A stretch of 64,000 bases of DNA from a virus. Taxonomy: Duplodnaviria > Caudoviricetes. The DNA lies in the IMG/VR virus record IMGVR_UViG_3300023170_004399, positions 160,001 through 224,000 of that record, one strand, 5' to 3'. Each line of letters begins with the position of its first letter. The first letter of the stretch is position 1. The position numbers and the translations under genes were made by a program. Of the stretch, positions 1-64,000 are shown in pieces. The notes beneath the pieces were generated by a model, which saw only the letters and a list, made by a program, of their open reading frames with translations, did not search any database and was not told the DNA's origin.

Positions 1-14
1 AAAGGAGCACATTA

Positions 15-3005
15 ATGGCAGAAAGAGTATTAAAAAGCCCAGGTGTAACAACTAGGGAAATAGATTTATCGCAACCAACACTAACAGGACCTTCCGGGGT
101 ACCTGCTGCTATTGTTGGCACGGCGGATAAAGGACCTGCTTTTGTACCAATAACATTTGCATCTTATGCTGATTTTGCAGAAATATTTGGTGCTACTGAT
201 GGGGAAAAATTTGGACCATTAGCCGTGTCAGAATGGATGCGTAATGCTACAGCTGGTACATATGTTCGTGTTTTAGGTGCTGGTGATTGTAAAAAAAGAA
301 ATACATCAACAAACTCAGTTACTAACGCTGGTTTTGTAGTTGGTCAAAAGAATATACAGTCAAACGGTAACTATGGAAATAACACTTATGCTGGTGACAC
401 CACTTTAGGTCGTACATATTTCTTAGGTGCTTGGATGAGTGAATCAAATGGCTCATCTTATTTTACTGACGCTGGAATTACTAATGCAGCAACTGCTTCA
501 ATATTAAGAGCGGTTTTGATGGCTCCTCAAGGTATTATACCTGCACTTTCCGGATGGGATGGTGGTGAATTAGAAACTGTTCCAACTACCGCAGCTGGTG
601 TTTTTGGTGCTTCACAGGATGCTGGTTGGAATGTTGGTGCTATCAATATGAATTCTGATGGTGATCAAAACTTTGTACTATTTTTAAATGGTTTTGACAA
701 TAGAGATTTATATCCACATATTATCACAGCTTCAATGAACCCATTAAGTAAAAATTACTTTGCAAACGTTTTAAATACTGATCCACAAAAAATCGAAGAT
801 GCTGGACATTATTTGTATGCACATTATGATGTAGACCCTGCTTTAGCTACAATAAATCCTGGGTACCATTCATCAAATTACGAACATCGTTTGTTTATGG
901 TTACTGGTTCTGCTGGCAGAAATAGCAGAGGGTCAGGTTCAGATTATGAACCAAACTTTGAAGGATTTGAAGACAGATATTCAGCTGCTTTTTCACCATT
1001 TGTTATTTCACAAACGTTAGGTGATGGACCTAAAAATCTTTTTAAAATACATGCATTAGATGACGGTACAGCTGGTAATAGAAATTTCAAGATCTCTATT
1101 GCTAATATTGCTAACTCTCGTGAAGAAGCATACAAGTACGGTTCTTTTGATTTGTTAGTCAGAAGGTATGACGATGATGATGTAAACCCCATTGTTTTAG
1201 AAAAATATGTTGGATTATCACTTGATCCAAATTCAGATCGATACATAGCTAGAATTATTGGTGATCAACACTTGTATTTTGATTTTGATAAAAATGAAGG
1301 AAATCAAAAAATAGTACTTGATGGCTCATATCCAAATAGATCAAACTACATTAGAGTTGAAATGGCTACTGATGTTGCAGACGGAACAATAGCAGACACA
1401 GCATTGCCGATGGGTTATCGTGGTATACATCATTTAGTAACTTCAGGTTCTGCATTAATATCTGCTCCTTCTAGTAACTTGGGTGATTATGAAAGTTTAC
1501 AATCAGCAATGGTTCAACCACCAATTCCTTACAGACAATCAGTTGCTGTTGGTGTTGGTAATCAAAAAAGAGTTGATAATCGCTTGTATTGGGGTATGCA
1601 ACAAGAAAAAGTTACTCTTATAACAGATCCAAATAATCAAAAAGAAAAGTCAAAGTTGATTGATAATTTAACGTTGTACACACCTAGATATGAAGGCACA
1701 TATCCTGCTACAGTTGGTGCAAACGAAGGCGTAGCGAATGGTAATGCTGGTGAAGTATTAGATGCAGATTTGTTTAACAACAACATCTTTTCTTTAGAAA
1801 GAGTACAGATAAAAGTAAAAGGTACAGTTGATGGTAGTAACGATGTTGTAGATCCTAGTGAGTGGGCAAATGCAATATATAGACGACAAGGCACTGTAGC
1901 TAGTGGATATAGTTCTAGTGCATATAGATTGCTTGATGTCTCTAAAGATTTTGGGCAACAGGCTTCTAAAAGATATATGAAATTTACATTGCCAGTTGGT
2001 GGTGCTTTTGACGGATTGAATATATTTGATAAAGAAAAAACTAACATGTCTGATATTGCGGCTTCTCGTGAAGTTAACTTTGCGACAGATCAGGGTGGAA
2101 CAAATGGCCCTACAGTATCAGCTTACATAAAAGCTGTTGATATATTAGCAGAAAAGTCTGATGTTGATATCCAGTTGTTAGCTATCCCAGGTATGCGTGA
2201 GCAAGCTATTACAGATAACGCTATAACTCAAACAGAAGAAAGATTTGATGCGCTCTATATTATGGATATGGAAGTTTGTGATATGGTAGGTACTAGTTTT
2301 TCTAACTTGGTAACGGGTTCTTTGCAAGAAGTATCAGTAACTAATACAATTAGTCGTTTCCAAAACAGAAATCTAGATACTAGTTTTGCAGCAACTTACT
2401 TCCCAGACATTTTTGTTAATGATCCAACAACTAATACTTTGGTACAAGCTCCACCTTCTGTTGGTGTATTAGGTGCGCTTTCTTTTAATGATGCTGTTGC
2501 TCATCCTTGGTTTGCTCCAGCTGGTTTTTCACGTGGTGCATTGCCAACTACAGCAGAAGCACAAGTAAAGTTAAACAGAGACAATATGGACGCTCTTTAT
2601 GATGCTGACATTAATCCTTTAACAAGCTTTGCAGGAAATAGTGGCGTTGTTGTCTTTGGCCAGAAAACATTGCTTCAAGCGCAGAGTGCATTAGACAGAG
2701 TTAACGTAAGAAGATTGTTGATTGATATAAGAAGAAAAGTTAGAAATGTTGCTAACACTATTCTTTTCGAACCAAATAGAGAAACAACATTGCAAAGATT
2801 TAGTACAGCTGTTGAACCTATATTGGCACGTGTTAAACAACAACAAGGTGTAACAAGATATAAAGTTGTAATTGATACAACAACGACTACTCAACAAGAT
2901 GTGGAAAATAACACTATTCGTGGAAAAATCTTTTTGCAACCAACTAAATCTATCGAATTTATATCATTAGACTTTGTTGTTACAAATAGTGGCGCAGAAA
3001 TTTAA
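15..3005 (+). CDS. Contractile tail sheath protein (996 aa)
   Basis: N-terminal SPGVTTREID motif; C-terminal sheath domain (PWFAPAGFSRG, INPL, GQKTL, LDRVNVRRL, FEPN, KSIEFISLDF); SD AAGGAG at 2-7. Confidence 0.95.
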   Translation: MAERVLKSPGVTTREIDLSQPTLTGPSGVPAAIVGTADKGPAFVPITFASYADFAEIFGATDGEKFGPLAVSEWMRNATAGTYVRVLGAGDCKKRNTSTNSVTNAGFVVGQKNIQSNGNYGNNTYAGDTTLGRTYFLGAWMSESNGSSYFTDAGITNAATASILRAVLMAPQGIIPALSGWDGGELETVPTTAAGVFGASQDAGWNVGAINMNSDGDQNFVLFLNGFDNRDLYPHIITASMNPLSKNYFANVLNTDPQKIEDAGHYLYAHYDVDPALATINPGYHSSNYEHRLFMVTGSAGRNSRGSGSDYEPNFEGFEDRYSAAFSPFVISQTLGDGPKNLFKIHALDDGTAGNRNFKISIANIANSREEAYKYGSFDLLVRRYDDDDVNPIVLEKYVGLSLDPNSDRYIARIIGDQHLYFDFDKNEGNQKIVLDGSYPNRSNYIRVEMATDVADGTIADTALPMGYRGIHHLVTSGSALISAPSSNLGDYESLQSAMVQPPIPYRQSVAVGVGNQKRVDNRLYWGMQQEKVTLITDPNNQKEKSKLIDNLTLYTPRYEGTYPATVGANEGVANGNAGEVLDADLFNNNIFSLERVQIKVKGTVDGSNDVVDPSEWANAIYRRQGTVASGYSSSAYRLLDVSKDFGQQASKRYMKFTLPVGGAFDGLNIFDKEKTNMSDIAASREVNFATDQGGTNGPTVSAYIKAVDILAEKSDVDIQLLAIPGMREQAITDNAITQTEERFDALYIMDMEVCDMVGTSFSNLVTGSLQEVSVTNTISRFQNRNLDTSFAATYFPDIFVNDPTTNTLVQAPPSVGVLGALSFNDAVAHPWFAPAGFSRGALPTTAEAQVKLNRDNMDALYDADINPLTSFAGNSGVVVFGQKTLLQAQSALDRVNVRRLLIDIRRKVRNVANTILFEPNRETTLQRFSTAVEPILARVKQQQGVTRYKVVIDTTTTTQQDVENNTIRGKIFLQPTKSIEFISLDFVVTNSGAEI

Positions 3006-3013
3006 AATACATA

Positions 3014-3021
3014 ATATTTAT
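3014..3021 (+). promoter_or_regulatory. ATATTTAT motif, putative phage late-promoter element upstream of the tail tube gene
   Basis: Same 8-mer lies in the intergenic gaps at 33672, 48380 and 59732; AT-rich background also produces copies inside genes. Confidence 0.35.
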
Positions 3022-3051
3022 TAATATACAAAAATTATTGGAGAAAAATAA

Positions 3052-3543
3052 ATGGCTACAGATACATTATCCGTTACAGATATGCTACCGAACAAGTTTG
3101 AAGTAAAACTAAAAAACCGGTGGATATTTTCGCTAGAAGGAATTGACTCATTTTTGATTAAAACAGTCAATAGACCTACTATTTCTATTGAAGAACAGAC
3201 TATATCTTTTATGAACAGCAAAAGATATGTTGCTGGACTTGCTACATTCGACGCCTTAAATCTTACATTGCATGATCCTATTTCGCCATCAGGTGCTCAG
3301 CAAGTAATGGAATGGGTACGTACACACTTTGAATCAGTGTCTGGTCGTGCAGGTTATGCAGACTTTTATAAGCGTGATGCGCAACTTAAATTAGTTGATC
3401 CTGTTGGGACAGTTATAGAATTATGGGACATTAAAGGGATATTTATTACAAGTGCTGGATTTGGTGATCTTAGTTATGAAGATGGAACTCCTTCAGAAAT
3501 TAGTTTAACATGTAGATATGATAATTGTGTATTACAATTCTAG
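3052..3543 (+). CDS. Tail tube protein (T4 gp19-like)
   Basis: Follows the sheath; 163 aa with NRW, DPISPSGAQQVMEW, LKLVDPVG and W-x-I-x-G-x-F patterns typical of the tube fold. Confidence 0.9.
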   Translation: MATDTLSVTDMLPNKFEVKLKNRWIFSLEGIDSFLIKTVNRPTISIEEQTISFMNSKRYVAGLATFDALNLTLHDPISPSGAQQVMEWVRTHFESVSGRAGYADFYKRDAQLKLVDPVGTVIELWDIKGIFITSAGFGDLSYEDGTPSEISLTCRYDNCVLQF

Positions 3544-3598
3544 TAATTAATTTATATAATAGAATAATTTTTGTATAAATAATTCTTAAAATAAAATT

Positions 3599-3621
3599 GG
3601 CGCATTTATGCGCCTTTTTTT
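3599..3621 (+). terminator. Rho-independent terminator after the tail tube gene
   Basis: GGCGCA-TTTA-TGCGCC hairpin followed by T7. Confidence 0.85.
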
Positions 3622-3686
3622 ATATACAAATTATATTGTATTGATATTATAAGATATGCAAATATATTTTATTCGGAGATACATGT

Positions 3687-4559
3687 ATGAGTAAGAGAAA
3701 AAATAATAAGGTTTTTGCTGGTGATGGACAAGGTTCACCAACAGAACAATGGCAAGGACAAAGATCTGATATTATGGCAGAATTTGGCTTAGATATTGCA
3801 CATGAATTAGTGCCTTTGCCATCACAGGGTCGGCCATATCCAAGTGATCACCCATTACATATGAAAGAAGTAGTAGAAATTAGACCAATGACTGCACGTG
3901 AAGAAGATATCTTGACTAGTAGAGCATTAATTAAAAAAGGTGTTGTATTAACTGAGTTATTAAAAAGTTGTTTGGTTGATAAAAGAATTAATCCTGACAG
4001 TCTTTTAATTGGTGATAGAAATGCTATTATGACTAGTTTAAGAATTACAGGATATGGAAGTGATTACAAAGTAGAAGTAACATGTCCAAGTTGTAGTGCT
4101 AAATCAAAACAAACCTTTGATTTAACTCAGCTGCCTTTGAAAAGATTGGAAAATGATCCAGTTGCTGAAGGTGCTAATGTGTTTGAAACTACTTTGCCAA
4201 AAAGAAAAGAAACTGATCCTGAATTAGTTGTAAGATATAAGTATCTGACTGGGAAAGATGAAACTGACATTAATATATTGCAAGAGAGAAAGAAAAAACA
4301 AGGTTTCTCTGCAGATAATTTAATTACAACTAGATACAAATATCAGGTTGTTAGCATTAATGGCGTGTCAGATAGGTCAAAGTTAAGTATGTTTATTGAT
4401 AGAATGCCGGCTTTTCAGTCTAGACATTTGAGAAAGGCTATTGATGCTAATGAACCAGGTGTTGAAATGAAAAGTCATATGAATTGCCCAAGTTGTTTTG
4501 AAGAGTCGGAGGTTAGCTTGCCCTTAGGGGCATCGTTTTTTTGGCCTGACGCCGAATGA
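3687..4559 (+). CDS. Baseplate hub / tail assembly chaperone (T4 gp26-like), short form
   Basis: LPSQG, IRPMTAREEDIL, LLIGDRNAIM, RITGYG, two CPxC motifs, ends FFWPDAE; position after the tube gene. Confidence 0.75.
   Translation: MSKRKNNKVFAGDGQGSPTEQWQGQRSDIMAEFGLDIAHELVPLPSQGRPYPSDHPLHMKEVVEIRPMTAREEDILTSRALIKKGVVLTELLKSCLVDKRINPDSLLIGDRNAIMTSLRITGYGSDYKVEVTCPSCSAKSKQTFDLTQLPLKRLENDPVAEGANVFETTLPKRKETDPELVVRYKYLTGKDETDINILQERKKKQGFSADNLITTRYKYQVVSINGVSDRSKLSMFIDRMPAFQSRHLRKAIDANEPGVEMKSHMNCPSCFEESEVSLPLGASFFWPDAE
4526..4545 (+). other. Putative programmed +1 ribosomal frameshift site (AGGGG-CATCG-TTT-TTT-TGG)
   Basis: T7 run at 4536-4542; the +1 frame is open from 4528 to 4806; no SD before ATG 4594. 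Confidence 0.6.
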
Positions 4560-4806
4560 TAAGCAAATATATCTAGAGTATATTTTTAATTTAATGTACT
4601 ATATGGGATTTACTTATAAAGAAGCGTATAACATACCATTGTGGCAAAGACAGTGGTTTATGAATAGACTAAATGAAGAGATAAAAAAATCTAATGAACA
4701 ACAAAGTTCCGCAAGTAGAGCAGCGCATGCAAACTCACCTGAAATGAGACAAATGCAAGGTAATCATAGATCTATGGTTCCAGCAAAACTTCGAAGATTT
4801 ACATAA
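4543..4806 (+). CDS. gp51-like assembly-chaperone extension (probable frameshift product; ORF track starts it at 4594)
   Basis: Frame reads GLTPNDKQIYLEYIFNLMYYMGFTYKEAYNIPLWQRQWF, resembling gp51-type small chaperones. Confidence 0.65.
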   Translation, partial: GLTPNDKQIYLEYIFNLMYYMGFTYKEAYNIPLWQRQWFMNRLNEEIKKSNEQQSSASRAAHANSPEMRQMQGNHRSMVPAKLRRFT

Positions 4807-4820
4807 TCTGTTATACAAAA

Positions 4821-4888
4821 TAAAATGCCCTCTATAATTAAGTAGAGGGTTTTTTAAAATGCCCTCTATAATTAAGTAGAGGGTTTTT
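4821..4888 (+). repeat. Exact 34-bp tandem duplication of a terminator-like hairpin
   Basis: TAAAATGCCCTCTATAATTAAGTAGAGGGTTTTT x2; each copy has a CCCTCTA/TAGAGGG stem, a T run and an embedded TATAAT. Confidence 0.9.
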
Positions 4889-4889
4889 T

Positions 4890-6092
4890 ATGAGAGATAT
4901 AGCAAAAGCAGATATAGTATATGAAGAATTGAATAGAGTTGAAGAGTTTATTGAATCTTTAACAGAGAACAAGTATTATGAGAAAACATATAAAAGAGAA
5001 ATAAGTTTTTTACACAATTATAGATTTGCTCTAACACAAGGACAAGATTATTATGATGAGCTAAATTTTAAACTTGATATGTTAGCTATTAACGCAGAAG
5101 AAATGGAAAATATTAGACAAACAGTTAATCAGAAAAAACCTGTACCCAAAAATAGTATTGCTGATGAAATTGAAGACTATGCTTCTATAGCTGCTTTTTT
5201 AGGCCATACTAAATTAACTCATTTTTTAGAAGAATCAGCTTATCACACCAGGTCAGGAAAATGGAAAACACTTTTACGTGAAGAACAAGAAGTGTTAGAT
5301 GACTTTAAAACGTTTTTATCAAATTGCAAACAATACAATCAGATTGAATTTACAAAAGAAATTATAGAAGAAATAAAGTATTTATGCGCAGCTCATTACT
5401 TAAAATCTAAAATTAATAAGTCTTACCTAGGAAATGACATACGGCAAAAATACGAATCACTTTATACTTTTATTGATGGTTTAGAAAAACATTTAGATTG
5501 CAAACGTGAAAAATGTTATTTAGGAAAAAAGTGTAATCTATTGAATAGCTATGATGATATAGTAAATTATTTAAATAAAGATTTTAACATATGTAAAGTA
5601 GAACAAAATATCGTCAGAGTTTTAGATTTATTAGATGATTTTGATATTTCACCACCAAAAAATACCGACCGTAATTTAGCTAAATTAATTAAAGGGATTA
5701 AAGGTGCAAACAACAAATTAAATAAATCTGAAGACATGTATTACGTTGCGGAAATAAATTATTTAAAAAATGAGGTTAAGGAAATAACCAGCATTGTCGA
5801 CAAATATAAAAAAATGGATTATTTGCAAATTGGTGAAATAGTAGTCATGACTAAAGACTTTGAAATGAGTAATGGAGTTTTAGAAAATCTAGGTATGAAA
5901 GACAAAACTGTAACTGGTATCATAACTGGTGAAGTGACTATAAATTTTGGTTGCAACAATTATATTAGATTAATGAATAGAACAAAAAATGTCATGGATT
6001 ACTCGAGTAGATTTATTGGAGTTAGTGTTTTAATAAATGATGATGAATATTTTATGCCTGTTAAATATATTTCAGGAGGTATTGATGACTAG
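4890..6092 (+). CDS. Hypothetical protein (400 aa; helical N-part, possible SH3-like beta C-terminus)
   Basis: Long ORF with phage-like codon usage; no recognisable motif; no SD. Confidence 0.75.
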   Translation: MRDIAKADIVYEELNRVEEFIESLTENKYYEKTYKREISFLHNYRFALTQGQDYYDELNFKLDMLAINAEEMENIRQTVNQKKPVPKNSIADEIEDYASIAAFLGHTKLTHFLEESAYHTRSGKWKTLLREEQEVLDDFKTFLSNCKQYNQIEFTKEIIEEIKYLCAAHYLKSKINKSYLGNDIRQKYESLYTFIDGLEKHLDCKREKCYLGKKCNLLNSYDDIVNYLNKDFNICKVEQNIVRVLDLLDDFDISPPKNTDRNLAKLIKGIKGANNKLNKSEDMYYVAEINYLKNEVKEITSIVDKYKKMDYLQIGEIVVMTKDFEMSNGVLENLGMKDKTVTGIITGEVTINFGCNNYIRLMNRTKNVMDYSSRFIGVSVLINDDEYFMPVKYISGGIDD

Positions 6093-6396
6093 AAAAAAGT
6101 ACGTTAGTGAAGGTACAAAGAAAAAAGAAGAATTAAGAAAGATTATTGATGAAATTAAGTTTGAAGCTGATTTAGCAAGTATGAAAAATAGTTTTTTGCA
6201 AAAAAATGGCAAAACAAATGATAAGCAATACTTGTTAAACTGCATTCTTATGCGCAAAAACATATATGATTTACTAGAAAGATTAAATGGCGTAATAGGT
6301 ATGGGCGGATTAAAAGTAACTGTTACAGAGATAACACAGGAGCTTACGCCTGAAGAGCAACGATATTATTTAGAAGAAGATAAAAAAAATAATTAA
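6085..6396 (+). CDS. Hypothetical protein
   Basis: Start reassigned to ATG 6085 behind GGAGG (6075-6079). Confidence 0.7.
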   Translation: MTRKKYVSEGTKKKEELRKIIDEIKFEADLASMKNSFLQKNGKTNDKQYLLNCILMRKNIYDLLERLNGVIGMGGLKVTVTEITQELTPEEQRYYLEEDKKNN

Positions 6397-6413
6397 ATTA
6401 TTTTCTGTGTTTT

Positions 6414-6442
6414 TTGCAAATATTCTTTAAGCTTGTTATATT
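6414..6442 (+). promoter_or_regulatory. Sigma70-type promoter
   Basis: TTGCAA-17 nt-TATATT. Confidence 0.65.
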
Positions 6443-6469
6443 ATATATGTAACTAACAAAGGAGCTTAC

Positions 6470-6634
6470 ATGTATTATCAAGTATATAATATTCACACTG
6501 GTCATGTTTTAATTACTTGTCCTGATATCGACTCTGCTTTTGCTTTTTTAGAAGAAATGCAAGATAACAATTTGGATATTAAACCTATAGAAAAGAAAGA
6601 CCACCCTCTTGCTTCACACCATTCATTTAGATAG
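6470..6634 (+). CDS. Small hypothetical protein (54 aa, absent from the ORF track)
   Basis: AAAGGAG SD, ATG 6470, MYYQVYNIHTGHVLITC...HHSFR, TAG 6632-6634; fills the gap between a promoter and the next gene. Confidence 0.7.
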   Translation: MYYQVYNIHTGHVLITCPDIDSAFAFLEEMQDNNLDIKPIEKKDHPLASHHSFR

Positions 6635-6642
6635 GAGAAATT

Positions 6643-6864
6643 ATGCGTAACACTAAAATAAACCAACTAATCGGCTATTTTTGGACCGACTGTTATTTTA
6701 AAATTTCAGATTTAAAAAATCCAACAAAACAAGAAATAAATAAAATGTTTTGGTGTGTAACTGCAATATTAGGCCTAAGTAAAAATATAGATAATGATGC
6801 AGACACAATCCATAATGTATTAAAAGTTTCACGTGCATGGTCAGATATATGTGAAAAAATTTAG
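6643..6864 (+). CDS. Hypothetical protein (73 aa)
   Basis: AGGAG SD, clean ORF. Confidence 0.7.
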   Translation: MRNTKINQLIGYFWTDCYFKISDLKNPTKQEINKMFWCVTAILGLSKNIDNDADTIHNVLKVSRAWSDICEKI

Positions 6865-6890
6865 ATAAATAATATTTTTTTTAGCAAATA

Positions 6891-6931
6891 TTGTAAATAA
6901 CTCAACAATCAATTATATTACTATTACTAAC
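6891..6931 (+). promoter_or_regulatory. Sigma70-type promoter with conserved downstream element
   Basis: TTGTAA-17 nt-TATATT; the 19-mer TTATATTACTATTACTAAC (6913-6931) is identical at 35952-35970. Confidence 0.7.
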
Positions 6932-6954
6932 TTACTAAACAACTCGAGGTGCTT

Positions 6955-7998
6955 ATGACTATAAGAATGACAAATCAAGAACGTATTAATCACGCTGAAG
7001 AGCTTTTGGCTTATTACACTGCTGATAAATACATGGAACGCAAACATTGGAAAGTTATTAACTTTTTAAGAACAATCAAAAATTTGGCTCGAAAAAAACG
7101 TACGCCTACTCCAGGTCAACGTAAGTTTCTTGAGGATTTAATTGCACGTGGTACACCAGAAGTGGCTACTAATCCTGAGGCTGAAAAATACGAAGCATTT
7201 TTGCCATATATCAACAACGCTTTTCAGTTGAATGCTGCTAAGGATTTAATTTCTGCTGTGAAAAACAATGTCAACTTAAGTGAAAAACAGCGTGCATTCT
7301 TAGATAAAATTATTGGTAATGCAAAAGCTAATATGGAAAGCAAGCCATTAGTTTTAACTATAGAAAAACTTCCACAATTAGAATTGCTTAGCGAAGCCAT
7401 GGCATATGATGGAAACACTAATAATCATAGAAAAGCATTTTTGAAAAGAGAGCTTTCTATACGAGCATTAATGTGTAAATCATTAAAGCAATACTGTAAC
7501 TATACTGACGAACAAATAGTAGATGCTGTAAATATAGTTGTTAACAATTCAGTTAGTGTCAGTGATATTGTTCCGGAAGCTGAAGAGAATACAGACCTTT
7601 CTTTTATTGTTAATCATGTAGATGATTATCGCAGTAAAGGAAATATTGTACAGTTGTATGATAGAGATTGGGACGATGCATTTGAATTGTATAGCAAAAC
7701 AATAGCAGACATCAAAAAAGTAAAGGAAAACACGAGATTTGCTGTCGGGAACATGATACAATTTAAATCAAAGCACCTTGAAGGAAGACGTTCTTTTGTT
7801 AAAGGTTTATTAAGCAATTCAGATATTGAAATACAAGAAGGTGAAAACCCTATGTGTTTAATTGTAAATAGTCCTTATATCAAGTATGGTAATATACACT
7901 ATTACCAAAATGGTTTAGTTATTGATGTAATGATTGGCACAAAAGTTTACACATGTGGTTATCAGTATTTCAGTAGAGCAAAAATAAAGGGGTTTTAA
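6955..7998 (+). CDS. Hypothetical protein with two (T/S)-x-x-Q-R-x-F-L helical repeats
   Basis: GAGG SD then ATG 6955; TPGQRKFLEDLI and SEKQRAFLDKII. Confidence 0.75.
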   Translation: MTIRMTNQERINHAEELLAYYTADKYMERKHWKVINFLRTIKNLARKKRTPTPGQRKFLEDLIARGTPEVATNPEAEKYEAFLPYINNAFQLNAAKDLISAVKNNVNLSEKQRAFLDKIIGNAKANMESKPLVLTIEKLPQLELLSEAMAYDGNTNNHRKAFLKRELSIRALMCKSLKQYCNYTDEQIVDAVNIVVNNSVSVSDIVPEAEENTDLSFIVNHVDDYRSKGNIVQLYDRDWDDAFELYSKTIADIKKVKENTRFAVGNMIQFKSKHLEGRRSFVKGLLSNSDIEIQEGENPMCLIVNSPYIKYGNIHYYQNGLVIDVMIGTKVYTCGYQYFSRAKIKGF

Positions 7999-8471
7999 TG
8001 ATAGATGCTAGTGAAGCAAATAAGGGCGACTTTTGTTGGTTTATAGAAAAAACAGGGAAAAAAAGTTGTGGCGAGATAATTAAGGTATATGAAATTGAGT
8101 ATGCCGTGCAAGTACTAACCTCTGAAGGCAAGCATCGTGTCATTTCAGAGGTTAATGCTTTTTGGGGCGAAAAAATTCCTAAGAAAAGTAAATTTCAAGA
8201 TCCATTACAATATATTTATAATAAGAGACTAGAGGAGGGAATTGATGAAGCCGAACTTAATAAAAGAATCAGTGAAATTCATAGCCGGAAAGAAGAACAA
8301 TCTAAAAATAACAGGAAAAAAAGAACTCGTAGAAGTAACAACAAAGTGTCTACTAGCGAGCAGAAGACTGTACGAAGCACTACATCAAGAAAACGTAACA
8401 CTAGCACAAGTAGAAAAACTAGTACAAGAAAAAAGAAAGGTGGCAGAAGAGTATCGAAAGATAACAAATAA
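7998..8471 (+). CDS. Hypothetical protein with a basic K/R/S/T-rich tail
   Basis: Translationally coupled (TAATG); globular N-part; the C-terminal tail overlaps the next ORF. Confidence 0.65.
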   Translation: MIDASEANKGDFCWFIEKTGKKSCGEIIKVYEIEYAVQVLTSEGKHRVISEVNAFWGEKIPKKSKFQDPLQYIYNKRLEEGIDEAELNKRISEIHSRKEEQSKNNRKKRTRRSNNKVSTSEQKTVRSTTSRKRNTSTSRKTSTRKKKGGRRVSKDNK

Positions 8472-8487
8472 ATCTTGGCCTTTTTAA
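8245..8487 (+). CDS. Overlapping hypothetical protein (80 aa, +1 frame)
   Basis: GAGGAGG SD at 8232-8238, 6 nt before ATG; helical, protein-like sequence. Confidence 0.55.
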   Translation: MKPNLIKESVKFIAGKKNNLKITGKKELVEVTTKCLLASRRLYEALHQENVTLAQVEKLVQEKRKVAEEYRKITNKSWPF

Positions 8488-8501
8488 CTAATTTTTTAAT
8501 T

Positions 8502-8510
8502 TGGTATAAT
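8502..8510 (+). promoter_or_regulatory. Extended -10 promoter upstream of the tape measure gene
   Basis: TGG-TATAAT. Confidence 0.45.
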
Positions 8511-8539
8511 TATAGGTAATATTAATCGGAGACCTATAT

Positions 8540-11500
8540 ATGCCGCCGCCACCGTCTGGAAATAATGATCAGGCACAATTAGATATACAGAATGCCATAT
8601 TAGCAGCTCTTCAAGCTCAAAACGAAGAGTTAAGGAAGATTGGTTCCGCTTTAGGACAAAATGCACAAACTTCTCAAAATATGGCAAATGCTGCTAATGC
8701 CGCCGCCAATGCAATGAATAATGCTGCTGGCGGTACATCTAATTTAACGCAAGCAGCAAATGATGCAGCCGATGCTGCTAATGGTGCAAAAATAAATTTC
8801 AATGATTTATCGCTTGAATTACAGGAAGCTGCCGATGAAGTTGAAAACTTAGAAAGCAAAACAAATAAATATTTGAAAACAGCTGCTGGCATGAATATGA
8901 TATACTCAATATTTAAAACTGCTGGCGGCATGATCGACGCAACTATATATGGTATTACTGCTAGTATAACCGGTTTTTTCGAGATTTTAAAAACTGGAAT
9001 GGGTGTAATAGATGGTGTAACACAGACATTTATTAACGCGGCAGCAGAATTAGATCAACTAGGTCAACAAATATTTGAGGCAAATGAAAACATCAGAGAA
9101 AGCTTTGGAGATCTTTCAAAGAACGAAGGTCTTGAAGTAAAAGAAATGTTTCATGAATTGAGAGAAAGTCAAGAAGTTTTAGGCAAATCTGGCAGATCTT
9201 TAATAAATACTATTGGTGAAATGCCAGCCCAGCTTGAATATGTAAATTCCTTAGCACAAGGATTAGGATCTTCTTTTCATAGTTTAACAGATTCTTTTAA
9301 AGGCAATGTTACTAGTATGATGGTGCTAGATAAAGGTGCCGGTTTAACTGCAGAGAATTTTAAATTTATGGCTCTATCAGCTGCAAAATCTGGCAAAGAC
9401 ATGTCAGAGTCTTTACAAGATGTAACTATATCATTAGCTGCTATGCAAAAAGATATGGGGATAAGTGCTAAGGTTGTTAAGGAAGCTTTAAGCGGGATGA
9501 TGAATGACACTAAAAACTTTGGTGATTTATCTGAGAAAGAATTAGTAGCAGTAGCTGGTTATACAACAAAGCTAGGTGCTGAAATGTCTGATCTGCAAGG
9601 TATAATGGCTCAGTTTGATACATTTGACTCTGCAGCAGAATCTGCGGGTAAATTATCTGAAGCATTTGGTATGAATGTTGATGTTATGAAAATGATGATG
9701 ACAGACAACCCTGCAGAAAGAATAGATGAATTACGTAGATCATTTGAAGCGGCGGGAAATTCTGTTGCAGACCTGGATAGACGTCAGTTAGATTATCTGG
9801 CAAATTCTACTGGTCAGAATATCGACAACATAAAGAAAATATTTAGTACTCCTTTAGATGAAATGAGTTTTGATGACTTCCAAAATAAATTAGAAGAAGC
9901 TACAAAGCCTATGACTATGGAAGAAGCCACAAATGAAATGGCTAAAAACATTAAAAAATTAACAAATGTATTTTTAACATTACAGAAAGGTTTAGGTGCA
10001 ATTGGTCAGTTTTTTCATGGTTTTACAACTATGATGGGATACATGCCGGAAGTAAGAAAAGTTATAAATTCTGTAAGAATGTTTTACAGAGTTTTCTTGA
10101 AGTCAGGTGCGAAATTTGCCGGATTAATAAATAAGGTTATTGCTCCGGGTGGTGCTTTATTTACAATGAGAAATTTGTTTGAAAGTATATTTGATGTCGG
10201 CCGTGCGCAAAAGTTTATGGATACTTTTCATGATTTATTTGAAGGCTTTTTCAATAATGTCATGATCGATCCTAGTTTAGCAATGAAAAGATTATTTCTT
10301 GGAATAATAGATGCTTTTAAAGAATTTACAGATGGTCAATTAAGTGCTAGCGGCGAGTTATTTAGCTATATGGAAAATATGCTTATAGGATTATTCCAGA
10401 TGATTGCTGATAATGCTGACAGTGTAATTGAAGAAGCTGCTACTAGTTTAAGTGGTATTCTAGAAGAAATATTTGACGGACTTAGTAATTCAGCAGCTAC
10501 TCATAATTCACTATTAGGTTCTATAGGTGCTGCTTTAACTAATGTTATTATGGCTTTGTATGAACACGTGTTCCCTGTAATGTTAGATTTATTTACTAGG
10601 ATATTTGATGCATTGTGGCCAATTTTACAACCATATCTTATGACAATGTTTGGAATATTTGTATTAAAGGTAATTGGAATAGTTTTAACAACAGCAATAA
10701 TGACTGGCGCTCTAAGCACAATGGTAAGTTTCTTTAAAGATTTAACTGGGGGCTTGTTTAAAAAATTAGGTCTTGGCGGCGGTGGTGATGGCGATGCCCC
10801 AGCAGAATCTAAAGGAATTTTAGAAAGTATTAAAGATGCCTTTACTAGTGTGCCTGATCTTTTAGAAACCCTGGTAGACGTAGGTGTATATATAAGGTCA
10901 ATGACTGCGAGAGATTGGATGAATTTAGGCGTAGGTATTATTGCATTAGCTGGATTATTTACTATAATAGGAACTGTGTTTTTAGCTGCTTTGGGTGTTG
11001 TAACTTTCATGGCTAAAAAAATGGTTGATTTTGGTGCAGCAATGAAAACAATGGCTTTACTTACAGCTGTTATGTTATTTAGCATACCAATGATTTTAGC
11101 ATCAGCTGCCCTAGGTGGTGTTATAATGGCAGCCGCAAATGCTACTGGTGGTATAGGAGCAGGAGTTATATTAGCCGCAATTGCTATTGGTGTACTAGTA
11201 ATAGCTGGTTTTTTAACCGGTTCTGCGTTAGCATTATTAGGCGCAATGGCAACTGTAGTAGCAGCTGCTGGTACTATAGACAAAGAAAAGGCAAAAGGTA
11301 TTTTTGATTTATTAAGCAGTTTTTTAAAGGGTATTGTTAGTCCATTTGCTACTATTATAGAAGCTTCTTCCGGAATTACTGGGTTACTTGCTGGATTGTT
11401 TGGTGTAAGCCCGATACAACAAGCAACCGGTTTTATACAAGATATTGTACAATTAATTATTGATAAAATTATTCCACAAATATTTACGCCATTGGCAAAA

Positions 11501-12514
11501 TTAACAATACCGGGAGGTGTTGATTTATTAAAAGCAAAAATAAGCGTAATTGCATCCGTAGCTGATCTGATAGCATCTTTAGGAAAAACATCTGCTTCTA
11601 TGGGGAAAGTTGCTGTGAGTGCTGGTCAAGGATATATATTTGACAACCCTAAAATAATGAAAGACATGATGGATAAAATGACAAAAGTTTTAAAAGTCAT
11701 AATACCGGGTGTCAAAAGTATAATATTTGAATTAAAAGATATGCTTAGTATAAAATTAGATGAAAATCAAACTAAGGCGATGCCCGCAATTGCACAAATC
11801 ATTGGAGCTGTTGCTAGTGTTACAGGCGCAGTAAGCAAACCACTGGGGATGCTGGGCAATTTAGACCCTTCAGTTTTCGAAAATCCTCAAAAAATTAAAC
11901 AGCTGTTTTCTGGAATAAGTGGTGTTTTAAAAAGTATGTTTGATGGTATGTCAAAAGAGTTACCAGGCTTAATAACAAAAATGGCAAACATGGTTGCTGG
12001 ATTAAAATTTCCAAAAGATGCTGACAAAAGCATGGCTGCTTTATCAAATATGATGGAAGCTGTGCACAAAATGATGATTGTTGCTAATGGTTTAAATCAA
12101 GAAGAAAAACTTCAAAATTTAAAAGATTTAGGTGGCAATTTAGATACAATAAGAACTAGCATAACTGATGTAACAAAATTTGCGCAAAAGGTAAAAGCTT
12201 CAGGTGATATAAAAACTATTCAAAGTGTAATAAAAGAAGTTGAATCTATAGAAACGTTACTAGAAAAATTGCCTGGGATAGATGCTGGTGCTGCTAAATT
12301 AAAACAAGTCGGAAATGCGTTGGCCTTTAATGGTGTAAAAACTGTGAAATTAGAAACAGCACCGCTACAGTTAAACTTAAAACTTAATGTTACAATGGAT
12401 GCTAAAGATGTTGCTGTTGGATTAATGGGTCCTGAACCTGATGGTTCGAAACCTTATTTTAAACCAAATGATGCATGGCGTGATTCACGTGGGCAACTAG
12501 AATTTATGGAGTAA
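8540..12514 (+). CDS. Tape measure protein (1324 aa)
   Basis: A/N/Q-rich helical N-terminus, AGKLSEAFG-type repeats, long hydrophobic A/G/L-rich stretch; position upstream of the baseplate genes. Confidence 0.8.
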   Translation: MPPPPSGNNDQAQLDIQNAILAALQAQNEELRKIGSALGQNAQTSQNMANAANAAANAMNNAAGGTSNLTQAANDAADAANGAKINFNDLSLELQEAADEVENLESKTNKYLKTAAGMNMIYSIFKTAGGMIDATIYGITASITGFFEILKTGMGVIDGVTQTFINAAAELDQLGQQIFEANENIRESFGDLSKNEGLEVKEMFHELRESQEVLGKSGRSLINTIGEMPAQLEYVNSLAQGLGSSFHSLTDSFKGNVTSMMVLDKGAGLTAENFKFMALSAAKSGKDMSESLQDVTISLAAMQKDMGISAKVVKEALSGMMNDTKNFGDLSEKELVAVAGYTTKLGAEMSDLQGIMAQFDTFDSAAESAGKLSEAFGMNVDVMKMMMTDNPAERIDELRRSFEAAGNSVADLDRRQLDYLANSTGQNIDNIKKIFSTPLDEMSFDDFQNKLEEATKPMTMEEATNEMAKNIKKLTNVFLTLQKGLGAIGQFFHGFTTMMGYMPEVRKVINSVRMFYRVFLKSGAKFAGLINKVIAPGGALFTMRNLFESIFDVGRAQKFMDTFHDLFEGFFNNVMIDPSLAMKRLFLGIIDAFKEFTDGQLSASGELFSYMENMLIGLFQMIADNADSVIEEAATSLSGILEEIFDGLSNSAATHNSLLGSIGAALTNVIMALYEHVFPVMLDLFTRIFDALWPILQPYLMTMFGIFVLKVIGIVLTTAIMTGALSTMVSFFKDLTGGLFKKLGLGGGGDGDAPAESKGILESIKDAFTSVPDLLETLVDVGVYIRSMTARDWMNLGVGIIALAGLFTIIGTVFLAALGVVTFMAKKMVDFGAAMKTMALLTAVMLFSIPMILASAALGGVIMAAANATGGIGAGVILAAIAIGVLVIAGFLTGSALALLGAMATVVAAAGTIDKEKAKGIFDLLSSFLKGIVSPFATIIEASSGITGLLAGLFGVSPIQQATGFIQDIVQLIIDKIIPQIFTPLAKLTIPGGVDLLKAKISVIASVADLIASLGKTSASMGKVAVSAGQGYIFDNPKIMKDMMDKMTKVLKVIIPGVKSIIFELKDMLSIKLDENQTKAMPAIAQIIGAVASVTGAVSKPLGMLGNLDPSVFENPQKIKQLFSGISGVLKSMFDGMSKELPGLITKMANMVAGLKFPKDADKSMAALSNMMEAVHKMMIVANGLNQEEKLQNLKDLGGNLDTIRTSITDVTKFAQKVKASGDIKTIQSVIKEVESIETLLEKLPGIDAGAAKLKQVGNALAFNGVKTVKLETAPLQLNLKLNVTMDAKDVAVGLMGPEPDGSKPYFKPNDAWRDSRGQLEFME

Positions 12515-12517
12515 AAT

Positions 12518-12763
12518 GTGAGTAATAAAATTAAAGACATGTTAATGGAAATAAAAATATTAAAAGATTTAATAGCAAAATTGCCAGAAGAAGAGAAAAA
12601 CTCAGTGCAAAGCGCAATTAATTCAATGACAGAACAGGCAATGCAGGAAGTAGAAGGTGTTTTAGCTAACATTGATGAAAATAGCTTGAACGAGTTTATC
12701 AATGAAGTTGGTAAAGTTAAATTTCAAGAAATAGTAAAAGGGAAAGAAGATGACGGGAAATAA
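12518..12763 (+). CDS. Hypothetical protein (81 aa)
   Basis: GTG start after GGAG. Confidence 0.65.
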   Translation: MSNKIKDMLMEIKILKDLIAKLPEEEKNSVQSAINSMTEQAMQEVEGVLANIDENSLNEFINEVGKVKFQEIVKGKEDDGK

Positions 12764-15700
12764 ACATGTCGGACACTTTATGCATCCCGATCAAACAGCA
12801 GAAGAAAAAGCAAAGTTTGACGACACGGATGTTAAACCTATACACAAGGCAACTATAGGTCAGTATTTAAAAGAGTTGTCAGAAAAAAATACGTATAAAG
12901 CATCTAGTCAAGATTTAGATGTTGAAAATGGTTATCCTGAAGCTTCGGAAAATAAATTTGAGGCACCTTCTCCGGATACTGTTAATGATACTTTTCTTGC
13001 TGAAATGAAAAGATTAGAATCAGATGCTGTAAGTTATTTTGAAAATTTATCAAATACTGCTACGTATGGAAAACATCCTGAAAACCGGTTTAACAGTTTG
13101 CAAAAAGGGGTGTATTCAAATGTTTCTGAAACAACAGGCAATGCTTATGATAATGTCAATAAAGGTGATTTAAGTAAAAACAATAATGCGTTATTAAGTC
13201 AAATTAGTAACAACCGTAGTGGGCAAACTAATTTAAATAATTTAAGCGGGTATGCACCCGGGCAGTTTAAAAACCGGTTTTCTGATTTAGACAATCTTGA
13301 TGACAAAGAAAGTTTAGTTAATATGACTGGTGGTTTAAATATAGCAGCTAGTTTAATGCTGGGCGCAACTGGAGATCGTGTAATAAAAAATGAACTGGAT
13401 CCAAACAGTGAAATAATTGCAGACTTTGAAGATGAAGCAATAAAAAATAATTTTAAGTTACCAATTAAAAATCTTTTTTTAGGTACTAGTGCTGATGCGC
13501 CTAACATACCCGCAGCGACTGCAAAAGTTGATTTGTCTAATTTAAAGCCAAAAGATGCAGCATCGTATTTTGAAAAAGAAAATATTAACTTTGTCAGTTA
13601 CACAAAAGACTCTTTTGGAAATTTAAATTCTTATTTTGAACCATTTGAAAATGATTTTAATCAGTCACTAGTTGGTCCTATGTTAAGAATTTCAATTATA
13701 TCTTTAATAGGTTGTGTTGTACAATCATTGAAAATTGCTTTGATATGTGAAGGTATATTAATAGCTAAAAATTTAACGTTAAAATTAGGTGGTATAAACC
13801 CAGATGATTTATACGTATCAAACTATTATGAACCTGGTATTAATTCATATGACAAAGGTGCAAGTAAATTAACTGGCGGAAAAATTGATTTATCATTAGA
13901 TAACTTAGAAGGTAACGGGTTTGGTGGAAAAATAGCCGATTTATTAAAAAAGATAGTTGCCAGTTTACCTGCTTTTATGTTAGATTATTTAAATATAAAA
14001 ATACCATACTATGTTATCAAAAATGCAAAATTGCAAAATAATAGAATTAAAGGTGCTGCTTTAACCTTAACAGCTTTTACACAGTCTGTAATTGTAGGCT
14101 TTATAAAATTTCTTATAGCTACAGTTAGAGATCTTGGAGGGAGCTCTGGTTTTTTTGCTGCAGTTTATAGAGGTGTTTTAAGATCAAACTTAGAGACGGC
14201 CAGAGATACTGGCTTCAATTTAAAACTATTGCCATATTTTAAAAAATTGAGAGATAGTAAGATTTTAGGTTTTTTAAGAATTATAAGTAGCATGGGCGAT
14301 ATTGCAGTGGCTGGTGGTTTTTATGGTAAAAATTTATTTTCTGAAAATTATGTAAAAGGCAACAATTTTTTACCATCTATTAGAGTTTCTCATATTAGAG
14401 ACAATTCTGGGAAAAATGTTTTGTCTAATTCATTATTGCCATCGATGTTACTATATAACCCTAGAGCTGATATGTTTCAAAGGGACAATATGGCAATGAT
14501 CGGTTTAACGACCAGGAAAGGTCAAACAGTTTCCGGCGAATTGCCAGTTTATATGGGAAACAATAAAAATAAACAAGGCACAGGTTATAGTGGGGTTACT
14601 GTCGAACATTATATTGACATCGAAGAAGTTAAGAATATTGAAAAAGCACTTGAAGCAGAATATATGCCTTTTTATTTTCATGATACAAGAACAAATGAAA
14701 TAGTAAGTTTTCATGCATTTTTAAACAGCTTGAGTGATAGCTACTCCGCAAATTATAATAGTCAAAAAGGTTTTGGTCGAATAGAAGGTACGCAAGTATA
14801 TAGCGACACAACAAGGTCTTTGTCATTTGATTTTACGGTTGTTGCATATTCTTCTTCTGACATGGATGAAATGTATGCTAAAATAAATAAGCTAACAACT
14901 TTAGTATATCCGCAATGGTCAAAAGGGACCACAGTTTTAACAGAAAATTTAGATGGTAAAGAAGGTGGAACAATATTTACACAGCCTTTTAGTCAAATAC
15001 CAACAGCTACTCCATTAGTCCGAGTGAGATTAGGAGACTTGATTAAAAATAATTATAGTAGAAAAGCTTTGGCTAAAATACATGGTGTAGAAGATGCAGC
15101 AAAACTTGAAATTACCCGCGGTGAAGAAAAACAAACAAAAATTCATCAAGAAAAACTAGTAAAATATTCTGAGTTTGTATCAGACAATGAATTATACGAT
15201 TTTATACAAAATGTCGGCAGCATAAATATTAATGAAGGCAGTGAAGAAGTAACTATGGAAGACTTCGAAGCAGTTGGGTATAAAACAAATTTAGATTCTT
15301 TACCAAAAGCCAATATAGTAATTAATAGTTTAGGTTTTGACCCAGTGCCAGATGTTGATACCTTTATCTGGTCTAAACCTGCAGTTTTTAATACATTTAC
15401 AACAGAATATGGAAATCAACCAGTAGTGCCTTTTGGATCTTGGAAACCAGATATAAATACACTGCGTTCACAATATCTGGCAGATCACTTTGGTAAACAC
15501 CTTAGAAAAAGTACGCGGATGAAATTGGTAGCAGCAAAAGTAGTTGATTGGGATACATGGTCTTTTGCGAATAAAAGTACAAAGGAAAACCCCACTTTCA
15601 GCATTGGTTTAATGTATACATTTGAGATATTAGGAGATGAAGATTACGCTCATCAATGGCATTACCCACAGGCCGGTTTAGGTGTCGCTGGTGTTGTCCC

Positions 15701-16319
15701 GCCTAAATATATTAGCATGTTATGTACTGGTTATGACAAGCTTTCAAAAAAACTGAGAGATAAACCTATAGGCTATTACATATCAAAGACAAAGAAAGAA
15801 CAAGAATTAATAGCAGTTAATACCACGCAGGAAGTTAATACAACAATTTCTTCTGCAGAGTTAGATGGTTTCAAAAAAATATTTAATGATCAAAACCCTA
15901 TTGTACGCTCTTTCGAAAGCACTATGTCAGAAGGTTTAGCTGGAGTAATTACATCGTTAACATTTGACTGGGGTATTAATACTGTGCCCTGGGATCTAGA
16001 AGCAGGGCAACGTGCTCCAACAATCTGTAAAGTAAGTTTATCGCTTAATCCTATTCACGACATTACGCCTGGTATTGATTACAATGGTGTTAACAGAGCG
16101 CCGATATATAAAGTTGGGGCTTCTTCAAATAGTTTGCATGGCGAATTTACAGAAACAAGTGATTATGGCAAAAGTTTAATTGACTCTGCAGAACGCGTAA
16201 GGAATTCTGCGTTGGATACTTTTGACGATACAAACGATTCTGATCAGCTTTTAGATGAATTAAATAAAAGTGACACTGAAACTATTTCATCAACCATTAG
16301 TAAAACTTCACCGATATAA
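12750..16319 (+). CDS. Large baseplate / tube-initiator-like protein (1189 aa)
   Basis: Tube-initiator-like segment (PFYFHD..FHAFLNSLSDSY..GR..YSDTTRSLSFDF..KINKLTTLVYPQ..PLVRVRLGD) split by a large insertion from LAGVITSLTFDW..PTICKV. Confidence 0.65.
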   Translation: MTGNKHVGHFMHPDQTAEEKAKFDDTDVKPIHKATIGQYLKELSEKNTYKASSQDLDVENGYPEASENKFEAPSPDTVNDTFLAEMKRLESDAVSYFENLSNTATYGKHPENRFNSLQKGVYSNVSETTGNAYDNVNKGDLSKNNNALLSQISNNRSGQTNLNNLSGYAPGQFKNRFSDLDNLDDKESLVNMTGGLNIAASLMLGATGDRVIKNELDPNSEIIADFEDEAIKNNFKLPIKNLFLGTSADAPNIPAATAKVDLSNLKPKDAASYFEKENINFVSYTKDSFGNLNSYFEPFENDFNQSLVGPMLRISIISLIGCVVQSLKIALICEGILIAKNLTLKLGGINPDDLYVSNYYEPGINSYDKGASKLTGGKIDLSLDNLEGNGFGGKIADLLKKIVASLPAFMLDYLNIKIPYYVIKNAKLQNNRIKGAALTLTAFTQSVIVGFIKFLIATVRDLGGSSGFFAAVYRGVLRSNLETARDTGFNLKLLPYFKKLRDSKILGFLRIISSMGDIAVAGGFYGKNLFSENYVKGNNFLPSIRVSHIRDNSGKNVLSNSLLPSMLLYNPRADMFQRDNMAMIGLTTRKGQTVSGELPVYMGNNKNKQGTGYSGVTVEHYIDIEEVKNIEKALEAEYMPFYFHDTRTNEIVSFHAFLNSLSDSYSANYNSQKGFGRIEGTQVYSDTTRSLSFDFTVVAYSSSDMDEMYAKINKLTTLVYPQWSKGTTVLTENLDGKEGGTIFTQPFSQIPTATPLVRVRLGDLIKNNYSRKALAKIHGVEDAAKLEITRGEEKQTKIHQEKLVKYSEFVSDNELYDFIQNVGSININEGSEEVTMEDFEAVGYKTNLDSLPKANIVINSLGFDPVPDVDTFIWSKPAVFNTFTTEYGNQPVVPFGSWKPDINTLRSQYLADHFGKHLRKSTRMKLVAAKVVDWDTWSFANKSTKENPTFSIGLMYTFEILGDEDYAHQWHYPQAGLGVAGVVPPKYISMLCTGYDKLSKKLRDKPIGYYISKTKKEQELIAVNTTQEVNTTISSAELDGFKKIFNDQNPIVRSFESTMSEGLAGVITSLTFDWGINTVPWDLEAGQRAPTICKVSLSLNPIHDITPGIDYNGVNRAPIYKVGASSNSLHGEFTETSDYGKSLIDSAERVRNSALDTFDDTNDSDQLLDELNKSDTETISSTISKTSPI

Positions 16320-16329
16320 GGAATTATAA

Positions 16330-16614
16330 ATGAGATATAGAAACAGTAGCTTAATTAAAGGCGGAAAAGCTTTGTCAACCAATCAAACAATACGCGTTGT
16401 TAGAGATTTAGTAAAAAAAGGCACAATACAAACAACTAGGTATATTTCTAAAGAAGGCGATAGGTTAGATGTAATTGCTGGCAGGGTATATGGAGATTCT
16501 AGCTATTGGTGGCTAATTGCAATATGTTCAAATATTGGGTGGTCTTTACAGATACCACCTAATACTATTATAGAATACCCATCAAACTTGCAAGATGTAT
16601 TGGTGTATGTATGA
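16330..16614 (+). CDS. LysM-like baseplate wedge protein (gp53 / tail X-like)
   Basis: EGDRLDVIAGRVYGDSSYWWLIA motif. Confidence 0.8.
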   Translation: MRYRNSSLIKGGKALSTNQTIRVVRDLVKKGTIQTTRYISKEGDRLDVIAGRVYGDSSYWWLIAICSNIGWSLQIPPNTIIEYPSNLQDVLVYV

Positions 16615-19505
16615 TAAATTATTTTCATGAAAAAAGAAACATGATAAAAGAGGCTTTAACAGAGTTAAGTCAAATTTTAAATGTAAAAACAGAAAATGAT
16701 TTGATAGCAAAATTAATAGGTGCTGAAGTCAATGGAAATATAGACTTAAACAATATTAATTTTTTACTAAATGACATCAAATTAGATGATTTAGTAAAAT
16801 ATATTTTAGACATGCAAAATGGCGGCACTTTTTTAAATGAATTTGAAGCAAATATTAAAAGTTTTATTTCAGGTGATGAAGGCGAATCTGATTTAACAAA
16901 AAAGATTAATGATAAAGAACAGAGGCTTTTTACAATAACACATGAATCTGAGCAAGAGAATTACAATTTTTTAAGTACTAGTAAAATATCTAAAATTATT
17001 GGCGATGGATCAAAATACAACCAACAAACCTCCAGTCCCACGAAACAAAATCCTTCTTTCGGTGTCGTACAGTTTCATAGTACAACTTTAAATTATGCAA
17101 ACCGCGGTGCAGGGTTTGCATCTGTTTTTTTATCTGCTGTACCTAGTACAGAAATATCAAAATGTGTGCCATTTTTTGATTTGCAAATCATATCATCTGC
17201 AAATACTATTTTAAAATCTGATCGCGGGCAATCAACACCAAATGGCTTAAGTTTAATAAAATATTTATCTAAAGACGTAAGAAATGATAGCGCATTAGAC
17301 ATGCAAAGAGCAAAAAGATTTACTACTTCAGCTGACTTAGGTGGCAAATTGAAAAGTGAAGAAGTAATTAATGTTGCCTACGCTGGTATGGAATTGTTCA
17401 CTGCTCCTCAAACTATGAATTATGTTGGCGAAAAATTTAGAGACACAAGTTTCCTAGATAAAAGTAGTGAAAGACGAAATATTTTAGATCCTAAAAGACC
17501 TTTTATGACAGTTAAAAGTTTTGACGTAAATGTAGTGCCTGCTAGTGGTATGTTAAGCAGCACATCTGCAACATTATCACTTACATTACACGATAGATCT
17601 AGATTGTCGGATATATCTGAGTTAGTTGTCCCAGGTACTTTAAACCAAGTTGAAATACTAATTGAATATGGGTGGTCTCACCCTAGGAAAGACACACCGT
17701 ACGGTAAGTTATTAAATGCGTGTCGAGTTGTTAATAAATTCAGGGTTTCTAGCACTTCCTATAATTTTACCCCAGCTGGAGAGATGGATATAACATTAAC
17801 CATGTTTTCTAAAGGTATTGATGATATTGCTTTTGGGTTAATTACTGATGACGGTGTTAAACATACAATGGATGAGCTAACAGTGTTGCTTAAAGAAATA
17901 AAAGCAATTAAAAAGAAATTAGTAAAAGTACCAAGCTACTCTCAAATTGCAGATTCACAGATATTGGGGAAGTTAAATAGCACAAATAATATTTTAACAT
18001 TAGATAACAAAGAAATAGAGGAAGTTAAAAAAATTATTGTAAAGCTTTCTAATGATTTAAAAGATCTTCAAAACACTGATGTGAAAAGTACTTTAAAAAA
18101 CATGACCACAAAATTAAATAAAGCATTAGATAATACTAGCGTGTTAAAAAAAGATTTAACAACAACAGTGAACAAACTACTGGCTGATATTAGAAAAGGC
18201 GATGATCCTTTTTTAAAAGATAAAACGTACAAAGGTGCACCTAAAAAGAAAACACACGTAAGTTTTGCAAAATTAGCTACTATATTTATGGCAAAAAATA
18301 TTGCAGCTAATAAAAACTTTGATGAAGTACAACTAGTTTTTTATCCTATGAATGAATATTCTGGTTATTGCAGAGATGATGATGTAGGTAGTTTCCCTAT
18401 CAACATAAGCAAATTCAAAAAATATTTCAGTGAAAGAATAAAAGAAAATTATACAATGTCTATAATCCAGTTTATAGGTTTTATGAACAGTATATTTTTT
18501 TCAAATTTAGCATCAGATGCATATGGTTTTGGCAGTATATATCAGCGTGATGAAAATGGGCAATCAAAAGTTAAATCAAATGCAAAGAAAAAAAATATTC
18601 TTGCTGAAAAAGAAAACGTATTAGTAGAAGCTTATGGTGGAAAAGGTTCCGCATTGAAATTTAAAAAACCAAGTATACAGCTGGTTATAGAAACTGTGCC
18701 TCATATTAATGACCCTAATAAATCCATATGCAGAATGCATTTTTTTGATGCATCTACAACTAGTTATTCTAGTTATTATGATGTTTATCAAGCTGCATTA
18801 GATTCTAATTACAGCACCTTTAATCGGGAAGCAATTGATAAAGAGCACACCCATATTAAAAAAGGAGGTAATAGTCAAGCAAGTGCAAGAGGTGACCATG
18901 GGAAAGTTTACGCTCAGTCTGCCAATGATATTTTTCAAAATCCTTTATTTAATAATTTTTTTAAAAGTAAACAAATAAAAGTAATAGAAAAAAATGAAGC
19001 TGGCCAGAATGTTGAAAAAAATCAAGAAGTTGTTTATATAAATGGTGGTCCTAACAAAATTAGATCTTTTTTTACATATACAATGCCTACTTTAAAATAT
19101 GGAACCGAAGCTTCAGGTATTATTAATGCAAATCTTTCAACTAGTACTGACCCAACATTGCAGGCAATACACATGAAAAAACAATTTCAAAAGAATGCGC
19201 ATTCTCCAGATGCAGATTCTGATGATGGTATGCCTTTAAAAACGCTAAGAACTAGTTTAGAATTAGAATGTTATGGTTGTCCATTTATCATATTTGGGCA
19301 ACAGTTTTTTGTTGATTTTCAAACAAATACGACTGCAGATGACGTATACGCAGTTAAAGGTTTTTCACATAAAATAGCTCCCGGGTCTTTTTCTACTAAT
19401 GTTCAACTAGTTCCTTTGCAACGTGAAGGTCAATTTGAAAGCATATTAAAATCAACACAGAAATTAATTAATGAAATAGATATAACTAATGAGTCTCTAG
19501 AATAA
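16611..19505 (+). CDS. Baseplate hub protein (gp27-like)
   Basis: IEYGWSHP, and C-terminal ELECYGCPFI..YAVKGFSHKIAPGSFSTNVQL hub-type motif. Confidence 0.6.
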   Translation: MINYFHEKRNMIKEALTELSQILNVKTENDLIAKLIGAEVNGNIDLNNINFLLNDIKLDDLVKYILDMQNGGTFLNEFEANIKSFISGDEGESDLTKKINDKEQRLFTITHESEQENYNFLSTSKISKIIGDGSKYNQQTSSPTKQNPSFGVVQFHSTTLNYANRGAGFASVFLSAVPSTEISKCVPFFDLQIISSANTILKSDRGQSTPNGLSLIKYLSKDVRNDSALDMQRAKRFTTSADLGGKLKSEEVINVAYAGMELFTAPQTMNYVGEKFRDTSFLDKSSERRNILDPKRPFMTVKSFDVNVVPASGMLSSTSATLSLTLHDRSRLSDISELVVPGTLNQVEILIEYGWSHPRKDTPYGKLLNACRVVNKFRVSSTSYNFTPAGEMDITLTMFSKGIDDIAFGLITDDGVKHTMDELTVLLKEIKAIKKKLVKVPSYSQIADSQILGKLNSTNNILTLDNKEIEEVKKIIVKLSNDLKDLQNTDVKSTLKNMTTKLNKALDNTSVLKKDLTTTVNKLLADIRKGDDPFLKDKTYKGAPKKKTHVSFAKLATIFMAKNIAANKNFDEVQLVFYPMNEYSGYCRDDDVGSFPINISKFKKYFSERIKENYTMSIIQFIGFMNSIFFSNLASDAYGFGSIYQRDENGQSKVKSNAKKKNILAEKENVLVEAYGGKGSALKFKKPSIQLVIETVPHINDPNKSICRMHFFDASTTSYSSYYDVYQAALDSNYSTFNREAIDKEHTHIKKGGNSQASARGDHGKVYAQSANDIFQNPLFNNFFKSKQIKVIEKNEAGQNVEKNQEVVYINGGPNKIRSFFTYTMPTLKYGTEASGIINANLSTSTDPTLQAIHMKKQFQKNAHSPDADSDDGMPLKTLRTSLELECYGCPFIIFGQQFFVDFQTNTTADDVYAVKGFSHKIAPGSFSTNVQLVPLQREGQFESILKSTQKLINEIDITNESLE

Positions 19506-19514
19506 AAAGATTAT

Positions 19515-19542
19515 TTGTAAATTGTTTTTTTACGTATATAAT
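19515..19542 (+). promoter_or_regulatory. Sigma70-type promoter
   Basis: TTGTAA-16 nt-TATAAT. Confidence 0.65.
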
Positions 19543-19556
19543 TTGCTGAGGTGATT

Positions 19557-20594
19557 ATGTTATATTTTGATAGATCTATATTTGGCACTGAAAAACATCT
19601 TACTTATAATAAGAAAAAGTTTGTTTGGAAAAATGATATAGAAAGTGAGTACACAAGTTCTGTAGAGTTTAAAAACATAGCGCAAACATTTGATTTTAAC
19701 ATACCTTCTTTATTCCCAGATAGTTACATGAAAATGTGTAAAAACATAAGTACAACTAACTTGGCTAGATGTATTCCCGCACCAATTATAAAAGAATCAT
19801 GTCAAAGATATTGTGATACGTATGACAAGTTTTTAGAAAAATATAATGATCACAAGTATTTACCTGTTTTAGAAACTACAGAGAAGTTTATAAATCGGCT
19901 AAAAAGACCAAAGGTGGATAGAATTAGATACGCAGCAATAAATGCATCAAACGTTAATCTTCCGGGTTTCGTTATGACTAATAAGCATTTAAACACGCCT
20001 GTTTATTCTAGGTTAAATACGAAGACTGGAAGGTTGACTGTTGTTGATGGACCAAATGTTTTAACATTGAAAAAGAGTTATAGAAACATGTTAGCTAATT
20101 GCATGCAGGTAGATTTTAACAGTATGGAGCCTAGGCTTTTGTTAGCAATATTAGGTATAAAAATAGATGGTGATTTATACAGCTGGGTCGGCGAAAAGAC
20201 AGGTATAAAAGAAGAAAGATCAAAGTTAAAGATAAAAATTATTACTAGCTTGTATGGCGGTACAAAAGTAAAAGAAATCAATGATTTATTTGCTGTTGAT
20301 GAATGGAATGATCAACTTCACAAAAGTATAAAGAGTAACAAAATAGAAAATTATTTTGGTCGTGTAGTTGATGTAAGTGACACAGATAAAAATAACTTAT
20401 TAGCTATATACATACAATCATCAGCAGTTGACGCATCTTTATTAGGTTTTAACTGGTTAGTAGATAATTATAAGTTAGATCCATACTGGATAATACATGA
20501 TGCGTTAATATTTAAATGTACTGATGTAGATTTACCTAAAAGTCTAAAAATTACGGATGATATATTTTTACCAGTCGAATATACGGAGATATAA
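19557..20594 (+). CDS. Minimal family A DNA polymerase (polymerase domain only, 345 aa)
   Basis: TKTGRL, motif A DFNSMEPR, motif B RSKLKIKIITSLYG, NYFGR, IQSSAVD, motif C IHDAL; no exonuclease domains. Confidence 0.8.
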   Translation: MLYFDRSIFGTEKHLTYNKKKFVWKNDIESEYTSSVEFKNIAQTFDFNIPSLFPDSYMKMCKNISTTNLARCIPAPIIKESCQRYCDTYDKFLEKYNDHKYLPVLETTEKFINRLKRPKVDRIRYAAINASNVNLPGFVMTNKHLNTPVYSRLNTKTGRLTVVDGPNVLTLKKSYRNMLANCMQVDFNSMEPRLLLAILGIKIDGDLYSWVGEKTGIKEERSKLKIKIITSLYGGTKVKEINDLFAVDEWNDQLHKSIKSNKIENYFGRVVDVSDTDKNNLLAIYIQSSAVDASLLGFNWLVDNYKLDPYWIIHDALIFKCTDVDLPKSLKITDDIFLPVEYTEI

Positions 20595-21197
20595 ATGAGT
20601 AGTTTATATGATTACATAATAGCAGAAACAACCGGGGGAAGTGGCTCGGGTAGTAAAACAACAACGCCTAAACCAAAGCCAAAACCAAAGCCTAAAAATA
20701 ATTCAACCCCAATTAAAAAATTAGCTGCTTCAACGGAAAGTGCACTAGTTGGTAAGAAGTATGATGAAATAGCTAAGAAATATAGATTGGCTTCTGAAAC
20801 AAATCCGGCTAAATTAATGCGTGAATTTAATATCGATTATACATATAATGGAAATAATTTTGGTGATTTACTTTCACATGTTTTTGTTGAAGGTTTTGCA
20901 AAACATCAAGACATTCAACAAGTTATTGATAAAGCTACATTAGTTGAAAGTAACACTGGACAAAAGGGTGTGCTTTTTGAGGTTAATACATTCGCTTTTG
21001 GTTATTCTCCTAGCAACGTTGCTTTTTGGATTAAAGATACTATCAAAGCAAAGCACAGAATAAATCAAATAAAAGGTCAAAAGACTTTTCTTGATAGACA
21101 CTTGAGAATAGAAGCAATTCCCGGTCAAACACATTTAATTATTTATTTTGCAAACAGAGCAAAAAACTGGGGCATTGCGCAACCGGTAAGATTTTGA
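20595..21197 (+). CDS. Hypothetical protein with a GGSGSG / PK-repeat linker
   Basis: Clean ORF; TPKPKPKPKPK. Confidence 0.7.
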   Translation: MSSLYDYIIAETTGGSGSGSKTTTPKPKPKPKPKNNSTPIKKLAASTESALVGKKYDEIAKKYRLASETNPAKLMREFNIDYTYNGNNFGDLLSHVFVEGFAKHQDIQQVIDKATLVESNTGQKGVLFEVNTFAFGYSPSNVAFWIKDTIKAKHRINQIKGQKTFLDRHLRIEAIPGQTHLIIYFANRAKNWGIAQPVRF

Positions 21198-21212
21198 TAG
21201 TTGGAGAAAACC

Positions 21213-21458
21213 ATGATTGAAAAAATACGTGAGTATATTAGAAAAATTATAATTGAAGCTTATGATCCGGATGATGTGCATGAGATGGGTGATGAAGATG
21301 ATTTGTTAATAGAGCCAGACGTTAAAGAAGACCGGGAAAATGAAAAAGATCCGTATGATGATGTTTATGACGAGGATGTTGATGAAGCAAGTGTTGTTGG
21401 CGGAATAGCTGGTGTAGTTGGCCCAGCATTTAATCCAGACCCGGAAAGAAAATATTAA
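21213..21458 (+). CDS. Small acidic hypothetical protein
   Basis: GGAG SD before ATG 21213; begins MIEKIREYIRKIIIEAY. Confidence 0.7.
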   Translation: MIEKIREYIRKIIIEAYDPDDVHEMGDEDDLLIEPDVKEDRENEKDPYDDVYDEDVDEASVVGGIAGVVGPAFNPDPERKY

Positions 21459-21473
21459 ATATATTTTATACAA

Positions 21474-21551
21474 CTCCAATGGTGTAAATATAATAATAAA
21501 GTTATCGTGTTGATAACGTTACAAAACATTTAAAAATTTACACATTTGGAG
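21474..21551 (+). promoter_or_regulatory. Leader hairpin sequestering the SD of the SSB gene
   Basis: CTCCAATGGTGTAAAT (21474-21489) pairs at 14 of 16 positions with ATTTACACATTTGGAG (21536-21551); inner hairpin GTTATC/GATAAC. Confidence 0.5.
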
Positions 21552-21559
21552 GTGTATTT

Positions 21560-22333
21560 ATGTCGATAGATATGGACGCTATTCGCAAAAAATTAAATCA
21601 ACTATCTGGAAACTCTAGCAAAAGAAACGTAATGTGGCGACCTGAAGAAGGTGAAGAACACGTTGTGCGTATTATTGCATTTACTGACAATGATGGCACT
21701 CCTTTTAAGGAACGTTGGTTTTACTATAATATTGGTAACAACCCTGGTCTTTTAGCACCTTATCAATTTGGAAAACCTGATCCAATTAATGAGCTTATTC
21801 AAAAGTTGAAATCAGATGGAACAAAAGAATCATATGAAATGGCTAAAAAACTTTACCCTAAAATGAGAAGTTTTGCTGCTGTTATTGTAAGAGGACAAGA
21901 AGATGAAGGTGTAAAACTTTGGTCATTTGGAAAAATGGTTTATCAGTCTCTTTTGAATATTATGCTTGATCCTGATTACGGTGATATCACTGATATTTCA
22001 GATGGTCATGATATTAAAGTTTATTGTTCTAAAAACCCTGGGCAGCAATGGGCTACTACTGAAGTCAGAGCGAGACCTAAAAATACTCCTTTGGGTACAA
22101 AAGCACAAGTAAAAGAGTGGTCTGATTCTATACCTGAGTTAGATGATATTTATTCATTAAAATCTTATGATGAGTTAAGTAACATTATTAATGCTTGGTT
22201 GAATGGTGATGATGATGAAACTGAAACAACAAAATTCGAAAGTTCTAGTACTTCTACAAGCACCAGTAGTTCAAGCAGTGATACTGAATCTGATTTAGAT
22301 AAAGCGTTTAAGGATATTGATTTAGGTTTTTAA
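21560..22333 (+). CDS. Single-stranded DNA-binding protein (T4 gp32-like)
   Basis: VRIIAF..PFKERWF, DPI, VIVRG..GVKLWSFGK, DYGDITD..GHD, S-rich linker and acidic tail DLDKAF. Confidence 0.9.
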   Translation: MSIDMDAIRKKLNQLSGNSSKRNVMWRPEEGEEHVVRIIAFTDNDGTPFKERWFYYNIGNNPGLLAPYQFGKPDPINELIQKLKSDGTKESYEMAKKLYPKMRSFAAVIVRGQEDEGVKLWSFGKMVYQSLLNIMLDPDYGDITDISDGHDIKVYCSKNPGQQWATTEVRARPKNTPLGTKAQVKEWSDSIPELDDIYSLKSYDELSNIINAWLNGDDDETETTKFESSSTSTSTSSSSSDTESDLDKAFKDIDLGF

Positions 22334-22363
22334 TCTATAGCATATATTTCTGGTAAATGCACT

Positions 22364-22391
22364 AAGAGGGAATTTATATTCCCTCTTTTTT
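22364..22391 (+). terminator. Rho-independent terminator after SSB
   Basis: AAGAGGGAAT-TTAT-ATTCCCTCTT plus T run. Confidence 0.85.
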
Positions 22392-22402
22392 ATTAAATCT
22401 TT

Positions 22403-22430
22403 TAGACAATTGTGTTTTAGACAATACAAT
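22403..22430 (+). promoter_or_regulatory. Sigma70-type promoter for recA
   Basis: TAGACA-16 nt-TACAAT. Confidence 0.55.
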
Positions 22431-22453
22431 ATATTATTAAAAAAGGAGTATTT

Positions 22454-23629
22454 ATGGGTAAGACTAACGATTTTACATCTGACTTAATTAAGTCGTTGAA
22501 CAAAGAACATGGCACGCGTGTAGCATACAATTTATCTGTTGACCAATCTCCAACACACGTAAGTGATTGGATATCTACGGGTTCAAAACAGTTAGATTAT
22601 ATGATATCTGGAAAACCCAATGGTGGTCTTCCCGTAGGTAGAATAGTAGAAATATTTGGCCCACCTAGTATTGGTAAAAGTCATATTGCTATACAGATAG
22701 CAAGAAGCACACAAGAGAAAGGTGGAGTCGTTGTATATATCGATACTGAAAATGCAACATCTGTTGAAAATCTAGGTCTACTTGGCGTAGACATAAAGAC
22801 GAGATTTGTTTATGTAGACACGCATTGTACAGAAGAAGTACTATCCATTGCAGAGTCGACTATTTTAAAAGCAAAAGCAATGAATAAAGACGTGCCAGTT
22901 ACTATTATTTGGGACTCCGTTGCAGCTACTTCACCAAAAGCAGAATTATTAGGTGATTATGATAAAGAAAGCATCGGTTTGAATGCTCGTGCCATATCTA
23001 AAGGGATGAGAAAGATTACTGGCGTAATCGCAAATCAAAAAGTACTATTTTTATGTTTAAATCAAATTAGAGAAAAAATTGGAGTTATGTATGGCGATCC
23101 TACTACTACACCCGGAGGTAAGGCAATCCCTTTTCACTCATCTGTACGAATCAAATTGGGAGCGGGACAACAAATCAAAGACAAAGCCGGGAATGTTATG
23201 GGCATTAATGTCTCGGCTAAAACAATTAAAAACAAAATAGCACCACCATTTAGAAGTTGCAACTTTCAAATACATTTTGGAAAAGGTATATTTGAGCATG
23301 AAGAGCTGTTTGATGTTTTAAGAATACACTGTAAAGATGGTGATGTTGATTATGATGATAAATTATTGTCATTATCAGGTACTGGTGCATGGAAATCTTT
23401 AACTGTAGTTGACAAATCAACCGGTGAAGTTTTAACAGAAAAGAAATTTTATAAAGCTGATTTTATCAATGTTATAAATGATGAAGAGTACAAAGATTAT
23501 ATTGATGCTATTGTTAACAGTGCAATGAAAGCTAAGTTAGGCCTTGTTGACAATATGGACATCGATGCTGAAAGTTATGAAGAAATGAAACAACTTAGTC
23601 AAACCCTAACCGATGATTTGGAGATTTAA
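22454..23629 (+). CDS. recA: RecA/UvsX recombinase
   Basis: ISTGS, GGLPVGRIVEIFGPPSIGKS, YIDTE, IWDSVAA, NQIREKIGVMYG, TTPGGKA, KNKIAPPF. Confidence 0.95.
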   Translation: MGKTNDFTSDLIKSLNKEHGTRVAYNLSVDQSPTHVSDWISTGSKQLDYMISGKPNGGLPVGRIVEIFGPPSIGKSHIAIQIARSTQEKGGVVVYIDTENATSVENLGLLGVDIKTRFVYVDTHCTEEVLSIAESTILKAKAMNKDVPVTIIWDSVAATSPKAELLGDYDKESIGLNARAISKGMRKITGVIANQKVLFLCLNQIREKIGVMYGDPTTTPGGKAIPFHSSVRIKLGAGQQIKDKAGNVMGINVSAKTIKNKIAPPFRSCNFQIHFGKGIFEHEELFDVLRIHCKDGDVDYDDKLLSLSGTGAWKSLTVVDKSTGEVLTEKKFYKADFINVINDEEYKDYIDAIVNSAMKAKLGLVDNMDIDAESYEEMKQLSQTLTDDLEI

Positions 23630-24594
23630 TGAAAAAAATATTATTAGTTGATGCATATAACATATTTGCACGTTCTTACGCAGTTAACCCATCTATGAGT
23701 GAAAATGGCCAACATATTGGCGGTACTTTGGGATTTTTAAAATCTCTTGGTGTGTTAGCTAGTAAATTTAGTCCTAATGAAATAGTAATATGCTGGGAAG
23801 GTGGTGGATCTGCCAGAAGAAGAAAAATATTGCCCGAATATAAAACTGGTAGAAAACCAATAAAATTAAATAGAAGCGATATATATGAAGACATTCCTGA
23901 CACTAGAGAAAATTTTAATTACCAAGTAGCATTATGCACTAGATTGTTAAAACATATGCCAGTAAAACAAATGTATGTATCAGAATGCGAAGCAGATGAT
24001 ATAATAGGTTATTTAGCTAGATATGCATACGATAAAGATGATCAAATTGTTATTGCATCATCTGACCAAGATATGTATCAGCTTTTAGGTAAAAATGTCA
24101 CACAATATAGTCCGGCCGGTAAAAAAATGGTTACGCACTATGATGTAGAAAGTAAGTTTGACATATATTTTGAGAATTTTATTACAGCTCGGGCATTTAT
24201 TGGCGATAAGTCTGATGCGATACCAGGCATAAAAGGTTGCGGTTTCAAAACGCTGGTAAAGAGAATACCTGAATTGAAAGAAAATCGGTTCTTAAGTGTT
24301 GATGATATAATTAAATTGTGTGAAGTTAAAGCAGAGCAATTCCCAAAAATTAAGTTATATCGAGATATACTTGAAAACAGGGATGTGCCGAAGAGGAATT
24401 GGAAAATTATGTATTTAGACGTCAGTAATTTAAGTGCCACACACATAGATCAGTTAAAGTATTCATACGAGAATGCTGAACACAAAAATGATAAAATCTC
24501 AATGATGAGAGATTTAATTACTGAAGGCGTAACTTTTCCTAATAAAATTAACATAGACCGTATATATTATAATCTCAACGCATCTATAAAATAA
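23629..24594 (+). CDS. 5'-3' exonuclease / flap endonuclease (Pol I N-domain or T4 RNase H-like)
   Basis: LLVDAYN, EYKTGR, EADDII, SSDQD, GDKSDAIPGIKGCGFKT. Confidence 0.92.
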   Translation: MKKILLVDAYNIFARSYAVNPSMSENGQHIGGTLGFLKSLGVLASKFSPNEIVICWEGGGSARRRKILPEYKTGRKPIKLNRSDIYEDIPDTRENFNYQVALCTRLLKHMPVKQMYVSECEADDIIGYLARYAYDKDDQIVIASSDQDMYQLLGKNVTQYSPAGKKMVTHYDVESKFDIYFENFITARAFIGDKSDAIPGIKGCGFKTLVKRIPELKENRFLSVDDIIKLCEVKAEQFPKIKLYRDILENRDVPKRNWKIMYLDVSNLSATHIDQLKYSYENAEHKNDKISMMRDLITEGVTFPNKINIDRIYYNLNASIK

Positions 24595-24620
24595 CTAACA
24601 AACGATTATAAGGAGCTTTT

Positions 24621-26039
24621 ATGAGCAAATCAGCAGCGCTGCAACAAGCAGCTGTATTAAAACCCATTATTGGTGACGAAAACACTTCATTTAAACATTA
24701 TGGAAAGAGTTTTCAAGAAAAGATTTTTCAAGGTTTGGCTATTGATAAAAATTGGGCACAGCAAATGCATGAAGTAATGAAGCCAGATTTTTTTGACTTG
24801 AAATATTTGCAATATTTGTGTGAAAAGTACTTTTCTTATTTTGACAAGTATAGATGTTTTCCTACAATGCAAATATTGTTAGATATGGTAAGAGAAGATT
24901 TAACAACTGATAACAGTGACACATTGTTAAGAGATCAAATCATTCAATTTATAAAAAGAATGCGATTAAATCCTAATCCTGAAGATTTGCCATACGTAAA
25001 AGACAAAAGTTTAGATTTTTGCAAAAGACAAGCATTTAAAGCTGCTTTGACTAGTGCTGTTGAATTAGTGCAAGGCGAAAAGTTTGAATCTGTTGTTGAC
25101 CTTATGAGAAAAGCTGTTTCAGTTGGTATGCCATCGACAATTGGTCACGATTTTTTCGAAGATATGGAATCAAGGTTTCAAGAAATACAGCGTATAACTT
25201 CACCGACAGGACTAGAACAACTCGATAAACCTGAAGTTTTAGATGGTGGTTTAGGCAGAGGTGAGTTAGGCGTAATTGTAGCACCGACTGGTGTTGGTAA
25301 ATCACATTGGTTAGTAGCAATGGGCGCCGAAGCAGTAAAAAGAGGCAAACACGTTGTACATTATAGTTTTGAATTAAGTGAACATTTAACTGGTAAAAGA
25401 TATGATGCAAACCTTTGTAATATTAGTGTATCAGACTTAAAGTTAAAAGAAAATCAAGACAAAGTTAGAGAATTATATAAGGACAATGAAGATTTTGGTA
25501 GTTTGACAATAAAATATTATCCAACCAGGACAGCGAGTGTTAATACTTTACGCAATCACCTGGACAAACTAAAATTAAGAGGAAAAATACCATCATTGGT
25601 TATTGTTGATTATGCAGACGTAATGCGTTCTACTAAAGAATACGACGCATTAAGACATGAATTAATGTTAATTTATGAAGAGCTAAGACAACTAGCAGCT
25701 GATTTTAATGTACCTGTTTGGACTGCAAGTCAATCCAACAAGAATGGTGCTAATGCTGATTTAGTTGGCTTAGAAAACATGGGGGAATCTTATGGAAAAG
25801 CGCAAGTATCTGATGTCGTTTTAGGTCTAAGTAGAAAACCTGAAGAAAAGGCACTGGGGACTGCTAGACTTTTCGTTGCAAAAAATAGAGCGGGTATGGA
25901 TGGTATACAAATGCATATCAATATTGATACATCTAAATCTAAGTTCCGAACACTTAGTGAAGATGAAATACTAGCCTTAAACCCTAAAAAACAGTTAAAG
26001 GAAGTGTGGAAAGAAATTCAAAAAGAGAAGGAGTTTTAG
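24621..26039 (+). CDS. dnaB: Replicative DNA helicase (DnaB/gp41-like)
   Basis: LDGGLGRGELGVIVAPTGVGKS Walker A, IVDYAD, WTASQ, ESYGK, VAKNRAG. Confidence 0.92.
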   Translation: MSKSAALQQAAVLKPIIGDENTSFKHYGKSFQEKIFQGLAIDKNWAQQMHEVMKPDFFDLKYLQYLCEKYFSYFDKYRCFPTMQILLDMVREDLTTDNSDTLLRDQIIQFIKRMRLNPNPEDLPYVKDKSLDFCKRQAFKAALTSAVELVQGEKFESVVDLMRKAVSVGMPSTIGHDFFEDMESRFQEIQRITSPTGLEQLDKPEVLDGGLGRGELGVIVAPTGVGKSHWLVAMGAEAVKRGKHVVHYSFELSEHLTGKRYDANLCNISVSDLKLKENQDKVRELYKDNEDFGSLTIKYYPTRTASVNTLRNHLDKLKLRGKIPSLVIVDYADVMRSTKEYDALRHELMLIYEELRQLAADFNVPVWTASQSNKNGANADLVGLENMGESYGKAQVSDVVLGLSRKPEEKALGTARLFVAKNRAGMDGIQMHINIDTSKSKFRTLSEDEILALNPKKQLKEVWKEIQKEKEF

Positions 26040-26040
26040 T

Positions 26041-28542
26041 ATGTACAATAAAGAACAAGTTTTAGAAAAAACACTGGAGTATTTCAAAGGAGATGATCTT
26101 GCAGCTAATGTGTTTGTAACAAAATATGCTCTTCGAGATTTAGAAGACAATTATTTTGAATTAACACCCGATGATATGCATAAGCGTTTAGCTAAGGAAT
26201 TTGCGCGGGTAGAAGAAAAATACCCTAATGCAATGAGTGAAGATGAAATATATGGTTATCTAAAAGATTTTAAATACATTGTGCCACAAGGGTCACCAAT
26301 GAGTGGTATTGGCAATCAGTTTCAAATACAATCAATATCTAATTGTTTTGTTGTTGAGTCGCCACATGATTCATATGCTGGTATTTTAAAATCAGATCAA
26401 GAACAAGTCCAGATTATGAAAAGACGTGGTGGTGTTGGTTTTGACATATCGAATATAAGACCACGTGGATTGTCGTGTGAAAATGCTGCAAGAAGTACAG
26501 ATGGTATAGAGTTATTTATGGAAAGATTTTCTAATTCTTGCCGTGAAGTTGCACAAGGCGGAAGAAGAGGCGCACTAATGTTATCTATTTCAGTTCACCA
26601 TCCACAAGTTTTAGATTTTATTAAAATAAAGCAAGATTTAAAAAAGGTAACTGGTGCAAACATCTCTGTCAGGGTTACAGACGAATTTATGGAAGCAGTT
26701 AAACTTGGTCAGCGATATGAACAGAGGTGGCCGATAGATGCTATTGAACCAGAAATTGTGAATACTGATGTCTACGCGATGGAAGTTTGGAATGAGTTGA
26801 TAACTTGTGCACATGCTTCTGCAGAGCCCGGAGTATTGTTTTGGGATACTGCTACAAGAATGACGCCTTCAGACATATACTCTACAGATGGTTTTGCTTC
26901 AACTAGTACTAATCCATGCGGTGAAATTATTTTGTCTCCATACGATAGCTGTAGACTTATGCTTGTTAATCTTACTAATTTTGTCGATAATGCTTGGTCA
27001 ACGGAGGCCACTTTTGATTTTGAAAAATATGGCACTGTTGTTAGAAAGGCACAGAGATTAATGGACAATATGATTGACTTAGAAATAGAACAAATTGATA
27101 AAATTCTTGCCAAAATAGACAGAGATGAAGAGCCAGATGAAGTGAAATATTATGAAAGATCACTGTGGCACAATATAAGACAAGCTGCCATTAATGGTAG
27201 ACGCACAGGTTTAGGTATTACTGGTTTAGGTGACGCCATAGCTATGGTAGGTCTTCAATATGGTGAAAAGTCAGTTGATTTTGTTGAGAACATTTATAAA
27301 AATTTAGCAATATATTCTTACAAGGAATCTATAAAGTTAGCTAAAGAACGTGGTGCATTCCCTATATTTGACATTGAAAAGGAAATAAGTCATCCATTTT
27401 TAGATAGAATTTTCGAACATTTAGAAGATGAAGACATTGAGACTTATAATGAATATGGTCGTAGAAATATTGCAAATACAACTACAGCCCCAGCTGGATC
27501 AGTATCTTGTTTAACACAAACTTCTTCTGGTATTGAGCCTGCATTCATGTTGTATTATAAAAGAAGAAGAAAGATTAATCCACAAGACAAAGATGCTAAA
27601 GTAGATTTTGTTGATGACTTAGGTGATAAGTGGCAAGAGTATTATGTATACCATCACAAGTTCAAAGATTGGATGGATTCTACTGATCCTGAGTGTGATT
27701 GGCACGCAGATGATTTATCTATAGCAGTTTCTCACAGTCCTTATGCAGGTGCAACAGCAAACGAAATTGATTGGCGAGCAAAAGTTAAATTGCAAGCTGC
27801 AGCTCAAAAGTGGATTTGCCATGCAATATCAAATACAACAAATTTACCGGCAGATATTGATGTTAAAACTGTTAAAGATATCTACATGATGGGTTGGGAA
27901 TTAGGATGTAAAGGAATAACAGTTTATAGAGACGGTTCTAGAAGTGGTGTTCTTGTTTCTGCTGATGATAAAAAAGAAGATAGAACAACTAGTATCGTTG
28001 AAAGACATGCACCTAAGAGACCTGAGACTTTGGAATGCAATATTGTGCATACTAGTGTTAAAGGTGAAAAGTGGGTTGTTTTAGTAGGACTAATGGATAA
28101 CAAGCCTTACGAAGTAATAGGCGGGAAAGCTGATTTAATAGAAATACCTAGAAAACATAAAAAAGCAACGCTAGTAAAGAGATCTTTCAAAACTCAAAAT
28201 AGTAAATATGATTTGCTAATTGGTGAAGGTGATGAAGAGTTGGTAATAAAAGATGTTGTTTCAGTATTTGATAATCCTAATCATGCCGGTTATACACGTG
28301 TAATTTCTACTTCATTGCGCCATGGTGTCCCTGTACAGTTTTTAGTAGAACAAATGCAAAAAGATAAAGAAGCTGACTTATTTTCTTTTTCAAAAGTTAT
28401 TGCTCGTGTACTTAAAAATTATATAGTTGATGGTACTAAGGCAAGTGTTTCTATTTGCGAAAACTGTGGAGCAGAAGGCACTTTAGTTTATCAAGAAGGC
28501 TGTCAAACTTGTACTTCTTGTGGATTTGGCGCATGCGGATAA
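26041..28542 (+). CDS. nrdJ: Class II (adenosylcobalamin-dependent) ribonucleotide reductase
   Basis: PQGSPM, SNCFV, RRGGVG, TNPCGE, CRL, RRTGLG, TAPAGS, SSGIEP, CKGITVYRDGSR; C-terminal CENC/CTSC; no beta subunit nearby. Confidence 0.9.
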   Translation: MYNKEQVLEKTLEYFKGDDLAANVFVTKYALRDLEDNYFELTPDDMHKRLAKEFARVEEKYPNAMSEDEIYGYLKDFKYIVPQGSPMSGIGNQFQIQSISNCFVVESPHDSYAGILKSDQEQVQIMKRRGGVGFDISNIRPRGLSCENAARSTDGIELFMERFSNSCREVAQGGRRGALMLSISVHHPQVLDFIKIKQDLKKVTGANISVRVTDEFMEAVKLGQRYEQRWPIDAIEPEIVNTDVYAMEVWNELITCAHASAEPGVLFWDTATRMTPSDIYSTDGFASTSTNPCGEIILSPYDSCRLMLVNLTNFVDNAWSTEATFDFEKYGTVVRKAQRLMDNMIDLEIEQIDKILAKIDRDEEPDEVKYYERSLWHNIRQAAINGRRTGLGITGLGDAIAMVGLQYGEKSVDFVENIYKNLAIYSYKESIKLAKERGAFPIFDIEKEISHPFLDRIFEHLEDEDIETYNEYGRRNIANTTTAPAGSVSCLTQTSSGIEPAFMLYYKRRRKINPQDKDAKVDFVDDLGDKWQEYYVYHHKFKDWMDSTDPECDWHADDLSIAVSHSPYAGATANEIDWRAKVKLQAAAQKWICHAISNTTNLPADIDVKTVKDIYMMGWELGCKGITVYRDGSRSGVLVSADDKKEDRTTSIVERHAPKRPETLECNIVHTSVKGEKWVVLVGLMDNKPYEVIGGKADLIEIPRKHKKATLVKRSFKTQNSKYDLLIGEGDEELVIKDVVSVFDNPNHAGYTRVISTSLRHGVPVQFLVEQMQKDKEADLFSFSKVIARVLKNYIVDGTKASVSICENCGAEGTLVYQEGCQTCTSCGFGACG

Positions 28543-28573
28543 TTTAATATATTATTTAGACATTTTACTTATT

Positions 28574-28601
28574 TGGGTACAATTAATTTGTACCCATTTT
28601 T
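28574..28601 (+). terminator. Terminator hairpin overlapping the -10 box of the next promoter
   Basis: TGGGTACAA-TTAAT-TTGTACCCA plus T5; TACAAT in the 5' arm, TAGACA at 28557-28562. Confidence 0.7.
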
Positions 28602-28622
28602 AATTTAACAAAAGGACAAAAT

Positions 28623-29228
28623 ATGCATTGGACAACAGAACATGGTTCGAATATTCTCGAATTACAACTAAGACACAACCCTGTTATTATTCGCGTTAAT
28701 GAATTTAATGAACAATCAGCATCTGATTTTTCTAAGCAAATTGGGTTAGCACACAACACTGGGCAAGACGTTATTCCTATTGTTATTGACAGTTACGGCG
28801 GTCAAGTTTATAGTTTGATGTCAATGATTGCTTCAATAAAAGCTTCAACTTTGCCAATAGCTACTATAGTTGAAGGAAAAGCAATGAGCTGTGGTGTGTT
28901 ATTAGCTTCTTGCGGCACAAAAGGTTATAGATATGTAACTGAAGATGCAACATTAATGATACATGATGTTTCTTCTATGCAGTATGGTAAAAATGCAGAG
29001 TTACAAGCAAGTGCTGATGAAACAAAAAGATTAAACGAAAAGATTTACAAAATTTTAGATACAAATTGCGGAAAAGATCCCGGTTATTTCAACAAAGAAG
29101 TATTTAATAGAGGACGGGCAGATTGGTTTGTCACCCCGGAAGAAGCAATTGCAATAGGTTTGACAGATCACATAAAAATGCCGAAGTTCCACATAATTAG
29201 TAAGTGTGAAATTAATTTTGTTGGTTAG
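28623..29228 (+). CDS. clpP: ClpP-like serine protease
   Basis: IDSYGG, EGKAMSCG (Ser), LMIHD (His), RADWF (Asp). Confidence 0.88.
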   Translation: MHWTTEHGSNILELQLRHNPVIIRVNEFNEQSASDFSKQIGLAHNTGQDVIPIVIDSYGGQVYSLMSMIASIKASTLPIATIVEGKAMSCGVLLASCGTKGYRYVTEDATLMIHDVSSMQYGKNAELQASADETKRLNEKIYKILDTNCGKDPGYFNKEVFNRGRADWFVTPEEAIAIGLTDHIKMPKFHIISKCEINFVG

Positions 29229-29237
29229 GAGACATTT

Positions 29238-29705
29238 ATGAAAGAGATGCTAATGGATTGGATTGGAATGCACAAATGTGTACAGATGTGGTTTCAATCA
29301 GCTCACCATTGTACTAAAGGCACAGGGTTTGCTGGAGATCATGATTTATTATATGGAGACATATATCAAAAGTTTTTTGCTGACTTTGACGTCATTGTAG
29401 AAAAATCTATTGGCATATGTGATGATGAATCTGTATCATGTCCATTGCATCTCTGTAAATGTTGTATGAAACACGTAAATAACTATCCATCACCTTGTAA
29501 TAAAGATGCTACTTATATAGCTGCACATGCACTTGCGATTATGAAAGATTATATAAAATATTTAACTGCAACTTATAATACGCTTAAGGCAAGTGGTGAT
29601 TTAACTCTTGGCACTGACGATTTAATTATGTCTTTAGCCAATGAGTATGAATCATATGTATACAAGTTACAGCAAAGAGTTAAATCTACTGTTGGAGTAA
29701 AATGA
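29238..29705 (+). CDS. Ferritin/Dps-like protein
   Basis: AHH..KG..F..DH..LY..IY.....D...EK ferroxidase-type helix pattern. Confidence 0.7.
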   Translation: MKEMLMDWIGMHKCVQMWFQSAHHCTKGTGFAGDHDLLYGDIYQKFFADFDVIVEKSIGICDDESVSCPLHLCKCCMKHVNNYPSPCNKDATYIAAHALAIMKDYIKYLTATYNTLKASGDLTLGTDDLIMSLANEYESYVYKLQQRVKSTVGVK

Positions 29706-30589
29706 TGGATAAAGTTTTTTACAATGAGGCGTCCGCTTCAAAATTAGGGTGGAAACCACAATGGTTTATACCGGGTCATGACCAGTTTGATAACAAATTA
29801 ATTAATGCTATTAGAGCATATCAAAGAGCTCATGGCATGACGGCCGATGGAATGTGTGGCCCCGGGACTTATAGAAGAATACAAGCAGATCAAGACATGT
29901 TGCGTGATCATGTTTTTCAAAAAGTAAAAAGTGGTTCAAAGTTTATATATTATATGGGACAACCGTTTCCTATAGAATGGGATAAAGTTAGCACATATAA
30001 TGATGATAATTGTTTAAAATTAACTGGTGCTATGAGAAGGCAGTCTAAGAAAAGAAATATTAAATATTTTGTAAATCATTGGGATGTTTGTTTAAATAGT
30101 GAAAGTTGTGTAAGAGTTTTAAACAAGCGCAATATATCAGTACATTTCTGTATTGACAATGATGGTTGTATTCATCAGTTAGCAGATTGTAATGATATAT
30201 GTTTTCATGCTGGTTCAAGTACTTCAAATGCAGCATCTATTGGTGTTGAAATAAGCAACGCATATTATCCTAAATATCAAGGATGGTATGAGAAAAATGG
30301 TTTTGGAAAAAGACCTATAATTGACAATGCTACAGTACATGGGAAAGGCATGAAGCCCTTTACAGGTTTTTATGATGTGCAACTGGAAGCTGCAAAAGCA
30401 CTGTGGTCAGCTATACATAATGCTGTGGGCATACCTTTAGTTGCACCAAATAGCAAAGACACTGTCGACAAAGATTTACAAAAAGGTAAGTTTAAAGGCT
30501 TTTGTTCTCACTATCACATAACTTCGCGAAAGATTGACTGTGCCGGTCTCGATATTTGGTCAATGATAGAAGATATTAAAAATAAATAA
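29702..30589 (+). CDS. Endolysin: peptidoglycan-binding domain plus N-acetylmuramoyl-L-alanine amidase
   Basis: YQRAHGMTADGMCGPGT; NHW, SVHFCID, FHAG, SIGVEI, SHY..KIDC. Confidence 0.88.
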   Translation: MMDKVFYNEASASKLGWKPQWFIPGHDQFDNKLINAIRAYQRAHGMTADGMCGPGTYRRIQADQDMLRDHVFQKVKSGSKFIYYMGQPFPIEWDKVSTYNDDNCLKLTGAMRRQSKKRNIKYFVNHWDVCLNSESCVRVLNKRNISVHFCIDNDGCIHQLADCNDICFHAGSSTSNAASIGVEISNAYYPKYQGWYEKNGFGKRPIIDNATVHGKGMKPFTGFYDVQLEAAKALWSAIHNAVGIPLVAPNSKDTVDKDLQKGKFKGFCSHYHITSRKIDCAGLDIWSMIEDIKNK

Positions 30590-30600
30590 CGTACATTGTT

Positions 30601-30644
30601 TCTAAATTGGTATAATCTTATTACTATAAGATTACTAATTTGGA
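30601..30644 (+). promoter_or_regulatory. Long hairpin containing an extended -10 (TGG-TATAAT) in the 5' arm and the glnA SD in the 3' arm
   Basis: 9-bp perfect inner stem (30613-21/30626-34) plus 10-bp outer stem with two GU pairs (30601-10/30635-44). Confidence 0.5.
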
Positions 30645-30650
30645 GATATA

Positions 30651-31721
30651 ATGAAAACTATTTTAGAATATGTTTGGCTAGATGGATATAAAACACAGAA
30701 TCTAAGATCAAAAATAAAGGTTGTCAATACTGCTGATATAGATTTTAGTTTTGGTGATAACATGCCTGAAATATCAAAAATACCTGATTGGAATTTTGAT
30801 GGCTCTTCTACAAAACAAGCAGAGGGGGATAACTCTGAATGTTTGTTGAAACCTGTAAGAGTTTATAGGTGGCCATATTCAATAAAAAACCACTTTGTTG
30901 TACTTTGCGAAGTTTACAATGCAAATGGTATACCACACGTTACTAATAAAAGACATTTGTTAGAAAAATTACATAAAAAATATTTGCATGATCATTTCTG
31001 GTTAGGTTTTGAGCAAGAATATTTTATTACAAAGAATAGAAGACCGCTTGGCTTTCCGGAAATGGGAACTCCTGGACCTCAAGGCCAATATTATTGTGGT
31101 GTAGGAACAAATCAAGCTGTTGGTCGTAAATTAACTCTCCAACACATGTCAGCTTGTATTGACATGGGGATGGATATTACTGGCACAAATGCGGAAGTTG
31201 CTATTGGTCAATGGGAATATCAAATATTTGGTAAGTCACCTTTGAAAGCGGCTGATGATGTAATAATTTCTAGGTATGTTTTAAAACTATTAGCAGAAGA
31301 TTATGGATATGATATTAACTTTGATCCAAAGCCAATCGACGGTGACTGGAATGGGAGTGGTATGCATACTAATTTTTCAAACGAGTACATGCGAGAAACT
31401 GGCGGAGAAACTTATCTTAAAGATTTAATGAGTATTTTTAAAGAAAAGCATCATGCTAATATTAAAGATTATGGCGAAGGCAACAGTATGAGATTGACTG
31501 GTAGGCATGAAACACAGCATATTGATGTTTTCACTTACGGTATTGCTGATAGAGGCGCATCAATTAGGGTTTCGAATGATTTTGTGCGCAATGGTTATAA
31601 AGGTTACTTAGAAGACAGAAGACCCGCCAGTAATGCCAATCCTTATGTTGTATCTATTGCTATAATAGAAAACAGCTGTAGTGGTACAATTGAATGCTCG
31701 GGAAGAAACAATGAAAAATAA
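30651..31721 (+). CDS. glnA: Glutamine synthetase, type II-like
   Basis: EYVWLDG, LRSK, WNFDGSST, GFEQEY, PQGQYYCGVG, NAEVAIGQWEYQI, DWNGSGMHTNFS, LTGRHET, RGASIR, EDRRPASN. Confidence 0.93.
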   Translation: MKTILEYVWLDGYKTQNLRSKIKVVNTADIDFSFGDNMPEISKIPDWNFDGSSTKQAEGDNSECLLKPVRVYRWPYSIKNHFVVLCEVYNANGIPHVTNKRHLLEKLHKKYLHDHFWLGFEQEYFITKNRRPLGFPEMGTPGPQGQYYCGVGTNQAVGRKLTLQHMSACIDMGMDITGTNAEVAIGQWEYQIFGKSPLKAADDVIISRYVLKLLAEDYGYDINFDPKPIDGDWNGSGMHTNFSNEYMRETGGETYLKDLMSIFKEKHHANIKDYGEGNSMRLTGRHETQHIDVFTYGIADRGASIRVSNDFVRNGYKGYLEDRRPASNANPYVVSIAIIENSCSGTIECSGRNNEK

Positions 31722-32583
31722 TTTTAAACCACCATTTAAGTGGGCAGGTGCAAAAAACAGAATGTATGAAAAGTATGTAAGTGCTGGTTTTTTTCCGGCT
31801 AGCACTTCACATGATTTATTTGTAGATGTTTTTGGTGGCACTGGTTGTGTTTCTATGTGGGTTCGTGACCGGTATCCAAATTTACCTATAGTCTTAAATG
31901 ATAATAATAGATATATAGTCGAAATGTATAAAACAATGATCAGTGATACAGAAGACTTTGTAAAAGAATATAATAAAATAATCGCACAATATTCTGTTTT
32001 GAATGTTAGTGATAGAAAGAAAATGTACTATCAAAAACGAGATGAGTATCGTTTACAATATGCAAAACTTGGTAGAATAAAAGAAAATGCTACCTTATTA
32101 TATTTAATCCAAACGGGCTTTAATGGCATATGGCAAACAATGAAAGAATCAGGCGACAGATATGCAACTCCTTCGGGGCTTCAAAAAAGCAATGGAAACT
32201 CTGTGACTTTTAGCGAAAGTAGATTAAGAAAATATATTGACTATTTAAGATCATTTACAATTACTTGTGATGATTTTGAAAAATGTATGTTATCATATGA
32301 GAACGCATGGTTGTATTGTGACCCACCTTATAGAGACACTGTGCAGAGATATGGTAGTAGCTTTAACGATGACAAACAAGCATTATTGGTTGATACGTGT
32401 AAATTAGTTTCAAAAAGTGGTAACTTGGTTTCTATGAGTAACAAAGAAGTTGATAATTGGTTTTCATCTAGATTTGATCATACTTGGAATTTTAAAATAT
32501 TTAACAATGTTAAATACACAGCAGGAAGACACAACAAAGGCTTTGGTGCGAAAGCAACAGAGGTCTTAATCAAAAATTATTAA
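31711..32583 (+). CDS. N6-adenine DNA methyltransferase (Dam/D12 class)
   Basis: FKWAGAK, DVFGGTG (motif I), FNG, YCDPPY (motif IV); start reassigned to ATG 31711. Confidence 0.88.
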   Translation: MKNNFKPPFKWAGAKNRMYEKYVSAGFFPASTSHDLFVDVFGGTGCVSMWVRDRYPNLPIVLNDNNRYIVEMYKTMISDTEDFVKEYNKIIAQYSVLNVSDRKKMYYQKRDEYRLQYAKLGRIKENATLLYLIQTGFNGIWQTMKESGDRYATPSGLQKSNGNSVTFSESRLRKYIDYLRSFTITCDDFEKCMLSYENAWLYCDPPYRDTVQRYGSSFNDDKQALLVDTCKLVSKSGNLVSMSNKEVDNWFSSRFDHTWNFKIFNNVKYTAGRHNKGFGAKATEVLIKNY

Positions 32584-32632
32584 AAATTATTATAACCGGT
32601 CGAGAGAAGACCACAAACAAAATGGAGAACAT

Positions 32633-32797
32633 ATGATTTTATCAGTATTATTTTTATTTGCATGCGGCGATGATAAAGAAGACACTGCCATTGCACAAGA
32701 AACTGGAGAGGTAGAGATTGTTGAAGAAGCAGAAGAAGCAGAAGAAACTGAAGAAACTGAAGAGACGGAAAGCGGTGAGACAGAAGAAGCAGAGTAA
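32633..32797 (+). CDS. Small acidic putative lipoprotein (54 aa, absent from the ORF track)
   Basis: GGAG SD 5 nt upstream; MILSVLFLFA-C-GDDKEDTA.., then EEA/EET repeats. Confidence 0.7.
   Translation: MILSVLFLFACGDDKEDTAIAQETGEVEIVEEAEEAEETEETEETESGETEEAE
32723..32767 (+). repeat. 9-nt tandem repeat (GAAGAAGCA x2, GAAGAAACT x2, GAAGAGACG)
   Basis: Directly visible; encodes EEA/EET. Confidence 0.85.
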
Positions 32798-32799
32798 TA

Positions 32800-32900
32800 G
32801 ACTGTAGTTGCAGTCACATATGGTCATGATACGGGCACGACGAGATGCTTGCTTTCAAAAGCCGGTGGAGACCATCAAAAAAAACCCGTATCTCTTTTTT
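32800..32900 (+). ncRNA. Candidate structured RNA element upstream of thyX
   Basis: 44 of 93 nt G+C (32800-32892); GATACGGG/CCCGTATC closing stem, inner hairpins, T run. Confidence 0.3.
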
Positions 32901-32922
32901 ATATAACATTGGTAGAAGTAAA

Positions 32923-33645
32923 ATGAAAATAGAAATATATAATGACGGAATTGGAAGTGTAGAATATGTACAACACATGGGCGAAGACATCACTGTAGTA
33001 AATAGTGCTCGTGTTTCTTTTGGCAAACAGAAAGATAATGTTGATGACAAAGATAAAAAATTAATTAATTATCTCATAAAACATAAGCACACTAGCACAT
33101 TAGAGCACAATGTTATAACTTTTAGGTTTGTCGTACCTTTATTTATCAGGTCTCAACATCACAGACACAGAACATGGTCTTACAATGAAATAAGCAGGCG
33201 TTATACAGATGTTAACTTAAATTTTTACAAACCTAAAAAATTTAGAACACAGCATACAAGTAATAGACAAGCTTCTAATCCGGATGAATTAATCAATCCC
33301 CGGGTTTACCCAACATTAAGTTTGATAAAAGCATCTGAATTATTAGAGTGCAGAATTAGTGATTGTTTGCAAACGTTTAATGATCTAATAGATGTTGGTG
33401 TTTGTAGAGAACAAGCTAGGATGATTTTACCTCAGTGTTTATATACGGAATACTACGGGACTTGTAATTTAAATAACCTTTTAAAGTTTTGTGCCTTAAG
33501 ACTTCACGATGGTGCTCAGTGGGAAATACAGCAAGTGGCAAAAGCATGCTTAAAAATTGCAAAAAAACATTGGCCAATAACTGTGAATGCATGGATAAAT
33601 AATCTTTCAGATGAGGATCTTAAAGCAGAATTCCTATCTGTGTAA
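32923..33645 (+). CDS. thyX: FAD-dependent thymidylate synthase ThyX
   Basis: VNSARVSF, HTSTLEH, RHRTWSYNEISRRY, REQARMILP, LR....AQWEI. Confidence 0.95.
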   Translation: MKIEIYNDGIGSVEYVQHMGEDITVVNSARVSFGKQKDNVDDKDKKLINYLIKHKHTSTLEHNVITFRFVVPLFIRSQHHRHRTWSYNEISRRYTDVNLNFYKPKKFRTQHTSNRQASNPDELINPRVYPTLSLIKASELLECRISDCLQTFNDLIDVGVCREQARMILPQCLYTEYYGTCNLNNLLKFCALRLHDGAQWEIQQVAKACLKIAKKHWPITVNAWINNLSDEDLKAEFLSV

Positions 33646-33671
33646 TTAAAATCGATTTTGATTTTTCTATA

Positions 33672-33679
33672 ATATTTAT
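33672..33679 (+). promoter_or_regulatory. ATATTTAT motif (putative late promoter)
   Basis: Intergenic copy of the motif. Confidence 0.3.
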
Positions 33680-33724
33680 ATAAAAGGTAGTTCAGTTTTT
33701 GTATTTAATATTCGGAGAATTAAA

Positions 33725-34045
33725 ATGACAAACAATGAAGGCTGGGCTGAGTATTCTAAACTAGTCCTAAAAGAGTTAGAGACACTTAATAAATCAATTG
33801 AATCTTTAAATGAACAGATTAATGACTTAAAAAACGAAATTGCAGTTTTAAAAGAAAGAGAAGATAGGGTAAGTGGTTTATTGCAGTGGAAAGAAAGAGT
33901 AGACGAAATAGCTAGCCCTTCTCAGTTGAAAGAAATGAAGAATGATGTTGATGATCTAAAAAAGTTTGCAACTAAAGCAACTACGATTTTTGCTGCAGTA
34001 CAAGTTTTCATGGGTATGGTTTTTGCGCTATTAAAATATTTATAA
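33725..34045 (+). CDS. Coiled-coil protein with a C-terminal transmembrane helix
   Basis: Heptad pattern, then TIFAAVQVFMGMVFALL. Confidence 0.7.
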   Translation: MTNNEGWAEYSKLVLKELETLNKSIESLNEQINDLKNEIAVLKEREDRVSGLLQWKERVDEIASPSQLKEMKNDVDDLKKFATKATTIFAAVQVFMGMVFALLKYL

Positions 34046-34061
34046 AATATGTTTTAACACG

Positions 34062-34075
34062 GTATAGTACTATAC
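34062..34075. promoter_or_regulatory. Perfect 14-bp palindrome overlapping a -10-like box (putative operator)
   Basis: GTATAGTACTATAC; same GTATA-N4-TATAC form as 61529-61542. Confidence 0.45.
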
Positions 34076-34100
34076 AAACTAATTAACAAAGGGAGTATGT

Positions 34101-34940
34101 ATGCCGGAAGGTCCAGAATGTAGAACGTTTGCTTTAGGTTTAGCAAAAGCAATATCATATAAGACACTAGTTGATATTAATATCCTTAGTGGCAAGTATT
34201 CAAGAGAAGCACCAAAAGGTTTTCATGACTTGAAACCTAAATTGCCAATACAAATGGTTGGTGCTGGTGTTCATGGAAAATACATTTATGCACTAGGTAG
34301 AGAAGATCAGTTAATCATTAGTTTTACTATGGGCATGACTGGCAATTTTTCAATTGAAAAACAAAAGCATTCTCGTGTTGAGTTTTGTTTTAGTGATAAT
34401 TCACGTGTGTACTATAATGACACTAGAAACTTTGGCACAATTCGTTTTGATTTTGGTAAGGATTATTTAGTTGATAAACTAGAAGGATTAGGGCCAGATA
34501 TGTTAGTGGAAGATATATCAGACCAAAATTTTATTACCCTACTAAGAGCTAAAAATAAATGGAATATTTGCAAAGCTTTGATGGATCAACATGTTATTGC
34601 TGGCGTAGGGAATTATGTAAAAGCTGATAGTCTATGGTTGTCAAAAATAAACCCTAATGCTAAAATATCTGATTTAGAAGATGGTGAATTAGCAGTGTTG
34701 AACAGATCTGTCAAAAAAGTTTTAAGAACCAGTTTTGAAGAAGGTGGTGCAACTTTTAAATCTTATAGTGACATTAATGGCAATTTAGGTAATTACTCCC
34801 GGCGTTTTTTAGTGTATAATCAAAAAAGTGACCCTGAAGGAAACTTAGTAGAAAAAATAAAAACACCTGATGGTAGAACAACGCATTGGTCGCCTAAGGT
34901 ACAAACTAATGGAGATAACAATGAGCCTAAAACTGTCTGA
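34101..34940 (+). CDS. Fpg/Nei family DNA glycosylase/AP lyase with a zinc-less finger
   Basis: MPEGPE, GK, GMTG, YNDTRNFG, LGPD, ALMDQHVIAGVGNYV (H2TH), DGRTTHW without Cys. Confidence 0.92.
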   Translation: MPEGPECRTFALGLAKAISYKTLVDINILSGKYSREAPKGFHDLKPKLPIQMVGAGVHGKYIYALGREDQLIISFTMGMTGNFSIEKQKHSRVEFCFSDNSRVYYNDTRNFGTIRFDFGKDYLVDKLEGLGPDMLVEDISDQNFITLLRAKNKWNICKALMDQHVIAGVGNYVKADSLWLSKINPNAKISDLEDGELAVLNRSVKKVLRTSFEEGGATFKSYSDINGNLGNYSRRFLVYNQKSDPEGNLVEKIKTPDGRTTHWSPKVQTNGDNNEPKTV

Positions 34941-35157
34941 CGAAACAATAGCACATATAGCTAAAATTATTCAAGTAGCAATACTTAGTGGTACTGATAT
35001 AGTCGATCATTTAAGACTTTTGTCTTTGGTAAAAAATGATGAAGATTATTTGGTCCCTTCACCTGAAACTAATGAATTATTTGAAAAAAGTATTCAGGAC
35101 ATGTTAAAAGATATTGAACAAAAGAATTTTGAAAAAGAAATTGTTACGGATGAATAA
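34921..35157 (+). CDS. Hypothetical protein
   Basis: GGAG SD before ATG 34921. Confidence 0.7.
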   Translation: MSLKLSDETIAHIAKIIQVAILSGTDIVDHLRLLSLVKNDEDYLVPSPETNELFEKSIQDMLKDIEQKNFEKEIVTDE

Positions 35158-35159
35158 TA

Positions 35160-35915
35160 TTGGCATTAACTAATAAACATAAAAAAAGAATTAAAGATGC
35201 ATCATTAATGGTAAGCAGTCTTCGTAAAATGACAGAAGATATGCAGTCTATTAATGATGCATACTCTAAAGAGCTTGATGATATACTTAAAGCACTTGTA
35301 TTAGGCAAACGTACAACTAAGGCTCAATCAAATGCATCTACACAAACTAATGCGGAAGTAGAAAATGCAGACAACACTAATTTAATTGCAGAGAAAGACC
35401 CAGAGTCTGCAGAAAGCACATACAGTGAAAAACATGAAAATCAAAGTGAGCAGAAAGAAGAGAAAAACCTCGTTGATTTAGAAACTAACAACAATGCACC
35501 GCCGTCCTGGGCGAAAGATTTATATAAAAAAATACTAAAAATCTGTCATCCTGATAAGCTTAATATTAAAGACACATTAGATTTTGAAAAAAAGCTACAT
35601 GCTGGGAAGTCATGTTTAAGATATTATAATACTGGAAATTATGAGTATATGATCATGGTTGGTGGCACAGTAGATACTTTTACAGATAAACTATCACAAA
35701 ACAAACAGTTAGAAATATTAAACAAAATTTATGCAGAAGATAATCAATCAATTCAATCTATACAGAATTCTGTGTCATGGAAGTGGGGTATTTCATGGGA
35801 TGAGCAAGGCGGAAGAATTAGGTTTTTAGAGAATTTTTGTAGACTTAAAAAAATAAAACCAATTCCTAACAGGAAGCAGCTGCAAAAAATATTAGATGAA
35901 ATAGAAAATCAATAA
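35160..35915 (+). CDS. Hypothetical protein with a J-domain-like HPD motif
   Basis: WAKDLYKKILKICHPDKL. Confidence 0.55.
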   Translation: MALTNKHKKRIKDASLMVSSLRKMTEDMQSINDAYSKELDDILKALVLGKRTTKAQSNASTQTNAEVENADNTNLIAEKDPESAESTYSEKHENQSEQKEEKNLVDLETNNNAPPSWAKDLYKKILKICHPDKLNIKDTLDFEKKLHAGKSCLRYYNTGNYEYMIMVGGTVDTFTDKLSQNKQLEILNKIYAEDNQSIQSIQNSVSWKWGISWDEQGGRIRFLENFCRLKKIKPIPNRKQLQKILDEIENQ

Positions 35916-35929
35916 ATTTTCTGTAAATT

Positions 35930-35970
35930 TTGCAAAAAATATATATGTTTGTTATATTACTATTACTAAC
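35930..35970 (+). promoter_or_regulatory. Sigma70-type promoter with conserved downstream element
   Basis: TTGCAA-17 nt-TATATT-ACTATTACTAAC. Confidence 0.7.
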
Positions 35971-35990
35971 CAACAAACAAAGGATCAAAC

Positions 35991-36236
35991 ATGTCAGATT
36001 ATCTTAAAAAACAATCTTTATCTTCAGTGTACGTTAACTGGGATGATATTGATTTAATAGTAGAAATAAATAGAATTTTGGCTTTAAGTTTAGCTAGAAG
36101 AACGCCTGTCGTTAATTTAGTATTTAAAGAATTACAATCAGAATGGAAAAAAAGACATTCGTCTAAAAGGGTACCAAAAATCATTTTAGATGATGAATTT
36201 ATTTTTCATGGAGAAAATAATGAAAAAAACAAGTAA
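35991..36236 (+). CDS. Hypothetical protein (81 aa)
   Basis: AAGGA SD, downstream of a promoter. Confidence 0.7.
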   Translation: MSDYLKKQSLSSVYVNWDDIDLIVEINRILALSLARRTPVVNLVFKELQSEWKKRHSSKRVPKIILDDEFIFHGENNEKNK

Positions 36237-36363
36237 AACACGTAAAATACTTGGCGGTGTCAAGTTATTTTTAATGTGTAATTTTGTAATAACATATAGT
36301 TTGGCTTTCGCTACTACGAAAGTAATGTACAACAAATATTTTAATAATAAGGAGAATAAATGA
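36220..36363 (+). CDS. Small membrane protein (47 aa, absent from the ORF track)
   Basis: GGAG SD; MKKTSKTRK plus hydrophobic stretch; its TGA overlaps the dnaE ATG (ATGA). Confidence 0.55.
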   Translation: MKKTSKTRKILGGVKLFLMCNFVITYSLAFATTKVMYNKYFNNKENK

Positions 36364-39300
36364 TTAAAAAACCAACCCGTTTTGTAGGACTACATTCACA
36401 TTCAGGCTTTTCTACATTTGATGGATTAGATTACCCAAATGAACACATAGACTTTTGTCGTGAAAATGGTCTTGATGCTTTTGCTTTAACTGACCATGGT
36501 CACATGAATGGATTTGCTCATGCATATCTGCACACTAAAAAACTTAATGATGCTGGTGCAAATTTTAAGTTTATTCCTGGTTGTGAAATGTATGTACATC
36601 CTGATTTAGATGTTTGGTCTTTAGACCATCAAATTCAAAAAGCCGCTAAGCAAGGTGATCAAGCAGCAATAAATAAACTTAATGCGCAGCGTGAAAAAAT
36701 CATTACGCCACTATTTGATCGCACTGATTCTGATGATGAATTAGAAGATATAGAAATTATTAATGATACTAATCAACTCACTATTGAGAATGAAGAAGAA
36801 ACCAAGTCTGGTAAATTTTATGACCCAGTTAAGCGTAGACATCATTTAGTTGTATTACCAAAAACAAATAATGGTATACAAAAAGTTATGCATTTAGTTT
36901 CACGTGGTTACTTAGAAGGTTTCTTCAGGTTCCCACGCATTGATTACAAAATGTTAAGAGAAGCTGGTAAAGATGGTGATTTAATTATTTCAAGTGCTTG
37001 TTTGGGTGGACCATTTGCTTATGAAATATTCAAACATATGCAACAAGTAGAATTTGATCATCTTCATCCGGATTTATTAGATAGACCTGGTATGCAAGAA
37101 AGAGTGCTTAATGATATGGGCAATGTACTTGATCAACTTAGTTGGGCTGTTGGTCTAGAAAATGTATTTTTAGAACTACAATTTAACAAGTTATCTGCAC
37201 AACATTTAGTTAATAAAGCTTTGCTTTTATTCGCTGAAAAACACAACTTACAAAATCAATTAGTCGTTACTTGTGACAGTCATTATAGTAGACCTGACCA
37301 CTGGAAAGAACGCGAGTTATATAAAAAACTTGGCTGGCTTAACTATAAAGACTTTAATCCAGAGAATATGCCATCATCAAAAGAAGATTTGAAATGCGAG
37401 TTATATCCTAAAAACTCGAAGCAAGTCTGGGAATCATATATTGAAACTACACAAGAATATCCTGGTATATACAATGATACGATAGTCTGTGATGCTATAG
37501 AAAGAACATATGATATAGCTCATGATGTCATTGATCATGATATGTCTGTCGATACTAGTATGAAATTGCCTAGCTATGTAATTCCTGAAAATATGTCACC
37601 TGATAAAGCTTTGTTAGAAGCATGCAAAAAAGGTTTGGTTGCTAGAGGCAAACATACTGATCAGGCATATATTGATCGATTGAAAATGGAATTAACAGTT
37701 ATACGTGAAAAAGGTTTTTCCGCTTATTTCTTAACTATGAAAAAGATGTTAGACATTGCCAGACGTGAGATGTTTGTTGGCCCAGGTCGTGGTTCTGGTG
37801 CTGGTTCTTTAGTTGCTTGGACGCTTAATATTACTGATATGGATCCAATAGAATATGGTTTGCTTTTTGAAAGGTTTTTGTCTATTCATAGAAAAGGATA
37901 CCCTGATATTGATACTGATGTTGGTGATAGAGACCGCTTAATTCAAATGTTGCGTGATGAGTTTTCAGCTGAAAATGTTATACCTATTTCTAACTACAAT
38001 ACTTTTAAATTAAAGACACTAGTTAAAGATATCTCTAGGTTCTACGGCATTCCATTCGAAGAGTCCAATAATGCGCTTAAGACTGTCGAAAATGATGTTA
38101 TATCTGCTATACGTGGACCTGGTTTTAATCGCGGTACATTTGTATTAGAATACAAAGATGCACTAGAACATTCTGACAAGTTTAGAGATTTTATAGAAAA
38201 ATACCCCATGATAGCAGAACCTATCAATGTTTTGTTTAAACAAAATAAAGCATTAGGACGTCATGCAGGCGGTGTAATTGTATCTGAAAATATAGCTGAA
38301 AGAATGCCACTTATTCGCGCTAAAGGTGAAGCACAAACACCTTGGACCGAAGGCATGACTAGTCAGTTAGAAAAATTTGGTTGGATTAAGTTTGACTTAC
38401 TAGGGCTGGGTACTTTACGTATTATTCAAGATTGCATTAAAATGATATTACGTGAAAAGACTGGTAAGTTTGAACCATCTTTCAAAGAAATCCAAGATTG
38501 GTACAATAAAAACTTAGCTCCCGACACCATTGATCATGATGATCAAGAAGTGTATAAGAATGTTTATCATGATGGAAACTTTGTTTCGACATTTCAGTGT
38601 GTAAATGCTGGTGCTCAAAGACTATTTATGAAATGTAAACCAACTAGTATAGTTGATTTAGCAACTCTAACCTCTATATATAGACCCGGTCCGCTTCAAG
38701 CACACGTTGATAAACTATATCATAAGCAAAAAAGCAATCCGGATATAATCGATTATAAGCACCCTCTTATAAAAGAGTGTTTAGAGGAAACTGCTGGCTG
38801 TATTATCTTTCAAGAGCAGGTTATGAATTTGTGTCATGTTGTCGCTGGTTTTCCAAAAGAAGACTGTGATATGATTAGACGTAAATTGATGAAAAGAAAG
38901 ATTGGTGAAATGGGTGGACCAGACCCTGAAGTTAAAATTGCTTTTGTTAAAGGTGCCGTTGAAAACGGTGTGCCAGAGAAAGTAGCAGACAAACTATTTG
39001 AAGATATTCTTTATTTTGCTGGTTATGGTTTTAACAAATCACATGCTGTTGCATACGCAATGATTAGTTACCAGTGTGCTTATTTATTAACACACTTTCA
39101 AGAACACTGGGTGAAAGCTGTGCTTAATTCGACAGCTAATGATCCAAAAGCACAAGCAAAAGCTATTACTGAAATTAAGTCATTAGGTTATGGATTAGTA
39201 CCTATTGATATTAACTTAGCTGAAAAGAACTGGACAATTGTTGATGGTAAAAAGTTAATGCCTAGTTTTTACAGCTGTAAAGGTATTGGTGAAACTGCAC

Positions 39301-39959
39301 TCGATGAGATTATTGATATGCGTCCATATAAATCTTTTAAAGATATGTTTTGGGATGAAGATGGAAAGTGGAAACTCAAAAAGTTTAATAAGCGTGCTGT
39401 AGATTCTTTGTTGAAGATAAAAGCTTTTGATTCTTTTGATGAAATAGGTGAAGGTAAACTATTTTGTTCTTACCAGCATGCTTACGATGTTATTATTAAC
39501 AACTGGAATGATTTGCGAAAGTCTCTTAAGAAAGAGCCTGATTATGGTCAAAGAGTATTTCATGAAAAAATAGAAGAGTTACATGGTACGCCTGAATGGA
39601 CAAAGCTTGAGTTTTGCACAAATAAGATGAATTTAATCGGTGCTTTCAATGTAAATGATATTATTTCAGATGAAATACTAAACAAGATACAGACTAGAGG
39701 TATCAAACCTATAAATGAAATGGAGCCCAATTCAAAAGGTTTGTGCTGGTTTGTTATACTAAAAACTACTGTACGTTTAACAAAAAACAAAAAGAAGTAT
39801 TTATCGTTACAAGTCGTTGGCAATGATGGTTCTGAATATAGAATGTTTTTGTGGGGCTGGAATGGCGACCCAATAGAACCATATACTTTTTGTGGTGCTG
39901 AAGTCTCGCATAATAGTTTTGGTTATTCTACTAAACAAAAAGTTTTGAAAACTTTGTAA
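36360..39959 (+). CDS. dnaE: DNA polymerase III alpha subunit (family C) with an intact PHP domain
   Basis: LHSHS, TDHG, GCEMY, CDSHY; GPGRGSGAGSLV, YGLLFERF, PDIDTD, HAGGV, KFDLLGL, YRPGP, FQEQVM, FAGYGFNKSHA. Confidence 0.96.
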   Translation: MIKKPTRFVGLHSHSGFSTFDGLDYPNEHIDFCRENGLDAFALTDHGHMNGFAHAYLHTKKLNDAGANFKFIPGCEMYVHPDLDVWSLDHQIQKAAKQGDQAAINKLNAQREKIITPLFDRTDSDDELEDIEIINDTNQLTIENEEETKSGKFYDPVKRRHHLVVLPKTNNGIQKVMHLVSRGYLEGFFRFPRIDYKMLREAGKDGDLIISSACLGGPFAYEIFKHMQQVEFDHLHPDLLDRPGMQERVLNDMGNVLDQLSWAVGLENVFLELQFNKLSAQHLVNKALLLFAEKHNLQNQLVVTCDSHYSRPDHWKERELYKKLGWLNYKDFNPENMPSSKEDLKCELYPKNSKQVWESYIETTQEYPGIYNDTIVCDAIERTYDIAHDVIDHDMSVDTSMKLPSYVIPENMSPDKALLEACKKGLVARGKHTDQAYIDRLKMELTVIREKGFSAYFLTMKKMLDIARREMFVGPGRGSGAGSLVAWTLNITDMDPIEYGLLFERFLSIHRKGYPDIDTDVGDRDRLIQMLRDEFSAENVIPISNYNTFKLKTLVKDISRFYGIPFEESNNALKTVENDVISAIRGPGFNRGTFVLEYKDALEHSDKFRDFIEKYPMIAEPINVLFKQNKALGRHAGGVIVSENIAERMPLIRAKGEAQTPWTEGMTSQLEKFGWIKFDLLGLGTLRIIQDCIKMILREKTGKFEPSFKEIQDWYNKNLAPDTIDHDDQEVYKNVYHDGNFVSTFQCVNAGAQRLFMKCKPTSIVDLATLTSIYRPGPLQAHVDKLYHKQKSNPDIIDYKHPLIKECLEETAGCIIFQEQVMNLCHVVAGFPKEDCDMIRRKLMKRKIGEMGGPDPEVKIAFVKGAVENGVPEKVADKLFEDILYFAGYGFNKSHAVAYAMISYQCAYLLTHFQEHWVKAVLNSTANDPKAQAKAITEIKSLGYGLVPIDINLAEKNWTIVDGKKLMPSFYSCKGIGETALDEIIDMRPYKSFKDMFWDEDGKWKLKKFNKRAVDSLLKIKAFDSFDEIGEGKLFCSYQHAYDVIINNWNDLRKSLKKEPDYGQRVFHEKIEELHGTPEWTKLEFCTNKMNLIGAFNVNDIISDEILNKIQTRGIKPINEMEPNSKGLCWFVILKTTVRLTKNKKKYLSLQVVGNDGSEYRMFLWGWNGDPIEPYTFCGAEVSHNSFGYSTKQKVLKTL

Positions 39960-39973
39960 AGACTTAGTATAAT
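39945..39973 (+). promoter_or_regulatory. Sigma70-type promoter heading the modification operon
   Basis: TTGAAA-17 nt-TATAAT. Confidence 0.75.
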
Positions 39974-40003
39974 AAAAATATTACACACTAACAAGAGGTA
40001 CTT

Positions 40004-40480
40004 ATGAATTATGGTATTATTCTTGACGGCGCAGAGCAGCAAGGTAAATCAACCCTTGCTGCAAAGCTAAGCAAGTTATTAGGATATCCAATCAGACATT
40101 TCGATAAACCACCCGAAAATTTTGATTTTTGGGAAGATTATTTTATTGAAGCAGAAAGCAATTGTCCATGGTTATTAGATAGATGTTTTACTAGCGAGTT
40201 GGTTTATGGCAAATATTTTAATCGTAGTAGAATAAGCGATGAACATAAAGCTCGTTTAGAAAAAAGATTTACTGACTTAAATTACATGTTTGTTCTTTGT
40301 GAATTGGATAATGATTGGATTGATAGAGAAGAGACTGTAACAAAAGAACAAAATATAGAAATAAAAAAATTATATAGGGACATGTATAATAATCTTAACA
40401 TGCCTAAAATAATCGTTAGACCTGATGAAAACGGTATTAAACAAATATTAAAACTACACAATAAAATTATAGGAGAATAA
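40004..40480 (+). CDS. Thymidylate-kinase-like dNMP kinase
   Basis: P-loop DGAEQQGKST; DRCFTSELVYG. Confidence 0.85.
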   Translation: MNYGIILDGAEQQGKSTLAAKLSKLLGYPIRHFDKPPENFDFWEDYFIEAESNCPWLLDRCFTSELVYGKYFNRSRISDEHKARLEKRFTDLNYMFVLCELDNDWIDREETVTKEQNIEIKKLYRDMYNNLNMPKIIVRPDENGIKQILKLHNKIIGE

Positions 40481-42289
40481 ATGACTACTAAAACAGCACT
40501 TATGTTAACACTCGGACACAATAGCTCTGCAGTATACTTTGATGGAAAAAAATTAATAGGTTATGAGGAAGAGAGGTTAAATAAAGTAAAATCATCTTCT
40601 GCTTATCCAGCACTTGCAATTGAAGAGATAATGAAACATACTGATATAAAACCCGGTTCTAAAGTTTTTGTATCTCACTGGTTTAATGATTATGACTTTT
40701 ACGAAAAACAATGTAAATATTTTGACACCGATCATTTTAATACTTTGTGTAAAAAGTTTGACCTCACACCAGTACACTTAAGTGATGATTTTACTCATCA
40801 TGATGCGCATGCTTTTTCTGCTATTGGGTTTGCTAGATATCACTATATTAAAAATGCTAGCGAATATAATAAAAGAGCACATGGCAATAAAATGCACACT
40901 ATAGTTGCAGATGGTTTTGGCAATGATCATGAAGTAGTGTCTATATATGAATCTGATATTATTAAAGAGAAAGGTGACGGATGGCAAAGAAATGACATAT
41001 CTCAACCAAAACTAATATTCAGACACAAAGGTTACTGTGAAAGTCTAGGTTTAATGTATCAATATGCAGTTGATTATGTTGGTATGAAAATGAACCAAGA
41101 TGAATATAAATTTTTAGGTTATGAATCATCTATAACTAAAGTTTTAAGTAGTGAAGAATTAAGTGAATTAAAAAAGTATGCTGATCATGTTGCTGAGATG
41201 CAATTTCACAATATGATTATGCATGAAAACTTAATACATCATAAAATAAATGAACCACATATTGTCAATAAAGAAAGTCTGAAATATACGCACACGTATT
41301 GGTTTAATATATATAACACTTTGATGGATCGCTGTGTTGGCGGTGGTAAATCAGCATTGCACACAAATGAACTGAGAGTTGTTATTGGTCATTTCGTTCA
41401 AACAGTTATTGAATCTGTATTGTTAAAAATTTGTAATCACTTCAATATTGAAAATGTTGCTCTTGCTGGTGGAATATTCTATAATGTTAAACTTAACAAT
41501 GTAATCATGAATAAAGTGAAAGGCCTCTTCTCTGTTATGCCTCTTGCTGGTGATCAAGGTTGCGGACTAGGTATGTATGAAGCATTCTGTGGTTCACTTA
41601 ATTACAACACTTTAAAAATTGGTAAAAGACCACCACAAAATTCTTATTACAATTTTATTGATGATGAAATAAAAAACAACGTGTATTATTTCAAAGATGT
41701 TGAAGAAGCAAAAAAACAGCTTACTACATTTCTGTCACATAATAAAATTGTTAATGTTGTAAGAAGCAATATGGAATTTGGTCCTCGTGCCTTGTGTAGT
41801 ACTACTACTTTTGCCTTACCTCTCAAGTCTAATGTTGAATTTATAAACACAATGAATTCTAGAAATACTGTTATGCCTATGGCTCCGGTAATGAGAATGA
41901 AAGATGCTAGCAAATATTTCAAAGCAGATAATTTTAAAAGAGTACTAGGATCAGATGAGTTTATGATATTAACTTACTATTACACTAGTGACAATCTAGA
42001 CTTGGTAAAGATTGGTGGTGTATGTCACAAGCATCCAACTCTAGATACATATTCTGGTCGTCCACAGTTTGTAACTGAGAATAGCGATGAATTTACATTT
42101 GATGTATTAACTTCTCTTTCAGAAGATCATGATCTTGACCCTATTGCAATCAATACTAGTTTTAATTCACATGGCACTCCTATTGTTTTTGATTTAGATA
42201 GTGTTTTTAAAAGTTTTAGATTTGAATATGATAAAGCAAAAACAAATGGTGTAAAACTTCCTTTCCTGTTTATCGTGGAAGGTGAATAA
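40481..42289 (+). CDS. Carbamoyltransferase (NodU/CmcH/TobZ family)
   Basis: GHNSSA, EEERLNKVK, HHDAHA, ADGFG, SLGLMY, EYKFLG, LAGGIFYNVKLN, GDQG, EFGPRAL, INTSFNSHGTPIV. Confidence 0.93.
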   Translation: MTTKTALMLTLGHNSSAVYFDGKKLIGYEEERLNKVKSSSAYPALAIEEIMKHTDIKPGSKVFVSHWFNDYDFYEKQCKYFDTDHFNTLCKKFDLTPVHLSDDFTHHDAHAFSAIGFARYHYIKNASEYNKRAHGNKMHTIVADGFGNDHEVVSIYESDIIKEKGDGWQRNDISQPKLIFRHKGYCESLGLMYQYAVDYVGMKMNQDEYKFLGYESSITKVLSSEELSELKKYADHVAEMQFHNMIMHENLIHHKINEPHIVNKESLKYTHTYWFNIYNTLMDRCVGGGKSALHTNELRVVIGHFVQTVIESVLLKICNHFNIENVALAGGIFYNVKLNNVIMNKVKGLFSVMPLAGDQGCGLGMYEAFCGSLNYNTLKIGKRPPQNSYYNFIDDEIKNNVYYFKDVEEAKKQLTTFLSHNKIVNVVRSNMEFGPRALCSTTTFALPLKSNVEFINTMNSRNTVMPMAPVMRMKDASKYFKADNFKRVLGSDEFMILTYYYTSDNLDLVKIGGVCHKHPTLDTYSGRPQFVTENSDEFTFDVLTSLSEDHDLDPIAINTSFNSHGTPIVFDLDSVFKSFRFEYDKAKTNGVKLPFLFIVEGE

Positions 42290-42912
42290 TGAAAATTAAA
42301 ACAATTATAAAACCTGAATATGAAAATGACGATTATCTTTTAGAATTGTCAGGAGTGCCTGATTGTCAAGAATTGCAAAATATAGAAGGCGTTGATTTTG
42401 ATTATTTGCATTTTAAATATCAAAAATTTAAAAATATTGATACTGCAGTTGAGGGCTGGGAACAATTTGGTTCCCGGCCGTCTTTGAGAAGTCTAAGCGA
42501 AATGAATGGTCAATTAACTTCTACAGTGTACACGAATGCTGTAAGTAAAAATAATGAAAACTTAAGCTATGATGCCAGTATTAAAATTATTAATTCAATG
42601 TTAAGTAAAAACCCAAATACTAGAAGGGCATTTGTTAGATTTGCATCACCTCTGTCAGAATATTATGTAAGCACTCATTCTCCTATAGATGTAACATGTC
42701 TTAGCGCAATACATTATTTAAAAGACAGCTGTAAATTAATATTCAGGGCTTCAGATATTAAGAATGAACTGTTGTATGACATTATTACTATTAACTCATT
42801 CTTTTTGTCACCAATATATAAAGATAAAAATTACAACATAAAAGTATATGCTAGCACTGCACAAAATATTGAATATTGGGAAGACACAATGAAAATACTT
42901 GGTAGAATATAG
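42289..42912 (+). CDS. Degenerate thymidylate-synthase-fold protein (207 aa)
   Basis: NPNTRRA, TCL (catalytic Cys position), FRASD..LLYD; N-terminal half divergent. Confidence 0.6.
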   Translation: MKIKTIIKPEYENDDYLLELSGVPDCQELQNIEGVDFDYLHFKYQKFKNIDTAVEGWEQFGSRPSLRSLSEMNGQLTSTVYTNAVSKNNENLSYDASIKIINSMLSKNPNTRRAFVRFASPLSEYYVSTHSPIDVTCLSAIHYLKDSCKLIFRASDIKNELLYDIITINSFFLSPIYKDKNYNIKVYASTAQNIEYWEDTMKILGRI

Positions 42913-42922
42913 TGGAGGAAAT

Positions 42923-43759
42923 ATGAGTAGTTTTGATAAAATATTTACTGATCTAAATGAAATGGGTGAATCTTTAGAAACAAGAGGTTTGTTAGTTATG
43001 GAAATGGAAAACTATAGCTATACTTTAGCCCCTTATGAAAGATATGTATCGTACCCAGCTAGAAAAATGAAACTTAACTATATTAAAAAAGAGTTTCTTT
43101 GGTATCTTAAAGGCGATAAATATGATACTAGTATTTGTGATCATGCTAAAATGTGGAAAGATTTAATTAACGAAGATGGTTCGATTAATTCAAACTATGG
43201 ACAGTATGTTTTTGGTAGCCAGTTTCAATATGGCAAAGTTATTGATACATTAAGAAAAGATAAGAATTCTAGAAGAGCAAGTATAATGATTTTATCTCAA
43301 GCTCATTTGGCAACTGAGACAAAAGATTATCCGTGTACGTATTCTATCAACTTTAGAATTAGAAACAATAGATTAAACATGACTGTTAGAATGAGAAGTC
43401 AAGATGCTATATTTGGTATGACTAATGATGCGCCATGTTTTTCCTTTATACACGAAATGGTTTACGTGCACCTTAGAGATTTAAAATACCCCGATCTTCT
43501 ATTAGGTGATTATCACCACTCAGCTGACAGTTTTCATATATACGCTAGACACTTTAAAATGTTTAAAAATATACTTGAAAATATTAGGAATAGGGAATAT
43601 AATACAATACAAACACCGAGAATAAGCTCTGGTGCAGAAGTTAGATACCTTAGAGGTTTGCATATCCACAGAGAAAATCATAAAGGTACTGATGAAGATT
43701 TTATAAAATCAATTAAAGAAGAATATAAATTTACAAAATGGTTATTAAGCGAGGATTAA
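42923..43759 (+). CDS. dCMP hydroxymethylase (T4 gp42-like)
   Basis: EFLWY, INSNYG, SRRA, PCT, RSQDAIFGMTND (Asp at the E. coli ThyA Asn177 position), SFHIYARHF; start at ATG 42923 after GGAGG. Confidence 0.85.
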   Translation: MSSFDKIFTDLNEMGESLETRGLLVMEMENYSYTLAPYERYVSYPARKMKLNYIKKEFLWYLKGDKYDTSICDHAKMWKDLINEDGSINSNYGQYVFGSQFQYGKVIDTLRKDKNSRRASIMILSQAHLATETKDYPCTYSINFRIRNNRLNMTVRMRSQDAIFGMTNDAPCFSFIHEMVYVHLRDLKYPDLLLGDYHHSADSFHIYARHFKMFKNILENIRNREYNTIQTPRISSGAEVRYLRGLHIHRENHKGTDEDFIKSIKEEYKFTKWLLSED

Positions 43760-43763
43760 AAAT

Positions 43764-44204
43764 ATGAGTACAATGAAAATATCAAAAATACGTAAAGTAA
43801 AAACACCGACAAGAGGAACTGATCAAAGTGCTGGTTTAGACTTCTATATCCCAGATGACTTTGATCTAAAGAGATTATCTCCTGGTATGAGTGTCTGTAT
43901 ACCATCAGGCATTAAAGCTAATGTTCCAGCTGGTTATGCTCTTATAGCTTTTAATAAATCTGGTGTGGCATTGAAAAAAGGTTTACAGGTTGGGGCTTGT
44001 GTAGTCGATGAAGATTATCAAGGTGAAATTCATTTACACTTAATGGCTACAAAAAGCACAGAGTTAAAACCGGGAGAAAAAATAGTGCAGTTTGTGTTAT
44101 TACCGGTAAATTATTCTACCGTTTCAGTTGTGCCTGAAGAAGATTTGTTTGTTGAACAAACAGAAAGAGGTGCTGGTGGTTTTGGTTCAACGGGAGTAGA
44201 ATAA
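43764..44204 (+). CDS. dut: Trimeric dUTPase
   Basis: SAGLDF, KSG, VDEDYQGEI, KIVQ, RGAGGFGSTG. Confidence 0.92.
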   Translation: MSTMKISKIRKVKTPTRGTDQSAGLDFYIPDDFDLKRLSPGMSVCIPSGIKANVPAGYALIAFNKSGVALKKGLQVGACVVDEDYQGEIHLHLMATKSTELKPGEKIVQFVLLPVNYSTVSVVPEEDLFVEQTERGAGGFGSTGVE

Positions 44205-45214
44205 TGAGAAAAATATGTGTAACTGGTGGTTTAGGCTTTATTGGTGGGGAGTTCGTCAAAGAAGTATTAGCTAAGTATGATGACACAATTGTTTTCATTA
44301 TTGATGATGAATCAAATCCAACCTATGAGCCAAGTGATTTTGGAGTAAAGGTAAGATGTCTTTTGTTTGGCATGGTGCCTCATTATGACTTGCAGAAAGA
44401 CATAAAAGAAAATAATATAAAAATTGTATCGATACAAGGTGATTGTTCTAGTGATCTTGCTTTAAATTTTATTGCTAACAATGATATATCACATGTTTTT
44501 CATTTCGCAGCTAAGCCTCGCGTAGAATGGACAGTTGAAAACCCTGTTGAGTCAACAGTTGAAAATTTTGTAAATGTAATAGACATAGCAAAAGTTTGTG
44601 CTGATAACAATATTCGTTTAGTACATTCTTCCACTTCAGCTGTATACGGAAATCAATTTATACCTGCACATGGTTTACCTGAAAATGTTAGTCAATATCA
44701 CCCAGCTAGTCCTTATGCAGCTGCTAAATTATCCGCAGAAGTATATCTCGACATGTATAAAAAATTATATAACTTGGATTATGTTGCATTTAGATATTTT
44801 AATGTATATGGTGAAACGCAATTGGGAGATTCACCTTACGCAACGGCAGTATCCGCTTGGAAACATCGATGTGAAATAGGTATGCCTTTACGATCTGATG
44901 GTGACGGAGAACAAGCTCGAGATATGATACATGTACGTGATGTTGCACGTGCTAATTTAAACCTAGGTTTTTCAAATAAGATCGGCGTATTTAATGTCGG
45001 TACTGGAAAAAAATATACTAACAATTTTATACTTTCAAAATTCCATGATGCTGGTTTTACAAATGTAACAAATGCGCCTGAAAGACCAGGTGATGTTAAA
45101 TACACATTGGCAGATATTACAAAAATAATAAACACGGGTTTATGGAAACCTGAGATTAAGTTTGAAGATGGTTTAGAAAGAGTTATTAGGAGCATTAATG
45201 TTGTGGAAAAATAA
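44204..45214 (+). CDS. NAD-dependent nucleotide-sugar epimerase/dehydratase
   Basis: TGGLGFIG, HFAA, SSTSAVYG, YAAAK, RYFNVYG, RDMIHVRDVA, FNVGTG, RPGD. Confidence 0.92.
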   Translation: MRKICVTGGLGFIGGEFVKEVLAKYDDTIVFIIDDESNPTYEPSDFGVKVRCLLFGMVPHYDLQKDIKENNIKIVSIQGDCSSDLALNFIANNDISHVFHFAAKPRVEWTVENPVESTVENFVNVIDIAKVCADNNIRLVHSSTSAVYGNQFIPAHGLPENVSQYHPASPYAAAKLSAEVYLDMYKKLYNLDYVAFRYFNVYGETQLGDSPYATAVSAWKHRCEIGMPLRSDGDGEQARDMIHVRDVARANLNLGFSNKIGVFNVGTGKKYTNNFILSKFHDAGFTNVTNAPERPGDVKYTLADITKIINTGLWKPEIKFEDGLERVIRSINVVEK

Positions 45215-45587
45215 AGTATTTGATTATGACGTTGTACAAAAAAGCTGGGGTAATATTAAAACTTTTTCTAGCCCATGGGGAGCAACAGGAAAAATTTTAA
45301 ACATAAGTGCTGGCAAAAGTACATCATTTAAGTATTACGATATTAAAAATGAACTTATGTTCTGTTTGTCTGGGACTGTACTAGTTTACAGCCCTAACTC
45401 TGATGAATTTACTGAAATTAAGAATAATGAAAATAAGACAATAATTAAACTTTGTGAAGGTGAAAGTATTTGTATTGAAAGGAACACGCCATATAAGATA
45501 GTTGCAATTGAAGATAGTCAGTTAGTTGAAGTAGTTTCTGGTGTTCGCCGGGGATTTGATGAGCCTATAAAATACGATAAAGAATAA
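45198..45587 (+). CDS. Cupin-fold protein (mannose-6-phosphate isomerase C-domain-like)
   Basis: KSWG, KILNI..GKSTS, E.M.C..G; canonical His ligands are missing. Confidence 0.6.
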   Translation: MLWKNKVFDYDVVQKSWGNIKTFSSPWGATGKILNISAGKSTSFKYYDIKNELMFCLSGTVLVYSPNSDEFTEIKNNENKTIIKLCEGESICIERNTPYKIVAIEDSQLVEVVSGVRRGFDEPIKYDKE

Positions 45588-45599
45588 GGAATATATAAA

Positions 45600-46448
45600 A
45601 TGTTAGTTGAACCAACATCTGTAAATTGTGTAATCTATCATGCTAATTGCAATGATGGATTTGGAGCTGCATATTCAGCTTGGAAACTTTTAGGTAATCG
45701 TTGTGAATACATACCTTGTGTTCATGGTGAAACACCACCAGATGTAACTGGTAAAAAAGTAGCAATATTAGATTATTCTTTCAGTAACAAAGTTACTAAA
45801 AAATTAATGAAACAAGCGGAGTCACTAATAGTAATAGATCATCACAAATCAAACATGGTTGAATTACATGATTTAACTAACACTATATTCGATTTAAATA
45901 AGTCTGGTGCCATGTTGGCTTGGGAGTTTTTTCATCCCGGGAAAGAACCTCCTAAATTTATACAGTACATAGAAGATAGAGATCTTTGGAAATGGGAGCT
46001 GCCTTATTCTAAAGAATTCTCAGCAGCATTTGACATGGTACCATGGGACTTTGATGAATATGAAAAATTTGAAGATGACAGTGTTTTTGATGATGCTGTT
46101 AAACGTGGTTCGTATATTTTAGCCTATAGTAAGACTGTTATTAAAAAGGTGTGCGACAAAGCTGTTAGAAGATCATATAAAGACATGGATGTAATGGTTG
46201 TCAACAGTTCACACTGGATATCAGAAATAGGCGCTAATTTAGCTAAGGATTGTGACTTTGCTATGATATGGTATTATGATCACGATGAAAAAAATTATAG
46301 ATGTTCGTTACGGGCTTTTCATGATACTGTCGACGTAAGTGAAATAGCAAAACAGTTTAACGGTGGCGGTCACAGGAAGGCAGCTGGTTTTACACTGCCA
46401 TTTACTAAACACCCAGATTGTATATTTAAAGGAAACAATGATAAGTAG
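45600..46448 (+). CDS. DHH/DHHA1 family phosphoesterase
   Basis: YHANCNDG, ILD, IDHH, DRDLW, SLR, GGGH..AAG. Confidence 0.9.
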   Translation: MLVEPTSVNCVIYHANCNDGFGAAYSAWKLLGNRCEYIPCVHGETPPDVTGKKVAILDYSFSNKVTKKLMKQAESLIVIDHHKSNMVELHDLTNTIFDLNKSGAMLAWEFFHPGKEPPKFIQYIEDRDLWKWELPYSKEFSAAFDMVPWDFDEYEKFEDDSVFDDAVKRGSYILAYSKTVIKKVCDKAVRRSYKDMDVMVVNSSHWISEIGANLAKDCDFAMIWYYDHDEKNYRCSLRAFHDTVDVSEIAKQFNGGGHRKAAGFTLPFTKHPDCIFKGNNDK

Positions 46449-46866
46449 ATATAAACAAAAATTAAATGTATTCGGTGAAATATGTAAATCAGTTGCGTCA
46501 CTATCGTACGACCCTAAATTTAAAGTAGGGACTGTAATTTTCACTGATGATTTTAGAGAAATATTAGCTATTGGTTATAATGGCAATTACAAAGGCGGGC
46601 CTAATAAACGTGACAGTAATGAGACAGGTAAAAGTGGTTTTTTACATAGCGAAGAAAATGCTTTGCTTCATTTGTCATACCCTTTCGCAAGTAGGGATAA
46701 GTTGATATTAATGGTTACTTATAAACCTTGTCCTATGTGTGCTAAGCGAATAGTAAATGCTGGTATAAAAAAGGTAATTTATATAAATGATTATAATAAA
46801 CTCGGGGATGAAACGGATGACATATTTAGTATAGGGAATGTTGTTTGTGAGAAACTCGGAGAATAA
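46438..46866 (+). CDS. dCMP/cytidine deaminase family protein
   Basis: VG, IGYNG, HSEENA, PCPMC; start at ATG 46438. Confidence 0.88.
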   Translation: MISRYKQKLNVFGEICKSVASLSYDPKFKVGTVIFTDDFREILAIGYNGNYKGGPNKRDSNETGKSGFLHSEENALLHLSYPFASRDKLILMVTYKPCPMCAKRIVNAGIKKVIYINDYNKLGDETDDIFSIGNVVCEKLGE

Positions 46867-46867
46867 T

Positions 46868-48358
46868 ATGAGAAATCACATAAATGACTCGTTAGAGTCA
46901 TTAACTTTTTTGTTAGATGAAACCATATTACTTTTGAATGATAGTATTCTGACAGAAGGTTTACTTGACGATGTTTATAAAAACATTGACATGAAAGATA
47001 CACAAAATATCATAGACGCTTTAAAATCATCTATAGAACCAGTTTTAGAAGCAATAGATGAAGCAAAAAAAGATTCACCAGTACCATTACGTGAGTTTCT
47101 ATTTAGCGGCCGTTTGCGTGAAATACTGGGTGTTTTAGAAAATTTAAATAAAGAAGAAGAACAAACAAAAATAAAAATAGCATTATTGTTCTTAGCTGAG
47201 GTCAAAGACGCTCTGCAACTATTAAACATATTCATGGTAGGACTAGGTAGATATTATCAAAATTCAGACTTTTACAAAAACAGAGATTTTGAAACTAGTG
47301 GACCCGGCAATATGAAAGTTGGCGAAGCTAATTTAGTATACATGATAAAGTTAGATGATGCAGCCAAACAAAAGATTATGGCAGACGAAAATGCTAAAAC
47401 TATTCTTACTAAGTTAGTTGAAAATTATAACAAAATGTACCAAGATATTACAGCTGCTATTGGCAATGTTATTAACAATGGTGCATTGTCTAAGTTAGCA
47501 AAATACGAAAAATCTAGTTTTTTTGGCTTTATAAAATCTGATGTGAAGAATGATGATGCTGTTGAGCTGCTAAATGATTTAGAAGAAGAGTGTAAAAAAT
47601 TATTAGGTCCAATTGACAATCTTAAGAAAAAATTTAATGCAGACAAAATGGGGTTTGCGTTCTTGTTATCTCCAATAACTGTTGAGAACATGGCTTTGAA
47701 ATTAAGAGGATCAGCGGAAAGCGTAGATAATGCCACAGCAAAAGCCGAAGATTTACACGATGATATGCAAGCTGCAGAAACTGAAATGAAAGAAAAAGAA
47801 GGGGAATCATTTGCCGATTTAAAATCTGAAGTTGGCGAATCATTTGTTGACAAGTTTTACAATTTTGCAAAAGGCATTGGTTTAGATGACGAAAAAATCA
47901 AAAAAGCTTTTGTTGTATTAGCAGATAAAAAAGATCAGATTAAGTCATACTTAGGATTGAAAAAAGAATCTTTTACAAGGATGAATTTGAGCTTATTATT
48001 TGAAGTTGATGAAAAATCTGAAAGCTTTATTAAATTTATAAATCAACTGTTGAAAGATTTAGGTGCAGAATATAAGGAAGACGACGTTAAAAAGTTTGTC
48101 TCTTCTCTAGATAGCGGTGTAGAAGACACTCAATCAAAACCAGCTATCAAATTAACACGAGGACAACACAGAGAGTTTATAAAAAACTTTATGCAACCAC
48201 CCGCGGGATCTGACAAGAAACATATGTTCCAGTACTTACAAAGTGTCAAATCAAAACCGGCAACAGATAAAAAAGTTGCAACTACTATAGGGAAACATAT
48301 GAATAAAGCAATTAAGGCAACGGGTAAAGATAAATTTGCAATATTCCCTGAGGAATAA
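46868..48358 (+). CDS. Hypothetical helical protein, probably virion-associated
   Basis: Long ORF; ILTEG and LLFEV motifs. Confidence 0.7.
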   Translation: MRNHINDSLESLTFLLDETILLLNDSILTEGLLDDVYKNIDMKDTQNIIDALKSSIEPVLEAIDEAKKDSPVPLREFLFSGRLREILGVLENLNKEEEQTKIKIALLFLAEVKDALQLLNIFMVGLGRYYQNSDFYKNRDFETSGPGNMKVGEANLVYMIKLDDAAKQKIMADENAKTILTKLVENYNKMYQDITAAIGNVINNGALSKLAKYEKSSFFGFIKSDVKNDDAVELLNDLEEECKKLLGPIDNLKKKFNADKMGFAFLLSPITVENMALKLRGSAESVDNATAKAEDLHDDMQAAETEMKEKEGESFADLKSEVGESFVDKFYNFAKGIGLDDEKIKKAFVVLADKKDQIKSYLGLKKESFTRMNLSLLFEVDEKSESFIKFINQLLKDLGAEYKEDDVKKFVSSLDSGVEDTQSKPAIKLTRGQHREFIKNFMQPPAGSDKKHMFQYLQSVKSKPATDKKVATTIGKHMNKAIKATGKDKFAIFPEE

Positions 48359-48379
48359 CTGTTTTTAATTAAAAATAAC

Positions 48380-48387
48380 ATATTTAT
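48380..48387 (+). promoter_or_regulatory. ATATTTAT motif (putative late promoter)
   Basis: Intergenic copy upstream of the large virion protein gene. Confidence 0.35.
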
Positions 48388-48418
48388 ATAAAAAATATAT
48401 TTTTTATTGGAGAGCACA

Positions 48419-51400
48419 ATGGCGGTAATGTTAACTGAAAGTTATAAAAAACGATTAGCTAGAAAATATAATGATAAAAATTTTCGAACAAAGAATATTA
48501 GAGTTTTAGTAGAAGCAGTTGATAGGACTAAAACAGAATATAATTATATATATGATGCATATGATTTGACTAAGAAACAAAGAGTTTGTTTAAAGTTAAT
48601 GTCTGAAATGTACAATGTGCCGCCAAATCAGCTGATTTTACAAGAAGATATATATAAAAAATTGTCTAGCTTTTGGCGCAAGTTAACAGGATCAATGCCG
48701 CAAGATGCTGCACTTGATGTTTCAGCTGATAAATCACCTCTTCATAATAAATTAATTGCACAAGCTGCAAAAGAACAACTTGATGGTAGCAATTTTATTA
48801 AACGCGCTAAGCGTGGTTGGGCAGCTGGTAAAAGATCAGATAAACGTGGAGAAGGTTTTTGGGGTGGTTATGGTGTTGGCTCGAAATTTAGATCAGCAGT
48901 TGCTGACATGTCTTCAAATTTTCAGTTTGGTGTACATGGCGGCGTTGACAACGAAAAACTTGATGCAATACGTGGGGAATTTGCTGGATTGGTTGATGAT
49001 TTTGAAGCAACTGGTAAGGCAGCTGCAAAGGATTTAGTTGCTAAAATACACAAAGCAGCTGAGGAGAGCAATTTTCCAAATAATCCAAGCGCAGAAGAGT
49101 TTTGTAAAATTTTATTCGGCCATTCCCATATTGACGATTTGGAAGGTGATAACACTGAGGCTGGTGGAATATTAGGTGCAATATTTGCTTTTAGAGAAGA
49201 TTTACAAGAATTAGTAAATAAACAATCTATGCCCGTTGATGTTGCGAATGCATTGCTAGATCAGCTGAGGAGAATATTAAAGAATTATGCCGGGCAAGTA
49301 AAAGACAGTTATGCCAGTAGACTTATAAAAACATCAGAAGGCGTGTTTGGTCGAGATGATTTGCTTTATAACGACAAGTACAATTTAAAGCAAAGGCTTC
49401 TTGAAGCAAATGAAGATAATGAAGATCAAGAAGGTGGCGAAGAAATCGATGAAGAACAAGCAAAATTAATTAAAGATTCTGAACGTTTCTTCAAGACTAA
49501 ACAAAAGCAGAGTCGGCAAAAAAGTAAACAACTTGCTAACAAAATAGATATAACTTTAAATGGTGGAAAATATGCTGAAAAAGAAGAGAATTTTCCGGAT
49601 AAGTTAATTGTTAAATATAAAGACAAAGATGGTAAAGAAGTAGAAAAAGTTTATCAAACTAGTGAGGTCCTTTCCGGGACAAAGACAAACACCAAAGCTG
49701 ACTTAAATAAACCTAATGCATCCATGGGTCAGAAATTCACGGCTTTGTTTAAAAAGTTTATGAAAAATAAGAAAGCGCAAAAGATTATCAAGCCGGCAGT
49801 TATTGACCAAGCTATTAAGACAAATCCGGAATATAAAAAATTGTTACAAAGAAAAGATTTGCAAGGTAAATCTTTAACAGATGAAGCTTATGAGAAAATC
49901 ATGGCTGATATCAAAAAAAATGAAAGTGTTTTAGGACCTTTGATTTTTGCATTAGTAGGTACAATTGGCATGGCTATGGGTGCATATGCTGGTGGAAGTG
50001 TTTTAGGTAATTTCGCTGCAGACACAAATGTTCAAAACTGGATAGCATCTTTACCTGGTACCAATGTAATGCAAACAGCTTCTTTTTTAGCAGATGCAAG
50101 TTTGCCTATTTCTACAACAGGACACTGTTTTACCGGTGTTCTTTATGACATTGGTCCCACATACGGCACGACTTTCGATGTAGCAAATCATACATCAACT
50201 CTGAAAGATGCAAAAGCTGTATTGATACAGGCTTTTGGAGATGGAACCACTCTAACACACGCTCAACTACAAGCAGGTATGCCAAGTCTAAACGTTTCCC
50301 AGGCTTCTTTCGACGCTATGATGGATCCTGCTAATTCAACTCAAGCAATAGGCGATTTTTTCCACAGAAGTGGTACATTTAATGGTATTCTTCCAGGTTC
50401 GGAGTTTTATTTAGGTGCTTCGAAGGTTTTTGTAAAGCAATTGGTAATGATGGGTGGAAGATACTATGTTGCCAACACATTTTATGCTATGGGTGCCAGT
50501 GCTATGGGGGGAACATCATTAGCTGGCGCAGTTTCGGGTGTTGGTGGCATGACTGTAATTGCAACTGGTGGTACTGCAATAGCTGCAGCTGCATTAGCTA
50601 TCGTAGCGTTTAGAAAATTAGGCACTAAAAGAAATAGAAGAAATATGATTATGTCATTAGTCGACTTGATCAAACCTATAGAGGGTGCTAGTAAACCAAT
50701 CGACCCGGATATAGAAAGAATTTCCCCTGTTGACACGCCACCGGTGGTAAATCCAACAAAAGACCCTAACTTAAAAGCATCATTTGATTTAGTAGTAAGA
50801 TTTTTAAAGAAGAAAGGATATAATCCAAAAGACGCTTTAAAATTAATGCAAGCATTGTACAACCCAAAAACAAAATTAGGCAGAAAGAGTTTCAAAGATT
50901 TTTATGATGAATCAGAGTCACAACAAAATCTTCGAGCGCATTATTCACGCACTGGAAAATACTCGCTTTTGGCTGTGTTATCAGAAGATATATCATATAA
51001 AAGATATGCGAAAAGAATGAAGCGTGCTGCGAAAAAAGCAAAAGTACCTTTTTTAAATGATGAGCAGTTAAGAGCAGCTGCTATTGCTATTAACAATGCA
51101 TATATTATTGGTGATATTGACGAGACAACATTTCCTAAAGATATAATGGAAAAAGTAATTGAAGTTGAATCTGAAGAGCTAAAGAAAAAATATGAAGATG
51201 CTTTGAAAGAAAACGAAGAATTAGATAGAATAATGAAAAATGCTGTTGAAAGTGCTGCTGCAGAAATAGGTGTGCAAGCAGAAACAATCCAACAGTTGAA
51301 AGCTAAATTAGATGCTGCAATTAAAAAAGGTAATTTGAGTGAGAGTCAACTTCAAATGGCGATAAGAACAATTCAGGGTTTAGAACAACAAGTAGCAGCT

Positions 51401-52279
51401 TTACAAAAAAATGTTGATGAAGACATTGCTTATCTTTATGGTGAAATGTATGTAATGCATGAAATTTTAAAGAAAATAATGAATAATCCAGAGCTTAAAA
51501 TTGATGACAATGAAGAAAAGAAAATGTCTGATATGTATGAAAAGTTAATTGCAAGATTAGATTTAGAAGGCAGCGCTGAATATACTAAATTTTTAGAAAA
51601 CGGCACCAGTATTGGGCAGTTAAATAGCATATTCGCGAAAATAGATGAAACACCAAATGATTTTCTAGAAGATGTAATGAATTTGACATCATACCTTAAT
51701 GAGCTACATGCAAAATATATGGCTGCAAAATCATCTGAAAAGAAATACGAAGGTGATTTAGGTAATCTTCATACTTTATATTTAGCGCTATCGGGTGTTA
51801 GTAAAATTTTAGACAATGAGGGTAACGTAACTGCAGATGTAGAACAGGCTCGATCGACAGGTAACATAGCAGGTGCTCTTGATGCGGCTACAAACACAAA
51901 AGCTTTAGATAAATACAATAGAATAAGAAAGACTTTTAAAAGAAAAGGTTTTGATGTACCAGCTGATGAAAGGGCTGATATGATAAAAGATTTTAGTGAT
52001 GAAATGTCAAAAGGTTTTGATGCTGTTGGGGCAGCTGTAGAAAAAGGTGGTAATGTACGGGATGACGGTGCTGAAGCAGCATATTTTAAAAACAAGAAGA
52101 GAAAATATCCGCATGCACCATTCCCTGCAGATAGTGCTTTAGAAAAGAAGTTTGCTAAACAAGCTGAACGTCGAAGAAAAGATAGAGAAAGAAAAAGGAA
52201 AAAGCGACTACAAGCATGGAAAACAAATGATGGTAACTTGCTTATAGAAAGATGGCAAAAATTAGCTGGTTTAAAATAG
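48419..52279 (+). CDS. Large hypothetical protein, probable internal virion/ejection protein
   Basis: GGAG SD; two hydrophobic G/A-rich segments; coiled coil; ends ERWQKLAGLK. Confidence 0.7.
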   Translation: MAVMLTESYKKRLARKYNDKNFRTKNIRVLVEAVDRTKTEYNYIYDAYDLTKKQRVCLKLMSEMYNVPPNQLILQEDIYKKLSSFWRKLTGSMPQDAALDVSADKSPLHNKLIAQAAKEQLDGSNFIKRAKRGWAAGKRSDKRGEGFWGGYGVGSKFRSAVADMSSNFQFGVHGGVDNEKLDAIRGEFAGLVDDFEATGKAAAKDLVAKIHKAAEESNFPNNPSAEEFCKILFGHSHIDDLEGDNTEAGGILGAIFAFREDLQELVNKQSMPVDVANALLDQLRRILKNYAGQVKDSYASRLIKTSEGVFGRDDLLYNDKYNLKQRLLEANEDNEDQEGGEEIDEEQAKLIKDSERFFKTKQKQSRQKSKQLANKIDITLNGGKYAEKEENFPDKLIVKYKDKDGKEVEKVYQTSEVLSGTKTNTKADLNKPNASMGQKFTALFKKFMKNKKAQKIIKPAVIDQAIKTNPEYKKLLQRKDLQGKSLTDEAYEKIMADIKKNESVLGPLIFALVGTIGMAMGAYAGGSVLGNFAADTNVQNWIASLPGTNVMQTASFLADASLPISTTGHCFTGVLYDIGPTYGTTFDVANHTSTLKDAKAVLIQAFGDGTTLTHAQLQAGMPSLNVSQASFDAMMDPANSTQAIGDFFHRSGTFNGILPGSEFYLGASKVFVKQLVMMGGRYYVANTFYAMGASAMGGTSLAGAVSGVGGMTVIATGGTAIAAAALAIVAFRKLGTKRNRRNMIMSLVDLIKPIEGASKPIDPDIERISPVDTPPVVNPTKDPNLKASFDLVVRFLKKKGYNPKDALKLMQALYNPKTKLGRKSFKDFYDESESQQNLRAHYSRTGKYSLLAVLSEDISYKRYAKRMKRAAKKAKVPFLNDEQLRAAAIAINNAYIIGDIDETTFPKDIMEKVIEVESEELKKKYEDALKENEELDRIMKNAVESAAAEIGVQAETIQQLKAKLDAAIKKGNLSESQLQMAIRTIQGLEQQVAALQKNVDEDIAYLYGEMYVMHEILKKIMNNPELKIDDNEEKKMSDMYEKLIARLDLEGSAEYTKFLENGTSIGQLNSIFAKIDETPNDFLEDVMNLTSYLNELHAKYMAAKSSEKKYEGDLGNLHTLYLALSGVSKILDNEGNVTADVEQARSTGNIAGALDAATNTKALDKYNRIRKTFKRKGFDVPADERADMIKDFSDEMSKGFDAVGAAVEKGGNVRDDGAEAAYFKNKKRKYPHAPFPADSALEKKFAKQAERRRKDRERKRKKRLQAWKTNDGNLLIERWQKLAGLK
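52249..52270 (+). repeat. 22-nt dispersed exact repeat, copy 1
   Basis: AAGATGGCAAAAATTAGCTGGT (RWQKLAG), identical at 58863-58884. Confidence 0.9.
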
Positions 52280-52286
52280 GTGATAT

Positions 52287-52733
52287 ATGAAAAGATTAAA
52301 CGAAAGAAAGCTTTTACGTATAATAAAGCAAAAGTATAAGCAAAGATTAGCGGATCGTTTAATTGAAGCTAATCTTTCAGAAATGGATATTGCAGATAAG
52401 CGTGGAAATGTGTTGTTATCGCGTGGTTTAAAAGTCAGACATAAAAAAAGCGGGTATGTGTATACAGTAGACAGTGTTGAAGGCACCGGCGAAAATACCA
52501 AAGTAGTTTTAAGGCACCCAGATGAACCAAGAGTTGACCCTGGGGATTCTGTTGATAGTTTACACGAGGATGATGGTTTAGGTTTTGATATTAATGATTT
52601 GAACATGGACAGAATAGCAAATAGACCAGTTGATCCTACAAAGGCCGGATTTGCAAAAAGTAAAATGCAAAAGTCACATGACACAATAACAGTAAGTAAG
52701 AAAACTTTTGAAGAAGAATACGAATTAGCATAG
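52287..52733 (+). CDS. Hypothetical protein (small beta domain)
   Basis: AGGTG SD; begins MKRLNERKLLRIIKQ. Confidence 0.75.
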   Translation: MKRLNERKLLRIIKQKYKQRLADRLIEANLSEMDIADKRGNVLLSRGLKVRHKKSGYVYTVDSVEGTGENTKVVLRHPDEPRVDPGDSVDSLHEDDGLGFDINDLNMDRIANRPVDPTKAGFAKSKMQKSHDTITVSKKTFEEEYELA

Positions 52734-52740
52734 GTGTAAA

Positions 52741-53448
52741 ATGGATGATTTAATTAAAAAAGCTGTAGAACAAAGTTTAAAAAGAAGTAAATACATTAAG
52801 AAGCATGCTGATATTAAATCTAGCGTTACTTTAAATGAAGCTTATGTTGTGCAAGCAAAAAAATATGATTTAGCTACAGATTTACTTTCTGGTAAAAACA
52901 AACAAGCCCACAACCAGTTGTTAGCTAAGTACGTTGAAGATTTAAATGCTGTTTCAGCTAAGTTAGATGCTGCTGATAGAGATGATGCGAATTTAAACCA
53001 CAGTGAATTTAGATCATTAAAAATAGATGAAGTATACAATTTAAATGCTGCATTTTTGCATGGCATGTTTTTTGAAAATATATCAGATATGCAATCTGTA
53101 ATCACTATGGATAGTTTGGCATATATGCGATTGTCTCGTGATTTTGGTACGTTTGATGATTGGCAAAAAGATTTTGTAGCATGTGCTATGTCTGCTCGTA
53201 ATGGTTGGGCAGTAACAGTTTACAACACATTCCTTAAAAGATATATTAATGTTGTTGTAGATTTGCATTCTTTGAATATACCATTTGGTTCAATACCAGT
53301 TATTGTTATGGATTGTTGGGAACATAGTTACTATAGAGATTATTTAAAAGATAGAAAAACATATGTTTTTGCAATGATGAAAGAATTAAATTGGAATACT
53401 ATTGAAGACCGGTTTAAAAAAGCTGACAAAATATCAAAGGTTGGGTAA
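52741..53448 (+). CDS. Fe/Mn superoxide dismutase with an N-terminal extension
   Basis: All four metal ligands: KQAH, FLHGMFF, MDCWEHSYY; DFGTFDDW, GWA. Confidence 0.88.
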   Translation: MDDLIKKAVEQSLKRSKYIKKHADIKSSVTLNEAYVVQAKKYDLATDLLSGKNKQAHNQLLAKYVEDLNAVSAKLDAADRDDANLNHSEFRSLKIDEVYNLNAAFLHGMFFENISDMQSVITMDSLAYMRLSRDFGTFDDWQKDFVACAMSARNGWAVTVYNTFLKRYINVVVDLHSLNIPFGSIPVIVMDCWEHSYYRDYLKDRKTYVFAMMKELNWNTIEDRFKKADKISKVG

Positions 53449-53449
53449 G

Positions 53450-54253
53450 ATGAAAAGAAGACTTATGGAATTAGCAGGGATTATACATAGATCTGAACCA
53501 ATAAAGGGTAGACGTCTCCTAAGGGAAGAACCTGAAGATGATGCCGGCGACGCTGGTGGAGATGACGCAGGAGGTGGAGGTGCTGAAGGTGGCGATAGTG
53601 ATAGTGGTGCTGATAGTCTTTTTGGTGATGAACCAGATGATGGAGGATTAGGTGATGATTCTGGTGCTGAGGGTGGAGAATCTGGAGATGCAGCATCGGG
53701 TGGAGAAGAAAAACCAGATGAACCGGAAGAGAAAGAGCCTGAGTTATCACCTGGTGATAAACAAAGATTTGGTGAAACAGTTGTCGGTGATGTAATATAC
53801 ACCAATATACAAGGTTCATTTCATAAAGCTGTAAAATCTCGGGAGGTAGGTGAAAGATATCACAGGGGTAAACCCGGGGAAACTTATGTAAAAACAGAAT
53901 CATTACATAGGTATAGTTTAAGTGAATTATTGTTCGAAAAGAAAGACAAAGAAGAAGAAAAGCCAACGCGTGTTGATTTAGCAAATTTTGATATGCAGAC
54001 TTATGCAAATGAGATAGCTCATAAAATAAAATATTACACAACACAGTTTGATTGGCAGGGTATGATTTTAAACATATCTAAGCAGTTTTTATTAAACAAT
54101 ATTCATGAAAAAGAAGCACAGCAGGCTGTACAAGAGTTTGAAGAATTGTTAGCTAGAGTTGAAGGTCTCGATGATTTAATTGATGATTACGATGATCCAG
54201 AACCGATACACACTGCAGTTGGCGCCGTTGGTGGCGGAGGTGGGGGTGTTTAG
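53450..54253 (+). CDS. Hypothetical protein with a G/D-rich low-complexity region
   Basis: Start ATG 53450; RRLMELAGI motif. Confidence 0.7.
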   Translation: MKRRLMELAGIIHRSEPIKGRRLLREEPEDDAGDAGGDDAGGGGAEGGDSDSGADSLFGDEPDDGGLGDDSGAEGGESGDAASGGEEKPDEPEEKEPELSPGDKQRFGETVVGDVIYTNIQGSFHKAVKSREVGERYHRGKPGETYVKTESLHRYSLSELLFEKKDKEEEKPTRVDLANFDMQTYANEIAHKIKYYTTQFDWQGMILNISKQFLLNNIHEKEAQQAVQEFEELLARVEGLDDLIDDYDDPEPIHTAVGAVGGGGGGV

Positions 54254-54522
54254 TGTCCAAAAGTAAAAGATATGATTTTACTAACAGGAAATCAATTCAT
54301 TTTCACATGACCAAAGATATACACAAAGAATTTAAAAAGAGGTTGTTTGATGATGAAATTACTATGCAAGAGTTTTTTGAAGAGTGCGCTATTAGGATTG
54401 TTGAAGACGATGCCTACATGGTTAAACTTATTGAGCGACTTAAGCAAAAAAGGATTGAAAAAGAAAAAAGAATATATTCCGTCGAAGCTGATTCAATATA
54501 CGATGCAATCGAAAAAGAGTGA
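54253..54522 (+). CDS. Small basic protein, possible ribbon-helix-helix regulator
   Basis: RKSIHFHMTKDIHKEFKKRL..ITMQEFFEEC pattern (beta strand plus two helices). Confidence 0.5.
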   Translation: MSKSKRYDFTNRKSIHFHMTKDIHKEFKKRLFDDEITMQEFFEECAIRIVEDDAYMVKLIERLKQKRIEKEKRIYSVEADSIYDAIEKE

Positions 54523-54745
54523 TTTAGAAGAAGTACTCTCGAAAAAAACTCTTACTGACATGTCAAAAATAAAAATGACTCAGTCTAGCTTGTTGGTGTC
54601 AACAAAAGAAATTGCTAAAACACAAAATATGTTATTAACATATATACAAGATTTAGGCTATGAATTAGACGATTTAAAAATAGCTACTGGAATTTCCCGA
54701 AAAAAGAATATTTATTTCTATAAAACATCTGATAAAGGACACTAA
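54503..54745 (+). CDS. Hypothetical protein
   Basis: Start reassigned to ATG 54503 to remove a long overlap. Confidence 0.5.
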   Translation: MQSKKSDLEEVLSKKTLTDMSKIKMTQSSLLVSTKEIAKTQNMLLTYIQDLGYELDDLKIATGISRKKNIYFYKTSDKGH

Positions 54746-54758
54746 TGGGAGAAATCAT

Positions 54759-55034
54759 GTGGCTACTAAAGAAGAAGTAAAAGATGCTATCAAATCAGCA
54801 TTAAACGTTGAGCTTTCTGCGGAACAAAAAAAGGCCTTATACTTAAATAATAAGAAAAAAGGTATGTTAGACACTGTTCAAGAGAAAATTATATCAAGAA
54901 AATTATTAGTTTTTACTGTTGCAACAGCTTTAATGTGGTATGGTTTAGATTCAGACACGTGGGGTATGATTGCAATGACATATATTGGTGGTCAAACTGC
55001 TATCGATTTTGCTAAAGTTTGGCGTGGTGCTTAA
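54759..55034 (+). CDS. Holin-like membrane protein
   Basis: SRKLLVFTVATALMW and WGMIAMTYIGGQTAIDF, two short hydrophobic helices; basic C-end. Confidence 0.55.
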   Translation: MATKEEVKDAIKSALNVELSAEQKKALYLNNKKKGMLDTVQEKIISRKLLVFTVATALMWYGLDSDTWGMIAMTYIGGQTAIDFAKVWRGA

Positions 55035-55351
55035 TGTTGTTAAAAATTAAAGAATATTGGCAGTGGCTTGTTGGTGCTATACTAGTTTTAGCTGCTTACA
55101 CGTTAGGTAAAAAACAAACTGGCATAAATTCTGATGATTTAGAAGACATGTTAGAAAACAGCGAAAATGAAAAGCAGAAGTTGATGAAAATTCAGAAAGA
55201 TCACTTAAAAAATAAAAAAATTATTGAAGCTGATAATAAAAGACAGGTTATTGAGTTAGAAGAATGGAAAAAATCTGAGGAAGCACGTATTGAAGAAAAG
55301 AAAAAAGATTCAGATGATGTTTTCGCAGAGTTGGGTATTAAAAAGAAATGA
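55034..55351 (+). CDS. i-spanin-like protein (N-terminal TM plus coiled coil)
   Basis: WQWLVGAILVLAAYTLG followed by a charged helix; coupled TAATG. Confidence 0.45.
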   Translation: MLLKIKEYWQWLVGAILVLAAYTLGKKQTGINSDDLEDMLENSENEKQKLMKIQKDHLKNKKIIEADNKRQVIELEEWKKSEEARIEEKKKDSDDVFAELGIKKK

Positions 55352-55746
55352 TTATATTGTTAACTAAGTTAGTTTTTGCGCAAACACCAGAATACACATA
55401 CATTGAGACTGGTGAACCAGCACCATTTTCTGGTCGTTTATTCAATGATGCTGCTAGCGAGCTGCTAAGTGAAACTATTGACGTTGGCTTGGAAAAATGT
55501 AAATTAAATACTGAGTATGAGATTAAAAAACTGCAAATAGAGCATAATAAAGAGTTACAGAATTTAAAAAATGATTATAATATGGTCATTAAACAAAAAG
55601 ATGCCAAAATACAAAAACTTAATAAGGATATAGAGATTCTTAATGATGTAAAAACACCACCTAAGCCTAAATTTTGGTTTTCATTAGGTGCTGGCACAAC
55701 TGCCGTTGTTTTTGGTACGTTAGCCTATCTCATTGGAGCTAATTGA
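55348..55746 (+). CDS. Exported coiled-coil protein with a C-terminal TM (spanin-like)
   Basis: MIILLTKLVFA-Q signal, GEPAPFSGRL, coiled coil, KFWFSLGAGTTAVVFGTLAYL. Confidence 0.45.
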   Translation: MIILLTKLVFAQTPEYTYIETGEPAPFSGRLFNDAASELLSETIDVGLEKCKLNTEYEIKKLQIEHNKELQNLKNDYNMVIKQKDAKIQKLNKDIEILNDVKTPPKPKFWFSLGAGTTAVVFGTLAYLIGAN

Positions 55747-56879
55747 TGAAAATAAAAAAAAGCAAACTAGATAAAGCCATTGAAAATTGGTTGTTCGAAG
55801 ATAGTGTACCTAATAGAAGAAATAATGTTACTGACGATAAAGTTGCAGGAACATTAGGTGATGAAAGAGATTTGGTACAAATGCCAATTGACCCGACTCC
55901 GCATGTTCCTTTGATATCAAGAAAAAAATTGCCAATAGACGACAGTAAATGGGAACCAGTCAACCCAGAAGAGTTAGCATATGCTGTAAAAGAATTAGCT
56001 GATGCAATACCTGATGAAAAGGTAGTGGCTGCTTATCAAATTATTAAAAAAACTATTGAACAAATTATTGAAAGGGAAAACCTTAAGGTTTCTGACATTG
56101 CTTTTGATAAAGATTATAAAGAAAGTAATAAACCAATTAAGAGTATCAAAAAAGAGAGTTTAATAAGAGAAGCTGGCGGAGATGATGACGATGAAGAATT
56201 TTTGCCGGACATTGATGACATTATAGAGTTTGCATCATTTAACCCGAATACAGATTTATCACTAGTGCCAGGTTTTGATGAAGCAATTGAAAAAGCTAAA
56301 AAAGAATATACTCTCGAAGACTTAGTTAATTTAGGTGTATATACTGGCGTTAAAACTAGTGGCCATATGAGAAATAAAATTGAAACAGAAATTTTTCCAG
56401 TTTTAGCTGCTAGTCGTAATGCTGTAGTGTTAATCAATAAACTGATAAGCTTTGTTAAATATTCCAAGTGGGCGCATGACATGTTTTTAGAAACCGGGCT
56501 TTTATCTGGCGCCTTAACTCATGACAATATTAATGATTTAAGGACAACTATTCTCATGTCTTCTTTAGACACTAGGGATAAATTTGGTTTTAAAAAATCA
56601 CACAAAGATATTCCAACAAGCTCACCACTTATGAGCGCATGGGGCTTCGTCATATATGAGGTTATAACAAAGCCAGCCATGAAATATTTAAAAAAATTAG
56701 ATTATGACCCTGCTAATATTAATAATCAAGTAACGGTTGAAAATGCAGAAGCTATTATTGAAAAAATACAAGACCGTTGGAATACAATGCCAGCTAAAGG
56801 TGCTGGCACAACAAAGTTATCTATCTCTAAAAAAGCTTGGCTCGAATGGGCAGATTTTCAAATGAAATTTGGTAAATAG
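55746..56879 (+). CDS. Hypothetical protein
   Basis: Begins MKIKKSKLDKAIENWLFED. Confidence 0.75.
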   Translation: MKIKKSKLDKAIENWLFEDSVPNRRNNVTDDKVAGTLGDERDLVQMPIDPTPHVPLISRKKLPIDDSKWEPVNPEELAYAVKELADAIPDEKVVAAYQIIKKTIEQIIERENLKVSDIAFDKDYKESNKPIKSIKKESLIREAGGDDDDEEFLPDIDDIIEFASFNPNTDLSLVPGFDEAIEKAKKEYTLEDLVNLGVYTGVKTSGHMRNKIETEIFPVLAASRNAVVLINKLISFVKYSKWAHDMFLETGLLSGALTHDNINDLRTTILMSSLDTRDKFGFKKSHKDIPTSSPLMSAWGFVIYEVITKPAMKYLKKLDYDPANINNQVTVENAEAIIEKIQDRWNTMPAKGAGTTKLSISKKAWLEWADFQMKFGK

Positions 56880-56881
56880 TT

Positions 56882-57214
56882 ATGAAGTTAATGAGTGTAA
56901 TGGAAAAATATTTTGATAACGTGATTGCTGAAAGTGCAACACCGATAAAACCAAAACCAAGTACAAAAAAATGGATGCGTAAAGAAGATCCAAATCGATT
57001 AGTACGCACATTCAATATAGAAGACAATAAAAAATATAATAAATTTCTTTACGCTGTTTTAGAACATCAGAGAAGTGTCAATCACCACGCAAAGATATTA
57101 GCAGAATACCCTAATATTACAGTGGAGATATGGTCACACACAATAGAAGATATTACTGAGATGGATTTAGATTGGGCTCGAGATGTTTCGGCCTTATACA
57201 AGAGAGAAAAATGA
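56882..57214 (+). CDS. Pterin-4-alpha-carbinolamine dehydratase-like protein
   Basis: W..., LVRTF, NHH, VEIWSH, ITEMDLDWA. Confidence 0.78.
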   Translation: MKLMSVMEKYFDNVIAESATPIKPKPSTKKWMRKEDPNRLVRTFNIEDNKKYNKFLYAVLEHQRSVNHHAKILAEYPNITVEIWSHTIEDITEMDLDWARDVSALYKREK

Positions 57215-57555
57215 GTATCTATTATAGTGATGAGTTAGAAGGTAAAATTGATAAGTCACAGTTTGAGCGTGAGTTTAGACAAAATACATTGTATATGGTA
57301 AAGCCATTTAAACTGCAAGTCACTGAATTTAGTAAAAAACAGAGCGGCACGTATGTAAAAGTGTACATGAAAGACATTTATGACGAAGTTGTTGAATATA
57401 TATTGTTAGGTGGATTTGCAAATGATGAAACTGTTTTAGAGTTTGAGTATAATGGAAAACCAATAAGCTTTATTAATAAAGTAAATTTTTATGAATACAG
57501 TTTTGCACATAAAGACTGGATGGTAATTGGTGAAGAAGTTAGGAGAAAAAAATGA
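57211..57555 (+). CDS. Hypothetical protein
   Basis: Start ATG 57211, overlapping the previous stop. Confidence 0.7.
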   Translation: MSIYYSDELEGKIDKSQFEREFRQNTLYMVKPFKLQVTEFSKKQSGTYVKVYMKDIYDEVVEYILLGGFANDETVLEFEYNGKPISFINKVNFYEYSFAHKDWMVIGEEVRRKK

Positions 57556-58217
57556 ATCTAGACGATATTATAAAAAAAGCTACTATTAATAGCCTTAAAG
57601 AAAGTGGTCTTATAACAGAAGACCGTGAACAAGAAGAGAAAAGAGAGTTGCTACGTCAGCAAGCAGCCGCGGATGCATTTGAAAAAGGCGGATACAAAGC
57701 ACCGACAAAAAAGGATAAAGAAAAAGATAAAACTTTACAAGATAAAAAAGGTGATGACGCTGATGAGGCAGAAGACGATGCTGGCTTAAAACCAAAAGAG
57801 CCAAAAAGTGAAAAACTGCCTTCAATAACTGTTAGAAAGGTAATAGATAAAATCGATGATATAAGAGCCGGTTATAGTTTACATACAAAAAAAGGCGTTA
57901 AAGACCTTACATTGTATTTCAATCGATTGAGCAAAAATGAACAAATAGCACTGTATGCCTTTCTTACGGGAATAGAACAAGTGATGGATTCAGAAACAGA
58001 AATTGATGGCCCGACAGCTGACATACCAACAAAAGATCCTTATGCTATTCAGATGAAAAGAAACAAGGTTATAAAAGCAAAAAAGAAAAAAGCTGCTAGT
58101 AAAAAATCAAAGCCGGGAAGTGCGGAAAGTCCTATCGTTGTAGGAGAAGCTGCAGATAAATCAACTATTAAACGTAGATTATTACAGATTAATCGGAAAA
58201 ACAAAAAACGAGTATAA
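57552..58217 (+). CDS. Hypothetical protein
   Basis: Begins MNLDDIIKKATINSLKESGLITED. Confidence 0.75.
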   Translation: MNLDDIIKKATINSLKESGLITEDREQEEKRELLRQQAAADAFEKGGYKAPTKKDKEKDKTLQDKKGDDADEAEDDAGLKPKEPKSEKLPSITVRKVIDKIDDIRAGYSLHTKKGVKDLTLYFNRLSKNEQIALYAFLTGIEQVMDSETEIDGPTADIPTKDPYAIQMKRNKVIKAKKKKAASKKSKPGSAESPIVVGEAADKSTIKRRLLQINRKNKKRV

Positions 58218-58245
58218 TTAATATTATATATTTTAGGAGACAATA

Positions 58246-58899
58246 ATGCGTTGGTCAGCAAAGAAACTTAAGAATTTCATACTTAAAGAGGTAAGATTAC
58301 TTGAAAAACATGCACACGGTCACGATCCAATGAAAAGCATGGGAATGAGTGGTGTATCAGATTATGATGATTACTACGATGATGAAGATTTAGGAATGAT
58401 GGATGTACATATCCATAGACATCATGATGATGAAGAAGAAATGCATCCTTATGATATAGCTGATCAAATGCACGATGAAGATCACAGTCATGACATGCCT
58501 CATGGTGCAATGCCAGATTATCACAATCCAATGGACGATATGCATGATGAGCACATGGGGGCTGAGCATGATGATTATGATGATTATCACGATCACGGAT
58601 TAGAAATGGACGATGAAGATATGGATTTGGGCCCAGCATCCGGATTTAGCCCTAACTCATATGAAGATGATTATCCTGGTGTGAAAGATTTGCATTTATA
58701 TGAAGCAGATGAAGATGTAGATGAAGATGAGCTTAATGAATATGATGAGTTAGAAGAAGACGACGAAATTGATGAAGGTGGGTGTGGATCTTCTCGAGGC
58801 GGAATGTACGGAGAAGGTGACGAAGACGAAGACGAAGGTGAAAAACTGGAAGAAGGTCTTCGAAGATGGCAAAAATTAGCTGGTCTTTTAAGAGGGTAA
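58246..58899 (+). CDS. His/Asp/Met-rich low-complexity protein
   Basis: AGGAG SD; about 19 His; ends RRWQKLAGLLRG. Confidence 0.75.
   Translation: MRWSAKKLKNFILKEVRLLEKHAHGHDPMKSMGMSGVSDYDDYYDDEDLGMMDVHIHRHHDDEEEMHPYDIADQMHDEDHSHDMPHGAMPDYHNPMDDMHDEHMGAEHDDYDDYHDHGLEMDDEDMDLGPASGFSPNSYEDDYPGVKDLHLYEADEDVDEDELNEYDELEEDDEIDEGGCGSSRGGMYGEGDEDEDEGEKLEEGLRRWQKLAGLLRG
58863..58884 (+). repeat. 22-nt dispersed exact repeat, copy 2
   Basis: Identical to 52249-52270. Confidence 0.9.
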
Positions 58900-58902
58900 C
58901 AC

Positions 58903-59730
58903 GTGGATCATGAAGTTGAACTAGCTGTTCGAACATTACAGCAAAACAGTACTGATGTGCAAGCTGCAGCTAATTTTAAAAGAAGTCTAGATGATTATAT
59001 TGACGATATTATAGAAGGCTTGGCACCTAAACTGGTTGATCATGTTAGAGAACAAGAAGTCGATGAAGATGTTGATGAGTTTTTTGATGGTGTAAAGCAA
59101 GCAGGTCTAGATAACTTTCGTGCTTATCAACAAAGTCAAGATATCGGTACATTTGAGTCATTGCTACAACAATATAAACGTACTGAGACAGACGATTTTA
59201 TAGAAGGCTATGAGTATGGATGGAAAAATGGTGTCGATATACGTACATATAATAGCATCGATGAATTACCTATAGAATTGAAAGACGAATTAGTTTCAGT
59301 AGCTATCGATACTTTTGATGATAGACTTACAGAAGAATCTATAATCGCTGCAATGCAAGAAGCATGGCATCACTTAAACCCAATGAATATCTTACGAGCT
59401 CTAGGCACAGCTTTTAAAGAAGGTGACTGGAAATTGTTTCTTAAGTTAGCACTCTTTGAATTGTTTGAACATTATGTTTTGCCTACTGTTTTAGTGTCTC
59501 TGACTGGCAACCCTGCTTTTATGGCATTAGCAGCAATACCAATTGGTGAAGTTTTAATACCAATTTATTTAGCCATAGTTGGTGGAAAAGACAAAGGGCC
59601 CGACATCCCAGGTCATTATGATCAATATAAAGAACGAAAAGCTGCAGCTGCTAAAATACCGGAAGGCCGAGTCTATAAATTAAATGAAGCGCAAACTAGA
59701 CTTTTTGTACAATCAGTTCTAAACGGATAA
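58903..59730 (+). CDS. Hypothetical protein with a hydrophobic C-terminal segment
   Basis: GTG start after GAGGG. Confidence 0.7.
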   Translation: MDHEVELAVRTLQQNSTDVQAAANFKRSLDDYIDDIIEGLAPKLVDHVREQEVDEDVDEFFDGVKQAGLDNFRAYQQSQDIGTFESLLQQYKRTETDDFIEGYEYGWKNGVDIRTYNSIDELPIELKDELVSVAIDTFDDRLTEESIIAAMQEAWHHLNPMNILRALGTAFKEGDWKLFLKLALFELFEHYVLPTVLVSLTGNPAFMALAAIPIGEVLIPIYLAIVGGKDKGPDIPGHYDQYKERKAAAAKIPEGRVYKLNEAQTRLFVQSVLNG

Positions 59731-59731
59731 T

Positions 59732-59739
59732 ATATTTAT
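59732..59739 (+). promoter_or_regulatory. ATATTTAT motif (putative late promoter)
   Basis: Intergenic copy. Confidence 0.35.
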
Positions 59740-59757
59740 TACTAAAGAGGTAATAAT

Positions 59758-61095
59758 ATGCGTAATAAGAAGTTATTGTTAGAAGGGTCGATGGATAATT
59801 TAATTTCTGGTAATTTTGGTGCCAGTTCACCGGCCGGTCAAGCATTAAGAAATTTTAACACAGTTTTCATTGGTGTAACTCGTAAATTGTTAAGAGCAAC
59901 AATCATGTCGATCGATGTTGCTTTATTTACATGGTTTCCAACATCATACAAAGATGTTTTAAGAGATTATAAAAACGATATTAATGGTATTGAGAATAGT
60001 TACTCAGCTGCTTTGTCACAACTAACAGAAAACTTGCCAGTAGCGCAAAAAAGTATGTTGTTGTTAAACCCTGCAGCTTATTTTTTATATCATGGTACTG
60101 AAATTTCCCAAACAGTGTTCGATAGTAATTCAAGCTTATATAATTTAATGCAACAAACTGGGTTTGACAAACTACCTGGGATTGGTTGGGCTTTTAGAGA
60201 TCAATCGACACACGTAGTTGACCCTGAAAGATTATCCGAATATATTGATAATGGTCAAAATGGACTGGCATTAGCATATTTGTTTGGTAATCAAAACGTT
60301 TTAGATGCATTGCAGGGTCAAAAACAGGGTGGCGGTTCCGATGGTTCCTTTATGTCAAAACTTTTTGGCAAAATAAATGATATATTTACTGGTAAGGCTG
60401 TCGTCGATTTATTTAGAGAAAGTAAAACAATTAATAGAAAAGTTATTTTAGAAAACAAAAAAGACAAAGATCTTGTAAAACTATATGCAATATTGCTTAA
60501 GAGGCTTTCTAAAATAGCAATCAAAAATAAGATAAGTTTGATCGATGAAAAGCAGCAAGAAAAAGTTTTAAAAATACACGCAGCTGCATGTAAAAACGCA
60601 ACGAAGCAATTGACAGAAAGAATGAAAGCATTAAATATATTGTTGGCTCTTGAAGATAAATCAAAAGAACCCAAAGAATATTATGCTGCGTTAGCAGAGT
60701 ATAAAAGAATTGTAAATGACAAGAAATTAAGTCTCAGCAAAATTAAATCTGACATTAAAAGTGAAATGCCTAACATGTTACGTGACAAGAAAATATTGCA
60801 AGATTACAAAAAGACTAGTAAACGTGGTTCAATTGATAAAAAAGCTTTCCAGCAATATTGTGAATTAAGAATATTAAATAGTATAATTAATCAGATAAAG
60901 GTAACAGCTTATTCTGCCGGCGAAGAATTTTATCAAAAAGTTGAAAAAGATCTTTTGTTTGGGATGACAGCAAAGCAGCTGGTTTCGGGTCCGCAATCAA
61001 ATGAATACACTAAAAAAGTATATAAGCAGTATGAAGACACCATTAAAAACGTGGCACGTGCCACGCGTGGCACAATTGGTAAAAAAAATAAATAA
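59758..61095 (+). CDS. Hypothetical protein (445 aa)
   Basis: GAGG SD; begins MRNKKLLLEG. Confidence 0.75.
   Translation: MRNKKLLLEGSMDNLISGNFGASSPAGQALRNFNTVFIGVTRKLLRATIMSIDVALFTWFPTSYKDVLRDYKNDINGIENSYSAALSQLTENLPVAQKSMLLLNPAAYFLYHGTEISQTVFDSNSSLYNLMQQTGFDKLPGIGWAFRDQSTHVVDPERLSEYIDNGQNGLALAYLFGNQNVLDALQGQKQGGGSDGSFMSKLFGKINDIFTGKAVVDLFRESKTINRKVILENKKDKDLVKLYAILLKRLSKIAIKNKISLIDEKQQEKVLKIHAAACKNATKQLTERMKALNILLALEDKSKEPKEYYAALAEYKRIVNDKKLSLSKIKSDIKSEMPNMLRDKKILQDYKKTSKRGSIDKKAFQQYCELRILNSIINQIKVTAYSAGEEFYQKVEKDLLFGMTAKQLVSGPQSNEYTKKVYKQYEDTIKNVARATRGTIGKKNK
61050..61073. repeat. Two overlapping perfect 16-bp palindromes (GC-rich)
   Basis: CGTGGCACGTGCCACG (61050-61065) and GTGCCACGCGTGGCAC (61058-61073). 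Confidence 0.9.
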
Positions 61096-61143
61096 ACAAC
61101 TGCAGCTAGTTTAGTATTATTATTTTTTATTTGGAGAAATAAT

Positions 61144-61506
61144 ATGTCAAATCAAAATCCTAGAAAGTGGCTGCCAGAAATTGTTTATGAAGAGTATGAA
61201 GGTGGATTAGCTGGACAAGCAATGCCGTTTATTCAGATCCCGGAAGGGAAAGAAATGCCTGATATGCTTTTTATTTTTGGTACCAAGCCAACAGGCGAAT
61301 TTGAACCTGATGCTGAAGGTAATGAACAGCCTATTATGGAGATGGAGCCATACAGCTTTGCAAACATGAAATATCTTGAAGATGAGTTAGACGAACAAAC
61401 TTTTGATAAGATCAGAGTTGTAATGGGATTGTTACCTCTCAGGGAAGCTAGGGAAAAAGGTAGACAATTGTCAAAAGACATGGTTGAAAAAAACTTAAAA
61501 AAATAA
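61144..61506 (+). CDS. Hypothetical protein
   Basis: GGAG SD, clean ORF. Confidence 0.75.
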   Translation: MSNQNPRKWLPEIVYEEYEGGLAGQAMPFIQIPEGKEMPDMLFIFGTKPTGEFEPDAEGNEQPIMEMEPYSFANMKYLEDELDEQTFDKIRVVMGLLPLREAREKGRQLSKDMVEKNLKK

Positions 61507-61528
61507 TTAGAAACCTTTGACTACACAC

Positions 61529-61542
61529 GTATAATATTATAC
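61529..61542. promoter_or_regulatory. Perfect 14-bp palindrome containing TATAAT (-10 box / putative operator)
   Basis: GTATAATATTATAC. Confidence 0.5.
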
Positions 61543-61557
61543 TTTTCGGAGGTTATT

Positions 61558-62349
61558 ATGAACGAACAAAACTACTTAATTGAAAGAACTGATGTGGAAA
61601 ACGCGCTAAAACATATGACGGAATTTTACAAAGATCTGTCTATTCTTCACGCAAAGTATGATATTGATTTAGAAGCTAATAGAGGTAGAAGAAATATTCT
61701 AATGTCCTCTGTTATGGAAAAGTTTCTATCAACTGAGCTTAACGAAAGACATGTATCTGCTGAAGCTGATGGCGCAACCGGGAAAGCAGACATTATTGTT
61801 GAAATTTCTGATGGCAAATTTGAAGAACTAGAATGTAAGTTAACTAGTCCGCACAAAAATGGTACAACAATTGCATTTCAAACAGATCATGACACTTTGC
61901 TTCAAAAAGGTTCTTTAGATTATATATACATAATCGCTAATGAAACGTTTGATGGATTTGTTGGCATACATTTTGTTGGCCTTACAGTTGACGATTTTAG
62001 ACCGGTGTCTCCGGGTGCTCGTGGCAAAGCTCAAATGTACAAGCATCGAGGTATGAAAAAGGCTCGTGTTTTATTTGGGAATGCTGTTAAATTAAATGAA
62101 AAACATATAATGAAAATTAGGAAAGAAATAGTTGTATCAAAACTAAAATCAGAATACAATATATGTATGTGGAAAAAAGATTTAAAATCTGCTGACCCTT
62201 CTACAAGAAAATACCAACTTTTAATAGAAAAGATTGATAGAAGTAGAAGCAATCATGAATCATATGAAAACAGAAGACTTAACAAAATAGAAGAAATATC
62301 ATCACGAAATGAAAGATATTCATTCGAATATGAAAAATTAGAGGATTAA
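61558..62349 (+). CDS. PD-(D/E)XK restriction-endonuclease-like nuclease
   Basis: MEKF ... GKADIIV ... ELECKLT arrangement. Confidence 0.55.
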   Translation: MNEQNYLIERTDVENALKHMTEFYKDLSILHAKYDIDLEANRGRRNILMSSVMEKFLSTELNERHVSAEADGATGKADIIVEISDGKFEELECKLTSPHKNGTTIAFQTDHDTLLQKGSLDYIYIIANETFDGFVGIHFVGLTVDDFRPVSPGARGKAQMYKHRGMKKARVLFGNAVKLNEKHIMKIRKEIVVSKLKSEYNICMWKKDLKSADPSTRKYQLLIEKIDRSRSNHESYENRRLNKIEEISSRNERYSFEYEKLED

Positions 62350-62352
62350 AAA

Positions 62353-62553
62353 ATGAAATTACATCACACTACTATCGAAAAACTTATTAAACTATTTGAA
62401 ATCAACGGCGGCTGGAAAGAACAGTGGAAGCTTAAAAAAGCATTGTCTGAATTAGATCTATCAGTTTATAAACAACAGTCTGGTCAAGAAATTATTGTTA
62501 CTACTGAAGATTTGCAAAGAGAAGCGCGTGGGTCACAAACTGAGGCAGGGTAA
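62353..62553 (+). CDS. Hypothetical protein
   Basis: GAGGA SD. Confidence 0.65.
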   Translation: MKLHHTTIEKLIKLFEINGGWKEQWKLKKALSELDLSVYKQQSGQEIIVTTEDLQREARGSQTEAG

Positions 62554-62555
62554 TA

Positions 62556-62975
62556 ATGGAATATAATGTTGGTGACATACTTTGGATTGTTACTAATGAG
62601 AGACCGGGTTTAATCGTTGGCCAAATTTCCGAAGAGATTGTTAAAAAAACACTTAAAGGTGAAAACAAAATCTATACAATTGATTTGGCCAGGGGTTCTA
62701 AAACTGTTAAAGTCAATCTTAGTAAAATTGCTGGTGACATATTTGCATCGGAAGATGAAGCTAAGTCAGCAATGCTAAAAGATGCAGAGGAAGCAATCAA
62801 CGAATTGATTAATTATAATAATGAAAGTATCAAAAAACATTTTAATATCAATGAAGTTGCAGCAGCTGTTAAAATAGACAATAATCCAGATTATGAATAT
62901 ATTGAATTAGAAAATGGACAAAAAGCTAAGGTGAAAATACCAAAGGAGTTGAAAAATGCCCGAAAGAATAATTGA
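62556..62975 (+). CDS. Hypothetical protein
   Basis: Clean ORF in an operon. Confidence 0.7.
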   Translation: MEYNVGDILWIVTNERPGLIVGQISEEIVKKTLKGENKIYTIDLARGSKTVKVNLSKIAGDIFASEDEAKSAMLKDAEEAINELINYNNESIKKHFNINEVAAAVKIDNNPDYEYIELENGQKAKVKIPKELKNARKNN

Positions 62976-63150
62976 AGGTGCACAACTAGAAAAACTAAGA
63001 ACTGATGGCATTATTTCAGATAATGAAATTGCAATTCAGGAAGGTGATATTGTACTAGCAAAAAATGTGGTTAATCAGTCACGTCGTATTATTGGCAAAG
63101 TGTCTGAAATATTAACTGAAAGTAATAAGAAAAGAATTTTGAGGGACTAA
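62956..63150 (+). CDS. Hypothetical protein
   Basis: AAGGAG SD. Confidence 0.7.
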
Positions 63151-64000
63151 TGTTTGAATCAACAACAAAAGATTTAGTATTTAACGATGAAGCAAGAACT
63201 AAGTTGCTTGGTGGTGTTACTAAATTAGCTGACGCTGTAAGGGTTACTATGGGACCTGGTGGTCTTAATGTAGTAATAGAACAAGGTGAAAACTTATTGC
63301 CTGTTTTGACTAAAGATGGCGTCACAGTCGCTAAAGCTGTCAACCTTAAAGACAAAATAGAAAATATTGGTGTGCAACTAGTTAAAGAAGCTGCGTCTGG
63401 TGCTGCTGAAATAGCTGGTGATGGAACAACTACTGCTACTGTGTTAGCTCATTCTATATTTGATTTAGGGCTACGTAGCGTTAACTCTGGTTACAATCCA
63501 GTGAAGTTACGTAAAGGTATCAAGGCAGCTGCGCAAGATGTTGTTGAGATTATAAAAAAACAGAGTTTCCCAGTGTCGTCGAATGAGGACATAATTTCAG
63601 TTGGTACAATATCAGCTAATGGGGAAAGAGAAATCGGTGAATTACTGTGTCAGGCAATGGATGCTGTTGGTTTAGATGGCGTCATAACTGTTGAAGAGGC
63701 TAAAGGTTTTAAAACTAGTCTTACACAAGTTGAAGGTACAAGAATTGATCGAGGGTATCTTTCCCCATATTTTATTAATGATGAAGCAAGAAATGTTTGC
63801 AAACTTGACAAACCTTTAGTTTTGCTTACAAATAAAAAAATATCATCATTGAAAGAAATATTAGGATTATTAGAAAAAATTCACGCATCTCAAAGATCTT
63901 TATTGATAATTGCAGATGACGTAGATGGAGATGCCTTAAATGGTTTAGTTTTAAACAGTGCTAAAGGTATACTAAAAAACTGTTGCATCAGGGCACCAGA
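63150..64000 (+). CDS. groEL: Chaperonin GroEL (partial, runs off the window; absent from the ORF track)
   Basis: [61 protein letters not shown]. Confidence 0.95.

What the first reader, a model, noticed from the sequence alone, without database searches (positions are those of the whole stretch)
46868..61095. Shared capsid-targeting/processing signature across a dozen unrelated proteins
Seen: many unrelated ORFs begin with a basic amphipathic helix followed by (I/L)-x-E: MKRLNERKLLRIIKQ..RLIEA (52287), MDDLIKKAVEQSL..TLNEA (52741), MKIKKSKLDKAIENWLFED (55746), MKLMSVMEKYFDNVIAES (56882), MNLDDIIKKATINSLKES (57552), MRWSAKKLKNFILKEVRLLEK (58246), MRNKKLLLEG (59758), MAVMLTES (48419), ILTEG (46868); also IREYIRKIIIEA (21213) and LYDYIIAET (20595). 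Three carry R-(W/L)-(Q/M)-(K/E)-LAG-(L/I). Established: T4 prohead protease gp21 cleaves after (I/L)-x-E, and T4 internal proteins carry a short N-terminal capsid-targeting sequence. Inference: this is a modular zip code for loading diverse cargo into the head.
Basis: partly seen in the sequence, partly recalled or inferred. Interest (0 to 1): 0.65.

Follow-up and report, generated by a model that had tools for sequence, protein, structure and literature searches.

The report
Head-loading tags on phage proteins
About ten unrelated proteins of this uncultured marine T4-like jumbo phage, including a superoxide dismutase, start with a short leader ending in the cut site of the T4-type head protease, and two end in the same eight residues that end the head scaffold of related phages, so they are probably loaded into the capsid as T4 loads its internal proteins, though nothing has been shown at the bench.

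Summary
In the block 46868-61095, 9 of 16 genes carry [IL]-x-E-[AGST] in their first 45 residues, against 4 of 47 elsewhere in the window. Composition-preserving shuffles give 2.3 +/- 1.4, and 0 of 5000 reach 9. The "basic amphipathic helix" part is not significant, and the window's leaders are not detectably homologous to each other.

Relatives support the reading:
- Two syntenic jumbo phages (289 and 298 kb) have a Peptidase_S77 (T4 gp21) protease.
- Their gp23-type capsid protein has [ILV]-x-E|[AS] where T4 gp23 has FLTE|A.
- They carry 15-30 unrelated proteins starting with a 22-residue leader, MKITKRQLRRIIKEE..LLxE.
- Leader conservation stops exactly at that Glu. A leader profile finds 9,498 protein clusters in public data.
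- Nearly all of 120 homologues of the window's SOD keep a variable leader plus [LI]-N-E|[SA]-Y-V just before the SOD fold.

RWQKLAGL is the extreme C-terminus of the gp22-position scaffold in many T4-like phages, and also of unrelated cargo. In cargo it often follows [ILVM]-x-E directly, so it looks removable.

Verdict: an expanded, two-address variant of the T4 capsid-targeting system. Cleavage and packaging are inferred, not shown. This scan has noted both tags before on other phage genomes.

The parts
46868..48358 (+). 496-aa ORFan, first gene of the block. Candidate leader ends LTE|G (E30; 46868-46957). Weak case.
   Evidence: No family match. No detectable homology to the positional counterpart in G003.
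48419..52279 (+). 1286-aa protein with Gly-rich hydrophobic segments. Short leader MAVMLTE|S (48419-48439). The C-terminal tail ..LLIE|RWQKLAGLK* (RWQKLAGL = 52250-52273) is directly preceded by a protease-type site. Candidate ejection or core protein.
   Evidence: The tail is identical to scaffold tails. [ILVM]xE directly before the tail, as in all 15 non-scaffold bearers. No Pfam family.
52287..52733 (+). 148-aa protein. 27-residue basic leader ending RLIE|A (52287-52367).
   Evidence: The G003 orthologue's leader is a significant member of the canonical leader family (33 bits, E 2e-9). The site aligns with ALE|A and LSE|S in G003 and G004.
52741..53448 (+). Fe/Mn superoxide dismutase with a 33-residue N-terminal extension ending TLNE|A (52741-52839).
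   Evidence: PF02777, 4.5e-19. The SOD fold starts near residue 30 relative to solved SODs. E33 is invariant in 39 homologues, as are H57, H107, D191 and H195. Nearly all of the 120 closest homologues have a leader plus [LI]NE|[SA]YV. AF2 gives helix 2-16, then pLDDT below 50 for 15-36, then the fold.
53450..54253 (+). 267-aa Gly/Asp/Glu-rich protein. The N-terminus MKRRLMELAGII carries a LAG-type peptide (53459-53482), followed by LLRE|E (E26).
   Evidence: The G003 orthologue keeps ..RLLEMAGIIHRS..VLLE|G. Whether this N-terminal copy works like the C-terminal tail is unknown.
55746..56879 (+). 377-aa ORFan. 18-residue leader MKIKKSKL..WLFE|D (55746-55799).
   Evidence: WLFE is conserved in a 76%-identical homologue and in G003, while residues 5-14 vary. 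Only 2 homologues in 5.8 billion proteins.
56882..57214 (+). Pterin-4a-carbinolamine dehydratase with a 17-residue leader ending VIAE|S (56882-56932).
   Evidence: PF01329, 1.4e-13, domain from residue 28. Close homologues read VIAE, MLTE, LVIE and ILTE before [SN]ATP: P3 aliphatic, P2 free, P1 Glu fixed.
57552..58217 (+). 221-aa protein. Leader ends SLKE|S (57552-57602).
   Evidence: The G004 counterpart has VVKE|S.
58246..58899 (+). 217-aa Asp/His-rich protein. Basic leader MRWSAKKLKNFILKEVRLLE|K (58246-58305) and C-terminal tail RRWQKLAGLLRG* (RWQKLAGL = 58864-58887).
   Evidence: Its positional counterpart in G003 (341 aa) also has both a leader and a tail.
58903..59730 (+). 275-aa protein with a hydrophobic C-terminal half. 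IIE|G at residues 36-38. Weak case.
59758..61095 (+). 445-aa ORFan. 9-residue leader MRNKKLLLE|G (59758-59784).
   Evidence: LLLE|D in G003 and ILKE|D in G004 fall in the same alignment column.
20595..21197 (+). 200-aa protein outside the block. Leader MSSLYDYIIAE|T (20595-20627).
   Evidence: The G003 gene at the same position starts MKSLWEHILLSE|S.
21213..21458 (+). 81-aa acidic protein outside the block. Leader MIEKIREYIRKIIIE|A (21213-21257), a marginal member of a second leader class (MK.LR.YIR..LLE).
   Evidence: Class-B profile E = 0.012, better than every internal control. 13 stronger members lie in G003.
54253..55746 (+). Not part of the signature: one 89-aa soluble protein and three small membrane proteins that interrupt the block.
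   Evidence: No motif. The same genes interrupt the block in G003.

Best explanation
The block 46.9-61.1 kb mostly encodes proteins of the prohead core, or internal ('ejection') head proteins, of a T4-type marine jumbo phage. The proposed mechanism has four steps.

1. Each cargo protein is made with an N-terminal leader: one helix plus a flexible linker.
2. The leader holds the protein in the scaffolding core while the gp23-type shell closes around it.
3. The linker ends in [ILV]-x-Glu, the site cut by the gp21-family (Peptidase_S77) head protease, which then removes the leader. In the clade the commonest leader is a portable 22-residue module, MKITKRQLRRIIKEE..LLxE. The window carries diverged versions of it.
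4. Some cargo uses a second address, the C-terminal peptide RWxKLAG[LI]. This is the same peptide that ends the gp22-position scaffold protein. It probably docks to the scaffold tail's partner, most likely the inner face of the capsid protein. In cargo it is often preceded directly by [ILVM]-x-Glu, so it could be clipped off as well.

Shown here: the motif enrichment; leader homology and peptide-level selection in relatives; the sharp end of conservation at the Glu; the protease gene and a T4-type capsid maturation site in syntenic relatives; and tail identity between scaffolds and unrelated proteins.

Inferred: binding, cleavage, presence in virions and delivery into the host.
For: Window statistics.

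Clade context: G003 (289 kb) and G004 (298 kb) are syntenic with the window at 30-80% amino-acid identity. Both encode phrog_207/PF03420 proteases (90 bits against a cut-off of 27), as do 5 of 5 other large leader-bearing contigs. The MAFFT alignment puts LLRE|A, VLKE|S, ILKE|A and IVSE|A in the column of FLTE|A of T4 gp23.

Leader:
- 26 + 13 N-terminal profile hits in G003 and G004, against 3 among 3081 internal segments. Whole-record searches give 30, 15 and 31 copies in three complete genomes.
- The protein bodies are unrelated: 3 of 741 pairs show similarity.
- The invariant Leu8 uses 5 codons.
- In IMG/VR, 164 of 166 matches follow a start codon directly. Information content falls from 2-3 bits at the unconstrained positions 16-22 to 0.4 bits after Glu22.
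- A leader profile finds 9,498 clusters at E <= 1e-3 among 1.84 billion representatives.
- Leader-bearing small proteins flank the protease gene.

Window cargo: see SOD; dehydratase; others.

Tail:
- 53 of 66 degenerate-DNA matches are in frame, 0-4 residues before a stop, and are encoded by 37 different DNA strings.
- Bearers lie between the protease and the major head protein.
- There are four unrelated bearer families, plus the window's two.
- [ILVM]xE stands directly before the tail in 15/15 non-scaffold and 0/34 scaffold-type or small acidic bearers.
- AF2 of a cargo protein with both tags shows the leader and the tail as low-confidence helices, joined by disordered linkers to a confident core.

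Precedent: T4 CTS and gp21 processing, including both termini of Alt (PMC3012670, PMC9026906, PMC5694885).
Against: - No proteomic, biochemical or structural datum exists for any of these proteins.
- The head module of this phage itself is outside the window, so the protease and scaffold are known only from relatives.
- The window's leaders do not match the canonical leader profile and are heterogeneous in charge.
- The residue after the Glu is varied (A, S, G, T, D, K, E, Q, Y), so the motif is short and permissive. The shuffle control suggests about 2 of the 9 window hits could be chance.
- In G003 at least 40 of about 340 genes carry a leader, some on kinase-like proteins. That is more cargo than any characterised capsid is known to load through one signal.
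- No T4-type late promoter marks these genes.
- The 58246 tail and the scaffold tails are not preceded by Glu.
- T4 gp22 itself has no such tail.
Confidence: 0.62

Rival explanations
1. The leaders are real, conserved N-terminal modules, but they address something other than the capsid. Possibilities include a shared oligomerisation or docking helix, recruitment to a phage replication or assembly compartment, a chaperonin (the phage encodes GroEL) or a host factor. On this reading the terminal [ILV]xE is a helix-capping or binding feature, not a cut site.
For: No packaging data exist. At least 40 leader-bearing genes occur per genome, including enzyme- and kinase-like proteins. Many leader genes lie far from the head module, at 228-256 kb in G003. 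A GroEL gene sits at 63150.
Against: - The boundary motif is the same as at the capsid protein's T4-homologous maturation site and at the scaffold N-terminus.
- Leader proteins sit directly beside the protease gene.
- The same proteins also carry the scaffold's C-terminal tail.
- The site lies in a predicted disordered linker just before the folded domain. That suits a protease site better than a binding helix.
Confidence: 0.15
2. Within this window the N-terminal pattern is largely a short, permissive motif in Lys/Glu/Ile/Leu-rich proteins. Only a few genes (SOD, the 148-aa protein, the tail bearers) are true head cargo, and the 'dozen' is an overcount.
For: There is no detectable homology among the window's leaders. 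Shuffles give about 2.3 hits by chance. Helix and charge descriptors are not significant. 46868, 58903 and 57552 lack good support from orthologues.
Against: - 9 observed against 2.25 expected, with 0/5000 shuffles reaching 9, and no excess in the 47 other genes.
- The site is conserved at aligned positions for six of the block's proteins in relatives at 30-66% identity.
Confidence: 0.15
3. The shared ends are nucleic-acid-level features: A-rich 5' coding regions that favour translation initiation, or recombination cassettes that shuffle genes. They are not peptide signals.
For: Leader codons are very A-rich. The two window tails share 22 identical bases. Mobile regulatory cassettes are known in T4-type genomes (PMC2839356, listed but not read).
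Against: - Invariant residues use up to five synonymous codons.
- The tail is written in 37 different DNA strings across GC 0.30-0.55.
- Leaders persist in a relative with 54% GC.
- Hydrophobic positions follow a helical i, i+3, i+4 spacing.
- Conservation ends at a specific residue rather than fading.
Confidence: 0.05

Closest known systems
Phage T4 capsid targeting sequence (CTS, MKTYQEFIAE) of internal proteins IPI-III, and the short gp21-cleaved propeptides of gp22, gp24, gp67, gp68 and Alt
   Same: - A short N-terminal peptide on otherwise unrelated proteins, ending in (L/I)-x-Glu.
- A genome with a Peptidase_S77 protease and a gp23-type capsid protein that keeps the same site.
- Cargo that is diverse and fast-evolving.
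- In relatives, the scaffold N-terminus (..YQEAIAE|A..LLKQAIAE|A) closely resembles the T4 CTS and the gp22 N-terminus.
- T4 Alt is also clipped at both ends (PMC5694885).
   Different: - The cargo leaders are longer (9-33 residues; 22 in the canonical module) and show no sequence similarity to MKTYQEFIAE.
- There are 15-31 bearers per genome and thousands of clusters in metagenomes, against 3-4 in T4.
- At least two leader classes exist.
- The cargo includes recognisable enzymes (Fe/Mn SOD, pterin dehydratase, a ParB/Srx-like protein).
- Nothing has been shown experimentally.
Extensive head-protein processing in giant phages phiKZ, 201phi2-1 and SPN3US (S80 proteases; motifs S/A/G-x-E and A-x-E)
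   Same: A jumbo phage, many head or ejection proteins with propeptides cut after Glu, and redundant sites inside the propeptides (PMC5694885, PMC9026906).
   Different: - Those phages have no single conserved leader sequence shared by unrelated proteins. Only paralogues share N-termini.
- P3 is small there, not aliphatic.
- The protease family is S80, not S77.
- This clade is T4-like in capsid, protease and tail genes.
80alpha scaffolding protein and SaPI1 CpmB C-terminal 'helix-and-hook' (RIIK) tail (PMC5644958)
   Same: The last roughly 16 residues of a scaffold protein form an amphipathic helix plus a short hook. An unrelated protein carries the same ending and so binds the same site on the capsid protein. 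Here the endings are ..RWQKLAGLIK* and ..LAGIIK*.
   Different: - The phage lineage and capsid protein differ.
- The bearers here are the phage's own candidate cargo, not a satellite's size-redirecting scaffold.
- Binding to the capsid protein has not been tested.
- The resemblance of ..GIIK to RIIK may be coincidence.
Encapsulin cargo-loading peptides
   Same: A short terminal peptide on unrelated enzymes, taken to dock inside an HK97-fold shell.
   Different: Encapsulin peptides are not removed by a protease and are unrelated in sequence. They serve a permanent compartment, not a DNA-filled virion.

Membership tests
T4-type CTS / gp21-processed head proteins | The phage encodes a Peptidase_S77 (gp21) prohead protease | tested here: met
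   Met in the syntenic relatives G003 and G004 and in 5/5 other large leader-bearing contigs (phrog_207 at E about 1e-50; PF03420 at 90 bits against a cut-off of 27). The gene of this phage itself lies outside the window, upstream of the sheath gene, and could not be read because no genome is held.
T4-type CTS / gp21-processed head proteins | (L/I)-x-Glu close to the N-terminus of the candidate substrates, more often than chance | tested here: met
   9/16 against 4/47 genes. Shuffles give 2.25 +/- 1.35, and 0/5000 reach 9.
T4-type CTS / gp21-processed head proteins | The major capsid protein keeps the maturation site at the place homologous to T4 gp23 (cut after Glu65, from my own knowledge) | tested here: met
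   The alignment places FLTE|A (T4) with LLRE|A, VLKE|S, ILKE|A and IVSE|A of clade members. This was tested on relatives only.
T4-type CTS / gp21-processed head proteins | A conserved leader on divergent mature parts | tested here: met
   Met in relatives and in SOD homologues. Within the window itself leader homology is not detectable.
T4-type CTS / gp21-processed head proteins | Sequence similarity of the leader to the T4 CTS MKTYQEFIAE | tested here: not met
   The cargo leaders (MKITKRQL.., MK.LR.YIR.. and the window's own) do not resemble it. Only the scaffold N-termini do. The system therefore works like the T4 CTS but is not the same peptide family.
T4-type CTS / gp21-processed head proteins | The proteins are found in proheads or virions with the leader removed | not testable with these tools
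   This needs proteomics. No cultured member carrying the canonical leader was found.
Scaffold-tail (helix-and-hook type) capsid-docking peptide | The same peptide forms the extreme C-terminus of the phage's scaffolding protein | tested here: met
   The gene between the protease and the major head protein ends in RW.[KR]LAG[LI] plus 0-4 residues in G003, G004, L057, Flavobacterium phage immuto and 31 IMG/VR loci. The scaffold of this phage itself is outside the window.
Scaffold-tail (helix-and-hook type) capsid-docking peptide | Unrelated non-scaffold proteins end in the same peptide | tested here: met
   Window genes 48419-52279 and 58246-58899. G003 has three more. After the tail is removed, the bearers fall into four unrelated families.
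Scaffold-tail (helix-and-hook type) capsid-docking peptide | The peptide binds the capsid protein | not testable with these tools
   No multimer prediction or binding assay was available.
Fe/Mn superoxide dismutase (52741-53448) | SOD fold and the four metal ligands | tested here: met
   PF02777 at 4.5e-19. Best solved match is 1coj at 5e-27. H57, H107, D191 and H195 are invariant in 39 homologues. Assigning them as the metal ligands rests on my knowledge of Fe-SOD.
Pterin-4a-carbinolamine dehydratase (56882-57214) | Match to PF01329 above its cut-off | tested here: met
   51.2 bits against a cut-off of 26, residues 28-104. Catalytic residues were not checked.

The most novel reading that the evidence does not exclude
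Marine T4-type jumbo phages use a two-address, protease-released cargo system. A portable 22-residue N-terminal leader docks proteins to the scaffolding core. A C-terminal copy of the scaffold's own tail docks them to the shell. Each address is bounded on the cargo side by the head protease's cut site. Together they load dozens of unrelated proteins per phage into the capsid for delivery with the DNA, drawn from thousands of families worldwide. The cargo includes ready-made enzymes (SOD, pterin dehydratase, a ParB/Srx-like protein) and many small acidic proteins that may be counter-defence factors. If true, this would also give a defined peptide handle for studying how proteins are localised in the T4-type core, which the 2023 T4 head review calls 'mysterious' (PMC9958956).
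Probability: 0.4. Interest if true: 0.75.

Novelty: new variant of a known kind. Interest (0 to 1): 0.6.

Why it matters
How proteins are sorted into the scaffolding core of T4-type heads is still unexplained. The T4 model offers only one 10-residue signal on three or four proteins.

This clade offers more to work with:
- a much larger natural data set of leaders and cargo;
- a sharply defined leader, linker and cut-site architecture;
- a second address, derived from the scaffold tail, that looks removable.

It also predicts that some ocean phages deliver active enzymes with their DNA, among them a superoxide dismutase that is very common in marine metagenomes (more than 2000 homologues at E <= 1e-10). 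That would change how such 'auxiliary metabolic genes' are read.

The leader and the tail are short, portable and testable as packaging tags. For this window taken alone the result is more modest: a block of likely head-internal proteins with diverged leaders.

Tried and rejected
- **Cultured phages:** megablast and tblastn of block genes found nothing. A 30-residue leader query also found nothing, though the low-complexity filter may have hidden matches.
- **IMG/VR:** The search for related loci with the 377-aa protein found no relative.
- **Family searches:** PHROGs and Pfam gave nothing for most block proteins or for tail bearers. PHROGs gave only faint N-terminal matches of leader proteins to families of unknown function (phrog_7338, 134, 3323).
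- **Canonical leader profile on the window's six frames:** no hit.
- **'Basic amphipathic helix' test:** not significant.
- **T4-type late promoter:** TATAAATA/ATAAATA is not enriched in the window (6 found, 12.9 expected) and is not placed before these genes in G003 or the window. The expression class remains unknown.
- **Homology of the window's 496- and 1286-aa proteins to the positional 872-aa protein of G003:** none beyond the tail.
- **ESM Atlas look-ups for 55746 and 59758:** uninformative.
- **Literature:** no paper in the library contains the leader or tail strings. A search for virion-packaged phage SOD gave nothing relevant.
- **Foldseek on the DGHHRW cargo model:** nothing significant. 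VIA-align gave only low-Z ParB/Srx-fold rows.


Full report
**What the window is.** All real genes lie on the + strand, and GC is about 33%.
- 15-20.6 kb holds contractile-tail and baseplate genes (phrog_23 sheath, tube, hub).
- 21.5-46.9 kb holds replication, nucleotide-metabolism and DNA-modification genes.
- 46.9-61.1 kb is the block in question.
- A GroEL gene starts at 63150.

Earlier notes of this scan on the same genome call it an uncultured marine jumbo phage. The head module, which in relatives lies just upstream of the sheath gene, could therefore not be read for this phage itself.

**Checking the observation.** I fixed a stricter form of the motif, [IL]-x-E-[AGST], within the first 45 residues.
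- 9 of 16 block genes have it, against 4 of 47 other + strand genes (Fisher p = 2e-4).
- Shuffling each N-terminus, which keeps its composition, gives 2.25 +/- 1.35 block genes, and none of 5000 shuffles reaches 9. The other genes show no excess (4 observed, 5.0 expected).
- The motif is 2.2 times as frequent in the first 42 residues as further in for the window (p = 0.0045). The ratio is 2.7 in the relative G003 (p = 1e-17), with a peak at residues 10-20.
- The 'basic amphipathic helix' part did not pass: hydrophobic moment p = 0.07 and charge p = 0.18.
- The block is interrupted by genes without the motif, 54253-55746 and 57211-57555.

**Relatives.** A degenerate DNA pattern for RWQKLAGL in IMG/VR brought in loci that also carry this phage's sheath gene at 46-55% identity. 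Two records could be read whole: G003 (288,697 bp, 96% complete) and G004 (297,894 bp, terminal repeats). Both are syntenic with the window across tail, replication and the block, at 30-80% amino-acid identity. They serve as stand-ins for the missing parts of the genome.

**The protease and its known substrates.**
- G003 encodes a Peptidase_S77 protein (PF03420, 90 bits against a cut-off of 27) and a PF07068 gp23-type capsid protein.
- G004 and five further large contigs of the clade all have the phrog_207 protease at about 1e-50.
- I aligned the clade's capsid proteins with T4 gp23 taken from the T4 record. LLRE|A, VLKE|S, ILKE|A and IVSE|A fall in the column of T4's FLTE|A. From my own knowledge, that is the gp23 maturation cut after Glu65.
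- The scaffold proteins start ..YQEAIAE|A or ..LLKQAIAE|A, very like T4 gp22 (MLKEQLIAE|A) and the T4 CTS.
- The T4-type specificity, aliphatic-x-Glu, is therefore plausibly kept in this clade.

**The leader.** In G003 and G004, many genes begin MK[IL]TKRQL[KR]RII[KR]EE.. .
- An iterated profile finds 26 and 13 N-termini. Only 3 of 3081 internal 45-residue segments match.
- Whole-record searches give 30, 15 and 31 copies in three complete genomes, 2 weak ones in the cultured Flavobacterium phage immuto, and none in Microcystis phage Mel-JY01.
- Beyond residue 32 the proteins are unrelated: 3 of 741 pairs show similarity. They are mostly small and acidic.
- The invariant Leu8 is written with five codons, and synonymous differences are common. 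Selection therefore acts on the peptide.
- A degenerate DNA scan of IMG/VR for TKRQL[KR]RII[KR]E[ED] gave 166 matches on 78 loci, many from contigs of 100-293 kb and often clustered. Of these, 164 follow a start codon directly.
- Positions 16-22 were not part of the search pattern, yet they stay conserved at 2-3 bits (K-A-[KR]-[LIV]-[LIV]-x-E). Information then drops to about 0.4 bits from residue 23 on. Glu stands at position 22 in 80 of 123 unique proteins.
- A profile of 54 leaders (A2) finds 9,498 representative clusters at E <= 1e-3 among 1.84 billion.
- A second class, MK.LR.YIR..LLE|, has about 13 members in G003. The window's 21213 gene is a marginal member.
- Small leader-bearing proteins lie directly beside the protease gene in G003, G004 and G006, where T4 has gp67 and gp68.

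**What this means for the window.** The window has no canonical leader. Its versions are diverged, but orthologues tie them to the system.
- *Superoxide dismutase (52741-53448).* More than 2000 homologues exist. Nearly all of the closest 120 carry an extra 20-40 residues of the form MNDKTLKQIIREELG.. then [LI]-N-E|[SA]-Y-V. In a 39-sequence alignment that includes the 50%-identical G004 protein, Glu33 is invariant. The four residues I take to be the metal ligands are invariant too. Solved SODs begin to align at about residue 30. AlphaFold2 gives a helix at 2-16, a stretch with pLDDT below 50 at 15-36 that contains the site, and then the fold.
- *Pterin dehydratase (56882-57214).* Close homologues read VIAE, MLTE, LVIE and ILTE before [SN]ATP. 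P3 stays aliphatic, P2 is free and Glu is fixed.
- *148-residue protein (52287).* Its G003 orthologue has a significant canonical leader, and the site aligns in all three genomes.
- *Others.* WLFE| (55746) and LLLE| (59758) are conserved at aligned positions. The two cases outside the block, 20595 and 21213, have counterparts with the same kind of leader at the same place in G003.
- *Weak cases.* 46868, 58903 and partly 57552.

**The tail.**
- Of 66 IMG/VR matches to the degenerate RWQKLAGL pattern, 53 are in frame, 0-4 residues before a stop and after a long open frame. They are written in 37 different DNA strings from contigs of 30-55% GC.
- The bearers usually lie between a phrog_207 protease and a phrog_138 major head protein, which is the position of T4 gene 22.
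- In the cultured Flavobacterium phage immuto, that gene is annotated 'DNA polymerase phi-like'. It starts ..LLKQAIAE|A and ends ..SRWQKLAGIIK*.
- In this phage's own clade the scaffold ends ..NRWAKLAGLNKK* (G003)..ERWARLAGIVK* (G004) and ..DRWAVLAGIGDKA* (L057). Three further unrelated G003 proteins and two window proteins end the same way.
- With the tail removed, the IMG/VR bearers form four unrelated families.
- All 15 non-scaffold bearers have [ILVM]-x-E directly before RW, as does the window's 1286-residue protein (..LLIE|RWQKLAGLK*). None of the 34 scaffold-type or small acidic bearers does, although many scaffolds have I-x-E seven residues upstream.
- In cargo the tail therefore looks like a removable C-terminal propeptide. 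This recalls the C-terminal processing of T4 Alt at LTE-619 (PMC5694885).
- One cargo family with both tags has an invariant DGHHRW motif. It folds with a confident core (pLDDT 80-98). The leader helix and the tail helix are joined to the core by disordered linkers. Fold matches to ParB/Srx-type proteins are weak, at Z 4-5.5.

**Mechanism and its status.**
- The best reading is an enlarged T4-like system. The leaders hold cargo in the scaffolding core, the S77 protease clips them at [ILV]xE, and a copy of the scaffold tail gives some cargo a second, probably shell-directed, docking site.
- The precedent for the tail is the 80alpha scaffold and CpmB 'helix-and-hook', in which an unrelated protein shares the scaffold's last 16 residues and binds the same site on the capsid protein (PMC5644958).
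- The precedent for the leader is the T4 CTS. [quoted passage not shown]
- The 2023 T4 head review states that localisation in the core 'remains mysterious' (PMC9958956).
- All binding, cutting and packaging steps here are inferences.

**Rivals.**
- A non-capsid address for the leaders cannot be excluded, given at least 40 bearers per genome.
- Part of the window's dozen may be chance, about two by the shuffle estimate.
- A nucleic-acid-level explanation is unlikely, given the synonymous variation.

**Novelty.** The principle is known from T4, phiKZ and SPN3US. The following appear undescribed in the searched literature:
- the conserved 22-residue module on thousands of protein clusters;
- the two leader classes;
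- the enzyme cargo;
- the scaffold-tail address bounded by a cut site.

Within this scan, however, both kinds of tag have been noted several times on other phage genomes. The finding is therefore recurrent here rather than unique. I reached the reading above before seeing those notes, and they agree with it.

Noticed in passing
P0123-P0140 (metagenome proteins); also G003 reverse-complement coordinates 235695-236366 and G004 reverse-complement coordinates 104630-105556: Many ORFs contain two to four copies of the MKITK.QLK.II.EE leader in one reading frame. Each internal copy still starts with Met and is followed by a different body. They could be natural poly-cargo proteins cut apart by the protease, genes with internal starts, or recent fusions.
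   Followed up: partly
L074:4008-5072 (-), L057:3933-4976 (+) and 11 more loci (alignment A4); not in the window: A cargo family with an invariant DGHHRW motif carries the leader (..SL.SL.FE|D, Glu30 invariant) and the tail (..[ILVM]xE|RWQKLAGLIK*). The AF2 core is confident. The best fold rows are ParB/Srx-type proteins (serine kinase SerK, sulfiredoxin, PadC, SbnI) at Z 4-5.5 only. In some relatives the gene sits right after the capsid gene.
   Followed up: partly
G003 reverse-complement coordinates 243-256 kb; window 21213-21458: A second leader class, MK.LR.YIR..LLE|, sits on about 13 larger proteins in G003. One of them has a P-loop-like GAPGAGK motif right after the leader.
   Followed up: partly
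window 54759-55746: Three small membrane proteins interrupt the cargo block and are conserved in G003. One has a C-terminal TM segment, one an N-terminal TM segment plus a coiled coil, and one a signal-like N-terminus plus a C-terminal TM segment. They could be lysis or spanin-like genes, or membrane parts of an ejection apparatus.
   Followed up: no
window 58246-58899: The tail-bearing 217-residue protein is extremely rich in Asp, His, Glu and Met (HxH, DDxH runs), which suggests metal binding or an acidic, DNA-mimic-like internal protein.
   Followed up: no
window 48419-52279: The 1286-residue tail bearer has long Gly/Ala-rich hydrophobic stretches in the middle and coiled-coil-like regions. 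This resembles membrane-inserting ejection proteins of other phages.
   Followed up: no
L099:4501-5742 (NC_055915.1, Flavobacterium phage vB_FspM_immuto_2-6A, gp067): The gene annotated 'DNA polymerase phi-like protein' lies between the prohead protease and gp23. It has a gp22-like N-terminus and the RWQKLAGIIK tail, so it is almost certainly the scaffold protein.
   Followed up: partly
L183:3552-3779 (Microcystis phage Mel-JY01): A gene annotated as ribosomal protein S21 (RpsU) sits inside the head module, between the prohead protease and the scaffold-position gene.
   Followed up: no
window 52230-52300 and 58845-58910: The two window tails share 22 identical bases (AAGATGGCAAAAATTAGCTGGT). 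This fits the phage's preferred codons, but a recent copy of the tail from one gene to the other is possible.
   Followed up: partly
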